NCBI GenBank assembly: GCA_963924565.1
Contig: OZ004611.1
Span: 2,604,001-2,668,000 of the forward strand
DNA: 64,000 bases
Origin: Ascidiella aspersa
Lineage: Eukaryota
Direction: 5' to 3'
The notes beneath the pieces are model-generated. The model was given only the letters and a program-made list of their open reading frames with translations. It did not search any database and had not been told where the DNA came from. The translations under genes were made by a program, and so were the position numbers. Shown here one piece after another: positions 1-64,000 of the stretch. Positions within the stretch are counted from its first letter, which is position 1. Each line of letters begins with the position of its first letter.

Positions 1-65
1 AATTTATTATTGTGCGAACAAACAACGATTTACAATTTTTATCTGACTGTATTAAAACAACTTAC

Positions 66-1855
66 GTTAACATGTTGGTACAGCAGCAGACCAGTTGTTG
101 GTTTCTGTTCCGTCGCATGTCAAGGCTAATGTTCCGACTAAAACATATCCGGCGTTGCAGGTGAAGGTATGAGGTACGTTGTAAGCTGTAACTACAGTTG
201 TTCCGACTCCGTTGGTTATTGAGGTTGCCGCACAGGTTATAGCTGAAAATACATAATATATGTCTCAATTGTTTTTATAATAATATATCTCCATTGTGCG
301 CGAGAATATCAATTTCTTATTACCCATCTGTTGCTAAGCACGTGGGACGAAAAAGTGAACGTATGCCGGATTAGAAATCAAAACAATATTTGAAATGCTT
401 AAAGTAATATTTACCTGTGCATGTCAAGGAGTTTTGATTCCAGGTGTCTGTCGTGGTACAAAGCGAAGATGAAGGGTCACAATCAGCCACCTTATACCCG
501 TCGTTGCAGATGATTGGCACTGTGCCGGTGTAGCCGCCAGAAGGCACAGTTGTCCGGTGAGGGTCGCCGGTGCAGCGGCGCATGTGGCGGCTGTTTCAAA
601 CATCAAAATAGAAGATAGATGAGAGTGTGTGTTGTGATGCACGAGTTTTCCTTGACGGCTGACACTGTTTACGAGTGTTGCCGACAGTAACAAGTAACAA
701 CACGGCTGCAATTGATTGGTGAAACAGTGGTCTGCTTTTCATAATTCGAAACCCGCTTTAACAAACACAACTTTTTTATCGGCTGGTTTTGATTAAAACA
801 AATGTTTAGTGCTACGAGTGGACTTCCCTTTTTGCAATGTGATTAAACAAAATTCGATAACATTGAAATTCATTTAGAAAACTTTGATTTGAATAGCTGT
901 GGGTTGTAGTTTGGGTTTAAATTCTAGGTTTTGCAAATGTGGCAATTCCCATTTTAATATGATGAAGAAGCTAGAAAATTAATTAAAATTCAAAATGTAA
1001 AAGTTTAAGCCTCGTATTTGAGGTGCGTGAAAAAAACTGTGAGGCAATTTGGACCAATCAACTGCCAACAAAAGCTTTAAAACTGATTTTTTGGGTCTTT
1101 GTTTCCATTCTATTAAGGTCGCTTAAACTGTTCTTTTGTTTCTACGCTTTTGTTTCTTCAGACCAACCTGAGTTTTTTGAAAAATTTGTATTTTGTTGTA
1201 ATTTACGCACCGTTCGTATTATTTAGGAATACAGCGAATTGATTTCAGGTGCTCTCACAAACGCTAATTTTTGTTTTTTTTACCACTGTTAGTCGCAGGT
1301 AAGGTGCCCAGTCGTTAAAATTTTTACTGTGCTATTTACGACCAAGAAGTACTTTGCGCGATTTAAATAAAAGGCTTAATAAGGAAAGTTGGGCTGCGGA
1401 ATCGAAGATAAACTCGGGACTAGATACTCGAGTGAGCCAAACGTTTACCAAACTATTTCAACGCAAATAGGTTATCACTGTGGCTCATGTTTTTCAATAT
1501 TTACCTGTGCACGTCACTGAGGCTGGGTCCAGAGTGGTTCCGGAGCACGACAATGAGGTAGCAGACGCATCAAACCCGGCTGTGCATGAGAAAGTTGTTG
1601 TCGAACCGTCTGCAAGCGGAGTAGCTACGCCATACGTTCCTTCGGTCACAGCCACAAGATCACATTGAGCTGCAAACAAATCGGCAAAATATCAAATTAA
1701 TACATGATATCAGAGCAGGGTTATGACTTCTGTAGCTTTACACAAACATAGATCACTTTCGGTTAAGTTCCAGACTGAAACTGTTTTGAATGAGCCTCAC
1801 CTTGAGCGCGGTTGGCCACTGCGAGCAGACAAAATGCGAACAACTGGAAGTTCAT
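66..1855 (-). pseudogene. Gene A: CCP/Sushi-family paralogue, disrupted or truncated (signal peptide, Q-type CCP, frameshifted A-type CCP, T-type CCP ending in a stop)
   Basis: Coding exons 1855-1801 (MNFQLFAFCLLAVANRAQ), 1669-1505 (165 nt, QCDLVAVT...VTCT), 590-415 (176 nt, 10 nt short of the 186-nt paralogues, so frameshifted) and 242-66 (ITCAATSI...VPTC, then TAA at 69-67). All have GT/AG boundaries. Any further exons would lie beyond the window edge. Confidence 0.8.
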
Positions 1856-2117
1856 TTTGATTGGAAAATGGCGTTAGCTCTGTAATTGTTAAAAATGAAG
1901 TTTAAATTCTAATAAGAATAACCAATAAAATTAATTGTAATAAATAAAATGCATTTCCAACGAGCTTACCTTTTCGAAATCAAACAGATGTTTCTGGCTG
2001 AAAGTTCTTCAAAACTGAAGTTACAGGACTGGAGAATCGACTTATAAGATCGGTGAACAAAAAAAAACCGTTCGATTTCAACAGAAACAACTTTACTTAA
2101 AGAGTAACACGGTGAAG

Positions 2118-2124
2118 TTATATA
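2118..2124 (-). promoter_or_regulatory. Putative TATA box of gene A (type-I promoter); non-coding exon 1 ends at 1970
   Basis: TATATAA on the minus strand at the same position as TATAAAA in genes B (15814-15820) and D (34685-34691). A conserved donor AAAG|GTAAGC lies at 1970, 15667 and 34537. Confidence 0.5.
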
Positions 2125-3310
2125 AGCAGAAGACTGAATGCACGTCGTGATTGGGATATCAAATTGCGAGCTACGCTGTTCAATTTGGTTTGATGATGTT
2201 GCAACATTTCTTCAAGCTAGTATATTGTTCCTCAAGCAACGGCGACTATATACACTTTACACATTACCAGCCTTTTGTATTTGCAAAACAAAAAACGAAC
2301 TCCGGCAGTAACTTCCCTTCTCAAGTGACGCCAGGCAGACTTGGAATTGTGCTTTTTCGATAAGTCTTCTTTAGTTTTCAGAAAACAAAACAAAATTGTT
2401 TGAAATGCATTGCGAGTAAACAAGTATATAAGGTGGAATAAAAATCAAAACACACAATAATTGATAAAGGGTAAATGTTTGGATTTTAAGACTGCCTTTT
2501 CAGAAATGTTTATTTTGGTATTTGTTGAATGGCCGCAATAAAAGGCAACAGTCTATAATAAAAAGTGCAAAACTATGGATATTTAAGCAAATCAATGAAT
2601 AGTAGCATTTATATATGTATGTCTTAGATAAAAATTAAGTTCTCAAATTGAGAAGAAATATAGAGAGGACACACAATAAGACCGACAAAACTACAATTTT
2701 TAAAGGTTTCAAATAATATTAATATTTTAACGTTATTTGTTTTTTTATCGTTTTTAATTGTTTTAAATCTCTCTTAAAAATAAGGCCAGTTATACTATAA
2801 CTTAGAAATAAAATAAAAATTTAGGTATATATAGTAAAAGTTGATAAAAATTATAGTTTAAGGGGCATGCAGAGAAACTGTTTTTGAAAATCAAGCTATT
2901 TTTTAAAGCTTTACAAGCATCACAAACAGTAAATCCAGCAATATGTCCACTATTTAGTCTCTTTTAAATGGTTGCGGAATGCGTATAAAAGTGTAGAAGG
3001 ATACTGAATGCAGTATAGACGCCGCAGCAAAACTGGAAGGTTGGTCGGCTATAGTAGAAAACATAAATATTTGTAAATGGCCGTTTATGTTTAATTCTAA
3101 ATAAGATAATCAAGTGGCATTATGGTGTCCTTATGTAGTGGGGAAAACCTGAGCCACTTTTTCATCTTACAACTGTAACTTTTGCGTTTGTAGACCGTTA
3201 TGGCCAATACTAATTGGACAAATGATGCCCAACAGCTTTAGGTTTAATGGGTTGAAGTTTTAAATGGTTACATTGAAACCCTTTCAACTAAGAACTTGAA
3301 TTGTCTGGGT

Positions 3311-3721
3311 CAGTGATTCTCAACCGCGGCTCTCAACTGTACATTTTGCGGCTCTCTAACCGAGTGAAAAATTAGTTAGAAGTGGCAGAATTGCAACAAA
3401 ATAAGTAAGAGAAATCAAGAATTAATGAATTGTATCAGCAAGGATCCCGAGTACGAAGTACTAATGTTACCGGGTACTTCCATCCGGCTCTTTAAAATAA
3501 TTTTGTGGTTTATTACGTCACAATATATTTAGTCCTGATCGACAAGTTATGGCAAACAGTGTTAATTAGTTAGCCTAGGCTAGCGTAATGTATATTTGAT
3601 GTTTTCTTGTTGCTTTCTTAATATTTTTTAATTATATGCCTACTGTTGTTTTTTATGCGGCTCCTTGCAAACATTAGGTTTGAAATGCGGCTCTTGCTCT
3701 AAAAAAGGTTGAGAATCACTG
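3311..3721. mobile_element. hAT-type MITE (same element as 17011-17440)
   Basis: TIR CAGTGATTCTCAACC...GGTTGAGAATCACTG; non-coding. Confidence 0.85.
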
Positions 3722-5868
3722 GTCTAGAGTACTTCAAAAAATCCTTGTTAATAGGTTAATCAAGTGGCATTATGGTGTTCTTATGTAGTGGGAAAAACCT
3801 GAGCCACTTTTTCTCTTACAACCGTAACTTTTGCGTTTGTAGACCGTTATGGCCAATACTAATTGGACAAATGATGCCCAACAGCTTTAGGTTTAATGGG
3901 TTGAAGTTTTAAATGGTTACATTAAAACCCTTTCAACTAAGAACTTGAACAGTCTGGGTGTTTAAAATAGCTCAAGGGACCCTCATAGAGACAACGCTAT
4001 TTTGAGAACACGCTATTTAAACGTTCATTTTCTCAAAAAACAAGGTCAAACAGCACATTGCTTTAAATATTTTACTTAATAGACGAAAAAACAACATTCC
4101 AAGAACAATACAAGTTTCGTAAAATCTAAAAACGGATATATTTTACAGCAGCAGATGTGGTAGGGTTGTACCCAAACCTACCAAGAGCAACCGTCAAGAA
4201 AGCTGTTTCTGATAAGATCGGGGAACAAAAAAACACCGTTCGATTTCAACAGAAACAACTTTGCTTAAAGAGAGGCACGGTGAAGTTTTATAAGCAGAAG
4301 ACTGAATGCTCGTCGTGATTGGGATATCAAATTTCAAGCTGCGCTGTTCAATTAGGTTTGACGATGTTGCAACATTCCTTCAATATATTATATTGTTCCT
4401 CAAGCAACGGCGACTATATACACTTTATACATTGGCGCGCTTTTGTATTTTAAAAACAAAATACGAACTCCGGGCATATATTTTACATATAACACACAAT
4501 AATTGTTAAAGGGTAAATGTTTGGATTTTAAGGCTGCCTTTTCAGAATTTTTTTTACCATTTGTTGAGTGGCCGAAACAAAGAAACAGTCTGAAATAATA
4601 AGTGTCACACTATAGATATTCAAGCAAATCAATGAAAAGTAGCATTTATATGTTTATTTCGTTCAAAAAAATAAAGTCGATAAATTGAGAAGGGACATTG
4701 GGTTAAACACATAATAATATCTACAAACCAAACTAAACCGAATATATCTACGACAGAACAATATCTAAATAGTCTAAACCAGTCGGAATAAGTCCAAAAT
4801 TGGAATAAAGCCTAAAAGTCTAAAATAACGCCTGAAACTGTAGGAAGAGGGTATGGGGCGATCGATGGCCATCGGTCTGGCATCGGCCGTTTTGGTGTCA
4901 AATTTAGGGAGCCCTACTTTAAATGACACCGTGAGGACGCCGCTTTTTTAGCACCGACTTGTTTGTCACTGTTTGGGGTTAGAGGTAATGGTAGAAGGGA
5001 GAAAATAGGTTTCGTTAAAAATGTTAGGAGAGTTAGTGATTTATACTTCTGGGTGAGGGTTGGTGTTAGATAAAAAAAAAAGTATGACACAGAACGCACG
5101 TTGTGATTGGGATATCAAATTGCGGGCTGCGCTGTTCAATTAGGTTTGATGATGTTGCAGCATTTCGTCAATCTATTATTATTGTTCCTCAAGCAACGGC
5201 GACTATATACACTTTATACATTGCCATGCTTTGTTAATACGAACTCCGGCAGGAGTTTCCCTTACCGAGTTACGCCAGTGGAAAATTTTGAAGCGCACTA
5301 TTGTTAGGTGTTAGTATGATCAACTACCAACTTACCACAGAAACCCAATAGTTGTATCCCAGCTGGGAGACCGGAAAGGTAACATCGGCGCAAGTTAGAT
5401 TTTCGTTAATTGATTTCCCATACACGGAATCCAATATATGGGTCAAACGTGAAACTAGACTTTTGGCCAAACATACCCCTGCGTTGCACCAAATTAAAAA
5501 TAGCAAGCAATCAGCATTTATTGTCATTGATTTTACGCGTGCACAATAACAGCGTCATGTAAAGAAAAATATATACAAAAAAATGGCTTAAAAGCATAAC
5601 TTAGCAATGTTTAAATACAACACACATACACAAAAAAAAGTAAAAAAGAAAAAAGAACTGCTTTAAAGTAAGTTACTAAGAGTTTGGCACTAATGTAGTA
5701 GATGGAAATCTTACGATTTTAAAAAGGTTGTATACTCTATTCGTATTGACAAATATACAGGTGATGATTTTCTTAGGGGTATTTGGTTTTAAATAGCGGT
5801 TAAACCTAAAGGACCCATGGGATAAAATAAGGAATTAGAACCACTGCAGTGTCATAAGCGTTCGTTTG

Positions 5869-6010
5869 NNNNNNNNNNNNNNNNNNNNNNNNNNNNNNNN
5901 NNNNNNNNNNNNNNNNNNNNNNNNNNNNNNNNNNNNNNNNNNNNNNNNNNNNNNNNNNNNNNNNNNNNNNNNNNNNNNNNNNNNNNNNNNNNNNNNNNNN
6001 NNNNNNNNNN
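5869..6010. other. Assembly gap
   Basis: Run of N. Confidence 1.
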
Positions 6011-6024
6011 TTAAAAAGCACTGG

Positions 6025-7325
6025 ACGGCCAAGATCACCTGTGGGTGACAAGTAGGGTTAGGGGGTTGTTGGGGCAGAAACCCCAGGAAAGTAGAACGGC
6101 CAAGACCACCTGTGGGTGACAAGTGGGGTTAGGGGGTTGTTGGGGCAGAAACCCCAGGAAAGTAGAACGGCCAAGATCACCTGTGGGTGACAAGTGGGGT
6201 TAGGGGGTTGTTGGGGTAGAAACCCCAGGAAAGTAGAACGGCCAAGATCACTTGTGGGTGACAAGTGGGGTTAGGGGGTTGTTGGGTAGAAACCCTAGGA
6301 AAGTAGAACGGCCAAGATCACCTGTGGGTGACAAGTGGGGTTAGGGGGTTGTTGGGGTAGAAACCCCAGGAAAGTAGAACGGCCAAGATCACTTGTGGGT
6401 GACAAGTGGGGTTAGGGGGTTGTTGGGTAGAAACCCTAGGAAAGTAGAACGGCCAAGATCACCTGTGGGTGACAAGTGGGGTTAGGGGGTTGTTGGGGTA
6501 GAAACCCCAGGAAAGTAGAACGGCCAAGATCACCTGTGGGTGACAAGTGGGGTTAGGGGGTTGTTGGGGTAGAAACCCTAGGAAAGTAGAACGGCCCAGA
6601 TCACTTGTGGGTGACAAGTGGGGTTAGGGGGTTGTTGGGGCAGAAACCCCAGGAAAGTAGAACGGCCAAGACCACCTGTGGGTGACAAGTGGGGTTAGGG
6701 GGTTGTTGGGGTAGAAACCCTAGGAAAGTAGAACGGCCAAGATCACTTGTGGGTGACAAGTGGGGTTAGGGGGTTGTTGGGGCAGAAACCCCAGGAAAGT
6801 AAAACGGCCAAGATCACCTGTGGGTGACAAGTGGGGTTAGGGGGTTGTTGGGGCAGAAACCCCAGGAAAGTAGAACGGCCAAGATCACCTGTGGGTGACA
6901 AGTGGGGTTAGGGGGTTGTTGGGGCAGAAACCCCAGGAAAGTTGAACGGCCAAGATAACCTGTGGGTGACAAGTGGGGTTAGGGGGTTGTTGGGGCAGAA
7001 ACCCCAGGAAAGTAGAACGGCCAAGATCACCTGTGGGTGACAAGTGGGGTTAGGGGGTTGTTGGGGCAGAAACCCCAGGAAAGTTGAACGGCCAAGATAA
7101 CCTGTGGGTGACAAGTGGGGTTAGGGGGTTGTTGGGGCAGAAACCCCAGGAAAGTAGAACGGCCAAGATCACCTGTGGGTGACAAGTGGGGTTAGGGGGT
7201 TGTTGGGGCAGAAACCCCAGGAAAGTAGAACGGCCAAGATCACCTGTGGGTGACAAGTGGGGTTAGGGGGTTGTTGGGGCAGAAACCCCAGGAAAATAGA
7301 ACGGCCAAGATCACTTGTGGGTGAC
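6025..7325 (+). repeat. 71-bp G-rich minisatellite, about 18 copies
   Basis: Unit ACGGCCAAGATCACCTGTGGGTGACAAGTGGGGTTAGGGGGTTGTTGGGGCAGAAACCCCAGGAAAGTAGA repeated with few substitutions. Confidence 0.97.
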
Positions 7326-9226
7326 CACTACGAAAAAAGCGTATGCAAGGGTCGCCATCGAACTTATACAAAGACTAAAAAAACGAATATCTATTGCTGA
7401 CAAAGCGATTTCTCTCCAACATATATACTCGCGCTTTTTGTTGCAAAAGGGGTGCGAGTTTCGGTAAATTGCGTACAAAGGTCGCGACTCCAAAAAAGTT
7501 TAAGAACCGCTAATCTGGATATGTGCACATTTTTCATTTTGTTCAACTTTAAAACAGAGGACTCTTGGTGTTCCGCTGCTTAATCCCGAACACCCAAACA
7601 AACCGTGGTTGGGTGTTCGCTTGCGTTTGTTCGTAGGCTGAAGCTTCGCATTAAAATAAACAAAAATGCATCTGGGGTTTCTGCTAAAGTTGTAACAATG
7701 CGTGGTTTAATATTGGCTAGCATCAGGTGTTAATTCAGAGGTGACATGACAACTCCCAAAAACTATATTTTTCGCATCTTTTTTAATTGTTTTCGCGTTT
7801 GGCGAAAACTTCTTTACATTGTTAAGATGCGAACACGTGCGACGTGCGTCGTTGACACTCCTGCCAGGCGCCAGCTGCGAAACCGCTTAGTGTGCAATCG
7901 TTAAAACAAGACCGATGTGTGATTAATTTTGAATGTGTGACTAATTTTGGTAGACTAATTTTTCGACCATCAGCGGCGTAGTTACCTAAGTTCCATGTAC
8001 GGGACTGCGCTAATTTACAAGCACGTCTCTCGCCACCTGCAATACTAAACGAAGATCGTATTTTGCCGGGTGTTATTATGCCGCGATTATTCTGCGCCGA
8101 AAACACGGATCTTACAATGTGCTTTATAGTGAACAATATTGCGGTAAGCACGACAGTCACAGTTAGATCACCTTTTGCGAAAAACTTGAGAAAAATTTCA
8201 TTGCATCTAAGATTAGGGCATACAGCGAACATAAAGGAACATTAGCTGAGCCTAACTCGACGTTTTTAGCGACAAACAAAGAAGACTTGTCAATTGTCGA
8301 ATACAAACTGCTAATCAGCCAACCTGAACAAATAAGGAAAAAGAAAAAATCCTGCGCGTACGGTCGACCTTTCTGAACACGAGAGACGTAAAACGGCGTT
8401 TTGCGTTTGGGTTTGGTTTCGCATTACCTTAAGACGCGTGACCTAATTACATTAAAAACATTGCCGCTTAGGACGGTGAGTAAAACCCTGATGAAAACGA
8501 ACAAAAAGCGATAAAATAACCTAATATGAAAGGAGTCCAACAACATCATTTTTTTTAAAGAATTAAGTGTTTTACGACGTGGCGTTTTAACTTAACGTGG
8601 TGATACCCATCAAAGTGTCCATACAAAATTCTGCAAACCAAATCTGTCTCGCTGAACAAATTTTAAAAATGTTGACTATGGTTAATTTGGCAACGCATTA
8701 GATGTAGATCCCGTGGCTTAACATATAACCTGGTAATGCTTGGGACCAATTCAAAACGAATGAGAAACTCCGGCATTAATTTTCTTTCCTGAATTGCGAC
8801 AGGCAGTTGGAGAACTGCATTTTTCCGATATGTCTCCAACATGTTTTATGTAAACAAAACAAAATCGTTTCAAATGCATTATTTCGATTTTCAAACAAGC
8901 ACACTGTAATGGATATAGGTAAAGCACACAATAATTAACAAGGGTAAAGGTTTAGACTGATTTTATCAGAAATGGTTTTGGCTAGATGATAAATGGCCGC
9001 AATAAAACACACAGCCTGAGAACAATAAGTGCAACACTATAGATATATAAGAAAATCAACGAAAAGTAGCATTTATGCGTAAATTCGACTTTTCTTTCAA
9101 ATACTTTTTATTTTGCAATGATCAGTTTTTGATTCACAAAGAAGAATTCAGCTAACGCCGTTTATAAAAAAAACATATTTAACTTTTAAAATAAAAATCT
9201 ACGTTTCTACAACACACAATGTCAGT

Positions 9227-12200
9227 CTAAAGAGCCTTGATGAAAGCGAACGCGGAGAGAAGCATCGCCATCAGTGCAGTGTGCAGGTGGAACAAGCTAG
9301 CGCTGTCACCTGGAAATAAGTTGATAGAAATTGGTTGGAAAATGTCACATCACACAAAGTTCTCAGCGAATGCAAATAACATGCCCTTCAAAAATATGGC
9401 TGGTAAGGCGCGATTTGTTAACATAAAAAAGCGTTACCAGAATAACCTCCACTTTTACCCACAATCTCCCCACTGTATTTATAAATTTACATCACAATTT
9501 CCCTGTTTGTGAGAGCCCTTGTGACGGTTGTTCAGCAACATACATAGGGGAAACTAAACGTTTTCTCGTTAAAATTATTAACCCTGATAAGGTCAGCTGG
9601 TATCTGCTGCCAAAAGGTCTGGTTGTACTTTTTCTATCTATTGATATGTTGCCTGGTGGAATTAATTCTATTTTAGCTAGAATTCTATATTTCAAGTTAC
9701 CTGTGGTGGAAACGGTTGTGGTTGCAGTGCAAGTGGGGGTGGTCGCATTATAGTTATTGGCCAGAGTTCCGTCGCATTTGAGGTCTCCAGTAGTGGACGA
9801 GAGTGTGTAGCCGCTGTTGCAAGTCACAGTGACCTCTCCGTTATAAGCGACAGTGCAGGTTGGAGCCACTGCGCCGTTGGTCACAGTCAATGCCGAGCAG
9901 GTAATTGCTGGATAAACAAAGAAACAAACAATACAAAAGTTAAAAAGGTAAACGTAAGTCTAAAATAATTCTAGTTTTCCTACAATTTTACCTAACAAAC
10001 CATTGGCAACGTAATACGATGTTTAAAGGGAAATCCATACATAACTTTTAGCGAAAATTAATTTGACACTAAATGGTTTACCAGTGCATGTCACTGCGGT
10101 CGGGTTCCAGGTGTTTGTGGCCGAGCAAATTGACGAGTTGGTAGATCCCGCCTTATACCCGCTGTTGCATGTGATTGCCACTGTGCCGGTGTAGCCAGTA
10201 GTGGGCATAGTTGGGAAAGTTCCTTGGGTGAGGGTCGGTGAAGCGTTACACGTGGCGGCTGTATTATATAGATGACTTTATAGAAAGGAAAAAACTTAAC
10301 TTAAGGAAACTATGTACAGACACGATTAACCTCTATAAATTTCGTTCATTTCGCCCTCAGTATGAAGTTGCAAAAGGAGGAAAATTTAAGCCAACAACCC
10401 CGAGGATGGAACATTTGTTTTCAACAAATGCTTGTTTCTGTTTAAGACAGTAGAGGTTCTTGCTTTGATTTCCATCCTTATAGTATAGTTACTGATATTA
10501 TTTCGTTTTTATACAAACTAATGAACTTGAACTTTTGACTAACCAGTCGTTACAGTAAACAGTCTCACAAAAATCTTACTCTAAAAATGCAGTATGGTCT
10601 TCATACAGTTTACTTTTTTAGCTTGGTTTATTCAATTTATCCAACAAATAAGTTTCTCTAATTATTTATTTCTGCATATTTTGCATATTTAAATTAGCGG
10701 AACCGTTCTAATCACTTTTGAACAGTTACTTTTCCCACCAACCGGTGCAAGTGAGTGAGGTCGGGTTCCAGGTGTTAGTTGTATCGCACGATGCAGAGGT
10801 TGCTGCCCCAGATGCAGAAATGTACCCGGCGTTGCAGGTGATTGACACAGAGCCACTGTAACCACCACTGGGCATAGTTGGGAAGGTTCCTTGGATGAGG
10901 GTGGGCGCAGCGTTGCATGTGGCGGCTGTAATATATGGATGAATTTGTAGAAACGAAACTTAAGGAAACTATATAAGAACAGACAAGATTTATCTTTATA
11001 AAGTTCGTTTCATTTAACCCTCAGTATTAAGTTGCAAAAGGGCGGAAAGTCACGCTAAATCTCCCTGAGGATTAAACATCACTTGTTCTCAACAAATGCT
11101 TATTTCGGTGCAAATTTAAGGCAGTAGAGCTTCTTGTTTTGATTTTTGTCCTTAAATTTTAGTTACTGATACTATGGCGATTTTATACAAACTGATGAAC
11201 AAGAACTTTTCACTAACCAGTCGTTACAGTAAACAGTATCTTTCTTACTTGCAAACATGCTGAATAGTCTTAAAACAGTTTGCTTTTTCAGCATAGTTTA
11301 TTCAATTTATCTAACAAATAAGTTACTCTAATCGTTTATTTATGTTTAATTTGTGTAGTTTAATTAGCGGAACCGTTCAAATCACTTTTCAACAGTTACT
11401 TTTCATACAAACCGGTGCATGTGAGTGAGGTCGGGGTCCAGGTGTTGGTTGCACTGCATGATGCAGAGGTTGCTGCCCCAGATGCAGAAGTGTACCCGGC
11501 GTTGCAGGTGATTGACACTGAGCCACTGTAACCACCACTGGGAATAGTTGGAAAAGCGCCTTGGGTGAGGGTCGGTGCAGCGTTGCATGCGGCTGTTTGA
11601 AACATTTGACATTTTTTGCAAATGAAAAAAACAACAACTCAATTTTGCTTGTTTTGCTTTACCTAATCCAGTAGTTTCCTTTTTATTATCATTGGATTTC
11701 GCTGGATTGTTGTACGAATCAGAGTATTAATGTTAAATTGTCGTATGTTTTAAGACAATCTAAGATTTCCTACCAACACAAGTAAGTGATGCTGGATTCC
11801 AGGTGTCTGTATCGGTACAAAGCGAAGATGAAGCTGCACCAGAAGCCAGAGTATACCCAGTGTCGCATATGATTGGCACTGTACCGGTGTAGCCGTCTTC
11901 AGGGACAGCTGGAAAAGTTCCATAGGTGAGGGTCGCCGGTTCAGCGGCGCAAGTGGCGACTGTTTGAAATAGAAAATAGATTGAACACACATATGCTAAT
12001 CAAAGTTACTTAATAATTTGCCAGAGTTTGTAAACTCCCCTTCTGCCAGCGGTGATCTTTCTACTGACTAAATATATTACACTTAACAAAAAACAAAAAC
12101 AATAATATTTAACGGTCAAGATCGTGTTACAAATGTACGAAACTTTTATAAAAATGAACGATGTACATAAATGCGCGTGTTTCCAAAATTAAAATTCTTT

Positions 12201-15200
12201 CAAAGTCGAACTTACACACGCATTCTGTGGACTCACTACCATTTTGCAAGTTACGTTTTTTAATATAAAGGAATATAGAATTTAATCCGATTAGAAAGTC
12301 TTAACGCTTGTTCCATCTAATAGAAAAAAAAATAACAGACCAAACCTCAGCATTTTTTCTACGGTTCTTAATATATGTTTTACCGCCTTAAAAGATAGTG
12401 GCCACGTGCAAAACGTAAAACTATACATTTGTAATTGACGGACTAATGCAAATCCAGCAAACTCTGCTTTGAGTTTCTCTTGCAGTTTAACGTAGGACGA
12501 ACTCGCATATAAACCTTGGGTCTGATTCAATGCAGTAAAAGTTTTACGGTTGCGCGTGTTTACGACTAAATTTACAAACGTTTACAAACTCACTTGGCGT
12601 AAATAAACTAATGCTAAAAAACGTCGAAGAACAGTTGGTATTCAAGTCAACAATTATGAACATTTTACCATCGCATGTCAGTGTTGCGACAAAGGTGGTG
12701 CCGCTTGAAGCACATACAGTCGATGCAGCTGACGCAGCGTAACCCGCGTCGCAAACGAGGTTGAGTGTAGCACCGTTATTAATATTTGTACCAGCGGCCG
12801 GTGAGGTAGTCCCGTTTGCGATGGTGGGAGAAATGCACTGAGCTGTAAATAGGTAAAGTCATTACTGAACGATTGTAAAGAATATAATTGTACCATACTG
12901 AAATACAGGGAATTAAAATGGTTGATGTACCTAATGTTTTAGCCTATTTCGATTAAATCATTTAAGTCCAAAAGCATGGTGCGTCCCATCGCATCATCGA
13001 AAATGTTAAACAATTTTTTGAAGGCATTTTTCGCTTTGCGTTAATCGATTGGATATGTTGTTTTATCTCCTCGATTGCTAGCAAGTTTTTATTTCATAGG
13101 CCCTCTAATTTTATTATCTATAAAAGTGTGCTCTATAAGATTACTCAAAAGATAAATAAATAAAAAAACTATAGGCCTTTCATATGGAAAATTATGAAAA
13201 CACACAGTATGTTAGTTAGAGCTGGATGGAAACGCACAATAAGACCCACAAAGCAACAAAATTTAAATCAGAATAATCTATACAACCTAAATAAAGCAGG
13301 GATTCCCAAACTGTGTGCCGCAGGACTTTCGTCCGCAAAATACAACACAATAAAAGGATAAAAGGGCAATGATGCTCCCCTACCCCGGGAGGTGTCTAAT
13401 TTGCACCACAAAAGCCCCGAAGGTCATGCCCCCCCCCCCAAAAAAAATGTATCAAAATTTTACTCTTAATAATTTGTTTTTTAGCATTTATTGGCAGTAC
13501 AGAACATTCGATCACAGATATACTAAACCTTTAATTGTCATTCACTGTTACGTCACAAACGATTTAGTTAATATAACGTTTGGTATACAATAATGTAGTT
13601 TTACTACTTTTAGACAGTTTTTGCTCTAGGACTGTGTTTTGAGTATTGCGTTAACACTCAGTCAGTTGCTGCTCAAAACGGTTTGCTAGCATTGTTACTT
13701 GTGTTCGTTACGGCATTTAAAACAATGACAAAAGCTAAATAAAAAAGTTAAAACTTTTTGCCCCCCCCAAAAAAAATGCTCGGCTAGCTACGCCACTGCG
13801 CGGCACACTACCGTGCCTCCAAATATTTTCATGTGTGCCGCGAAACTTTCATTTTGGAAATTAAGTTATTTGTGTTACCAATAGGCATACACCCAAGTAT
13901 TTTAGACTTAAATACGCACTATTCATTACAAATTAATATATTGGGATATTACAAATAGTTTGTCATATGTTAAGGGCGATTGTAAAATTACTCTACTGTT
14001 GTTCTTTTAACAGTGTGCCGCAAACTATTTAACAATTTAGAATTTTTTAGTGTGACGCGAGCTAAAAAAGTTTGGGAACCACTGTAATAAAGTAAAATGT
14101 GCAGTAATAACCAGGACAGAATAAGATCTAGAATCGTCTGAATGCGAACTAAATCTGTCGAAATAAGTCCTAATTTAACAAAATAAGACAGCAATGAACA
14201 ACAAACGTCCCAAAACTGTAGAGCAGGAAATAGGGCGGTTGCGGCACACCTTTTTGCCATCGGCCGTTTTGGTGTCGACGTTTGGGCGCTGTAATTTAAG
14301 AGGCGCCATTGGGGCGCCGCTGTTTTGGCACCAGATTGTTTGCCGCAATTTGTGAGTAGGCGCGGGTATAGAATTAGAATTTGACTTAGGGTTGAAATTA
14401 CAAAGGGGAGTTAAGGGTGAACTTAGGGGTGGGGTTTTTTGGGAAGTAAAAGGGCTGTAAAGGCCTTATTCTTTCCATTTAGGTCTCATTTCGACGAATT
14501 TAAGTTTAATTTCGATTTAAACGTTGTTACGACTATTAGGTATTAGTCCTATTTAGGTGTTCTATGCCGAAAGTCTAGTCCTTTTTGGTGTTTTACCTAA
14601 CTGTAATTTATGACGTAGTTGATGTTGTTCTGATTTAGGTCCAATTATGGCGGGAGTCCCGCTAAATATGTTGGCTATTTGTCTTGCTTCGTTAGCAAAG
14701 AGACTACATCATCCTTAGAGTTTATTTTGAAAGGGCTACAAATGCAGTCATATTGTCCAATGTCTAGTGTTTATTGATAGAAATCGCGACTTAAGTTTCT
14801 TTCCAGCAGTGTTTTTTTTTTTATTAAAAAATAAAAATCTAAATGAAACTTTCTTTGGCGAATTCTTATTTTTTAAGAAAAGCGTTAATTTTATCTGTGA
14901 ATGAAAAAACTTTTTTATTTTTATTCTGCATTTGACAACTTTAAACTATGAAGTGTTCGAATATATATTTAAATATTTCAATTTTGAATTCCAAAATTTA
15001 CCTTTAAAATGTTCCTAAGGTTACATCATACCGTATTAATAAGACCAACGGCAGGATTAAATCCAAAACATTTTTGGTATAAGACCTAAGTGGCTTAAAT
15101 GCCTTAAATAATATCCAGATCCGCAGGAAATGAATGTGGAACGATTACTGCCGCCGCCGTGACATCGTGTCGACGTGTAGGCTCCATGTTTTAAATGGCG

Positions 15201-15555
15201 GCGTTTGGGGACTCTTTTTTTATTTTTTTTTTATTTGTTTATTTTGTGTTGAAGCTAAGTGGGCTTTGTGATTAAAAGTCTTATTTTGGCTGTTTAGTTC
15301 TTATTCCGACATTTAGCTAGTAGTCCTGTTTTGAACTGAGTTTTATTCCAACCTGGACGTTATTCGTATTTTAATCTTATGGCTAGAATCCACTTTCAGT
15401 CGCTAATTTTAAAAATAATACAGAATTTGTTTAATATTTTTTATTTCCCTGCGGCGCACCTTTAAAATCGCTTCTGTAAAGTATTATTAACAAGACTCAC
15501 CTTGAACGCGGTACGCGAATGCGAGCAGACAAAATGCCAACAACTGGAAGTTCAT
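9227..15555 (-). CDS. Gene B: predicted GPI-anchored protein with 6 Sushi/CCP-like domains (about 414 aa), intact
   Basis: join(15555-15501 signal peptide; 12842-12669 P-type; 11959-11774 A-type; 11592-11413 S-type; 10925-10743 hybrid; 10258-10082 M-type; 9907-9701 J-type plus Thr stalk; 9309-9227 GPI signal and TAG). All introns are phase-1 GT-AG; 1245 nt open. Each exon has 4 Cys in a C..C-x-x-G[YF]..C..[W]..C pattern. Confidence 0.88.
13297..14084. mobile_element. hAT/Charlie-like MITE with a nested insertion (about 13325-13798), in an intron of gene B
   Basis: TIR CAGGGATTCCCAAAC...GTTTGGGAACCACTG; TSD AAATAAAG/TAATAAAG. An uninterrupted relative lies at 44704-45005. Confidence 0.75.
14110..15400. 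mobile_element. Non-coding foldback-like repeat, related to about 4716-5090 and 39227-40431
   Basis: Shares GGCGCC-rich blocks and AATAAG(T/G)CCTAAAT-like subrepeats with the other copies. Confidence 0.5.
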
Positions 15556-15813
15556 TCTTCTGCTTGAAAAATGGCGTTAGCTCTGTAGTTGTTAAGAACA
15601 ATGTTTAAATTATAATATCCAATAAAAAAAAATGTAATAATTAAAATGCATTTCCAACGAGCTTACCTTTTCGAAATCAAACAGATGTTTCTGGCTGAAG
15701 GTTCTTCAAAAGTGAAGTTACAGCACTGGAGAATCCATTTATAAGATTGGGGAACAAAAAAAAACGTTCGATTTCAACGGAAACGACTTTGCTTAAAGCG
15801 AGACACGGTGAAG

Positions 15814-15820
15814 TTTTATA
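15814..15820 (-). promoter_or_regulatory. Putative TATA box of gene B (type-I promoter)
   Basis: TATAAAA on the minus strand about 150 nt above the conserved UTR-exon donor at 15667. Confidence 0.5.
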
Positions 15821-17010
15821 AGCAGAAGACTGAATGTACGTCGTGATTGGGATATCAAATTGCGAGCTGCGCTGTTCAATTTGGTTTGATGATGTTTCAA
15901 CATTTCTTCAAGCTAGTATATTGTTCCTCAATCAACGGCGACTATATACACTATATACATTGCCAGCCTTTGTATTTAAAACACAAAAAACGAACTTCTG
16001 CAGTAACTTCCCTTCTCAAGTGACGCCAGGCAGACTTGGAATTGTGCTTTTTCGATAAGTCTTCTTTAGTTTTCAGAAAACAAAACAAAATTGTTTGAAA
16101 TGCATTGCGAGTAAACAAGTATATAAGATGGAATGAAAATCAAAACACACAATAATTGATAAAGGGTAAATGTTTGGATTTTAAGACTGCCTTTTCAGAA
16201 ATATTTATTTTGGTATTTGTTGAATGGCCGCAATAAAAAGCAACAGTCTATAATAAAAAGTGCAAAACTATGGATATTTAAGCAAATCAATGAATAGTAG
16301 CATTTATATATGTATTTCTTTTATAAAAATTAAGTTCTCAAATTGAGAAGAAATATAGAGAGGACACACAATAAGACCGACAAAACTACAATTTTTAAAG
16401 GTTTCAAATAATATTAATATTTTAACGCTATTTGTTTTTTTTATCGTTTTTAATTGTTTTAAATCTCTCTTAAAAATAAGGCCAGTTATACTATAACTTA
16501 GAAATAAAATAAAAATTTAGGTATATATAGTAAAAGTTGATAAAAATTATAGTTTAAGGGGCATGCAGAGAAACTGTTTTTGAAAATCAAGCTATTTTTT
16601 AAAGCTTTACAAGCATCACAAACAGTAAATCCAGCAATATGTCCACTATTTAGTCTCTTTTAAATGGTTGCAAAACGGAATGCGTATAAAAGTTTAGAAG
16701 GATACTGAATGCAGTATAGACGCCGCAGCAAAACTGGAAGGTTGGTCGGCTATAGTAGAAAACATAAATATTTGTAAATGGCCGTTTATGTCTAATTCTA
16801 AATAAGATAATCAAGTGGCATTATGGTGTCCTTATGTAGTGGGGAAAACCTGAGCCACTTTTTCTCTTACAACCGTAACTTTTGCGTTTGTAGACCGTTA
16901 TGGCCAATACTAATTGGACAAATGATGCCCAACAGCTTTAGGTTTAATGGGTTGAAGTTTTAAATGGTTACATTGAAACCCTTTCAACTAAGAACTTGAA
17001 CAGTCTGGGT

Positions 17011-17440
17011 CAGTGATTCTCAACCGCGGCTCTCAGAGCCGCATGCGGCTCTCAACTGTACATTTTGCGGCTCTCTAACCGAGTGAAAAATTAGTTAGAA
17101 GTGGCAGAATTGCAACAAAATAAGTATGAGAAATCAAGAATTAATGAATTGTATCAGCAAGGATCCCGAGTACGAAGTACTAATGTTACCGGGTACTTCC
17201 ATCCGGCTCTTTAAAATAATTTTGTGGTTTATTACGTCACAATATATTTAGTCCTGATCGACAAGCTATGGCAAACAGTGTTAATTAGTTAGCCTAGGCT
17301 AGCGTAATGTATATTTGATGTTTTCTTGTTGCTTTCTTAATAGTTTTTAATTATATGCCTACTGTTGTTTTTTATGCGGCTCCTTGCAAACATTAGGTTT
17401 GAAATGCGGCTCTTGCTCTAAAAAAGGTTGAGAATCACTG
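17011..17440. mobile_element. hAT-type MITE
   Basis: 15-bp TIR CAGTGATTCTCAACC; perfect 8-bp TSD GTCTGGGT (17003-17010 and 17441-17448). Confidence 0.9.
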
Positions 17441-18867
17441 GTCTGGGTGTTTAAAATAGCTCAAGGGACCCTCATAGAGACAACGCTATTTTGAGAACAC
17501 GCTATTTAAACGTTCATTTTTCTCAAAAAACAAAGTCAAACAGCACATTGCTTTAAATATTTTACTTAATAGACGAAAAAACAACATTCCAAGAACAATA
17601 CAAGTTTCGTAAAATCTAAAAACGGATATATTTTACAGCAGCAGATGTGGTAGGGTTGTACCCAAACCTACCAAGAGCAACCGTCAAGAAAGCTGTTTCT
17701 GATAAGATCGGGGAACAAAAAAACACCGTTTGATTTCAACAGAAACAACTTTGCTTAAAGAGAGGCACGGTGAAGTTTTATAAGCAGAAGACTGAATGCT
17801 CGTCGTGATTGGGATATCAAATTGCAAGCTGCGCTGTTCAATTAGGTTTGACGATGTTGCAACATTCCTTCAATATATTATATTGTTCCTCAAGCAACGG
17901 CGACTATATACACTTTATACATTGGCGCGCTTTTGTATTTTAAAAACAAAATACGAACTCCGGGCATATATTTTACATATAACACACAATAATTGTTAAA
18001 GGGTAAATGTTTGGATTTTAAGGCTGCCTTTTCAGAATTTTTTTTTACCATTTGTTGAGTGGCCGAAACAAAGAAACAGTCTGAAATAATAAGTGTCACA
18101 CTATAGATATTCAAGCAAATCAATGAAAAGTAGCATTTATATGTTTATTTCGTTCAAAAAAATAAAGTCGATAAATTGAGAAGGGACATTGGGTTAAACA
18201 CATAATAAAAAAATATTTTGTATTTTAAAAACAAAATACGAACTCCGGCAGGAGTTTCCCTTACCGAGTTACGCCAGTGGAAAATTTTGAAGCGCACTAT
18301 TGTTAGGTGTTAGTATGATCAACTACCAACTTACCACAGAAACCCAATAGTTGTATCCCAGCTGGGAGACCGGAAAGGTAACATCGGCGGATGTTAGATT
18401 TTCGTTGATTGATTTCCCATACACGGAATCCAATATATGGGTCAAACGTGAAACTAGACTTTTGGCCAAACATACCCCTGCGTTGCACCAAATTAAAAAT
18501 AGCAAGCAATCAGCATTTATTGTCATTGATTTTACGCGTGCACAATAACAGCGTCAAGTAAAGAAAAATATATACAAAAAAATGGCTTAAAAGCATAACT
18601 AAGCAATGTTTAAATACGAGAAACATACACAAAAAAAGAAAAAAAAGAAAAAAAGAACTGCTTTAAAGTAAGTTACTAATAGTTTGGCACTAATGTAGTT
18701 GATGGAAATATTACGATTTTAAAAAGGTTGTAAACTCTATTCGTATTGACAAATATTCAGGTGATGATTTTCTTAGGGGTGTTTGGTTTTAAATAGCGGT
18801 TAGACCTAAAAGGACCTATGGGATAAAAAAGGAATAAGAACCACTGCAGTGTCATAAGCGTTCGTTT

Positions 18868-19028
18868 NNNNNNNNNNNNNNNNNNNNNNNNNNNNNNNNN
18901 NNNNNNNNNNNNNNNNNNNNNNNNNNNNNNNNNNNNNNNNNNNNNNNNNNNNNNNNNNNNNNNNNNNNNNNNNNNNNNNNNNNNNNNNNNNNNNNNNNNN
19001 NNNNNNNNNNNNNNNNNNNNNNNNNNNN
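18868..19028. other. Assembly gap
   Basis: Run of N. Confidence 1.
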
Positions 19029-19751
19029 GTTTCAACAACGGGTCATGACCAGCGTACTATCTCAACTTAAAATTAAAAATTAAAAAACTTTTATTAGTTT
19101 CAAAAGGCATTTTGTCAGGTCGATTATAGATTTATTGTCTCAAACTTAACTTGGTTACGTCCATAAATATGTCCATGGCTCGCAGTACCTTTGTTTTACA
19201 TGTTGGTTATGGTTAATATAACATCACATTAGATGTAGGTCCCGTGACTTAACATAAAGTCATACAAGCTAATGCTAGCGACGGAATCGGTTAACACAAA
19301 AGGCTTTCATTCCCGTCCTGAATTACGCCAGTCAGATTGAGAATTGTATTTTCCGATATGCTTTGACATGTTTTAACAAAAAAAATCGTTTCAAATGTTA
19401 ATTTTGTATTTTCAAACAAGCAAACACGCTGTAATAGATATAAGTATAGCACACCATAATTAACAACGGTAAACGTTTAGACTGATTTTATCAGAAATGG
19501 TTTTGGCTAGATGATAAATGGCCGCAATAAAACACACAGGCTGAAAATAATAAGTGCAAAACTATAGATGTTTAAGCAAAACAATGAAAAGTAGCATTTA
19601 TGCGTAAATTCGACTTTTCTTTCAAAAACTTTTTATTTTGCAATGATGAGTTTTTGATTCACGAAGAAGAATTCAGCTAACGCCGTTTTTCAAAGACAAA
19701 AATTCAACATTTAAAATGAAAATCTACGTTTCTACAACACACGATGTCGGT

Positions 19752-20581
19752 CTAAAGAGCCTTGATGAAAGCGAATGCGGAGAGAAGCATCGCCATCAGT
19801 GCAGTGTGCAGGTGGAACAAGCTAGCGCTGCTGGCTGGAAAACAAGACAATAGAAATAGGTTGGCAAATGTCACATCACACAAAGTTCTCAGTGATTACA
19901 AAAAAACACGCACTTCTTAAATTTAAAATCACTTTTATTGATAAAATAAATTGCCTTTACATCGCAGGCTGGCAGTCAACCATTTTTCATGACCCTAAAT
20001 TTTAAATTTCAAGTTACCTGTAGTAGTGGTCGCAGTTGTGCTGCTTGCAACGCAGGTGGGAGTAGCCACGTTGTAGTTGTTGGCAAGAGTTCCGTCGCAT
20101 TTGAGGGTGGCAGTAGTGGACGACAGTGTGCAGCCGCTATCGCAAGTCACAGTGACCTCTCCGTTGTAAGCGACAGTGCCGGTTGGAGCCACTGCGCCGT
20201 TGGTCACAGTCAATGCCGAACAGGTAATTGCTGGTTAAACAAAGAAACAAACAATACAAAAGTTAAAAGATTAAATTTTTAATCTCAAATAATTCAAGTT
20301 TTCGTGCAATTTTAACTAACAAACCATTAGCAACGTAATAAGTTGTTTAAATGGAAATCCGTACATTATTTTAGCGGAAATGAATTTAAAACTAAATGTT
20401 TTACCAGTGCATGTCACTGAGGTCGGGTTCTAGGTGTTTGTGGCCGTGCAAAGTGACGAGTTGGTAGATCCCGCCTTATACCCGCTGTTGCATGTGATTG
20501 CCACCGTGCCGGTATAGCCAGCAGTGGGCATAGTTGAAAAAGTTCCTTGGTTGAGGGTCGGTGCAGCGTTGCATGTGGCGG
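19752..20581 (-). pseudogene. Gene C: 5'-deleted CCP-GPI paralogue (M-type exon with a nonsense codon; intact J-type and GPI exons)
   Basis: Exons 20581-20405 (TGG>TAG at 20432-20430), 20230-20018 and 19834-19752. The intron breaks at about 20845 into sequence that lies upstream of the promoter in gene D (35593 onward), so the promoter, signal exon and N-terminal CCP exons are missing. Confidence 0.85.
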
Positions 20582-21261
20582 CTGTAATATATGGATAACT
20601 TTGTAAAAAAATAAACTTAAAAAAAACTCAGTACCACCAAGATTCATCTCTATAAGTTCGTTTCATTTTACCCTTAGTATTGGGTTACAAAAGGCGGAAA
20701 GTCCAGGCTAAACACCCTGAGGATTAAACATCACTTGTTTTCAAAAAATGCCTATTTCGGTGCAAATTTATGGCAGATGAGGTTCTTGTTTTGATTTTTA
20801 TCCTTAAAGTTTAATTACTGATTTATGGCGATTTGATACAAACCCACCAAAATGATGCCCAATAGTTTTAGGATTAATGTGTTGACGTTTTAAATGGTTT
20901 ACATTGAAAGCCTTTAACTGAGAACCTGATAAGTTCTGGTCTTTGAAATGGCCCAAGAGACCGTCACAGTCGGGTCGGTTGAACCACGAAGGGACCCTTG
21001 AGACACGTTATTTTGACGCTAATTTTTCTTGAAAAACAAAGTCAAACAGCACATTGCTTTAAAATCGTATATTTAACAAACGAAAAACAGCATTTTAAAT
21101 ACCAGTATTTTCATTTGAAAGCAGCATCGGTATTACGACTTCAGATATAGACACATAAGAATTATCCTCAATTGAGGACTCAACAAATCCGTTTTTATTA
21201 TCCTTACTTTAGATAAAAATTTGTGATATCGGTGCACATTTGTCGTTAACAAATGAACCTA

Positions 21262-23650
21262 CACTGGTAAAAAATTTTACAGTAAAAAACACTGGCAGCA
21301 GTTTTTACGGACCCTAACGTATTTTTTACATCACTTTACCGTAAATGTTTTTACTGTTTTATTCAGTAAAATAACAGGTTAAAGCACTGTACATTTACTG
21401 GATTTAATCAGTTAATATTTACGTGTTTTTTACCTGTTACTATTTACGGTAAAAACCCTAGTTAATTTACGTAAGCCACTGGCAACAGTTTTTACGATTC
21501 AAACGTATTTTTATTATACTGCGCAATAGACAGTAAAAGTCATACACCGTGAAAGTTGTACACAGTAACAAATGCGAAATACACAACACAACTGTCCACA
21601 TAATGCTGCTGTGGTTACACAGTTTGATCACTTGTCTTGCATCTTGCGACCCAAAGTTAAAACTTTAGGATGTACTGCCATGGTTCTTCTCTTTTTACTT
21701 TCACCTTTTGTTTCCGGTATGTTGATTTTTGCAAAGTATTTGAAAAAGATTAGATGCCTATCAATCGAAGCAAAGATTTTTCTGAGTTTTTTAGAAAAAA
21801 ATCGTTTTACCTAGGTAGTGTTTTTTATTTTTTTTCACCTGGAGAACACCCCTTTATGAACTTTTATAACATACCCTTGAATGAAATCCGTTTTAATTGC
21901 CTTTGGAGGATACTCCATATTAAAAGTGCAAAAAAGAAATCAGCCCATGAGGCAATGTAGACCTTTTTCACTGTAACTTTATACTGTTTGGTAGCAGCTG
22001 ATGTATCCCCTGAAAACAGATACAATTGTCATACTTAAAAAAAAAACAACAGATAAAAAACTCTAAACTATTGGTGAGCTATTATCTAAAACAACATATT
22101 TTTGCAGCAAAAAGTACAAAACCTCTAGTGGTTTGCAAAATTCGTTAATGGTGACAATTAATTCACAGTACAAAAAAACCTTTAATCATCTATTAAAATA
22201 TATATATTACAGTGTGCTTACCTACCAATGATTATAATGCATGGATTCAAGAAGCTGCGATCACCCTTTAAATACAAAAACAGGTAGCTCTTATGTTTCT
22301 TTTTTTTATTTTTTACAGTGGGCTTTAAATATGGTACTGTTCTCATCCTTTTTGTCTTTGTGGTCACACTATGTCTTAATGATCATTTTAATTATATAAG
22401 CAAGCAGGCTAAAAAGGACAATAATTGGCACAAAAAACACCCCCTTATATTAAATAATAAGTTGTCTGGCCACTGTATGGTCATCTTTGCTCTATTTTGG
22501 GTCTGTGCAAACCTCTTCAAACAAGGGTCACATTGGCATGGGGGGAAATGTTAAGGGAGTCAATTGTTAGAAAATATTGTTCCATGGAGTCTTTAAACAA
22601 ACTTATGTATTATATATTAAAACTTATGTATTATATATTAAACTGTGACCCATTTTAGTTGTTTTTTTTTTGGCAAAGTTTGTTGCACACAATTAACCTT
22701 TTTTGAAAATAATTGTGTGTGGATGGACAGAATTACTTGGTTGGCCACACACTGTACAACCAATAAATCAAGTCTACTGTGGGTAATGTCAATAACACAA
22801 TTTTGAGATTGGTATTTTTTCAGCATTCTGTCTGTCATGTATTTTCTATTGTTAAATCTTGCACGACAACAATCATACATAATTATTTTAGTCTTCACCT
22901 CATTTGTAAAAGCGTCCAGTATATTGGTGAATTGGTGTTTTGATGACATCGAGATAAGTGCGAAAAAAATGAAGAAAGGACTGTATATTGCTTGGTACAG
23001 TTTTGCATAGGACAGCGAATTTTATATCCTTTTCGAAGATGCTGCTTTAAGTGCTGAATAACTTGTTTCATTGAACCAAACTTTGCTTTACAAATTTCTA
23101 ATGAACATTTAAAACTACCAATATCTGACATTTTTATATAAGACTGCATATTGAAAAAACAAACAGCATTAACATATTAGTACTATAGTAAATATCCTAT
23201 TGTAATTTGAACTTAAATACTTACATTGTACTCTTTCAGTTCAAATTACCTAACCCAATACCTTGCTGTCAACACAAACCACCATGTTATGAATGTCTGT
23301 TGGTCAGCAGCGTACTTATGTCACAGCCACACCTACCTTATGTTGAATGGCAGTCATAATGTAATTAGTAGATATAAATGTTAACTTTATTTTCATACGA
23401 TAACAGCGCTATTAAATTAGACGCAATTAAGCCTTTCCTAAACAAATGTAAAAACGGTCGCAGTTGACAGTTGACACTCTCTAAGTCGCACAAATCGTTA
23501 AGAGAAAAGAAAAAAATGATTTCGAGGCTTGTGATTGGTTGCCTGTCGGGATCGAGAATAACATGCTCGATTAACGGGTAATATTAACGTAAATTGTGCT
23601 AACGGTTGAGAACCGTAAATAAATACGGCGATTTTTAAGTAAAATTGTAC
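21262..23650 (-). mobile_element. Degenerate CACTA/EnSpm (CMC)-like DNA transposon
   Basis: Starts CACTGGTAAAAAA with TTTTTACGG-type subterminal repeats and is absent at the paralogous site (about 36003). Carries a double C2H2 zinc-finger ORF remnant (22895-23149) and an exon remnant FNMEYPPKAIKTDFIQ (about 21875-21930). The resemblance to animal EnSpm proteins is from recall. The second terminus was not found. Confidence 0.6.
22895..23149 (-). pseudogene. C2H2 zinc-finger fragment, probably the transposase N-terminus
   Basis: CSLEIC...HLKQH and CPMQNC...HLSRCH; frameshifts into ORF 22638-22949. Confidence 0.55.
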
Positions 23651-23741
23651 ATAATAATAATAATAATACACCGAAAAGCCATTGCAGACTCACCGAATCT
23701 GTCGATCAACGATGCAAGCAGAGCAGACTAGAAAAACAACT

Positions 23742-23816
23742 AGCCTGCAGTGAGGTTCGAACTCACGACCTCCGGTCAAGCCGGGACCGTCGCTCTACCA
23801 ACTGAGCTATGCAGGC
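23742..23816 (-). tRNA. tRNA-like element (pseudo-tRNA or SINE head) with an aberrant anticodon arm
   Basis: Minus strand: GCCTGCA-TA-GCTCAGTTGGTAGAGC-G-ACGGT CCCGGCTTG ACCGG-AGGTC-GTGAG TTCGAAC CTCAC-TGCAGGC. Acceptor, D and T stems are perfect, A and B boxes are present, and a T5 terminator lies at 23736-23732. Confidence 0.75.
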
Positions 23817-23952
23817 TCAGAAGGGAACGAGTCGAGAAACAACCATACGCCAATGCTTGCTCAATCTGTTAGTACAAGCAGCTTCATAACGAAGGGGATC
23901 GCCAGTATCATATCATAATACAATGAAACATATGTACACACATATATGTGTG

Positions 23953-25967
23953 TGTAGCGTATCAGCGTCTGTATTTGTTATTTACAGTACTGTGTTTATT
24001 GTGCGTGTGCTAAAGTCTTTCTGGCGTGTTTCCTGTGCGCTGCATCCTGCTAGTTAACTGGCCAGTTTTAATCCTCAACGCATTCGCTTTGAATGCAACG
24101 TTAGTCAAAGTGTCCTTTCTACTGCACTACAGTCAACAGATGCATGCCTTACTTGTGAGACGTGTTTGCGAACTATGCTGAATTATGTGAATGTACAATA
24201 AATCTATAAGCGACCTGACAGTATGCTCCTTAAATTACAATGGCAGTTTGTTTTAGTTTCGATTTAGTGGAGTCAGATAGCACGGTGGTCATGTCTCACC
24301 TGTTGAAATATACATTGGTGACCCCGACGTGATATGAACACGCAATTAAACCCTTCTGATTTAAATTTTATGCATACTGTCAGGTTGCATAGAAAGTATG
24401 TATTCATTTGGTTTGCTAGCGCAGTTTTTCGCTTGTAAGTATTTTTAAGCTACGCCGATCAGTTATGATTTGTTAAAACGTTTGTTAACAAGTGTATGCC
24501 AGCGTTATTGCTTGTTAAATTGATATTTCATTAGCCGTAATGCAGAGAAAAATCGTTTGACGCTTTAAATTAGTGGTTACGCAAGACTGTTATAGTTATT
24601 GTTGCGAAATTATGGCCCTTTTTTGGTAAAGTTTTAAAGGTGAAAATATTACGATCGAGGTTGAACACCTCTCGTGATATCTAATCTCAAAACCAATAAA
24701 CGGATAGATTCTATCTCAACCAGCACTTACAGAAGTCGTTACTTCGAAAGTGTCAAGGCCACTGCGGCTACTGTCTCTGATCACGTGTTATGGTGATTGA
24801 TCTTTTATATCTCACCCAAAATAACCTGATCACTTTGTCTGAAATTCCTGCGTCACTTAACCGTTATGATTTATAAGAAGGAAAACAGAGCAGAAGGCCA
24901 AACCTTGTTGCCAATTCCCAACATAACGCGAGATTTATCTCATTTTGTGACTGCAAGCGAAAATGCTCTGGGTATTATAAACCCATGATTGCTAAGGCCT
25001 TTGATGCCTCATTTACCTTTCAGACGGTGTGAGATAACCGTCATATAGCCCACATGAAGTTACTAGCATGCAGAGAGTAACTTTCTAGAATAACCTTTTG
25101 CGCCAAGGTTATTATGTCTGCTTTAGGGAACCCATCTAATGTGGACTAGGCGATGTAATTTGTTTTCGCGTTTTTGAGATTAGCACCTTGCCCCTTTTAA
25201 TTGGTATTCTAGAGCAAAAGACTCTAAGCAACTAACTTCAGTTTTGCGATTTGAAATTAGAATTGCGTTTTAAGACGATCATTTTCTGCATTATAGGCTA
25301 TTCAAAAGTGTTTTGCATTGTTGTTTATTGTGCCTTTCAAGTACCATTTCAGACGTTACATCGTGTCGTACAACCAGCTACCCCTGGAGTTGTTCGTGGG
25401 CCGCCAAGACAAGGAATTCATGAACCCTCTTCGCTCTATTGAACACCACGGTTCCCAACACGTGCTGTTTCCATATTGCACAAATGTCCGACGTTCTGCG
25501 TTTGTTGGTCGACTTCTGATCGGATCCTGGGAAGATTTTAAAGAAGAAGCGCGGCTCAACGAACTGCTAGGAACTTTTTTTGTGTTCCTGGGGGAAGGCG
25601 GATGGTGTAGCGTATCAGCGTCTGTATTTGTTATTTACAGTACTGTGTTTATTGTGCGTGTGCTAAAGTCTTTCTGGCGTGTTTCCTGTGCGCTGCATCC
25701 TGCTAGTTAACTGGCCAGTTTTAATCCTCAACGCATTCGCTTTGAATGCAACGTTAGTCAAAGTGTCCTTTCTACTGCACTACAGTCAACAGATGCATGC
25801 CTTACTTGTGAGACGTGTTTGCGAACTATGCTGAATTATGTGAATGTACAATAAATCTATAAGCGACCTGACAGTATGCTCCTTAAATTACAATGGCAGT
25901 TTGTTTTAGTTTCGATTTAGTGGAGTCAGATAGCACGGTGGTCATGTCTCACCTGTTGAAATATACA
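23953..25967 (+). mobile_element. Non-autonomous LTR retroelement (2015 bp), tRNA-Trp primed, likely dependent on a Gypsy-type partner
   Basis: 362-bp TG...CA LTRs at 23953-24314 and 25606-25967, identical by eye. PBS TGGTGACCCCGACGTGAT at 24316-24333; PPT at 25590-25605; 4-bp TSD TGTG; no gag/pol ORF. Confidence 0.93.
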
Positions 25968-26114
25968 TGTGCTTACAACTGAGATCTAGCCCTTCTGAAG
26001 CTGCTTTTTGACCAACGATAACGGCTTACGTATTATTAGTACACCGAAAAGCGTAAGCCGTTATCGTTGGTCAAAAAGCAGCTTCAGAAGGGCTAGATCT
26101 CAGTTGTAAGCACA
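25968..26114. repeat. Perfect inverted repeat with 63-bp arms and a 21-bp spacer
   Basis: 25968-26030 is the reverse complement of 26052-26114. A partial dispersed copy lies at about 59582-59646. Confidence 0.9.
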
Positions 26115-26268
26115 CATATATGTGTGTACATATGTTTCATTGTATAATAATAATAATTCACACTTATACATAATAATTCACACTTATATTTTTAAATTAC
26201 ACACAGCTGCACAACTATCAATTTTTGCAGTGGGAGAAACTGCTATTATTCTTAACTTTGCCTCAAGG

Positions 26269-26912
26269 CAGCGTGGTCCAACTTCTTTTCATCGCTGGCC
26301 AAAAACAATTTTTTTTTATCTTACGGGCCAATGTTTTTAAATAGCGATTCTTAGGCTTATTGCTGGCAAACTACACATAGTCTATGGCAGTGGTTTTTAA
26401 CCTTTTTTCAGCGGCACCTTCTTTGGTAATTTTCCAATGCCTTTCGCTCCCCTACGGAAAGCAATTCGAAATTTTCAATTAAATATCACTTATAGACAAT
26501 TTGAAAATACTAAAGCGTGTTGATGGTCGTGCAAAGCACGAAAACTTTTTTAGTTTAATTGGCGCTAAACTGTAAACTCAGGAGGCTTTTCACATTGACC
26601 ATACAACAAATTGCTCGTCCTTGACACAATGATTTAAACAGTACGTTATCTTGTTTCAAAAGATCAGCAGGTTAAGAACCAATGGCCTATGGAATATATA
26701 CTAACTTTATGAAATGTACACCTTTGTTCAGCCACGGTAGTTATGAAATCACAAAGGATCATTTACTAAGTTTTTTTAGTAAATTACAATAACAAAAATT
26801 GAAGTGATTTGCTTCTTCTAGATTGAAGCAAAGCTAACTATCAGTTCGCGGGCCAAAAAAACGAAGCTGGCGGGCCAACTTTGGCCCGCGGGCCTGCAGT
26901 TGGACCACACTG
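26269..26912. mobile_element. hAT-type MITE containing a nested hAT MITE (26388-26684)
   Basis: Outer TIR CAGCGTGGTCCAACT/AGTTGGACCACACTG with TSD CCTCAAGG/CCTTAAGG. Inner TIR CAGTGGTTTTTAACC/GGTTAAGAACCAATG with TSD GTCTATGG/GCCTATGG. Confidence 0.8.
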
Positions 26913-29900
26913 CCTTAAGGAATCCTGTCAGACTTGTGATTCTAAAAGGCATTGAAGTAGGGAAATATAGCCTTTAAACACATTTTGTCATCCAAGAGGG
27001 TTAGATTTTAATCTTGTCTGAAACTGCAAACTAAAAACCAGGCTTTTGAAATTCAACTTTCAGAATTAGACACTTAAAAAAAACTTATGGTGCAAAAAGT
27101 TGTTAGTTGTAAGAGGTTCCTTGTCAATGTTTGTAAATGCTTCAAAAAGAAATTAATGGGTAAAACTCATTGTCAGACCAATAAATAAACTGAAAAGCTA
27201 AATTTATTCAAACAGCCATTTGGAACAAATTACTATGGTAATAATCACGTCATAATTCCCTATTGTAACATTATCTTATTCGTTTAGGCTTGTGTTTTTA
27301 ACCTATATTCAAATCATATATACTTGGGCCAACAGAATAAGCTTCTGGTAAAAATCTTAATGATTTAAATTTATTATAGTATCGTCGATAGCAAGCAGCA
27401 TAAAACCTGCTGAAAAGGTTCCACATCGTTTTTCGGGGCTCTTTCGTACTTTTCGTACGTAAAAAACAAAAATAAATAAATAAAAGGTACCGTCTACAAA
27501 TTATGCTCATTAGAATCATCATTTGGGTTAAGGTGCTAAGTAGCGTTTGTGTTTGGGTGGATCAAGAAATATTGTGTAAAATAAATATAATAATGCTTGG
27601 CCCACACACTATCAAACGCTAAACCTAACCCCAATATTGTGCGTAAGGCAGAATTTCTACCTTTTTTTTATAAATATTTTTTTTTGCTTTTTTGACGTAC
27701 CAAATTGAAGGTGCTCCCGTTTTTCTGCAATATTTTTTCCTATATACCTTTGTATTATGTTATTTCAGCTGTCAGATATTAATTAAAGTATGGACCAGTT
27801 AAAGATCCCTGTTTTGCATTGTCTCATCAGTCCCGCACCACCAATGTTGACTGGTTTAACAAAAAAAGAAACGTTTATAAAACTTTAAGTTTGTAAAATA
27901 CTGGCTAATCTGTAAAAGAACTGGGCGCTGGTCTAGAATCTTACCACATTTCTTGGTAGCAAAAGGTATAGTAGCGATTTGTTTTGTTGAAGTTGAAATT
28001 TCACAGGACACAGTAAAGCGGGTTATATTTTTGCACAAGTTCAAAGCATTCTTTCTATAAATTTACACACGGGGGTTATATTGCAAGTGGCGACAACTGG
28101 CATTTTTATCGCAGGTTAATGATCGTTAGCTTAATGCTTGACTTTAAATTTATGTAGTTTCACTTGTGCTACGTCTACCCCAATGATGAAACATCGCCTG
28201 AAAGAGCCATCCCTCTTCTTTACAGCGAGAGAACAAATAACCCCCTATATTATATATATGTATGATGCGCCGTCTAGCGGAACTTTAAGCGTACCCTATA
28301 CTATAAAATATTTTCGAATAGGTGCCAACACAAAAACTCCGGTCGAGTCTTTGGGTAGCCTTACTCTATTGCAAAAATGTAAGTATGATTGTTTAGCGCA
28401 TTATCCCTTCCTTATTGAGTCGGTCGTTTTTAAAAACGACTTGATTACAACACTGTCATAAGGTGATAATTTCCTGAACAACGCAACGCCCTTGTTTCTG
28501 GCTGGAGCGATGACAAAACAACGCGGGCGTATCGCTTCTTTTTTGTGTGTTTATTCGCATCCTACAAGTTGAACAAAGAATAAGATAAAATAAAAAGAGC
28601 ATAAAACGTAAGACGTAGTAAAAATCTAATATACGAGTAAACAATTGGAAACAACCTAAATATGCAAATTGTTGTGTATATGAACGTTTCAATCTCAAAT
28701 ATTGTTTGTTTTTCATGCCATTAAGAAAGGAAACAGTTGAAGTGTGCTGCAAGTCTGTCATCCTAAATGAGAACTTTCTTCTCGATAACGTCCCAAACCT
28801 GATGAAAAGTGTTATGGGAATTTTGCAGAAGGAGTAGAGCTTTTGCTTCACCGGTTTCCATAGGCGGGCTGCGTCACACGCTTCACACAGTCGGTAAATT
28901 CGGTCGCAGCCGTCACGTTGTTGTGTCTGTCTCGCGCGTCGTCCTTTTGAAGCGAGACGTAACCTAAGCACAGAGCGTGACTCGGCAGAGTTCCGGTCGG
29001 CGAAAAAAGGGACAAGGGAAAAAAGGAAAAGGGGAAATAGGCGGGCCAGCAATTGAGTGTTGTTGTAGTTTTCTTCAATTAGATTAGAATTGGCATTAAC
29101 GAATTCTTTTAAAAACGATTCTAACTGTTATGCTACTATTAATTATTTACAATCAATTTAATTTAAATCGAAATTGGTTGTAAAAAGAATGTAACGGTAC
29201 AAAAATATACGTGTCCCATTTTTTATGTCTTTTAGCATAGCATTTGCTTTTCAGACTGTAAAAATTACATAAGTCGTTCCAACCAGATTCTTCATTAAGA
29301 TCTTTGTTTTGACTGATAGACTAAAAATACCGTTTGACAAAGTAGCATTTTTGGTAAAATCCGAATTGATTAAAACTAGAATTGAAGCGCACAAGCAATT
29401 CATAAACTAGATTAGAATTTCACACAAGAAATTTACTAATAATTAGATCCGCATTTTGCTTTAATTAACGAGAAGTATCTAGTTGTCGTGCTCTTATCAC
29501 AAAAATACTCAACAATTTTAACATCCGACTTTCGTTTGGTTCAAAGGTAATTCGGATTTGTTTGAAACTATTTACTTCAGTAGAGCCCTTTAATTTGGCA
29601 ATCTGTGTGGAGAGTTTCATCTTGGTGTTTGCCTGTTTGCTTAACTGAAAAGGCCGTTGGACAAAAGTAGCATTTTTCAAAGTCCGAGTTCGATTAGAAC
29701 TAGAATTAGAGCACAAAAGCAATTCACAAACTAGATTAGAATTTTACACAAGCAATTCACTAATAATAAAATCCGCATTTCGCTCTAATTAATTCAATTA
29801 TAAAACTAGAATCTAGTTGACCAAGTTTTTTTTTACTCTTTTTTTTGTCTAACTAAAAGAAAATAAAGAAAGTAAGTGTAAAGTAAAGGGTAACAAGTCT

Positions 29901-30489
29901 CTTTGCGTCTCTACCTATTGCGTCATGCCCTTTTTTCGAGCAAAGCGTAACCACAGCATAGTGGCGCAACGTCGCGAAAAAAGGGGCCTAGGGAAAATAA
30001 AGAAAAAGGCGGTCCAGTCTAGTGGGATGGCGATTTGGCGAGTACACTTTATACACTGTCATGCTTTGTATTTTACAAACGATAAACAATCAGTAACTTC
30101 AAGTCCTGAATTACGCCAGGTATATTGGGAATTGTATTTGTCCGATATGCTTCGACATTTTTTTTGAAAAACCAAACAAATTCGTTTTAAACGTGTTTTG
30201 TGTATTTTAAACAAACACACTGATCTAATATTATGAAAAATGTCTTTTTTTGTCGAATGACCACAATAAAACCAACTGACTGAAACAATAAGTGCAACAA
30301 TATAGATATTTAGGCAAACTAATAAAAAGTAGCATTTATGCGTAGATTCGACTTTTCTTTCAAAAACTTTTCATTTTGCAATGATGAGTTTTTGATTCAC
30401 GAAGAAGAATTCAGCTAACGCCGTTTTTCAAAGACAAACATTTAACATTTAAAATAAAAATCTACGTTTCTACAACACACGATGTTAGT

Positions 30490-33400
30490 CTAAAGAGCCT
30501 TGATGAAAGCGAACGCGGAGAGAAGCATCGCCATCAGTGCAGTGTGCAGGTGGAACAAGCTAGCGCTGCCACCTGGAAAATAAGTCAAATATCACACAAA
30601 GCTTCCAAATGTTATAAAGTAAATGCACTGTAAGGTTCATGTTATAAAAACTGTATAGAATTCGGTGAGTAAAGCACGATTTTCAAATCGTTACCAATCA
30701 CTATTATTTATAAAGAAAATGCTTTTTCATAGCATGGTTTTCAGTCGACCATTTGTCATGAGTAGGGCAATTATTTTTGACCTATAAAATAAATAATTTT
30801 CACCTAAACAATTGAAATTTTGACAAATTTTGACCTGAAAATATATGTTTGTGACAAAATTTTGGCTTATTAGAAATACATTGATTTAAACAAGATTTTG
30901 TTGTTCTGAGTACTGCTGTAGTTTCTTGGCGTCTTTAACCACACATTTTAGATGCTCACTGATTTGTGGTTCACAAATTAAATATTCTTTTAAGATTGTG
31001 CACAACTCTTTAAAGACACTAATTATTCAAAAAAAATAATGTATAAAAAGTTGTAACAAATACTTCCTGAAAATGCAAAAACCTAGTTATCGAAATGGGA
31101 AATGGGATAATTGCAAATCAGAAGCGACAAAAAGACACATTAGGCCTACTGTTTAACACATATGTCCAAATCAGAGATACGAAACTATATAATGCTAAAA
31201 CGAAGTTCTAGCTAAACACTATGCGACAAACACGGAATGGGTGGTTAATTCTGCCAACAATGCCATATATATATATATTTTGACTGTTTTTGACAAGTTA
31301 AGCAATAATCGCCCTAGTCATAACTCTAATTATAAATTTCAATTTACATGTAGTGGTGGTGGTTGCAGTGGTGCTGCTTGCATCACAGGTGGGGGTGGCC
31401 ACATTGTAGTTGTTGGACAGAGTTCCGTCGCATTTGAGGGTCGCAGTAGTGGACGAGAGTGTGTAGCCGCTGTCGCAAGTGACGGTGACCTCTCCGTTAT
31501 AAGCGACAGTGCCGGTTGGAGCCACTGCGCCGTTGGTCACAATCAATGCCGAGCAGGTAATTGCTGGTTAAACAAAGAAACAAACAATACAAAAGTTAAA
31601 AGGTTAAATTTTTTATCTCAAATAATCCAAGTTTTCGTAACTGTGCCGGTATAGCCGCCGGTAGGAATAGTTGGGAAAGTTCCTTGGGTGAGGGTGGGTG
31701 AAGCGAGGCATGTGGCGGCTGAAAGGTGGAGCACAAAAGCGATTTCGAAGTTATCTTATAGTTTGCGCTGCCTGCTGGTTTCTTCAATTCAAATTACTTT
31801 TTGTGTAAATGGGTAAGAATGCCTAAATGCTAAACCGCTCCTTGTGTAGGTGCAGCGCTACATGTGACTGTTCTGCAGGTTTTAATATTCGTTCTACAAA
31901 ATAAATCAATTTAACTGTATGTTTTTGTGCGTTTATTTCAGTAGCAATTTGCTTAGAGTCAATCAAGACCAAAAATAAAGGGTAAATAAATATTTTTTAT
32001 GTGTCTGATAAGTTCGACACAAACAGCAAAACATTTTTATGAGTTTACCAGTGCATGTTGGCAGAGCAGCCGACCAGTTGTTGGTTTCTGTTCCGTCGCA
32101 TGTCAAGGCCGCTGTTCCAGATATCACATATCCAGCGTTGCAAGTAAAAGTGTGTGCTACGTTGTAAGCTGTAACTGCAGTTGTTCCGACTCCGTTGGCG
32201 ATGGAGGTGATCGCACAAGTTATAGCTGAAAATGCATATACTATCCATTGTGCGACGAGAATATTAATTTCGTTATATCTGTTGCTGAGCACGTGGCACG
32301 AAAAAGTTGGCGACTTCCGGGTTAAAAATCGACACAAGGTTTTAAATCCTAAATGTAAGCTAAAGCTCAAGCTAACGAATGCATGTTACGTTCGGTTTTA
32401 TATCACAAAAACTGACATCAGGGTTTTATATCACATTTTTATTCTGATTTGTTAGTTCTTTAATCTGAATTATGCGGTAAACTAAACACTAACGTTATGC
32501 GATGCAACCAATACATGATTGGGTGCGTGATTCAGTTAAAAGAAAATGATCAAAATCTAAACATGAACAGTAAACACCTAGCCATCTTGAAAATCACTAA
32601 TAACTTCAAATTGAAATCGCCATAGGGACGTTTAAAACAAATAACTGGTTGTTATCGTTAATAGGACATCGCCTAATAAAAAAGACCGATTATACGATCT
32701 ATTATTTGTATCTGCTTGTAGTAAAACAACTTACCAACACATGTTGGCAGAGCGGCCGACCAGTTGTCGGATTGTGTTCCGTCGCATGTCAAGGTCGCTG
32801 TTCCTGATATTTCATATCCAGCGTTGCATGTGAAGGTATGAGCTACGTTGTAAGCTGTAACTGCAGTTGTATCGACTCCGTTGGTGATGGAGGTTATCGC
32901 ACAGGTTATAGCTGAAAATACATACAATATCCATTGTGCGACGAGAATATTTATTTCTTACTCGCCAACTGTTGCTGAGCACGTGGCACGACAAAGTATG
33001 CCGGATGCGGCGCAAGTGGCGGCTGTTCGAAATAGAAAATAGATTGAACACACGCAAGCTAATCAAAGTTGCTGAATAGTTTGCCAGTGTTTGTTTTTTA
33101 ACTTTTCCTTCTGCCAGCGGCTTCCTTTGAAGTAACCAAATATATTTGACTGGCAAAATTATAAACACAATAATATTTAACGCCTACGATCGTGTTACAA
33201 ATGTACGAAAACTTGTATGAAAATGAACGATGTGCATAAATGCCCGTGCTTCCAGAATTAGAATTCTTTTATATTCGAATTAACATATGTATTCTGAGGA
33301 CTCACTACCATTTTATATAATTGCAGAATTCACAAACTTTCCAGAATTGCAAGTTGAATGGCATTTTGATAGTGTGTATAGTATTTGACGAATATTTCAC

Positions 33401-34422
33401 CTATTTGACGAGTATTTGACCGCTCAATTGACCGGATTTTATTTGACTGGTCAAATGCCCACCCCTGCATTAACATAAATAGCCGTGTTTTTATTTCTAG
33501 CTTTTTCGAATGTAGCAATTCCTATTCTGATATGATGAAGGAGCTCAAAAATTAATTATAACTCAAAATTTAAAAGTTTAAATCTCGTATGCGTTGAAAA
33601 GCTGTGAGGCTTCAAGAGCCAGAAATATTTCTTGGAAGCAGTTTACGATTAAAGTGAGAACGTATAATTTGGACCAATCAACTGCGAACAAAAGCTTTAA
33701 AACTGATTTTTTCTGTTTAGGTCACTTAAATTGTTTGCTTTTGTTTTTAAAGACCAACCTGAGTTTTTCTAAAATATTGCGCATCGTTCATATTATTTAA
33801 AAATAAAATAAACTGATGTCAGGTGTTCTTACACGTTAAACGCAAATTTTTGTTTTTGTCACTGTTAGTCGCAGGTAAGGCGTCCCGTCGTTGAAATATT
33901 TGCGCCAAGGTAGGATTTTGTACGAATTAAATCAAAGTCTTAATAGCAAATTCGGGCTGCGGAATCGGAGATGGGCTCGGGACTAGAGACTCGATTAGAC
34001 TAAACGTTTTCCACCACTAATATATGTCAACGCAAATAGTTTATCACTGTGGCTTATGTTTTTCAATATTTACCTGTGCAAGTCACTGAGGTTGGTGTCA
34101 GGGTGGTTCCGGTGCACGACAATGAGGCAGCAGACGCATCGAACCCGGCTGTGCAGGTGAAAGCTGTTGTCGCACCGGCACCGCGGAGTAGCTACGCCAT
34201 ACGTTCCTTCGGTCACAGCCACAAGATCACATTGAGCTGCAAACAAATCCGCAAAATGTCAAATTGATACATGATATCAGAGCAGGGTTATGACTTCGGT
34301 CGCTTTACACAAACATAGATCACTTTCGATTAAGTTTCAGCATGAAATTGTTTTGAATAAGACTCACCTTCAGCGCGGTAAGCGACAGCGAGCAGACAAA
34401 ATGCCAACAACTGGAAGTTCAT
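30490..34422 (-). pseudogene. Gene D: CCP-GPI paralogue with a frameshifted first CCP exon and two partly deleted exons (about 235 aa, 3 CCP, if the damaged exons are skipped)
   Basis: Exons 34422-34368 (signal), 34236-34074 (Q-type, 163 nt versus 165), remnant 33022-33001, 32911-32735 and 32225-32049 (two intact T-type), half exon 31718-31640, 31563-31348 (J-type), 30572-30490 (GPI and TAG). Confidence 0.8.
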
Positions 34423-34684
34423 TCTGATTGGAAAATGGCGTTAGCTCTGTAATTGTTAAAAATGAAGTTTAAATTCTAATAAGAATAACCAATAAAATTA
34501 ATTGTAATAATTACAATGCATTTCCAACGAGCTTACCTTTTCGAAATCAAACAGATGTTTCTGTATGAAAGTTCTTCAAAAGTGAAGTTACAGCAATGGC
34601 GAATCGACTTATAAGATCGGGGAACAAAAAAACAACGTTCGATTTCAACGGAAACGACTTTGCTTAAAGAGAGACACGGTGAAG

Positions 34685-34691
34685 TTTTATA
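34685..34691 (-). promoter_or_regulatory. Putative TATA box of gene D (type-I promoter)
   Basis: TATAAAA in a block homologous to the A and B promoters. Confidence 0.5.
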
Positions 34692-36708
34692 AGCAGAAGA
34701 CTGAATGCACGTCGTGATTGGGATATCAAGTTGCAAGCTGCGCTGTTCCATTAGGTTTGACGATGTTGCAACATTTCTTCAATCTATTATATTGTTCCTC
34801 AAGCAACGACGACTATATACACTTAACACATTGCCACCCTTTTGTATTTTAAAAACAAAAAACGAACTCCGGCAGTAGTTTCGCTTACCGAGTTACGCCA
34901 GGTGTTAGTTAAAATGTTGTTGTGGCCTGATTCTAACCATTTAGGTCGTATTCCGAAGTGTGTATGCCGATGTTAATGTTGTTCTTTTTCGGTTTTATAG
35001 CGGGAGTCCACACAGGATTACTAAAGTTGACTCTATTGTCTGGTTAATAGTAGATCTACTATAAAAAAATTATAGGTTTCAAATAATATTAATATTTTAA
35101 CGAGTTTAAGAGTTATTTGTTTTTTTTATCGTTTTTAATTGTTTTAAATCTCTCTTAAAAATAATGGCAGTTATATACTAACTTAGAAAAAATAATAAAA
35201 ATATACGTTTATATAGTAAAAGTTGAGAAAAAATATAGTTTGAAGGGCATGCAGTAAAACTGTTTTTAAAAATCAAGCTATTTTTTAAAGCTTTACAAGC
35301 ATCACAAACAGTAAATCCAATATGTCCACTATTTAGTCTCTTTTAAATGGTTGCAACACGTTATGCGTATAAAAGTATAGAAGGATATTGAATGCAGTTT
35401 AGACGCCGCAGCAAAACTGGAAGGCTGGTCGGCTATAGTAGAAAACATAAAAATATTATTTGTCTAATTCTAAATAGTGTAATCAAGTGGCATTATGGTG
35501 TCCATATATATTGGGGAAAACCTGAGCCACTTTTTCATCTTACAACTGTAACTTTTGCGTTTGTAGACCGTTGTGATCGATAATAATTGGACAAATGATG
35601 CCCAACAGCTTTAGGTTTAATGGGTTGAAGTTTTAAATGGTTTACATTGAAAGCCTTTAACTGAGAACCTGATAAGTCGGGGTCTTTGAAATGGCCCAAG
35701 AGACCGTCGCAGTCGGGTCGGTTGAACCACGAAGGGACCCTTGAGACACGTTATTTTGACGCTAATTTTTCTTGAAAAACAAAGTCAAACAGCACATTGC
35801 TTTAAAATCTTATACTTAACAAACGAAAAACAGCATTTCAAATAACAGTATTTTCATTTGAAAGCAGCATCGGTATTACGACTTAGAAAAATAAATAGAC
35901 AATAATTATCCTCAATTGAGGACTCAACAAATCCGTTTTTATTATCCTTACTTTAGATAAAAATTCGTGATATCGGTGCACATTTGTCGTTAACAAATGA
36001 ACGTACACAATAATTCACACTTATATTACACACAGCTGCACAACTATAAATTTTGGAAGTGGGAAAAGCTGCTATTATTCTTAACTTTCGGAGTTTTCAA
36101 TTGCAATTCGGAGTTTTCAATTAAATATCACTTATAGAAAATAGTAAAGCGTGTTGATGGTCGTCCAAAGCACGAAAACTTTTTTAGTTTAATTGGCGCT
36201 AAACTGTAAATTCAGGAGGCTTTTCGCATTGACCACACAACAAATTGCTCGTGCTCGACACTTTGATTTAAACACACTAGCTTTATAAAATGTACACCTT
36301 TGTTCAGCTACGGTAGGTATGAAATCACAAAGGATCATTTAAGAATTTTTTTTTTAATCACAATAAGGTTCCTTTAGGTTCCTTGTCAAAGTTTGTAAAT
36401 GCTTCAAAAAGAAAATAATGGATAAAACTCAATGATCAGACCAATAAATAAACTGAACAGCTAAATTTATTCAAACATAGCCATTTGGAACAAATTACTA
36501 TGGTAATAATACACGTCATAAGTCCCTATTGTGACAGTGTCGGTACTCCTCTATTGTGTTAAATTTTCTTATCCGTTTAGGCTTGTGTCTTTAACGTATA
36601 TTGTAATGATATAAAATTGGGTCAACAGAGTTTGCTTCTGCTAGGAATCTTATTGATTTATGTTTATTATTAGCATTCTCGATAGCAAGCTTCATAAAAC
36701 CTGTTGTA

Positions 36709-38782
36709 GATAGATAGATAGATTTAAATTTATTTCGGAACAACGGTACCATGCATGCAAAATTTGAAATAATAAAGAAGCGTCCGTAGTTCCCAGGGGG
36801 CGGCGAAAGACTGTTAAGTCATCTAGTCAGCTGCCCCCTGGCTGTGATTCAATTCAAGTTCATTATTTTTTCATATAAAAGAAAGCAATACGAATTAAGA
36901 TAGGCTACAACAAAAAGGCTATTCGTAAATACAAAACCAAATACATTATATTAAACACAATTAGCTTTACATTTGAAAACTTGTTAAACATTTTACTGTT
37001 ACGCAGCGAGCCTACTGTGGAAGGATAGTTAAATAATTTAAATAGATGTGAAACTGTTTCGGCACAACAGTATATAGGCCTATATGCAAAAACTAAAAAA
37101 CCATCCGTAGATTTCAGGGAACGGCTAAGCATATTTACAAGGAAAAAGAAAAGTAAACGAAACAAGATATATTACAAAAAGAACTGTTCGTAAGTACATG
37201 ATTAACCGAAAATATAAAACAAAATACATTATATTAGACACAATTAGAGTTACATTTGGAAACTTAATTGACAGTTTACTTCTAAGCCGGCGCCCCCATT
37301 GTAAATAAATGCTATGACTTATAATAATCATTGATGCAGAACTGATTGCACGCTGTATTTTTTATCTAAAATTTCAACTCGTGTTTTTTTTCTTATCTAA
37401 AATACTTCATTATTACCCCTGTTTCGCAGATTAGCCAATTTTACCTTTTTAATTGCCTAGGGTTTGTTTTGATTTTGTGTTTACGTTCCCTCGTGGTAAA
37501 AGTTCAACAACATTAGTTTAATTGCCTTAACAAATGACTTGTATGGTAATAGTTTAATATTTATATCTAAATTCTCCCAATATTTTGGCCCTAAAAATCC
37601 TATGGTTTTTCTTCCTGAGTTGGTGGAGGCGCCGACTTGAAAATAGTTTTGTTTATCCCGCAGCCTTGTATTATGGGAATGTAAGTTTTCTAGGGGGGCC
37701 ATCAAATTTGCCAATGTTTCTGGTAATTTGTTGTTTTTAAAGTTATGAATTATTTGCAATATTTCCAATTTGGTTAGGTCGTGCAATTTTAAAATTGAGT
37801 GGTTATGATATAATGGAAGTAATCTTGTTTTAGGAGGGGTGCCGCTTAAAATTTGGATTGCCCTATTCTGTAGTACTTCAAGATGTTTTAATTTAGTTGG
37901 ATAAGCTCTACCCCAGGTTACAACACAATATCGAAGATGAGTATTGATTAAGCTATAATACAAAAGGCGAAGTGCATGAGTGTCCAAATAGTATTTCATT
38001 TTTGATAAAGAGTCCAATTCCCCTAGATATCTTTTGTTCAATCATTTTAATATGAGGTATCCATGACAATTTATCATCTATGATGAAGCCTAAATATTTC
38101 GCTGAATTTACCTGTTTCAGTTTATTATCCCTTATTTTAATACTGAATTGATTTTCTATTTCCAAATTTGAATTGGTTACCAAGTAATGTGTTTTAGAAT
38201 GATTAATTGATAATTTATTAGCCCGAAACCAGTGGTCAATTTTTTCTATATCTATTTGAATTATTTTTTGAAGCTGTTTTATGTCTTTGTTAGAAGAGTA
38301 AATGACAGTATCATCTGCGTATAAACTACAATTTATATTTGAGTTTATTGGTAAGTCATTAATGTAAATTTGAAACAGGAGAGGTGCTAATATACAACCT
38401 TGTGGGACACCGCATACAGGCATCGACGGATTAGAAAGAGTTTTTCCTACTTTTGTACTATGCTTCCTTTGCCTTAAAAAATTTTCTATTAGTTTGAAGG
38501 GTGGGCCTCTGATACCATAATGATTTAGTTTTTTAAGTAATATTTGGTTGTCTATGGTATCAAAGGCCTTGGCTAAATCAAGAAAAACTACACAACTATA
38601 TCTGTGGTTTTCTTGGTTATTTAATAGGTTTTCATATAATTCTGTTGTGGCAAGTGAGGTTGAGTGATATTTCCTAAATCCGTGTTGATGTTTACTAATA
38701 GTTTTATGTTTTACAAAAATTTTTAGAAGTTGATGGTGCATTACTTTTTCAAATATTTTTCCAAAAATAGGTGTAACCGCTA
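36709..38782 (-). mobile_element. 5'-truncated non-LTR retrotransposon (CR1/L2/Jockey-group LINE)
   Basis: RT ORF remnants; 3' UTR with a GC stem-loop at 36793-36841; (TATC)n tail at about 36709-36723; possible TTGTA TSD; absent from the paralogous site (about 27410). Confidence 0.9.
37481..38780 (-). pseudogene. LINE reverse transcriptase ORF2 C-terminal part, frameshifted near 38000
   Basis: Motifs QHGFR, FLDLAKAFD, GVPQG, YADD and KYLG in ORF 37953-38741, continuing in another frame in 37481-38041. Confidence 0.9.
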
Positions 38783-39226
38783 TTGTAAATGTGCCACATT
38801 ATTTTTTGGGGACCTTACGTACTTTACGTACGTAGAAAGAAACGCAAAGAAAATGAAAAAATAAAAAGGTACCGTCTACAAATTATCCTGATTATAAATT
38901 CTACCGCAACGCACATTATGTGGGTTAGGGTGCTAGTTTGGGTTTGGTGGAACAAGCAATATTGTTTGTAATAAATATAATGATACTTGATTTCACGAAA
39001 AAAACGAAGGCTTGGTAAAGTTTGTACCAAATTTGGATTTTTTTAGCTTTTTTAGATAAGTTTGGCTTTTTTATTTTGCATCTGGCAGCCCTGTGCAGGA
39101 GCAGAACTTTTGCTTCACCTGCTTTCATAGGTGGGCTTCGTCACACGCTTCACACAGTCGGTTAATTCGGTCGCGGTTGGGTGGTTAGCGCGTTGTTGTG
39201 TCTGCCTCGCGAGTCGCCCTATTGAA

Positions 39227-40431
39227 CTCCAGCCATAAGACCGAGATAAGAACATCATCAACGTCAGATTAAAACACAATTCGGAATAAAACCAAAATAG
39301 GACTAATACCTAATGTTTTTAGTACAGTCTAAATAGATATAAGTCCTAAATCCGTCGGCATAACACTTAAAAGGTCAGAATCAGGCCCAAACAACACTTT
39401 AACTAACCCCTAACCCACCCCTAAGTACATCACTAACTCCCTAATAATTTTAACGCTAACCCATTTTGTAACCCCACCTATTACCCACCAATAACCCGAA
39501 ACAGGACCAAAAAAATCCGGTGCCAAAACAGGGGCGCCCTGACGGCGCCGGTCAGACTAGGGCGTCCAAACTTAGTCAGTAAAACGGCCGATGCCAGATC
39601 GATGGCCCCTGAACGTCCCATACCCTTTACCGACAGGTTCGGGGGTTATTTTGGTTTTTAGACCTTCTTCCGATGAATTTAGGCCTTATATCGGTGGATT
39701 TAGGACTTATTACGATGAATTTAGGACTAATTCCGATAATGTTAAGCCTTATTCCAATGAATTTAGGCCTTTTTTCGAGAGATTTAGGTCTTATTCAGAC
39801 TATTTTGTTCTTATGGTGTGCTGAATATTACTGCGTATTTGGCAGTAATATGTCGTTGGTCTTAATAATATGGTTTTATAGTTTATTCTGCTTTACGTTT
39901 TGTTGCTTTTTAGGTCTTATTGTGTTTTCCCAAAATCATACACAGTTCATAAGACCAAAATAGTACTAATACATAATGGTCGTTTAAATCTGAATAAGTC
40001 CTAAATTGACAAAATAAGGCATAAACAACACTTTAAATACCCCCAAACCCCATCCCTAAGTACATCACTAACTCTCTAAATAGTTTCAACCTAAAACAGA
40101 GACGCCCTGACGACGCCGGTCAGACTAGGCCCTAGGGCGTCCAAACGTAGTCACCAAACGGCTGATACCAAACTGTCGACCCCCAATTGTCTCATGCCCT
40201 TTAAATACAGTTTCAGGCGTTATTTTGGACATTTAGGCTATATTCGGATAATTATAAGGCTTATTTCGGCAGATTTAGGTATTATTCAGACGATTTCGAT
40301 ATTATGCTGTACAGGATATTACTGCATATTTGGCTATATTATTATTATTATGTAGTTGGTCTTAATACCATGGTTTTATAATATAATTCTTCTTTAGGTA
40401 TTGTTGCTTTTTGGTTCTTATTATGTGTTCC
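39227..40431. mobile_element. Non-coding foldback/Mutator-like insertion
   Basis: Flanked by an 11-12-bp duplication CGCCCTATTGAA (39215-39226 and 40432-40443). Absent at the paralogous site (about 28945). Contains internal tandem subrepeats of about 21-22 bp (39670-39800) and an internal duplication. Confidence 0.7.
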
Positions 40432-43400
40432 CGCCCTATTGAAGCGAGGCGTAACAACAGAGCGGCGTGACTCGGAGACGAAAAAAAGGGACAAGGGAAA
40501 AAAGGAAAATAGGCAGGCCAGTAATTGAGTGTTTTGTAAATAGATAGTTATCGATTTCTTCAATTAGATTCGAAATACCAAATTCCCATGAAAACGATTT
40601 CAACTAGAGTTATGCTACATTTAGTTATTCACAATCAATTTAATTTAAATCGAAATTGACTGTAAAAAGAATGTAATTGTAAATATACGTGTCCCAATTT
40701 TTATGCATTTTAGCATATCATTTGCTTTTCAGACTGTAAAAATTAAGTCGTTCCAACCAGAGTTTTCATTCAAAATCTTTGCTTTCACTTGGAGACTAAA
40801 AATGCCGTATGAAAATGTAGCATTTTTGTAAAGTCCGTATTAGATTAGAACTAGAATTGGAGCACACAATCAATTCACAATGAACATTGAAATTTTACAC
40901 AAGCAATTTATTAATATCCACATTTCGCTGTAATTAATGCAATTAAACGATAAGTATCTAGTTGTCATTTTTTTTAATTTACCAAACGGAAAAAATCTCC
41001 TAAACATCAAGAAGGCTGTTTGTAATGTTAGTCGCTGTCCTACATGAACTTAAACCGCTGGTTGTCATTTTGCTGTTATCATACAAATAGTCAGCACTTT
41101 TAACACCAAAATTTTGCTTTGTTTAAAAGTAATATGGATTTGTTTGAAACTTTTTGGTTAAGCAGAGCCCTTTATTTTGGCTGTGTGAAGAGTTCCATCT
41201 CGCTGTTTGTAAGAAGCCGTTGGACAATGTAGAATTTTTTTACTGTAAAAATTACCAATGCCTTTCCGACCAAAATTTGGATTCAAATTCGTTTCTGACT
41301 GAACGATTAAAAATGCCGTTGGACAAAGTAGCATTTTTGGTAAAATCCGAATTAGATTAAAACTAGAATCGAAGCACACAAGCTATTCACAAACTATAGA
41401 TTGGAATTTCACACAAGCAATTCACTAATAATAAAATCAGCATTTCGCTCGAATTAGTTCAATTATGAAACTTGAAGTATGTAGTTGACCAATTTTTTTT
41501 TTACGTTTTTTTATCTAGCTAAAAGGAAGTAAAAAAAGTAAGTGTAAAATAAACGGTAACAAGTCTGCTTGTGTCTCTACCTATTGCGTCATGCCCTTTT
41601 TCGGGCGAGGCGTAACCACAGCAGAATGGCGTAACGTGAAAAAAGGGGCCAGGGGAAAAAGGAAAAAAGGCGGACAAGTCTAGTGGGGTGGGGTGGGGGT
41701 GGGGGCTGAAGTACGCCAGCCTTCTTCGCGCTGAAGCAATCACGTGCCACAGCATGCCACCAAACTGTAAATGAAAACCGGGAACAAGCGTCCGACGCCA
41801 CCCGCATGGCAACCCGTACACAATAACCGGGGCACTGTTGTTTATCTACCAGGGCAACTGTTGCTGTTTAGGCCAAACAGTCTTTCGACGCGAACAAACC
41901 CGCCGCGTCGCAAAAACAATGTCCACGCGGCGTGCTGCGATTCTGTTCCGCGTCGTTTTCCAGTGGTGGCCTGTCTCGTGAGCCTTTTGTGTTGGACACC
42001 TATAACAATGAAAGGTGGTCTCCGTCGAACGAAATACCGCGGAACTCGTTTTGTCAGCGTAACGTTTTATCTTAATAGGGTAATTAGGTGGCATTGTTGT
42101 GTAACGACAAATTGTATTCAAATCTTGACATGCTTTGGCACAACCGTGCTTCATCAGGCCAATGTAGTCGTCACCTGTAACAACTGAAGGTGATCTCGGT
42201 CAAACGAAATTCCTCGAGACAGCTATCCAATCATAGGAGTGTCATATAATTCGTCCACCCCAAATACATGGTTGGAAAATATATTTCGCGATATGTGCTA
42301 TTCCGTTTTTACAGTTTACAGTTTGCAATCTACATGTTAACTTAACTTTTTATATTTTTAGGGTAATCAGGTGTCACTACTGTATAACGAAAAATTGTAT
42401 TGATTTTCGAGTAGCTGTCGTACAACCGTGCCGTAATCAGGCCAAAGTAGAAAATATAACGAAAAATTGTATTGAAATCTTGACAAGCTTTCGCGCAACC
42501 ATGCTTTATCAGGTCCAAATATTAAACAAATATAAAGACAAATAATTAAAATTTGCCAAGCTTTCGCGCAACCGTGCTTTATCAGGTCAAAGTAGAAAAA
42601 CAGACAAATACGGCATTTATAAGGATGTTATCTTAATGTTTGTCATCAAGGCTTCATGATCAGCCGAGAAGTTTGAACTTGATTGTGTGTACGTCACCTA
42701 TAATAATAGAACGTGGTCTCCATCGATCAAAATTCCTCGGAACCTCTGTTTTGTCAATTCAACTCTGTATCTTACTGTTTGTCATCATCATTTCATGATC
42801 AGCCGATTCATTTGAATTTAATTGTGTTTGGATTGTGCCGATGACTTGACAAAATGTATCCAAACTGTTGTCGAATAACTTTATTTCTCACCAAGGCAAC
42901 GGTTGCTGTTTTCTGCCTAACAGTCTTTTAACTGTAACAAAAACCCGATGAGGTGTATAAACAATACTTTGGCGTGGCGTGTGATAAAATTACCGGTCGC
43001 TATACAAATTATGTTTGTTGCGCTAAAAATACTGTTCTCTACTTAACGGCCAGTTGGATGGCTGAACGCTACACGAGGCTGATGATTAATTAACTGTATT
43101 AAATTCAGCATAAAGCCATGCTAAATAACATAGGCGAAAACGGTATGCGGCCAGCGACACAAAAGGGCTCTAACGTTTAGTGTCAATTTCGAATTTTTGT
43201 GCAACGAAGTTCTAGGAACGCATTTGTTTCAAACGTAACTTTTTTACATTGCTAAATGTTTGTCATTAAAATGCTGCTTATCGCTGAAAGAACTTGTTGA
43301 AAGACACTTTGTTGAATCTCCCATTAAAGCACGCGTCTTCTGCCCAGTATCAAACGAGTACTAAAAACGGAAAAAAAGTTAAGCGGTGGCACAAAAGCGT

Positions 43401-44703
43401 ATGACTGGTTACCTTTAAGCCCACAACAGTGTTTTTCAAGCGTGGGTCACGACCCAAATTAGGGTAGCCCTTTGACTTGGTTGGGTCGCCAACTAAGCTA
43501 GTTTTTAGATCGATTTAAAATTGTTTTTAGAAATATAGTTCAAAAATACTTTGAGAAAATTGCCAATACAACAACGAACACACGTGACTCATGTTAATCA
43601 AATTCGAACATTTTAACGCTAAGTTATTTGTTTGCTTATTTCGCTTACAAAAAGATAGAAAAATTTTGTCAATGTAAAGAAAATTGTGTCTTCAAAGCTC
43701 CGCTGTTATACTTTTACTATTTGGGTCTTCACGTAAAAGGTTTAGAAACACTACTCTACAACAAAGACCCGTACATGGATCAAATTCAATTTTGGAGTTC
43801 TTATATTAATTTTATCACGAAAACTAAATTCGTTCTGCCAGTATTTTTTTCCAACGCTCTGAGTAACTTTTATTTAAATATGTTAACAGTCAAAAAGATA
43901 CATTTTCACAGCAGTGTAGTCGTTGTCTTTACTGCCTATGGTTGAAACAAGGTTTCAAACGCCAACCAACAAACCCACATACATGTTTGTAGTTTTTTTT
44001 TAAAGTGGAAAAAAGGTTAGCTATGACCCTTTTTAAATGGGATACATGAAGCCCTCGGAAATGTATAAAATGAATTAAGTCTGGCGATATTTAACAAGAT
44101 TTTAACTCGAAAATAGAATTTCACAGGTGTGTAGTCTTTGTAAGATTCTCAAGCAGGCTTGGGAAGCTTACCCGTCAGTCTTTTGTGCCGGGGTTGGTGC
44201 TGTAGTGACTGACTTTTGATTGCGACACGATTTTGCGCAATCTGTGTCGCGAGGCAACCACAGACACCCCCGCAATCTCACGTAACCTAATACTCGAACA
44301 AACAGCGTCTAGCTAACGACTTCGTGTTGTCGCGTCCCAAATCGGGCGACGAGACACAATTGAAAACCCGCCATGAAAGAAAGCTGATACGCGGGCGAAT
44401 CCCGACGTGCTTCCAGGGTCCGCTTTGTTTGTCGAATTTCAAACCTGCCTGCCCGTTATTTTTGTTGCTATGGTCGGCGGTTTTGGATTTTTTCTCACCC
44501 TGTTAGCTCCGGGCACCTTTCAGTCCCCTCTTGTGTCGATTGCCGCTTGTTGAAAGCCTTGGTTCGGTGGATAACTCAACAGTGCTTATCAAACCTTTAC
44601 GCTTGGATTTTCCTTTCCAAACACCAGGAGGAACCATCAATGTTAAAAACGAGCAAATTAAAGTATTCACGCCCTTAGGCCAGTGATTCCCAAAACTATA
44701 AGC

Positions 44704-45005
44704 CAGCGATTCCCAAACTGTGTGCCGCGGCACTAGTGTGCCTTCAGAGATTGTCAAGTGTGCCGCGAAACATTTTATAATTTAGGAAAAGAGAGCATTT
44801 TTAATACCAATAAGCACACAAGCATTTTAGACTGAATTCTGCACGATTTATTAAAATTTTAATAGTTTTGAGACATTTTTGTATAGTTTGTCGTGCATTA
44901 AGGTGTATCGTCAAACTACTCTATTGTTGTTCTGTTAAATATGTGCCGTGAAATAGTTAAGATTTTTTTAGTGTGCCGCGAGCCAAAAGCGTTTGGGAAC
45001 CACTG
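44704..45005. mobile_element. hAT/Charlie-like MITE
   Basis: TIR CAGCGATTCCCAAAC...GTTTGGGAACCACTG; TSD CTATAAGC/TTATAAGC. Confidence 0.8.
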
Positions 45006-45699
45006 TTATAAGCAATCTATTGCATTGTAAATGGCCTTAGTTCATTTAAAACAAATACGAAACTGAAAGAAAGTCTAAGTATATTCGAAGAGAAAAGGCA
45101 TCTTTTCTACTAAACTCGATTAATTTCAAACAAAAATTATCAGACTTGAAACCTATTTCTCTTTTTTTTTCAACACGCTTGTCGCTCATCATACAACGCA
45201 GCAAAGCAGCATTTGCACAGGACCACAGAATTTAAGGGGATGAAATTTCAAAACTATATAGAGTGGCTTGCGGGTTAAGCAATTTCGAATTTCGGTCAAA
45301 CCTATTTCTATTAATACGCATACTTTGCCACTATAACAAACAAGCAACCATCGTGCACATTTAAACAGAAGTTCGAATGAGTCCCACCAGAGGACAAGTC
45401 CTAGCAGAAGAAACCATGGAGACGTGGACAACAGTACACAAAAACAAGGCATAAATTCCAGGTGTAGCGTCGCTTAGGTTACGTAACCGCCAACGGACGG
45501 CTTGCTATTGTTCTTCTTGTTTGTAATCAAGCCCCCTGCGATACACAGGTGGGACAATTCGTTGCTGGCGTCGAAACATTTCGACATTCAGATCGTCTTA
45601 CGAACGCCTGAGGGTTTACAACAATCCTAGAGGTCGTTATCGTGCCCTATAATACAGAACAGAGATCGTGTGATTGGCGGCTAAACTTATCCGCAATGT

Positions 45700-46100
45700 C
45701 AGGGGTTCTTAACTTTTTTGTATGCTTTGTCCTTTTACCGAGCTGGATATCGGATTTGCTCCCAATATATAAAATGGTGCTTATTTATTAAAAAACGAAA
45801 GTAACAAATTACATCAGCTATATTCAGCGCGGCGGCTGCCCTTGCTTTTTTGCAACCACAAATCAAGTATCTATAAGAGATAAGGATGTTTGCCAATAAA
45901 CTAAAAAAGGTATTAATGTACGAAGCATAACGTTACCGACACTTGGTATCACAAGGCTACTAAACTAGCTTCGAATAAGCAATTAATCTGAACTAGGAAA
46001 AATAGGCCACCAATTTCTACAGTTTTTCGGTCTTACTGATGTGGATATTTTGATTGATAGCGCATTTAGCCCCTAAAAAAAGAAATTTACCTCCTGGGGA
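45700..46100. mobile_element. hAT-type MITE, inverted relative of about 47678-48120
   Basis: CAGGGGTTCTTAAC terminus; internal blocks are reverse-complementary to 47880-48119. Confidence 0.6.
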
Positions 46101-47020
46101 TTAGGCAAGGTTTCTCTATAGTTTCGATTGCATAACAAATTAAGTGTTGCCATCATGGTCTAAAGGGTTAAATTGAAAAAAAATGTGCACAAAAAAAATG
46201 TGGAAAGCATTCATTAATGTGGAAAGGTGCCAGGTATACTCTTTATATTGCCATATCGGAAAATTACAATTCTCAATCATCAAATTCCAGACCGTATGTT
46301 TTATTGTGGCCATTCAACATAAAGCAAAAAACATTTCTCATAAAATTACTCTAACCATTTACCATTTGTCAATTAACGTGTTTTGCCTATATCCATTACA
46401 GTGTGCTTTGCTTTAAAATACACCGCAAAACATTTGAAACCATTTTGTTCCTTTTCTTAAACATGACGAAGACATATAAAAAAATCACAATTTTCAATCT
46501 GACTGGCTTAATTCAGGACGGGAAATTCCTGTCGGACCGATTCCGTCGCTATCATTAGCTTGTATGTTAGGCCACGGGACCTACATCATATGCGATGCCA
46601 TATCAACCACAACCGACATGTGAAACAAAAGTACTGCGAGCCGGAGTCGGATTCACGATTCTCATTTGGCGGGCTATAGACGTTTCGAGGGACATCGACA
46701 TATGTTACGCTAAAACGCGTTGTCATAAAACCGTTAGTCCAAAGATTCCTGTTGTTTGTATGGAGCTAACTCGTGCATAAATATGCAGGTAAATTGAGTC
46801 TGATCACGGCAATTGCGAACAATTCTATAATTATTTGTTTTAAATTGGCAAAAGTTTCAATTTAAACGGATATGCTATTCATTAGGCCTATGAAAGAGAT
46901 TTACTGATTGGTCGAAACAGAGGCAATAATAGTGTTATTAAATATAAAATTCACACGTACAGTTTATAAGTGAAACGGCCCAAGATGCCAGCAGAGTATG
47001 CGTGGCGCCTTTGTATAGGT

Positions 47021-47313
47021 CACGGTGGTCCAACTCAAACATGTCGACTTGCCAATTTTGATCTTATAATTCTTCCGTGCCAAAGTTTAGCAACTATAGT
47101 TTCATGCTAAAAATAAAAACATTATACTATCAGAAGTAATTGTTTGTTGTTGTAATTTCTGGGATTGTTTTGTATTGTGAATAAACAATGACAGTAGACT
47201 TTGAAACAAATTTAGCTTTTTGACAATTGGTTGTATTTTTTGGGGCTTGCGTGCCATTTTTTATTAGGTCGCGTGCCACATTTGGCACACATGTGTCATG
47301 TTGGACACCCCTG
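47021..47313. mobile_element. hAT-type MITE
   Basis: Imperfect TIR CACGGTGGTCCAAC/GTTGGACACCCCTG; perfect 8-bp TSD GTATAGGT. Confidence 0.8.
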
Positions 47314-48375
47314 GTATAGGTTTTCTTAAAACTAACAAAGTAATCTTAACAATCCAAAGAAATTTGCGCCAAATGCGAGAAATTTGCTTTTAAACAGAAA
47401 AAGTTAGCATAATAGACAAAAAGTATACCTTCAAGTTTACTGCAGTTCTAAAAAACAAACAAACGTGCGAATACAGAAGTTGATTCTATTTTGATTTGAT
47501 GTTTTTCATGCGCAATTGTTAATAAAATTTTAAAAACAAAAGAAAATGCAGCATTTCGAAGCAAACAGGGACACAATTTTTAGTTCCGCCAATGGGTTGA
47601 GAAAGACCACTTTAAGTCAACGCGACTATCAGGTTAAAACAAATGTTCTTCTGTCGAAAGGCATCAACCAGATAGTCCAGCTTTTCTTAACCTGGTGTAA
47701 ATTCACCCCAGGGCGTAAATCTCTCCGTTTTAGGGGGTAAATGAGCTATCAAACAAAACATCCACATCAGTTGATGGGACAGAAAAAAATGTGCCAGCTG
47801 TAGGTAATGGTATTTTTTCTAGAATAACTGCTAATTCTAAGTTAGCCTAGTGGCCTATTGATTCTTTATCGTCTATAGAGTCGGTAACGTTATATGCTTC
47901 GCTAATCAATAATTTTAAGTTTTTTGGCAACATCGCTGTCTCTTAGTTACTTTATTTGTCGTTGTTGAAAAAGCAAGGGCAGCCGTCGCATTGAATATAA
48001 CTGATTTAGTTGTTGCTTTCGTGTTTTAATAAATGAGCACCATTTTATATTTTGGGGGTAAATATGATATTTATTTTTGTTAAACGGGTAAAACATACAA
48101 AAAAACGTTAAGAACCCCTACGATAGCCGTCAAAAAAATGAAATAACAAAATAAACCAAAGGTTTATAAAAAACAAAGTGTTTGCAAATCGGCGGAGTTC
48201 AACTCATTTTTTCGCAATATTAAAACGACGAAACGTTTACTAACGGCAAAACCGTTTGTCGAATGTTTAATTTAACGTTGTAATGATAGAGCTGCTCACG
48301 GCACCGCACTGAAAGGTTAACAAGATACAAAAATTACAACTTGTTATTAGTTAATGCTTTAAATCATCGTTTTAG

Positions 48376-48630
48376 TTGACTAAGTGGAATCCAATTGTTC
48401 AAAGCAACAGAAAAACCGAACAGATTTCGTTTGCCCTACAACAGGACAACTTAAAACTGTTGGCATTTTATTGTCAAAAAAGGATAGAAAGTTAACTCCA
48501 CTTTAAGAGGAAATTTATGCACTTTTAAATGCGTAGAACGACCAGACAATGATCTCACTGTCGCAGAGGAGGAAGCATTGGCTGCCGTCAGCCTCGAAGA
48601 AGCAAAATAACGTAGAGCACAGCTGCAAAA
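48376..48630 (+). pseudogene. UTP14: UTP14-like (U3 snoRNP-associated protein 14) pseudogene fragment
   Basis: Across stops and frameshifts it translates to LTKWNPIVQSNRKTEQISFALQ...TPL*EEIYALLN...DLTVAEEEALAAVSLEEAK*RRAQLQ. This matches recalled UTP14 motifs (LSKWDPVV..NR.AEQL.FPL, TPLEQEI..LL, AMSLEEAK.RRAELQ). Confidence 0.7.
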
Positions 48631-49630
48631 CAGATGCTTAAATGATGTATACAGCCTTTAATCTTGTTTTAAAACTTTGATATGGTATAACATTAATGTA
48701 ATTTTAATGCAACTGTTAGTTTTTACGTTTCTGTTTAAAATGTAAAAAAAAACATTCATTTAAAGCCGGATTACGTATGGATATCTATTAATTCATACGG
48801 CGTCTTTGGACTAAATTCCTCCACAAATGTTTACTCCAAAAACACATTACAGAAAGGTTAGCACGACGCGCCAATGTTTTGGCATATCTACGGAGAATAA
48901 ATTGTCAATTTGGGGTACCCATCTCTCTAGAGCAGGCCCGCTAAAAAGTAAATCATTAGCAAACACATTGCTATTTAATAATCACATAACTTTGATCAAG
49001 ATTTTTGATAGTTATATCAACGAGAAAAAGCCACGGGTAATTATGTCTATTACATTTAGACCATCGTGATTTAGACTACAAGTTGCCGCCCCCAATCGCC
49101 CTAATTTTGCCCGGATTTTTTAATGTGCCTCCCTTTTAAAAAGGAGTCGCTCACTTTGAAAATCACTGACCTGAGATGTAAAGGTCTCTTTTTTCGTGTC
49201 GTTCTTTTCTATATTTTTCCTCCTTGCTTTGTATCGCTATATTGTCAATTAAAGTTTTTAAAACAAAAAGATATACAAAGTTAGAAGCCACTTTTTTAAG
49301 GTGGAAAATGGACGTGAAACCAATAGAACCGGCCTATGATATTTAGCGCTGTGTTATTGAAAGCCGTGCACGTCAAACGGCTTAAGCTCTCATGATGCAG
49401 TTTGCAACATCCGTAGCGTTAGCAACCTCGAGCTGAAATGTTGCAAGGTGTGGATTACAAGCTTACTTGTAGTCGCCACAGATTTCTCGTCTTTGTGTTT
49501 TGTCATTTCGCTCGTAATGCGACACTTCGATGTGTTAAGAACAAAAGTAGCTGCCGGTGTCCATGGAAACCTTTTCTATAAAACATTTTCCTTTCTTCTT
49601 AAAGTGCTCCATTCCTTCCAATTGATTTGT

Positions 49631-49638
49631 TATATAAA
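49631..49638 (+). promoter_or_regulatory. Putative TATA box of gene E (type-II promoter)
   Basis: TATATAAA in a block (about 49410-50520) homologous to the region upstream of gene F (about 57460-58330). Confidence 0.45.
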
Positions 49639-50563
49639 GTGCTTTCAGCAACAGACCGTTCCATTTGGAAAACGTCTCTGGTGATAATCTCGACAGTGTG
49701 AGCACACTAAATCAGCAGGAATAAATTATTTTATTCAGCATATTGTAATATTTTGAAGAGGTTTTTATACCGGTCTTATATTTTTGTTTGCTAACGCGAG
49801 TTATGTTTAGATTTTTGTGCTATATTAAATATGGTAAACGACGAATGAGATTAAAATAATTATAGTTTTAAGATTTGCCCTGTTTTTTTTTTTTTTTTTT
49901 TTTTTTTTGTTACCGCTTTTATTTTAAACCTGGCGACTTTAGGCACTTAATGCGGTCAAAGATTTACAACAATTTTTTTTTCAGTTGCAAACAATTTTTT
50001 TTCAGGTGCAATTTCTAATGTGCAGCGGGTAATTGAAATATTAATAATATGGGCCTAAAGAATTTAATATTTAAAAGACAAAGTAACGATTTATGATAAT
50101 AAAGGTCTTCTCGACAAATTCCACTGTTCAATATTTTTTAGATTCCTTTACAGATCCGCTTAAAGAAATGTTTTTTTAATTCCCTATAACTATAAAGCTA
50201 TAGCTTGCCACAGGCCAATTTGGACAACGCTGTTTGCAGTATACAGACCCGCTTAAAGAAATGTTGAATTTTCAATTTTCAACATTTCTTAATTAAGCTC
50301 TACCTTTTGACAGGCCTAATATGTAAATGCGTCATTTTATCAGCAGCATGATGTGTAACTTTTTCCACATAGTTCTTCTACTTGAAAAAAAAGATGAAAA
50401 TTATGGCATTTACGTTTCGCTGGCTTAAAACTGCAGCAGTTTGATAATAAATTTTTCTTCTTTTTTGCAAATTCAGTTTGCATTGCAGTTTGATAATATT
50501 TAATTGTTTGTTTATCTTGCAGGAGATTTAATTATCGTCAGGTTCAATCATCTATCGATAAAA

Positions 50564-53500
50564 ATGAACTTCCAGTTGTTCGCATTTTGTCTGCTCGCAG
50601 TGGCCTACCGCGCTGAAGGTAAGTGGTATTCAAAAAAATCTACTCTTATCACAATTGTTGCGGTCAATTAAAATATCACATACTTTGTTTAAATTTAGGT
50701 TGAAACTCAACCAAAAGCGACAAATGATGGTGTAAAGCAGGGGTTCTTAAATTGGGGTCCATTGACCCCTTGGGGATACGTGAATTAACTTTAGGGGGTC
50801 CATGAAGGCCATATGTAAATAATAGTGTATCTTAAAAAAACAATTAATTTTTAAAGAAAATAGTTTAATCAAAAATAAAAAAATTAGCATTGAATACATT
50901 TAGACTCCATTTTACTTAAATCTAGCATATTTCTTAAAGTCTATTTGTATTGTGATATAAATTTATGAAAAAATAAGCATATCTCTGAAATCTATTTGAT
51001 TGTGACGTCATTTTTGAAAATGTCTTGCCTTCCGTGGTCCAAGCGACGCCAAAAATATATTTTAGTTGTCCGCGGTAAAAAAGTTTAATAATCCCTTGTG
51101 TAAAGCGAAGTCGTAGTCCTGCTTTGATATAATATATCAAATTGACATTTTGCGGATTTGTCTGCAGCTCAATGTACTCTTGCGGCTGTGACCCAAGGAA
51201 CGTATGCCGAATCTTCTCCCCTGGCATCCGGTTCGTCAACAGCTTTCTCGTGCGCAGCTGGTTTTGTTGCATCTGCTACGTCGTTGTCGTGCTCTGGAAG
51301 CACCCTGGACCCAACCTCAGTGACTTGCACAGGTAAATATTGAAAAACATAAACGACAGTAATAAACTATTTCCATTGAGATATATTTGTGATGGAAAAC
51401 GTCTGGCCCACTCAACCATCATTCCCCGAACCTGTCTTCGACTCCGACACTGCTTTAAGGCTTTGATTTAAATCGTGCGAAATCCTCTCTTAGTCGCAAA
51501 TAGCACAGTGAACATTTTAATGACGGGCGCCTTACCTGCGCGACTAACAGTGGCAAAAAAACAAAAACTAGCGTGTGACTTGCGGGAGCACCTGAAATCA
51601 GTTCATTTTATTCTTAAATAACATGAATGGTTCCATTTTTTATTCTTAAAAACGATGTGAAATTACAAGTTAGTAAATTTTCGGGTTTATTATAATAGAA
51701 TGGATATTGATGCATTCATGAAAACTAGAATTTCAGCCAAATCTAAAAGCGCAGCTTATGTCTTTCTAATAAATTTCGATGTTATCGAATTTCGTTTAAT
51801 TACATCGCAAAAAAGGAAGTCCGTCCGTATAGCTGAAAATTTGTTTTAATTAAACCAGCCGATAAAAAATTGTGTTTATTAAAGGGGGCTTTGAATTATA
51901 AAAAGCAGGCCATTGTTTCACCAATTAGGATCAATTGCAGTCGTGCTAGTTTTTACTGTCGGCAACACTCGTAAACAGTGTTAGCCGTCAAGGAAAACTC
52001 GTGCATCACAACACACACTCTCATCTATCTTCTATTTTTTTTTTCTTTAAAACAGCCGCCACATGCTCCGCTGCTCCGGCGACAAGTTTTTAACTAAAGG
52101 TGCAGTACGATAGCAATGTTGCAATGTTTTTTATCCTTTGTTTGAAGAACATAGTTTAAGCTCACACATTCCGTAATACCAAAATGATGAAGAAATAAAT
52201 AATTTAAGCTCCTAAAAACTTCGAAAAGTGGGTCTTCTTGTTGAAAAGATTTCAGAACAACCAAAGGTCGTTCCATTACGGAGCAAACCAGTGTTCATCA
52301 TAATTGAACGATATCTCCCCGTTGCCTGGCTGCCACGTTGTTGGGTTTGCATCAAGTTAAAACAAAACCCTTCCGCTGCATTTGAAGGTATAAATCTTGC
52401 CTACAACGCAGTTGTTTCTGTCAAACACCATTTTGATGAATTCTTGTCTAATTTGCGCACTTTTTTGCCTGTACGTAGATCCACTAAGCTAATTTGCGCA
52501 GTTTTTTGGTCGTATGTAGGTCCAATAAAACAAATTTGGGCACTTTTCGTCCATAAGTAGGTCCAATAAAACTAATTTGGTCCCTTTATTTCTCCTACGT
52601 AGCTCCAAAAAAAACTAATGTGGGCACTTTTTTGTCCAGACGTAGCTAAAAAAATCTAATTGTGGAACTTTTTTCGAAACTTTGTTAAAGTAAAAATGGG
52701 GTACTTAAGGTATTTTTTTACGAATTGTTATAATCAAAATGTAGCAAAATGTTAAACATTACGTAGTGCTTAACATTCGGTAAATAAAATAACATATTAT
52801 GTGTTTTTCTGCATTTCGCGGTGTTTGGAGTACAGTTATCCTATTGTAGCACAGAAATGGCATCCCTAGACTGTTTGCCGCTAAATGTGTCTGGAATACA
52901 AACGACTGGTGTGGCATAAAGGATTAAAGCCTGTAGCCTGAATGGCCCTCGATTGTCGTTAGCCTGTCGTCCCCAATCGGTCTTGTGCTCGCTCGATCGG
53001 GTTTCAAATGTAACTGATTGGGCAGAGATTAGCGCGACAATCCCGGGCGCTTTTGCCTGATGCCGTGACCTCTCGGTAAAAGGTCAAGATTTTCTGAGCA
53101 CCGCATGCCATTTGTTGCTTTCGTTAGGGCGTTACCTTTTACACGGTCATATCTTTGTTGTTGTTTTTTAAGTGTGAGTAAATTACTTTACTATACCAAA
53201 GAAAACTGACATCAAACAACAAGTAAGCATTATACAAGCATAGCATCATAACTTCATTCTTTGGAAACCGTGCGAATGGATTTAGCTGTTTTGGCAAGCG
53301 CAATGTTTTGCAGAATCAGCTAAACCTGTGCCAAAATTTTAGGTGTTTTGAATGGTGCCTTGCTGCTGCAATGATACTGTTTGTATGTTGGCACATAGGA
53401 GTAATCCAGCGGAATCCACACCGCGTATATTCCAGGCTTATAATGAGGTGATTCTCCTTAAAATTGCAGTGGTATACGAATACCGCAAGGCACCTCTCTA

Positions 53501-56500
53501 GATTAATGCAGTTAAACAACAAATAAGGGTCGGGGATACTCAGTGACGTCACAAAGCTAAGTATAAACGTGCCACGTTTTTGGTTTGTAAAATATCGGCT
53601 ATCGCTATCGACATAAAAAGACACGGACATCCCTAGTTCTAAAGTTTAAACTGAAAACTTTTAGGCCAAATATTTCAGTTTTTATATGCGTTGGGCTAAA
53701 CTCAAGTGCAATCTTTTAGTTTGGAACACTATATACGGATCTGTTCATAAGTTTAATGGTGAAAATAACGGCCTAAATAGACGTTAAAAGCGACACGCTT
53801 TATTTTCAAACGTTTCGGCAAATGCTCATGCCATCATCAGTAATATGAAGGCCACATCAGTTACACCCGTTTATATACACTTTAGTCGCACAAAGGAATG
53901 ATTCCATTTTCCGTAAAAGCGTATACGCTGATACCTGAGCTGAAATGCGACGGTAAAATGTTTTCATAATTTTTGACTTAAATACCAACTGTTCTTCGCC
54001 GTTTTTTAACATTAGTTCATTTACGCTAAGTGAGTTTCCAAATGATTGTAAATTTAGTTGTACACACGCGAATCTTTACTGCATTGGATCAGACGCAAGG
54101 TTTATATGCGCGTTAGGACGACCCAAGGTCTATATGTGAGTTGGTCCTACGAGAGAAACGATAAGCAGAATTTGCTGGCCTTTGCAATAGTCCGTCAATT
54201 ACAAATGAATAGTTTTACTTTTTGCAGGTCGCGACTATCTTTTAAACGGTAAAAAACATCTTAAGAACCGTATAAAAAATGCTGAGGTTTGGTCTGTTAT
54301 TTTTTTTCCTATTATATGGAACAAGCGTTAAGACTTTCTATCGGATTAAATTCTATATTCATTTATATTAAAAAACGTAACTTGCAAAATGGTAGTGAGT
54401 ACATAGAATGCGTGTGTAAGTTCGACTTTAAAATAATTATAATTTTGGAAACACGCGCATTTATGTACATCGTTCATTTTCGTAAAAGTTTCGTACATTT
54501 GTAACACGAACTTCACCGTTTAACATTCTTGTTTTTTATTTTGTTCAGTGTAAATATATTTCGTTGGTAAAAAGATCACCGCTAGCATAAGTGAAGTTAC
54601 AAAAACAAACACTGGCAAACTACTTGGTAACTTTTATTAGCTTATGTGTATTCAATCTTTGTTAATGTTTCTTTCAGCCGCCCTATGCAACGCTGAACCG
54701 GCGACCCTCACCCAAGGAACTTTCCCAACTGTGCCCACTGCTGGCTATACCGGCACAGTGGCAATCACGTGCAACGATGGGTATACTGTGGCTTCTGGCG
54801 CCGCTTCATCTTCGCTTTGTACTACGACAAACACCTGGGATCCTGAAACACTGGCATGCGTTTGTATGACATTTTCATTTTCCTTACACACAACGATTTA
54901 ACATTAAATTCCCTAATTCGTGCAACAATGCAGTGAAATACTACCATAATGAAAAGGGTACTACTGGATTAGGTAAAAAGCAAAACAAGAAAAATAAAGT
55001 CTTGTTTACATTTGTGAAATATGTTTAATCTTTCAAACAGTCGCATGTAACGCTGCACCGACCCTCACCCAAGGAACCTTCCCAACTATGCCCACTGGTG
55101 GTTACAGTGGCTCAGTGTCAATCACCTGCAACGCCGGGTACATTACTTCAACTGACTCTGCATCATGCAGTGGAACCAACACCTGGAACCCGGACACATT
55201 GACATGCACTGGTTAGTAGGAAAAGTGATTGCTTAAAAGGGGTTTGAACGGTTCCGTTAATTCAAATATACAATTTATGCAGAACACTATAGAGTACTCT
55301 ATTTTTTCGATAAATTGAATTAATTATGCTGAAAAAGCAAACTGTTTTAGGAGTATGTAGCATGTTTGCGATTAAGAAAGATACTGTTTACTGTAACGAC
55401 TGGTTAGTGAAAAGTTCTTGTTTATCAGTTTGTATAAAATCGCCATAATATCAGTAAACTAAACTGTAAGGATAGAAATCAAAACAAGAACCTCCACTGT
55501 CATAAATTGCCTCGAAATAAGCATTTCTTGAAAACAAGGATGTTTATTCATCGGGGGTTTTAGCTTGAACTTTCCTCCTTTTGCAACTTAATACTGAACT
55601 TTGGATAAATCTTTGCCTAAGTTTCTTTAAGTTTCATTTCCACAAATTCATCCTTATATTACAGCCGCCCTATGCAACGCTGCACCGACCCTCACCCAAG
55701 GAACTTTCCCAACTATGCCCACTGCTGGCTACACCGGCACAGTGGCAATCACATGCAACAGCGGGTATAAGGCAGGATCTACCAACTCTTCACTTTGCTC
55801 GGGCACAGACACCTGGGACCCGACCTCAGTGACATGCGCTGGTAAACCATTTAGCTTTAATTTTGACAAGGAATTACTTGGCGTTGCTAAATCTAATATA
55901 GACGAATAACAATTTTAGTTTTTTTAATCGCTTTTGGAACTATGATCTATTCATTTTTAAATTAATGATTATAAAATCGGATTACGCTTCCAATTGATTG
56001 TTGGTGGAAATAAAACAAAATTTAAAATATTATTGTATAAAATTATTATTATTTACACTCATAGTTATGATTAAACATGTATCATTGATACAAAAGTGCC
56101 TGCGTTAACTAAATTGCAGATAATTTTTTTCCCTTTTATCTATTTTTATATTTTTTCATTGTTTAACCAGCAATTACCTGCTCGGCATTGACTGTGACCA
56201 ACGGCGCGGTGGCTCCAACCGGCACTGTCGCTTATAACGGAGTGGTCACCGTCTCCTGCAACAGCGGCTACACACTGTCGTCCACTACTGGAGACCTTAA
56301 ATGCGACGGAACTCTGTCCAACAACTACAACGCGACCACCCCAACTTGCACTGCAACCACCACAGTTTCCACCACAGGTAACTTCAAATATAGAATTCCA
56401 ACCAGGCAACATATCAATAGATAGAAAAAGTACAACCAGACCTTTCGGCAGCAGATGCCAGCTGACCTTATCAGGGTTAATAATTAAAACGAGAGAACGC

Positions 56501-56841
56501 TTAGTTTCCCCTATGTATGTTGCTGAACAACCGTCACAAGGGCTCTCATGAACAGGGAAACTGTGATGTAAATTTATAAATACAGTGGGGAGATTGTGGG
56601 TATAAGTTGAGGTTATTCTGGTAACGCTTTTTTCTGTTAACAAATCACGTCTTACCCGCCATATTCTAAGCAAATTTTATGGGGCATGTTCTTTGTGTTC
56701 ACTGAGAACTTTGTGTGATGTGATATTGCTAACCTATTTCTATCGACTTATTTCGCAGCTGGTAGCGCTAGCTTGTTCCACCTGCACACTGCACTGATGG
56801 CGATGCTTCTCTCCGCGTTCGCTTTCATCAAGGCTCTTTAG
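50564..56841 (+). CDS. Gene E: predicted GPI-anchored protein with 5 Sushi/CCP-like domains (about 347 aa)
   Basis: join(50564-50618 signal; 51168-51332 Q-type; 54678-54863 A-type; 55041-55211 S-type; 55665-55841 M-type; 56171-56377 J-type plus stalk; 56759-56841 GPI and TAG). 1044 nt open, all introns phase-1 GT-AG. Assumes the exon stub at 52056-52083 is skipped. Confidence 0.87.
50738..51097. mobile_element. hAT-type MITE in a gene E intron
   Basis: CAGGGGTTCTTAAA terminus; 8-bp TSD GTGTAAAG (50730-50737 and 51098-51105). Confidence 0.75.
52445..52675. repeat. Degenerate tandem repeat, unit about 40 bp
   Basis: Recurrent TAATTTG(C/G)GCACTTTTT...CGTAG(G)TCCAATAAAAC, about 6 units. Confidence 0.6.
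52900..54645. repeat. Intronic block duplicated at about 61885-63625 (partial third copy at about 59830-60418)
   Basis: Colinear high similarity between gene E and gene F introns. Confidence 0.85.
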
Positions 56842-57654
56842 ACTGACATCGTGTGTTGTAGAAACGTAGATTGTTTTATTATTAAGTTAAATTTTTGCCT
56901 TTGTAAAACGGCGTTAGCTGAATTCTTCTTCGTGAATCAAAAACTGATCATTGCAAAATGAAAGGTTTTTGAAAGAAAAGTCGAATTTACGCATAAATGC
57001 TACTTTTCATTGGTTTGCTTAAATATATATAGTGTTGCACTTATTATTTTCAGCCTGTGTGTTTTATTGCGGCCATTCAAGAAAAATCCAAAACCACTTC
57101 TGATAAAATCAGTCTAAACCTTTACCGTTTGTCATTTATCGTGTGCTCTATACCTATATCCAATTCAGTGTGCTTGTTTGAAAATACACCACAAAGCATT
57201 TGAAACGAGTTTGTTTTTGTTTTCTTAAAACATGTTAAGTAAATCGGAAAAATGCAATTTTCAGTCTGACGGGCGTAATTCAGGACGGGAAGTGACTGCC
57301 GGAGTTTCAATTTCATCTTAACCGATTTTTTTGCGAGCATTACCAGCATATGTAGCGCCACAGCCGTAAAGAAAGAATGCAAAAGACAGGCGTGAAAATG
57401 ATGAAACACTATTGGGTGTGACAGTTTAACATCCCCGATAGCCTTATAGTGACGGACATTAGCAGCGTTAGCAACCTCTAGTTAAAATGTTGCCAGGTGT
57501 GGATTACAAGCCCGCCCCGCCGCCACCGCTTTCTCGGCTGTGGTTTGGCATTTTACCTGTAACGCGACACTTGCGCGCTTCAAACAAAAGCAGCTACCGG
57601 CGTCCATGGAAACGTGTTTTCAAACTTTTTCTCTATTTCTTTTATTCGGTCGGC

Positions 57655-57662
57655 TATATAAA
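57655..57662 (+). promoter_or_regulatory. Putative TATA box of gene F (type-II promoter)
   Basis: TATATAAA at the position homologous to 49631. Confidence 0.45.
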
Positions 57663-58368
57663 ATGATTTCAGCAAACGATTATTTCATTAAAAAAACTTC
57701 GTTGCTGCTTGTAGAACAATCTTAAAAGTTTGGGCACATTAAAACAGCTGCGAATAAATGATTTTATTCAGCATTTTGTAATATCTGATATGAGGTTGTT
57801 ATACCGATCTTATATATTTGTTGGCTTGCTAAGTTATGTTCAGATTTTTTACGAAAGATGGTCATTGACCATTGAGATTATAACAATAATAATCAAGATT
57901 GCCTTGGGTTTTATTTATTGCCGCTTTTGGTTTAACCCTGGCTATAGGCAATTCAAAATGCGGTCAAAGATTTGGATACCTTTGATAAAAAAATACTTAT
58001 TTTTGGTTGCAAATTTTAGTGTACAGCGGGTAATTAAACATTTATCAGTATAAAAAGACCAAGAAACGGTTTATTATCATAAAGGTTTTCTCGATATTAA
58101 CAAATCCCGCTGTTCCGTATTATTGATATAGTTTTACAGGTCCGATTAAAGAAATATTGCTTTTTTAAATATTCTTTAGAATCTTAACTAAGCTCTACTT
58201 TCTTACAGGCCAAGTTGGACAACGTTGCATGTAATGTGTAAATGCAAGATGAAAATTAGCGCATTTTACGTTTCGCTGGCTTGCAATTGCAACAGCTTGA
58301 TAGTATTCCCTTTTTGTTTATTTCGCAGGAGATTTCATTATCGACAGGTTAAGAATTGATCGATAAAA

Positions 58369-61300
58369 ATGAACTTCCAGTTGTTGGCATTTTGTCTGCT
58401 CGCAGTCGCCTACCGCGCTGAAGGTAAGACTTCAATCAATTTTCGTTCGTTTTAATTGTGAAACAGTAACAAAAGCAAAACCGTCTTCGAAATCATTCGG
58501 CCTTATCAGGATTGTTCTTAGTAATTTACGTTCAGCCTAACTGTATCGTTACTTGCTATATCTAGACTTAACCATAGAAAACAAATAGTTTTTCTATCTG
58601 ACGATGGAAAATCAAACAAGTGTTTGATCGCACCTTTCATACATGGCATAACAAATAATATTTGCAAACTTTCTGTTAATGGCTTTACTTATCCACAGCT
58701 CAGTGCACTTCTCCCACCATCACCAACGGGACTCCGAACCCGGACGCTGGTCAGACTGTTAATAACGGTGCTACACTCTCAGTGACTTGCGCCTCGGGGT
58801 TTAAGGCGTCCCCTTCATCAACCACATGTGCTGCAACCGGCGACACCTTCACCGACACACTGACATGCGAGAGTAAATCAAAGTTTTTACATAGTTTTCG
58901 ATCTAAATACCAAAGTTTCTTTGACGTTTTTTAACATTAGTTGATTTACGCCGATTAAGTTTGTAAATGATTGTAAATTTAGTCGTACACACGCGATACC
59001 TAAAAACGTTTACTGCATTGGATTAGGCCAAAGGTTTTTATGCTAGTTCGTCCTACGTTAAACTGCAAGAGAAACTAAACGTAGTGTTTGCTGGCAGTGG
59101 CATTAGTCCGTCAATTACAAATGTTTTACTTTTTGCGGTCTGCGACTATCTTTCAAAATGGTAAAAAATATATAAAGAACCGTACAAAAACTGCTGCGGT
59201 TAAGTCTGTTATTTTTCGTTATTAGATAGAAGAAGCATTAAGATTTTCTAATCGGACTAATATCCACTTTTCTTTATGCTAAGAAAAGCCATCACTGTAA
59301 ATTGAAATCCAAGCCTAGGGGTGGAAATTGTCGAGCTTTGGGGTGGTCCACTCGAACATGGAAAATCCCACCATGCCACCATGGGAATAAGCAACCCTAA
59401 GCATTGAATTCCTGGCATGGAATTTTCTATCATACATGCTTTCCATATTTAGCGATGGGTTTGTCTAACCTTCTTTTTTGATAGTAATACGCGTGGAATT
59501 TTCCATCCTACAAACTTTTCTACCTTCGTTAATCGGTTTCAGCCATCATCCTTGTTTGGTATTACCTCGCATATAATACCTAAAAAAGCAGCTTCAGAAG
59601 GGCTAGATCTCAGTTGCTAACACACATATGTGTGCATGTTTCATTGAACACATAATACCGCTGTGATATTTATTGAAAGAAAAAAAGTACGAAAAACTAA
59701 CAGCAATTTCAGGTGACAAATAGGTAGTTATTAGAGGTCAAAAAGTAAAAGATAAATGTAACATACGTTATAGAAATAAATCAAGACATGCATATAAATA
59801 CTTCCGAAAATTATGTATTTTACACCGCCATATCTTTGTTTGTTTTTTTAAATGTTAAGTAAATTACTTTACTCAGCCAAAGAAAACTGACATCAAACAA
59901 CAAGTAAGCATTATACAAGCATAGCATCATACCTTTGGTCTTTGGAAAACGTGCGAATGGATTTAGCTGTTTTGGCAAGCGCAATGTTTGCAGAATCAGC
60001 TAAACCTGTGCCAAAAGTATAGGTGTTTTAAATGGTGCCTTGCTGCTGCAATGATACTGTTTGTACGTTGGCACATAGGAGTAATCCAGCGGAATCCACA
60101 CCGCGTATATTCCAGGCTTATAATGAGGTGATTTTCTTTAAAAGTGCAGTGGTATACGAATACCGCAAGGCACCTCTCTAGATTAAGCCAGTTAAACAAC
60201 AAATAAGGGTCGGGGATACTTACTGACGTCACAAGGCTAACTATAAACGTGACCTCCATCGCCACGTTTTTTGTTTGTCAAATATCGGCTATCGCTACCG
60301 GCATAAAAAGTCAAGTAACGGACATCCCTAGTTCTAATGTTTAAACTGGAATTTTTTTTAGGCCAAATATTTCAGTTTTTATATGCGTTGGGCAAAACTC
60401 AAGTGCAATCTTTTAGTTTAATTAATATTTTCGTCGCACAATGGATATTACATGCATTTTCAGCTATAACCTGCGCGGCCACCTCAATAACCAACGGAGT
60501 CGGAACAACTGCAGTTACAGCTCACGGCGATTCATTTACATTTTCTTGCAGCACCGGATATATCCTATCTGGAACAGCGGCCTTGACATGCGACGGAACT
60601 GAAACCAACAACTGGTCGGCTGCTCTGCCCACATGCGCGGGTAAGTTGTTTTAATACAGTTAGAGAAAAATAATAGTAGGCAGTCGATCGTTTTTAGCAG
60701 ACAAGTTCGACTAACGATAACGACCAGTTGTTTGTTTTAAACATCATGGTATGACGATTTGAATTTGAAGTGATAAGTATAGCGATTATTTTTTGACTTG
60801 TCAAAAAAAGTCAAAATTTTGTCAAAATTTACATGTTAAGTTAAGATTTGTCAAAATTATTCCACGTTAAAAACGATTAAAAATGCACATAAATCGTTTA
60901 AAAATTAAAAAAAACTATACTAGGCTTTAGATAATTGCCGTTCAGTTAGAATTTTATCCAAAAATTTAGTTTTGAGTTTTATTCAAAGATATTTTAACTG
61001 TAGTAGATCTTCATTAGAGCAATACGGTGTACGCGCGCTTGCAGAATTAACCAACCTGGCCTAGTTTATCTCATTAAGCTCAGATCGAACTTCGTTTTTG
61101 CATTATATAGTTATTTTGATGTATTTGGACAAATGCATTAAACAGTAGGCCTATTGTTGTATTTTTCGCTTGTGATTTGCAATTATCCCATTTCCTATTT
61201 CGATAACTAGGTTTTTGTTAATTTTCTGCAATTATTTTTACGTTGTATTTTAGCTGTTTACACAACATTTTTTTATAAATAACCAGCGTCTTATTTCTTT

Positions 61301-63936
61301 GGAATTTTTATAGTAGTTTGTCTTTTTGAAAAAACAAAAATATCAAATAACCCATTTTTAAAGTTTCGCCTAAAGGCGAAACAATAACTGATTTTTGTTC
61401 GACCGGTGGTCAGTAAAACAATAAAAACGCATAATTGACGAAGCCAAGAAATAATGCAGTACTATAAACAACAATGCTTTGTTGAAATCATTATACTAGG
61501 TCAAAATTTTATAAAAAAAATATATTTCTAGGTCAAAATTTGTCAAAATTTCAACTTTTTAGGTCAAAATTTTTAATTTTTAGGTCAAAAAATAATCGCG
61601 CTAGTGATAAGTAATTTTCAAGATGGCTAGGTGTTCGTGTATAGATTTTGATTACTTTTCTTTTAACTAAATCACACACCCATCATGTATTGGTTGCATC
61701 GCATAACGTTAGTGTTTATAGTTTCGCGCATACTTCAGATTAAAGACCTAAGAAATCAGAATGCAAATGTGCATTCTTTAGCGTTAGCTTTGGCTTACTT
61801 TTAAGATTTAAAATATCGTGTCGGAATACGTTCAGTTTTTCATCCCACGTCCTCAGCAACAGATGAGTAGTAAAAAATTGATTCAAACGACTGGTGTGGC
61901 ATAAAAGATTATAGCCTGTAGCCTGAATGGCCCTCGATTGTCGTTGGCCTGTTGACCGCAATCGGTCTTGTGCTCGCTCGATCGGGTTTCAAATGTAACT
62001 GATTGGACGGAGATTAGCGCGACAATCCCGGGTGTTTTTGCCTGATGCCGTGACCTCTAGGTTAAAGGTCAAGATTTGCTGAGCACGGCATGCCATTTTT
62101 TGCTTTCGGGTGGCCGTTACATTTTACACGGTCATATCTTTGTTTGTTTTTTTCAAATGTTAATTAAATTACTTTACTCAGCCAAAGAAAACTGACAAAA
62201 AACAACAAATAAGTATTATACAAGCATAGCATCATAACTTTGGTCTTTGGAAAACGTGCGAATGGATTTAGCTGTTTTGGCAAGCGCAATGTTTGCAGAA
62301 TCAGCTAAACCTGTGCCAAATTTTTAGGTGTTTTTAATGGTGCCTTGCTGCTGCAATGAAACTGTTTGTACGTTGGCACATAGGAGTAATCCAGCGGAAT
62401 CCACACCGCGTATATTCCAGGCTTATAATGAGGTGATTCTCCTTAAAAGTGCAGTGGTATACGAATACCGCAAGGCACCTCTCTAGATTAAGCCAGTTAA
62501 ACAACAAATAAGGGTCGGGGATACTTACTGACGTCACAAAGCTAAGTATAAACGTGCCACTTTTTTTGTTTGTAAAATATCGGCTATCGCTACCGGCATA
62601 AAAAGTCAAGTAACGGACATCCCTGGTTCTAAAAATCAAACTGGAATTTTTTTTTAGGCCAAATATTTCAGTTTTTATATGCGTTGGGCTAAACTCAAGT
62701 GCAATCTTTTAGTTTGGAACACTATATACGGATCTGTTCATAAGTTTAATGGTGAAAATAACGGCCTAAATAGACATAAAAGCGACATGCTTTATTGTTC
62801 AAACGTTTCGGCAAATGCTCATGCCATCATCAGTGACATAAAAGACACATCAGTTACACCCGTTTATATACACTTCAGTCGCACAAAGGAATGATTCCAT
62901 TTTCCTTAAAAGCGTATACGCAGATACCGGAGCTGACATGCGACGGTCAAATATTTTCATAATTTTTACTTGAATACCAACTGTTCTTCGCCGTTTTTCA
63001 ACATTAGTTTATTTACGCCAAGTGAGATTGCAAACGATTGTAAATTTAGTCGTACACACGCGATACCCAAAACTTTTAATACATTTGAACAGACCCAAGG
63101 TTTATATGCGCGTTCGACGTTCGTCCTACGAGAGAAACGATAAGCAGAGTTTGCTGGCATTTGCATTAGTCCGTCAATTACAAATTTATATAGTTTTACT
63201 TTTTGCAGGTCGCGACAATCTTTCAAAATGGTAAATAATATATTAAGAACCGTAGAAAAATGCTGAGGTTTAGTCTGTTATTTTGCTTTATTAGATGGAA
63301 CAAGCGTAAAGACTTTCTAATCGGATTAAATTCTATATTCCTTTATATTAAAAAACGTAACTTGCAAAATGGTAGTGAGTCCACCGAATGCGTGTGTAAG
63401 TTCGACTTTAAAAGAATTATAATTTTGGAAACACGCGCATTTATGTACATCGTCCATTTTCATAAAAGTTTCGGACATTTATAATAAGATCTAAGGCGTT
63501 AAGTATTATTTTTTTTGTTTTGCATAGTGTAATATATTTAGTTGGTAAAAAGATCACCGCTAGCATAAAGGGAAGTTAAAAAACAAACACTGGCAAACTG
63601 TTCAGTAACTTTGATTAACTTATGTGTGTAGACAATAACGTGTTACTTGTTACTGTCGGCAACACTCGTAAACGGTGTCAGCCGTCAAGGAAATCTGCAT
63701 GCATCACAACACACGCTCTCATCTATCTTCTATTTTTATATTTCAAACAGCCGCCACTTGCTCCGCTGCACCGACGACCCTCACCCAAGGAACTTTCCCA
63801 ACTATGCCTTCTGGCGGCTACACCGGCACAGTGTCAATCACATGCAACAGCGGGTACGAGGTGGCTACTGGTGGCGTTTCAGCCTCGCTTTGCACCACGA
63901 CAAACACCTGGGATCCTGAAACACTGACGTGCACAG
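58369..63936 (+). CDS. Gene F: CCP/Sushi-family paralogue, 5' part (continues beyond the window)
   Basis: join(58369-58423 signal; 58699-58872 P-type; 60464-60640 T-type; 63751-63936 A-type; ...). All exons open, phase-1 GT-AG. Confidence 0.85.
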
Positions 63937-64000
63937 GTAAATAACACTTTAAACATTTTAAATATTGTGTCGATTTTTTTACGGCGACAAGTGTATTAAA

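What the first reader, a model, noticed from the sequence alone, without database searches (positions are those of the whole stretch)
1505..58872. All four promoter-type by first-domain combinations exist, across inverted genes
Minus-strand genes A, B and D use one promoter/5'UTR type; plus-strand E and F use a different one. The N-terminal CCP exon cuts across this split: Q-type in A, D and E, P-type in B and F. So (I,Q), (I,P), (II,Q) and (II,P) all occur, a four-gamete-like signature of recombination or conversion at or near the shared signal-peptide exon. Inference: the conserved signal exon acts as a crossover hub that re-pairs expression pattern and distal domain.
Basis: partly seen in the sequence, partly recalled or inferred. 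Interest (0 to 1): 0.7.

Follow-up and report, generated by a model that had tools for sequence, protein, structure and literature searches.

The report
Sushi-gene cluster swapping parts at exons
Duplicated genes for predicted cell-surface Sushi-domain proteins show all four pairings of two upstream regions with two first domains, likely because neighbouring copies exchange segments at any exon they share, the signal exon being only one such site; this is a familiar process in gene clusters.

Summary
In the window A and D are (I,Q), B is (I,P), E is (II,Q) and F is (II,P). The wider subfamily has 12 signal exons: 5 (I,Q), 1 (I,P), 3 (II,Q), 3 (II,P). Two genes switch ancestry at or beside the signal exon: B, and J outside the window (F-like upstream, E-like body). 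So the signal exon does serve as a crossover site.

It is not a special hub. A uniform nearest-paralog scan of 11 genes found 17 switches; 12 lie at exons (26% expected), but only 1 at a signal exon, against 4 at the last Sushi exon and 4 at R/S/T exons. The last Sushi exon shows all six pairings of its flanks. Inversion is not needed, because a type-II gene also lies on the minus strand. The tandem P+Q alternative is unlikely: the relic is 13 nt riding on an intron module copied nine times. Both in-window (I,Q) genes are frameshifted, and expression is untested.

Verdict: ordinary paralog recombination and exon shuffling in a seemingly undescribed family.

The parts
1856..2340 (-). Gene A type-I upstream block (TATA-like motif near 2120, predicted 5'UTR exon, 90-nt UTR intron, 24-nt UTR part of the signal exon)
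1801..1855 (-). Gene A signal-peptide coding exon
1505..1669 (-). Gene A first domain, Q-type Sushi-like exon
415..590 (-). Gene A second Sushi exon (R type), 176 nt, frameshifted; the next exon (about 66-242) ends in a stop codon, so A is probably a pseudogene
15556..16035 (-). Gene B type-I upstream block; A-like similarity (95-99%) continues to about 18870
15501..15555 (-). Gene B signal exon, closer to type-II genes m5 and F than to A; inferred crossover between about -20 and +35 of the ATG
12843..15500 (-). Gene B intron 1 (2.66 kb), mostly interspersed repeats; P-type only at its 3' end
12669..12842 (-). Gene B first domain, P-type Sushi exon (75% DNA identity to F's)
9227..11959 (-). 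Gene B body: R, S, S, T, U Sushi exons and terminal hydrophobic (GPI-signal-like) exon; all frames open
9701..9907 (-). U exon of B, flanks u14/d3 (one cell of the 2x3 grid)
19752..21264 (-). Gene C remnant: D-like far-upstream sequence joined to T (stop codon), U (20018-20230, flanks u14/d14) and terminal exons; no signal exon or first domain
34423..34902 (-). Gene D type-I upstream block
34368..34422 (-). Gene D signal exon
34074..34236 (-). Gene D Q exon, 163 nt, frameshifted
30490..33035 (-). Gene D body: R fragment, two I exons, T fragment (31640-31718), U exon (31348-31563, flanks u14/d9), terminal exon
49400..50563 (+). Gene E type-II upstream block
50564..50618 (+). Gene E signal exon
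51168..51332 (+). Gene E Q exon
52056..52083 (+). First 28 nt of an R exon, truncated; marks where E's Q head joins a P-type body (same fragment in J)
52896..54375 (+). Intronic module carrying the last 13 nt of a P exon (53940-53952) and the P intron; 9 copies in E, F, G and J share the 13-nt junction
54678..56841 (+). Gene E body: R, S, T, U (flanks u1/d3) and terminal exons; 81% collinear with B's body over 1.9 kb
57456..58368 (+). Gene F type-II upstream block (93-98% to gene J over -640..-250)
58369..58423 (+). Gene F signal exon
58699..58872 (+). Gene F P exon
61881..63355 (+). Second in-window copy of the relic module, inside P-headed gene F

Best explanation
This is a tandem family of multi-Sushi genes, predicted to encode GPI-anchored surface proteins, whose copies have likely exchanged segments by unequal crossing-over and gene conversion at whichever exon they share. 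Introns and flanks diverge or are replaced quickly, so the exons remain as islands of homology (inferred). P is probably the older first domain and type II the older upstream type; Q and type I arose later. One exchange in or just before the signal exon joined type-I upstream to an old P body (B), or passed it from a B-like gene to the Q genes; the direction is not resolved. A second exchange gave J an F-like upstream on an E-like Q head. Similar exchanges re-paired the flanks of the U, R/S/T, I, Q and terminal exons. All coding introns are phase 1, so the products stay in frame.
For: 12 of 17 nearest-paralog switches in 11 genes lie within 100 nt of an exon, where 26% of eligible windows lie (P=0.0002); 18 of 20, 14 of 18 and 22 of 28 under three other settings; the signal exon holds 1 in each setting. 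U exons show all 6 pairings of 2 upstream and 3 downstream flank classes: B, C and D share the upstream flank (83-95%), while their downstream flanks match E (98%), m3 (97%) and A (98%) and do not match each other. Clean triplet switches: m2 D-like then m3-like at the end of Q (z 9.1); m4 inside U (z 6.0); D at the terminal exon (z 12.5). J and B profiles. The outlying relatives K and L and the divergent H all start with P. B's signal-exon/intron junction is spanned by a contig of another sample with 6 other letters and 6 gaps, and raw DNA reads cover it without a gap in depth.
Against: The switch counts are not independent (shared ancestors and reciprocal products count more than once). Long near-identical F/J introns inflate the non-exon denominator. 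The scan misses B because its body has no partner at 80% or more; adding B makes the signal exon 2 of 18, a per-base excess like that of other exons. The first 10 signal codons show no synonymous change in 11 genes (rough P 0.022, window chosen afterwards), which could mean extra homogenisation there. Triplet tests were not corrected for multiple testing, and rate variation can mimic some of them. B's intron 1 is repeat-filled, so its breakpoint is inferred, not pinned.
Confidence: 0.76

Rival explanations
1. The signal exon is a privileged crossover hub that re-pairs promoter (expression pattern) and distal domain.
For: Two of 12 genes switch there (B, J). Homology between types I and II starts within 1-6 nt of the ATG. 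Over the first 30 nt, identity between types (97.8%) equals identity within types (96.9%, 98.0%). J and G have identical signal coding exons but unrelated introns behind them.
Against: 1 of 17-28 switches in four scan settings, P 0.32-0.46. No four-gamete quartet on immediate flanks, against three at U. Codons 11-18 vary (83-93% identity), and the terminal exon is more uniform (96.4% against 93.1%). E and J joined a Q head to a P-type body with a break inside an R exon, not at the signal exon.
Confidence: 0.13
2. Ancestral genes carried Q and P in tandem and lost one or the other independently.
For: In E and J a Q exon is followed about 2.1-2.6 kb later by the last 13 nt of a P exon and the P intron, and E's body beyond it is collinear with B's body after P (81%).
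Against: No P homology upstream of the 13 nt in any of 9 copies (P 0.26-0.97 against shuffles, 18 tests). All 9 share the junction, and 4 lie deep inside P-headed genes F and G. The genome searches gave 6 P and 8 Q exons, none in the same gene. P and Q are homologous (hhalign 97%, E 1e-10), both lack the Sushi Trp, both sit in slot 1, and they group together (87/76, weak). It would not explain J's 98% F-like upstream.
Confidence: 0.05
3. An inversion or cross-strand crossover with breakpoints in two signal exons swapped promoters between oppositely oriented genes.
For: D(-) and E(+) are head to head. J's Q exon (plus strand) carries an A-like tract (92, 92, 88% against 80, 78, 86% for E), so some exchange between now-inverted genes did occur.
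Against: That tract is in Q, not the signal exon. m5 is (II,Q) on the minus strand. D keeps the short intron-1 form shared with type-I genes A, m2 and m4, so the D/E strand switch did not swap heads. J's inferred parents F and E are both on the plus strand.
Confidence: 0.03
4. B, the only (I,P) gene, is an assembly chimera.
For: The A and B upstream regions are 95-99% alike over about 4 kb.
Against: The signal-exon/intron junction is inside contigs of two samples, one with other alleles. Raw DNA reads of a different study cover 15450-15605 at mean depth 3.6-8.9. B's proximal UTR differs from the other type-I genes (84-88% over -113..-25), which a recent mis-join would not give.
Confidence: 0.03

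Closest known systems
Human RCA cluster hybrids (CFH/CFHR1; PMC1626556, abstract and outline seen)
   Same: Tandem Sushi/CCP genes in which non-allelic homologous recombination and gene conversion make hybrid genes.
   Different: There the exchange runs in long low-copy repeats. Here flanks are often unalignable and switches sit at single exons. The proteins here are only distantly related to RCA proteins (best PDB hit CR2, E 6e-9), and no complement activity was tested.
CYP11B1/CYP11B2 chimera (PMC8750845, PMC3848474; search listing with abstract starts only)
   Same: Unequal crossing-over between tandem paralogs gives a chimeric gene; that it joins one gene's regulatory 5' end to the other's body is recalled.
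   Different: A rare disease allele between two very similar genes, with a shown effect. Here the joins are old or fixed, the upstream types are non-homologous, and no expression effect is shown.
Class 1-1 exon shuffling of CCP modules (recalled, no call)
   Same: One domain per exon, all flanked by phase-1 introns, so gains, losses and swaps keep the frame.
   Different: Usually pictured with breaks in introns. Here most mapped switches fall in or beside exons.
Families with a conserved signal peptide and a variable mature region, e.g. Mytilus CRP-I (PMC10138031, passages seen)
   Same: Signal region far more uniform than the first mature domain (93% against 80% among Q exons).
   Different: Those are short secreted peptides. 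The passages seen did not describe promoter/body re-pairing.

Membership tests
Sushi/CCP domain proteins (PF00084) | Profile match at Pfam's cut-off | tested here: met
   5 of 9 exons pass 20.7 bits (R, two T, F's P, I); B's P and U fall just below; both Q exons have no hit
Sushi/CCP domain proteins (PF00084) | Four Cys plus conserved Trp before the last Cys, in the P and Q first domains | tested here: not met
   Four Cys present (one P row cut short); no Trp at that place in 6 Q and 6 P rows. Q still aligns to P (97%) and to R/S/T (94%) by hhalign: atypical Sushi-like
GPI-anchored surface protein | Signal peptide, Thr-rich stalk, small-residue site and hydrophobic C-terminal tail | tested here: inconclusive
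   Pattern read from translations; no predictor was run and there is no experiment
RCA complement regulators | Binding or regulation of C3b/C4b; orthology to CFH, CR1, CD46 or CD55 | not testable with these tools
   Only weak domain-level hits; among the 150 best library hits identity is at most 44%
Paralog recombination/conversion mosaic cluster | Nearest paralog changes along a gene at defined points | tested here: met
   17 switches in 10 of 11 genes; triplet switches
Paralog recombination/conversion mosaic cluster | Four-gamete pattern across a shared segment | tested here: met
   Upstream type x first domain; 2x3 flank grid at U
Dedicated signal-exon crossover hub | Excess of breakpoints at the signal exon over other exons | tested here: not met
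   1 switch against 0.4-0.6 expected in four settings; U, R/S/T and I as high or higher; small numbers, B not counted
Dedicated signal-exon crossover hub | Type I and type II upstream regions drive different expression | not testable with these tools
   The one RNA run laid gave a single read on the B stretch; no information
Class 1-1 exon-shuffled module family | Each domain on one exon between phase-1 introns | tested here: met
   exceptions are the broken exons listed

The most novel reading that the evidence does not exclude
The family works as a combinatorial surface-protein system: head (upstream region plus signal exon), Sushi body and GPI tail are interchangeable cassettes that recombine at short exon islands, as short as the 55-nt signal exon, between otherwise unalignable flanks. 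New head/body joins would segregate among individuals and put different binding domains under different expression programmes, for example in immunity or self-recognition.
Probability: 0.12. Interest if true: 0.65.

Novelty: new member of a known kind. Interest (0 to 1): 0.3.

Why it matters
It is a clear natural case of paralogs exchanging flanks at single short exons, in a large family (119 matches to one domain in the genome) with no close relative found in the protein libraries searched. If the two upstream types drive different expression, B and J would be promoter-swap alleles that test regulatory shuffling. As it stands the mechanism is known from other clusters, and the special role claimed for the signal exon is not borne out.

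Tried and rejected
Expression: the run search listed no RNA holder. One raw RNA run, about 6 in 100 of it read, gave 1 partial read on the B stretch. Neither is evidence for or against expression.

Word-based homolog search with one exon: 100 candidates, none at E 0.001. Full HMMER search: 289 distant Sushi proteins, none close. Atlas: generic Sushi clusters only. The organism was therefore not established; the resemblance to an ascidian genome is recalled, not tested.

m3 (type I with an E/J-like intron 1) was considered as a third signal-exon recombinant and rejected: A, D, m2 and m4 share a deletion in that intron and m3 keeps the longer state. B's break was first placed in intron 1 and then moved, because its first 25 intron bases resemble m5 and K.

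In one search the type-I upstream block gave 0 of 30 triplets at P 0.001 (m2 left out for its insertion). The terminal-exon block could not reach P 0.001 with 500 permutations. H was left out of the switch scan and of several counts as truncated or divergent; C, x, K and L were left out of the switch scan. D's Q exon and other broken exons were left out of the protein tree. mis-cut G's terminal exon and gave m2's Q exon as 159 nt; read it lacks 5 nt. No GARD or RDP was available.

Literature searches for this family or for signal-exon hubs found nothing on it; the library lacks most subscription papers, and no supplements were read. Look-ups of earlier scan findings returned nothing.
Full report
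What is there. The window lies at G000:C5:2604001-2668000 in a 308.6-Mb animal-type genome of 75 contigs; the taxon was not established. It holds five signal-exon-bearing members and one remnant (C) of a family built from a 55-nt signal-peptide exon, several one-exon Sushi-like domains, a Thr-rich last domain (U) and a terminal exon with a hydrophobic tail read as a GPI signal (the anchor is inferred). Five of 9 exons tested pass the Pfam Sushi cut-off. One domain has 119 matches in the genome, mostly on C5 between 2.55 and 3.2 Mb. No close relative was found in protein libraries.

Observation. A and D are (I,Q), B (I,P), E (II,Q), F (II,P). Type I and type II upstream regions show no homology over 600 nt (6 pairs, z -1.3 to 0.5), whereas E-F gives z 21.9. 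Reading 100 kb to the left and 300 kb to the right gave 12 signal exons of this subfamily. In window coordinates of the ATG: m5 -45106 (II,Q, minus), m4 -31637, m3 -19520 and m2 -6837 (all I,Q), A, B, D, E, F, G 84598 (II,P), H 105802 (II,P), J 114906 (II,Q). The totals are 5, 1, 3 and 3. (I,P) rests on B alone. Of the five (I,Q) genes A, D and m2 are frameshifted. Two outlying relatives, K and L, start with P and have unrelated upstream regions, so P is probably the older first domain. Type II is shared with the divergent H and so is probably older than type I (inference).

Exchanges at the signal exon. B's upstream matches A at 86-100% per 50-nt window down to -50, but its signal exon is nearer m5 (96%) and F (94%) than A (88%); it shares codon 13 with m5 and H. 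Its intron 1 is 2.66 kb, largely interspersed repeats, P-type only at the 3' end. The join therefore lies close to the ATG, by inference. It is old: B's UTR intron is 84-88% like the other type-I genes and its P exon is 75% like F's. Whether type I moved from Q to P or from P to Q cannot be told. J is cleaner: 84-100% like F from -700 to -150, then E-like from about -100 through intron 1 while F falls to background. Its signal coding exon is identical to G's. Because P and Q split long before the type-I and the F/G/J upstream groups diversified, each group needs at least one exchange: two in all.

Is the signal exon special? Three tests say no. First, classing the 130 nt on each side of every exon by alignability gave no four-gamete quartet at the signal exon but three at U: 13 U exons fill all six cells of a 2x3 grid once J's interrupted flank and H are set aside. 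B, C and D share the upstream flank, yet their downstream flanks match E (98%), m3 (97%) and A (98%). Second, triplet tests show sharp switches at the end of Q (m2, J), inside U (m4), at the terminal exon (D) and about 310 nt upstream of the ATG (J, F) (uncorrected). Third, a uniform nearest-paralog scan of 11 genes found 17 switches: 4 at U, 4 at R/S/T, 1 each at I, Q, terminal and signal exons, 5 elsewhere. Exons as a class are enriched (12 of 17 against a 26% share, P=0.0002; the same in three other settings) but the signal exon alone is not (1 against 0.4, P=0.32). Codons 11-18 do vary, and the terminal exon is more uniform (96.4% against 93.1%).

The P relic. It is the last 13 nt of a P exon plus the P intron, carried on a module of about 1 kb that occurs nine times (E 1, F 3, G 1, J 4) with the same junction. 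There is no further P homology against shuffles (18 tests, P 0.26-0.97). Four copies lie inside genes that keep an intact P at the front. No gene has both P and Q among the 6 P and 8 Q exons found. P and Q are homologous, Trp-less, first-slot domains. E is best read as a Q head, broken 28 nt into an R exon (52056-52083), joined through this module to a B-like body (81% over 1.9 kb). That is a head swap whose break is not at the signal exon.

Inversion. Type II occurs on both strands (m5), and J's parents are both on the plus strand, so same-orientation unequal crossing-over is enough. D keeps the intron-1 deletion of the type-I Q genes, so the D/E strand switch did not exchange heads. One tract, J's A-like Q exon, does link now-inverted genes.

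Mechanism. Shown: mosaic ancestry with switches concentrated at exons; phase-1 symmetry; all four combinations. Inferred: non-allelic crossing-over and conversion use exons as the remaining homology; order of events. Untested: promoter function, expression differences, protein function.

Comparison. It works like hybrid-gene formation in the human RCA cluster (PMC1626556, abstract and outline) and like CYP11B1/CYP11B2 chimeras (PMC8750845, PMC3848474, listing only), on a class 1-1 exon-shuffled scaffold (recalled). Conserved signal regions with variable mature parts are known, for example in mussel CRP-I (PMC10138031, passages). It is not shown to be an RCA member; the PDB hits are weak and domain-level. 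Six literature searches found no description of this family.

Verdict. Observation confirmed; interpretation partly supported; new member of a known kind; interest 0.3.

Noticed in passing
window terminal exons 9227-9309, 19752-19834, 30490-30572, 56759-56841 and 8 more in the flanks: The GPI-signal-like exon is 94-100% identical across 12 genes, with only 2 of 14 four-fold sites variable, even in truncated copies; more uniform than the signal exon.
   Followed up: partly
window 4209-4473, 5089-5278, 17699-17963; also -39987, -17828, -15044, -13532, -4892: Orphan partial copies of the type-I upstream element, most ending at the same point in the UTR exon. One (gene x, about -15340 to -14760) is joined directly to the intron before a U exon; that join also appears as a loose end in another run's contig.
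   Followed up: partly
Q exons, e.g. window 51168-51332: Q is P-like in its middle (51% against 33% to R/S/T) but R/S/T-like after the third Cys (57% against 40%), so Q may itself be an old P x R/T chimera.
   Followed up: partly
window 63751-63936 and J at 122588-122773: F and J carry an identical R exon in a 98%-identical block of several kb; J is a mosaic of F-like upstream, E-like head, F-like middle and E/B-like tail.
   Followed up: partly
window 54678-54785; J exon at 131942-132120: The 5' half of E's R exon is 91% like its own T exon, and J has an exon with an R-type start and a T-type end: exchange between domains within genes.
   Followed up: no
window 6022-7325: G-rich tandem repeat, unit about 71 bp, about 18 copies at 96% identity, between B's 3' end and A's upstream region.
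   Followed up: no
window 37484-38798 (-): Two overlapping open frames that read like a non-LTR retrotransposon reverse transcriptase (recognised by eye), between head-to-head genes D and E.
   Followed up: no
window 23952-24315 and 25605-25968: 364-bp direct repeats, 100% identical, 1.65 kb apart, suggesting a recent insertion; a piece recurs at 268180 and 269843 in window coordinates.
   Followed up: no
L019-L022 and L027-L028 (window coordinates 141700-175900 and 222000-251600): More distant family members have long internal arrays of near-identical two-exon units, about 7 repeats of 3 kb in K and 5 repeats of 2 kb in another gene.
   Followed up: no
gene H, window coordinates 105802-108730: Most divergent subfamily member; its U exon runs into a repeat and no terminal exon was found, so it is probably truncated.
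   Followed up: partly

Follow-up and report, generated by a model that had tools for sequence, protein, structure and literature searches.

The 64,000-nucleotide stretch of Ascidiella aspersa DNA analyzed here (the window) probably represents the centre of a tunicate-specific tandem gene family, which encodes small CCP (Sushi) surface glycoproteins with a GPI-type end and undergoes birth-and-death evolution. As a family the cluster is real, lineage-specific, unnamed and of a familiar kind. Twelve leader exons and 13 anchor exons of this subfamily were found, all within C5:2,551,277-2,737,130 (window plus 140 kb of flanks); both exons occur only at C5:2.551-2.737 Mb. The 186-kb cluster contains ~14 genes in two diverging arms. 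Within the window itself lie five 55-nt leader exons, four 83-nt C-terminal anchor exons and 24 single-exon CCP modules. The cluster is of interest as a cleanly delimited family whose DNA shows directly how modular evolution works, with seven old module types, fixed end exons, positional order, dated block exchange, hybrid exons and decay.

Eight genes (B, E, F, G1, G2, G3, G12 and G14) are intact, each with 7-14 exons and canonical splice sites and without a stop or frameshift. Three others (A, D and G5) carry a frameshift or stop codon, two (C and G4) are fragments, and one (G13) has diverged; defective or partial copies account for five of the 14. The modules follow a fixed order, in which the leader is followed by Q or P, then by zero to nine modules of types A, S, T or N, then by K, by M with a short Thr linker, and finally by the anchor. 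The predicted proteins carry 5-12 CCP modules and comprise ~350-765 residues. The combinatorial repertoire envisaged in the original prediction is thus not a free one: the strings place Q or P first and K-M last.

The ends of the genes are far more conserved than the middles, and the strings differ between genes, much as had been predicted. The leader exon, 55 nt with a phase 1 end, encodes an 18-residue leader; among the 11 close copies of the cluster, its mean pairwise identity is 93%, compared with 41-52% in the 150-nt flanks. The anchor exon (83 nt, i.e. 2 nt, 26 codons and a stop) is 96% identical among 13 copies, compared with 61% for the upstream intron and 80% for the 3' UTR. The pN/pS ratio is 0.10 for the anchor exon and 0.29 for the leader exon, relative to a module dN/dS of 0.46-0.99. 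Such islands of identity in diverged introns require ongoing selection or conversion. The predicted C-terminus consists of Gly-Ser-Ala-Ser, a 6-residue spacer and a 16-residue hydrophobic end (mean Kyte-Doolittle hydropathy 2.09) without a cytoplasmic tail, and is preceded by a Thr-rich linker of 9-17 residues at the end of the M exon. By rule-of-thumb inspection of this one exon, the 26-residue C-terminal signal is most likely exchanged for a GPI anchor. That the exon instead encodes a membrane-spanning anchor with a 3-residue tail seems quite unlikely: while most of the 22 terminal residues are hydrophobic, with a Lys three residues before the end, two His interrupt the segment, the small-residue run upstream is typical of a GPI attachment site, and the protein ends at the segment without a real cytoplasmic part. 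The features of a typical GPI signal are general knowledge. Of the predicted CD55/DAF layout (CCP plus S/T stalk plus GPI), the CCP string, the Thr linker and a hydrophobic C-terminal signal are borne out, but the "stalk" is only 9-17 residues long.

Intact CCP exons are all multiples of 3 nt (165-216 nt), with AG/GT sites and phase 1-1. With a Pfam PF00084 cut-off of 20.7 bits for Sushi membership, A, K, T, N and most M and P exons scored 21-33.5 bits, the S exon of E and the M and P exons of B scored 18-20 bits, and the Q exons and the M exon of fragment C gave no PF00084 match. The proposed per-exon Sushi check thus succeeded, at or near the cut-off, for A, S, K, T, M, P and N; Q has no Pfam match, though it has the CCP fold. 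Four Cys and one Gly are invariant across the alignments of every module type, while a Trp between the third and fourth Cys is kept in A, S, K, T and N, is Tyr in M, and is absent from Q and P. An AlphaFold model of the Q module of gene E, the least typical type, had a pLDDT of 95.7, and its best PDB matches were all CCP modules (CR2, CD46, Crry, factor H and CD55; query TM 0.7-0.79, rmsd ~2 A), with a Foldseek probability of 1.00, although the small size of the domain kept the E-values at a modest 0.02-0.5. According to this model, the Q module folds as a CCP. In the module tree, a branch supported at 97-100% has all exons labelled T on one side, and the same holds for M, K, Q and N; the 12 core A exons are united in one clade (support 100/99), and labels change eight times, compared with 47.5 times when shuffled.

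The composition of the modules is extreme. They are unusually rich in Thr (23.8%), Ala, Ser and Gly, Lys and Arg together make up 0.9% of residues, types S, T, Q and N contain neither basic residue, and 43 N-x-S/T sites occur in 74 modules. Such a Thr-rich, uncharged composition is unusual for a CCP domain. Judged from this composition, the mature proteins are probably heavily glycosylated, uncharged rods of varying length.

Each of the 24 CCP exons was located where the previously predicted strings imply, the intact ones in phase 1-1, and the near-constant leader (five copies) and C-terminal exon (four copies) can now be assigned coordinates. Genes A to D lie on the minus strand. Gene A comprises a leader exon (1801..1855; 55 nt, phase 1 end), a Q-type exon (1505..1669; 165 nt, phase 1-1), an A-type exon (415..590) with a frameshift caused by a 10-nt internal deletion, and a T-type exon (66..242), in which an in-frame TAA at 67-69 directly precedes the conserved GT donor. 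The stop predicted for the T exon of this gene is therefore present, and the exon ends at 66, but the gene continues beyond it, and the remaining K, M and anchor exons are found 222-2225 nt to the left of the window. Gene B is complete, with a leader exon (15501..15555), a P-type exon (12669..12842), an A-type exon (11774..11959), an S-type exon (11413..11592), a hybrid exon (10743..10925), a K-type exon (10082..10258; formerly labelled M), an M-type exon with a 9-residue Thr-rich linker (9701..9907) and a GPI-signal-like anchor exon (9227..9309; 83 nt including the stop). The hybrid nature previously ascribed to one exon of B was borne out: its upstream intron and acceptor are K-type, and its body and downstream intron are S-type. 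The leader of B and 3.3 kb upstream are a 95-99% copy of the 5' block of gene A, with homology stopping 8 nt into intron 1. Two intergenic N runs start at the same homologous base of this duplicated block, one at 5869..6010 (4.0 kb upstream of the A start codon and 3.2 kb past the B stop) and the other at 18868..19028 (3.3 kb upstream of the B start codon and 0.7 kb past the C stop). Both were left unfilled, and no exon, reading frame or claim spans either of them; the 95-99% duplicate, which ends at both runs, may be partly an artefact of assembly or of haplotypes.

Fragment C retains an anchor exon (19752..19834), an M-type exon with linker (20018..20230) and a truncated K-type exon without a donor (20433..20581), upstream of which no leader exon was found. 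Gene D contains a leader exon (34368..34422), a Q-type exon frameshifted by a 2-nt deletion (34074..34236), an A-type relic consisting of an acceptor and ~20 nt (33003..33022), two T-type exons (32735..32911 and 32049..32225), a truncated K-type exon formerly labelled "(m)" (31621..31718), an M-type exon with linker (31348..31563) and an anchor exon (30490..30572). Truncated exons had been suspected in both C and D. Genes E and F lie on the plus strand. Gene E consists of a leader exon (50564..50618), the Q-type exon whose module was folded (51168..51332), an A-type relic (52056..52088; acceptor and ~33 nt), and A-type (54678..54863), S-type (55041..55211), K-type (55665..55841) and M-type (with linker; 56171..56377) exons, followed by an anchor exon (56759..56841) with a 3' UTR extending to ~57250 by read depth. 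The relics in D and E correspond to the two modules that had been marked "(a)". Gene F begins with leader (58369..58423), P-type (58699..58872), T-type (60464..60640) and A-type (63751..63936) exons, and extends past the right edge of the window, where N-type, M-type and anchor exons follow.

Exchange of blocks between paralogues is evident from the sequences. Gene F is a three-part mosaic: its first 2 kb match G12 at 93%, the 12 kb that follow match G14 at 93-97%, and the last 1.6 kb match G12 once more, at 92%. The 5' block of B bears no relation to the corresponding blocks of the remaining P-first genes, and 5'-block data reject a clade of P-first genes in the AU test (p-AU 1.8e-49). One exon of B is the K/S hybrid described above; two S exons within G2 are identical, as are the A exons of F and G14. 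The exon shuffling originally predicted is thus upheld by the F mosaic, the AU rejection and the hybrid exon, which together do not fit congruent exon trees produced by simple duplication plus loss, the outcome named beforehand as contradicting it. Agreement of the 5' tree with the anchor-block tree was not rejected in the same test (p = 0.32), and shuffling is not demonstrable for every block. Rapid diversification was not seen at the sequence level, with no module type having a dN/dS above 1 (range 0.46-0.99); values of 0.5-1.0 could reflect relaxed constraint instead of function.

Birth-and-death evolution of this kind would be driven by unequal crossing-over and segmental copying between paralogues, through which exon blocks may be added, deleted, hybridized and re-paired. 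Since each module is one phase 1-1 exon, blocks can be reshuffled without breaking the reading frame. Both end exons would be held constant by selection, as would the succession of modules, which opens with Q or P and closes with K and then M. The resulting protein would consist of a cleavable 18-residue leader, a rod of 5-12 CCP modules, a Thr-rich linker of 9-17 residues and the 26-residue C-terminal signal, and such rods may contribute to a coat or a recognition layer at the cell surface.

The family is transcribed and spliced, as the original prediction required. Stranded RNA reads are confined to exons and the 3' UTR and come from the sense strand, and exon-exon joints occur at predicted boundaries; for example, joints leave the T exon type of gene F at its predicted end. 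Reads cover the A and K exons of E, and those on its M exon carry the letters of a paralogue. Most reads are 90-95% identical to E and F, with paralogue letters on M and T exons, and none of the spliced transcripts among the stranded reads is assignable to E or F. In the RNA sample, the S exon of E and the leader and P exons of F had zero reads, and leader-to-module and M-to-anchor joints were absent among the joints reported. These read identities, including the non-E letters on the M exon of E, favour the suggestion that most copies in the window are non-functional duplicates in decay and that the RNA derives from paralogues elsewhere in a very large CCP family. At least 150 further CCP exon matches do occur elsewhere in the genome, the lesions of A, D and G5 and the fragments C and G4 point the same way, and dN/dS reaches 0.73-0.99 in K and P modules. 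Nonetheless, decay as the general explanation appears very unlikely, given the eight genes whose 7-14 exons remain open and canonically spliced, and given the low pN/pS of the anchor and leader exons, both of them sharp islands of identity in diverged introns.

As to relatives, a search of a 1.84-billion-protein library yielded neither a close relative nor a named family, consistent with the original failure to recognize one; the best 10 of 150 matches were multi-CCP proteins of invertebrate deuterostomes and molluscs, mostly of amphioxus, at 35-57% identity per module. No orthology with CD55 or other RCA genes of vertebrates was detectable among these matches. The amphioxus proteins (annotated CSMD3-like, SVEP1-like or P-selectin-like) share Thr/Ser-rich CCP modules with the Ascidiella family but come from a different subphylum, are 550-4600 residues long with 9-53 modules, and lack its leader and anchor sequences. 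CD55/DAF and the vertebrate RCA cluster resemble the family in having CCP modules mostly encoded by one phase 1-1 exon each, a Ser/Thr-rich membrane-proximal segment, a GPI-type C-terminal signal, and a tandem cluster grown by exon and gene duplication. However, CD55 has four modules and a ~70-residue Ser/Thr-rich stalk, whereas the Ascidiella family has 5-12 modules and a 9-17-residue linker; its modules nearly lack basic residues, its leader and anchor are nearly identical across paralogues, its module order is fixed, and orthology is undetectable. An analogy in organization is the CEACAM/PSG cluster of mammals, a tandem cluster with a conserved leader exon and a variable count of single-exon phase 1-1 modules, in which anchors are of the GPI or another type and exons are rapidly gained, lost and exchanged; its modules are Ig instead of CCP, and its lineage is unrelated.

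The likeness to CD55 raises the possibility that the proteins are complement regulators that shield the animal's own cells, bind C3b-like fragments and dissociate convertases, with the expansion tracking tunicate complement. We regard this as fairly unlikely. The layout of CCP string, Ser/Thr linker and GPI-type signal is that of such regulators, and the best structural matches of the folded Q module are complement regulators and receptors, but complement proteins dominate the solved CCP structures, so that every CCP will match them in the PDB. Known complement regulators use charged, often basic, patches, so that modules with 24% Thr and 0.9% Lys plus Arg argue against a classical regulator, as does the absence of orthology; with so few Lys and Arg, decay-accelerating activity on C3/C5 convertases appears less likely. 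Tunicates do possess C3, Bf and MASPs, together with reported putative regulators that contain CCP modules (PMC5465252).

Also to be weighed is a polymorphic self/non-self system (allorecognition, gamete self-sterility or marking of individuality), in which haplotypes would differ in gene number and strings; we hold this to be very improbable. Variable architectures, recombining mosaic genes, and copies born and lost speak for it, and variable Sushi receptors have tunicate precedents in vCRL1 (PMC9265791) and fester/FcoR (PMC12582321). In Botryllus, members of the fester family (FF) combine Ig, one Sushi and three transmembrane segments, while FcoR is Ig-Sushi-Ig-Ig with one transmembrane segment and an ITIM/hemITAM tail, and both diversify by intergenic recombination (PMC12582321). 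Like the Ascidiella genes, they form clustered tunicate multigene families with a Sushi domain, a conserved membrane-proximal part, a variable ectodomain and intergenic recombination (PMC12582321). The Ascidiella genes, with many CCP modules, consist of leader, CCP exons and anchor; no Ig or transmembrane exon occurs between leader and stop, and fester/FcoR identity was rejected on this ground. Ciona vCRL1 has a CCP-module ectodomain and is reported to be highly variable between individuals and to have splice variants (PMC9265791, PMC5465252); the Ascidiella family differs in being a 14-gene cluster with a GPI-type end. Against the self/non-self reading, dN/dS is below 1 for every module type, the family, unlike fester, FcoR and vCRL1, has no Ig domain, transmembrane segment or signalling tail, and Ciona vCRL1 itself was found not to govern self-sterility (PMC9265791).

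A more specific form, which we consider improbable, is a previously unseen CCP-based individuality or recognition system of tunicates. Haplotypes would differ in gene number and strings, and recombination of exon blocks, aided by skipping of phase 1-1 exons in frame, would equip every individual with a particular set of glycan-rich surface rods on GPI anchors, which allorecognition, self-discrimination of gametes or complement self-marking would then read. Among invertebrates, tunicates are most closely related to vertebrates, and their recognition systems (fuhc/fester, vCRL1 and Themis) each use lineage-specific gene families. If the genes are polymorphic or control complement, they would open a new way into self-marking in a chordate that lacks an MHC; if not, the cluster still illustrates neatly how CCP surface proteins evolve by birth and death. 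Two side observations mark the host as a tunicate: AGR codons of mitochondrial COX1 are read as Gly at conserved Gly positions, as in the ascidian code, and a GH6 match is also present.

Within the window, 24 CCP-like exons were found by combining a six-frame scan with a module-derived HMM and splice-site phasing; those up to 34.2 kb are on the minus strand, those from 51.2 kb onwards on the plus strand. Intact CCP exons all measure 165-216 nt, divisible by three, and are in phase 1-1, and each is preceded by a pyrimidine-rich tract and AG and followed by GT. The five copies of a 55-nt leader exon, the four copies of an 83-nt terminal (anchor) exon and the phase 1-1 modules that the original prediction had described are all confirmed. 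Eight module types, Q, P, A, S, T, N, K and M, are distinguished here, M being a CCP module followed by a Thr-rich linker; what the original prediction labelled M and J are here K and M, respectively. Sushi domains had been expected throughout, and Pfam Sushi (PF00084) indeed matches A, S, K, T, M, P and N at 18-33.5 bits; among the modules scored it gives no match to Q, which is placed by its predicted fold. A Q-module structure predicted from an 18-sequence alignment had a pLDDT of 95.7, and its best PDB matches were all CCP modules, from CR2, CD46, Crry, factor H and CD55 (query TM 0.7-0.79). Opposite the M exons, at 9681-9965(+), 19950-20279(+), 31199-31651(+) and 56149-56676(-), run long antisense frames free of stops; they span 95-176 residues and have a high content of Gly, Ser, Val, Ala and Cys. 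Naive ORF lists include them; they were rejected as genes, being a by-product of Thr/Ala-rich sense codons.

With 140 kb of flanking sequence fetched, 78 module exons were annotated. Genome-wide, all copies of the leader and anchor exons, the constant ends that had marked the cluster from the start, fall inside C5:2,551,277-2,737,130 (C5 is contig OZ004611.1); the leader exon totals 12 copies there, counting a diverged one, and the anchor exon 13. Genes of the left arm are on the minus strand and those of the right arm on the plus strand, and genes D and E stand head to head across a 16-kb spacer with retroelement debris. An open frame of 262 residues in this spacer, 37956-38741(-), has a reverse transcriptase domain (PF00078, E = 2.1e-33) and is part of that debris.

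The six genes of the window, of which A (left) and F (right) extend past its edges, read Q-A*-T(stop)-K-M (A), P-A-S-h-K-M (B), K*-M (C), Q*-(a)-T-T-K*-M (D), Q-(a)-A-S-K-M (E) and P-T-A-N-M (F), an asterisk denoting a broken or truncated exon, (a) an A-exon relic and h a hybrid exon. The flanking genes read Q-A-T-A-T-T-A-T-A-T-K-M (G1), Q-T-S-S-A-S-K-M (G2), Q-A-T-K-M (G3), M only (G4), Q*-A-T-K-M (G5), P-T-S-T-S-K-M (G12), P'-A-A-M' without an anchor exon (G13) and Q-T-A-N-S-K-M (G14). Wherever leader and anchor exons exist, they flank the module string. Thus, the strings are variable yet ordered: the first module is Q or P, the last two are K-M, and variation is confined to the middle; K is missing before M only in F. 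In a tree of the exons, for each of T, M, K, Q and N a single branch (97-100% support) sets off all exons of that label, and the core A exons are a clade (100/99); 8 label changes are needed as against 47.5 with shuffled labels. Because the exons group by module label and not at random, the module types predate the genes.

G13 (C5:2,709,802-2,712,788, locus L011 of the right flank) is a diverged member. Its leader exon has 9 changes, its modules are one P-like and two A-like, and its M-like exon continues into a different, non-Thr tail, with no anchor exon after it. At least 150 further module-like exons (385 candidates) occur elsewhere in the genome without this leader or anchor, at C5:2.74-3.2 Mb, C2:4.10-4.13 Mb, C1:10.32-10.36 Mb and C8:9.23 Mb and on C6 and C9. 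Among them are near-identical tandem module arrays on C5, one of five units with a period of ~2.09 kb (2,840,283-2,849,503) and a second with a period of ~6 kb (3,009,596-3,093,453).

Judged exon by exon, with junction codons only, the reading frame is fully open in eight genes (G1, G2, G3, B, E, F, G12 and G14). In gene A, the A exon has a 10-nt deletion and the T exon carries TAA immediately before the donor. The T exon was correctly seen to end in a stop; the K, M and anchor exons of A lie immediately left of the window, beyond that stop, which is therefore a lesion and not the end of the gene. Q exons have lost 2 nt in D and 5 nt in G5, and C and G4 are 3' fragments. The truncated exons and A-exon relics noticed originally were found as stated.

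Exchange is recorded in gene F, which is a mosaic of its paralogues. Its first 2 kb (leader and P) are 93% identical to G12, the next 12 kb (T, A and N) are 93-97% identical to G14, and the last 1.6 kb (M and anchor) return to G12 at 92%; the 5' end of G14, in turn, matches E. In gene B, the leader exon together with the 3.3 kb before it was copied from, or shares its origin with, the matching stretch of A (95-99% identity), with homology ending 8 nt into intron 1, and the leader-block tree groups B with A, D, G2 and G3, all of them Q-first (100/100). Constraining the three P-first genes to one clade makes the fit to the leader-block data 222 log-likelihood units worse (p-AU 1.8e-49). A Q remnant was sought in the long first intron of B and was absent there. 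Exon h of the same gene has an upstream intron and acceptor of K type, followed by a body and downstream intron of S type, which bears out its earlier description as a hybrid. Identical exons also recur, two S exons within G2 and an A exon common to F and G14.

Exon shuffling, as the original prediction had it, therefore holds insofar as blocks have moved between paralogues (the mosaic of F, the rejected P-first clade, exon h), and needs amending insofar as the strings keep a positional order. The observations support recombination among paralogues within the family and under that order, brought about by unequal crossing-over, by segmental copying and possibly by conversion, as opposed to a shuffling of exons from unrelated genes. 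A conflict between the 5' and anchor-block trees was considered as further evidence of shuffling and dropped, since anchor-block data do not reject the 5' clade (AU p = 0.32) and 5' data reject the 3' clade only marginally (p = 0.055), so that the conflict of both trees is not significant. Joints in Logan contigs from two runs (X1 and X2) were likewise set aside as signs of structural variation, as they may link paralogues. An intronic unit of ~1.8 kb, with copies 88-94% identical, occurs at 52769-54575, 59817-60419 and 61881-63627 and in the right-flank loci L007-L013. The unit precedes modules of unrelated type (T and A); E has one copy, F three and G14 four. It may be a substrate of unequal crossing-over.

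The two end exons are more alike between copies than their flanks. Mean pairwise identity of the leader exon is 93% vs 41-52% in its flanks, and that of the anchor exon is 96%, compared with 61% for the intron before it and 80% for the 3' UTR. The pN/pS ratio is 0.10 for the anchor and 0.29 for the leader exon. For the modules, dN/dS is 0.46 for M and for T, 0.49 for S, 0.60 for A, 0.71 for Q, 0.73 for K and, from 3 copies only, 0.99 for P. A rapidly diversifying repertoire had been proposed; with module ratios of 0.46-0.99 and none above 1, what is seen is relaxed or mixed constraint, not demonstrated positive selection.

The leader peptide has a short polar start, 12 hydrophobic residues and a cleavage region of small residues. 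The terminal exon encodes Gly-Ser-Ala-Ser, a 6-residue spacer with two His, and 16 hydrophobic residues to the stop (mean hydropathy 2.09). Small residues, a spacer and a hydrophobic end are the usual shape of a GPI signal, and from this shape the proteins are probably GPI-anchored. The linker of M comprises 9-17 residues, with hardly any other than Thr, Ser, Ala and Val. Of the 4471 module residues counted, Thr accounts for 23.8%, Ala 12.7%, Ser 9.8%, Gly 8.9% and Lys+Arg together 0.9%; such Thr and Lys+Arg values, taken over all module exons of the cluster, are extreme for a CCP domain. Basic residues are wholly missing from the S, T, Q and N types, and 43 N-glycosylation sequons occur in 74 modules. 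This uncharged, Thr-rich composition points to heavily glycosylated rods. Classical complement regulators have charged binding faces, and judged by this general comparison the modules appear to fit poorly with that class.

RNA was read from one run of the same species label, at ~6% of the run, over 54650-60649. The library is stranded and, on the usual convention, the reads lie on the sense strand. They cover the A, K, M and anchor exons and the 3' UTR of E and the T exon of F, with none in the introns between the covered exons, and none on the S exon of E or the leader and P exons of F. Joints run from T end to T start, from T to A/K-type and from K-type to A-type, all at predicted boundaries. 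Among the reads, 183 of 255 are only 90-95% identical to E and F, and all those over the M exon of E and the T exon of F carry letters foreign to E and F. Transcription and splicing as modelled are thus established for the family, with no read assigned to E or F, because the reads are mostly 90-95% identical, carry other letters and skip some exons. Two stretches, 59450-59650 and 56450-56650, are genome-wide repeats, intronic or intergenic, with a DNA depth of ~930 and ~120 vs ~5 nearby. Reads switch strand there, as in an inverted-repeat element, and RNA lies on both strands.

A search of the module profile against 1.84 billion representative proteins matched 3352 CCP proteins, among which very long ones with many CCP modules prevailed. 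Ten top matches were looked up; mostly from amphioxus, with one clam and one acorn worm, they are 550-4600 residues long and 35-57% identical per module, and none of the ten has the leader or anchor of this family. The M exon alone as a query gave no match, with only proteins of 37-119 residues within view. The family differs from CD55 on three counts, sharing neither its 4 modules nor its long stalk nor its vertebrate orthology. In Botryllus, fester combines Ig, one Sushi and three transmembrane segments, and FcoR has Ig-Sushi-Ig-Ig, one transmembrane segment and tyrosine motifs (PMC12582321); Ciona vCRL1 is a single polymorphic CCP receptor gene (PMC9265791, PMC5465252). The Ig/transmembrane layout differs from leader-CCP-anchor genes and rules out membership in fester or FcoR, and a single gene as against a cluster argues by description against identity with vCRL1. 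What likeness there is to CD55, fester, FcoR and vCRL1 lies in being a clustered, recombining surface-protein set, and in design the family may come closest to the CEACAM/PSG genes of mammals. Literature searches brought up no tunicate GPI/Sushi family like this cluster, and HrSMLP1 (PMC6916515), considered as a relative, is unrelated. The cluster is a new, lineage-specific family of a familiar gene-family type. The structural part of the original prediction is supported, with corrections; the immune or recognition role that it suggested gains nothing from these tests.

The assembly holding the window spans 308.6 Mb in 75 contigs. In mitochondrial COX1, four Gly positions that are universally conserved are written AGG/AGA, and TGA is read as sense (Trp); the mitochondrial code is of the ascidian type (AGR = Gly, TGA = Trp), and the host is therefore a tunicate. 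A glycoside hydrolase 6 match in the genome stands slightly above the Pfam cut-off. The mitochondrial contig (C75, locus L015) exceeds 26 kb, and the best protein-collection matches to a 219-residue piece of COX1 reach at most 77% identity.

The window has a G+C content of 37% and two N runs (5869-6010 and 18868-19028), both intergenic and crossed by no exon or reading frame. A 4-kb block is present in two copies upstream of genes A and B (1793-5867 and 15493-18867, 95-99% identical), and in both copies the N run begins at the corresponding base, just behind an identical 8-nt word. Such a shared start would result if a repeated element had been masked deliberately, or if the assembler broke twice at the same repeat, and a hidden extra copy is possible. 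Directly after the first run lies a G-rich 71-bp satellite (6025-7325; 18.4 copies, 96% matches). Two direct repeats of 364 bp, 100% identical and 1.3 kb apart (23952-24315 and 25605-25968), look like the LTRs of a small non-autonomous retroelement, and a tRNA-Ala-like gene is located at 23741-23817(-).
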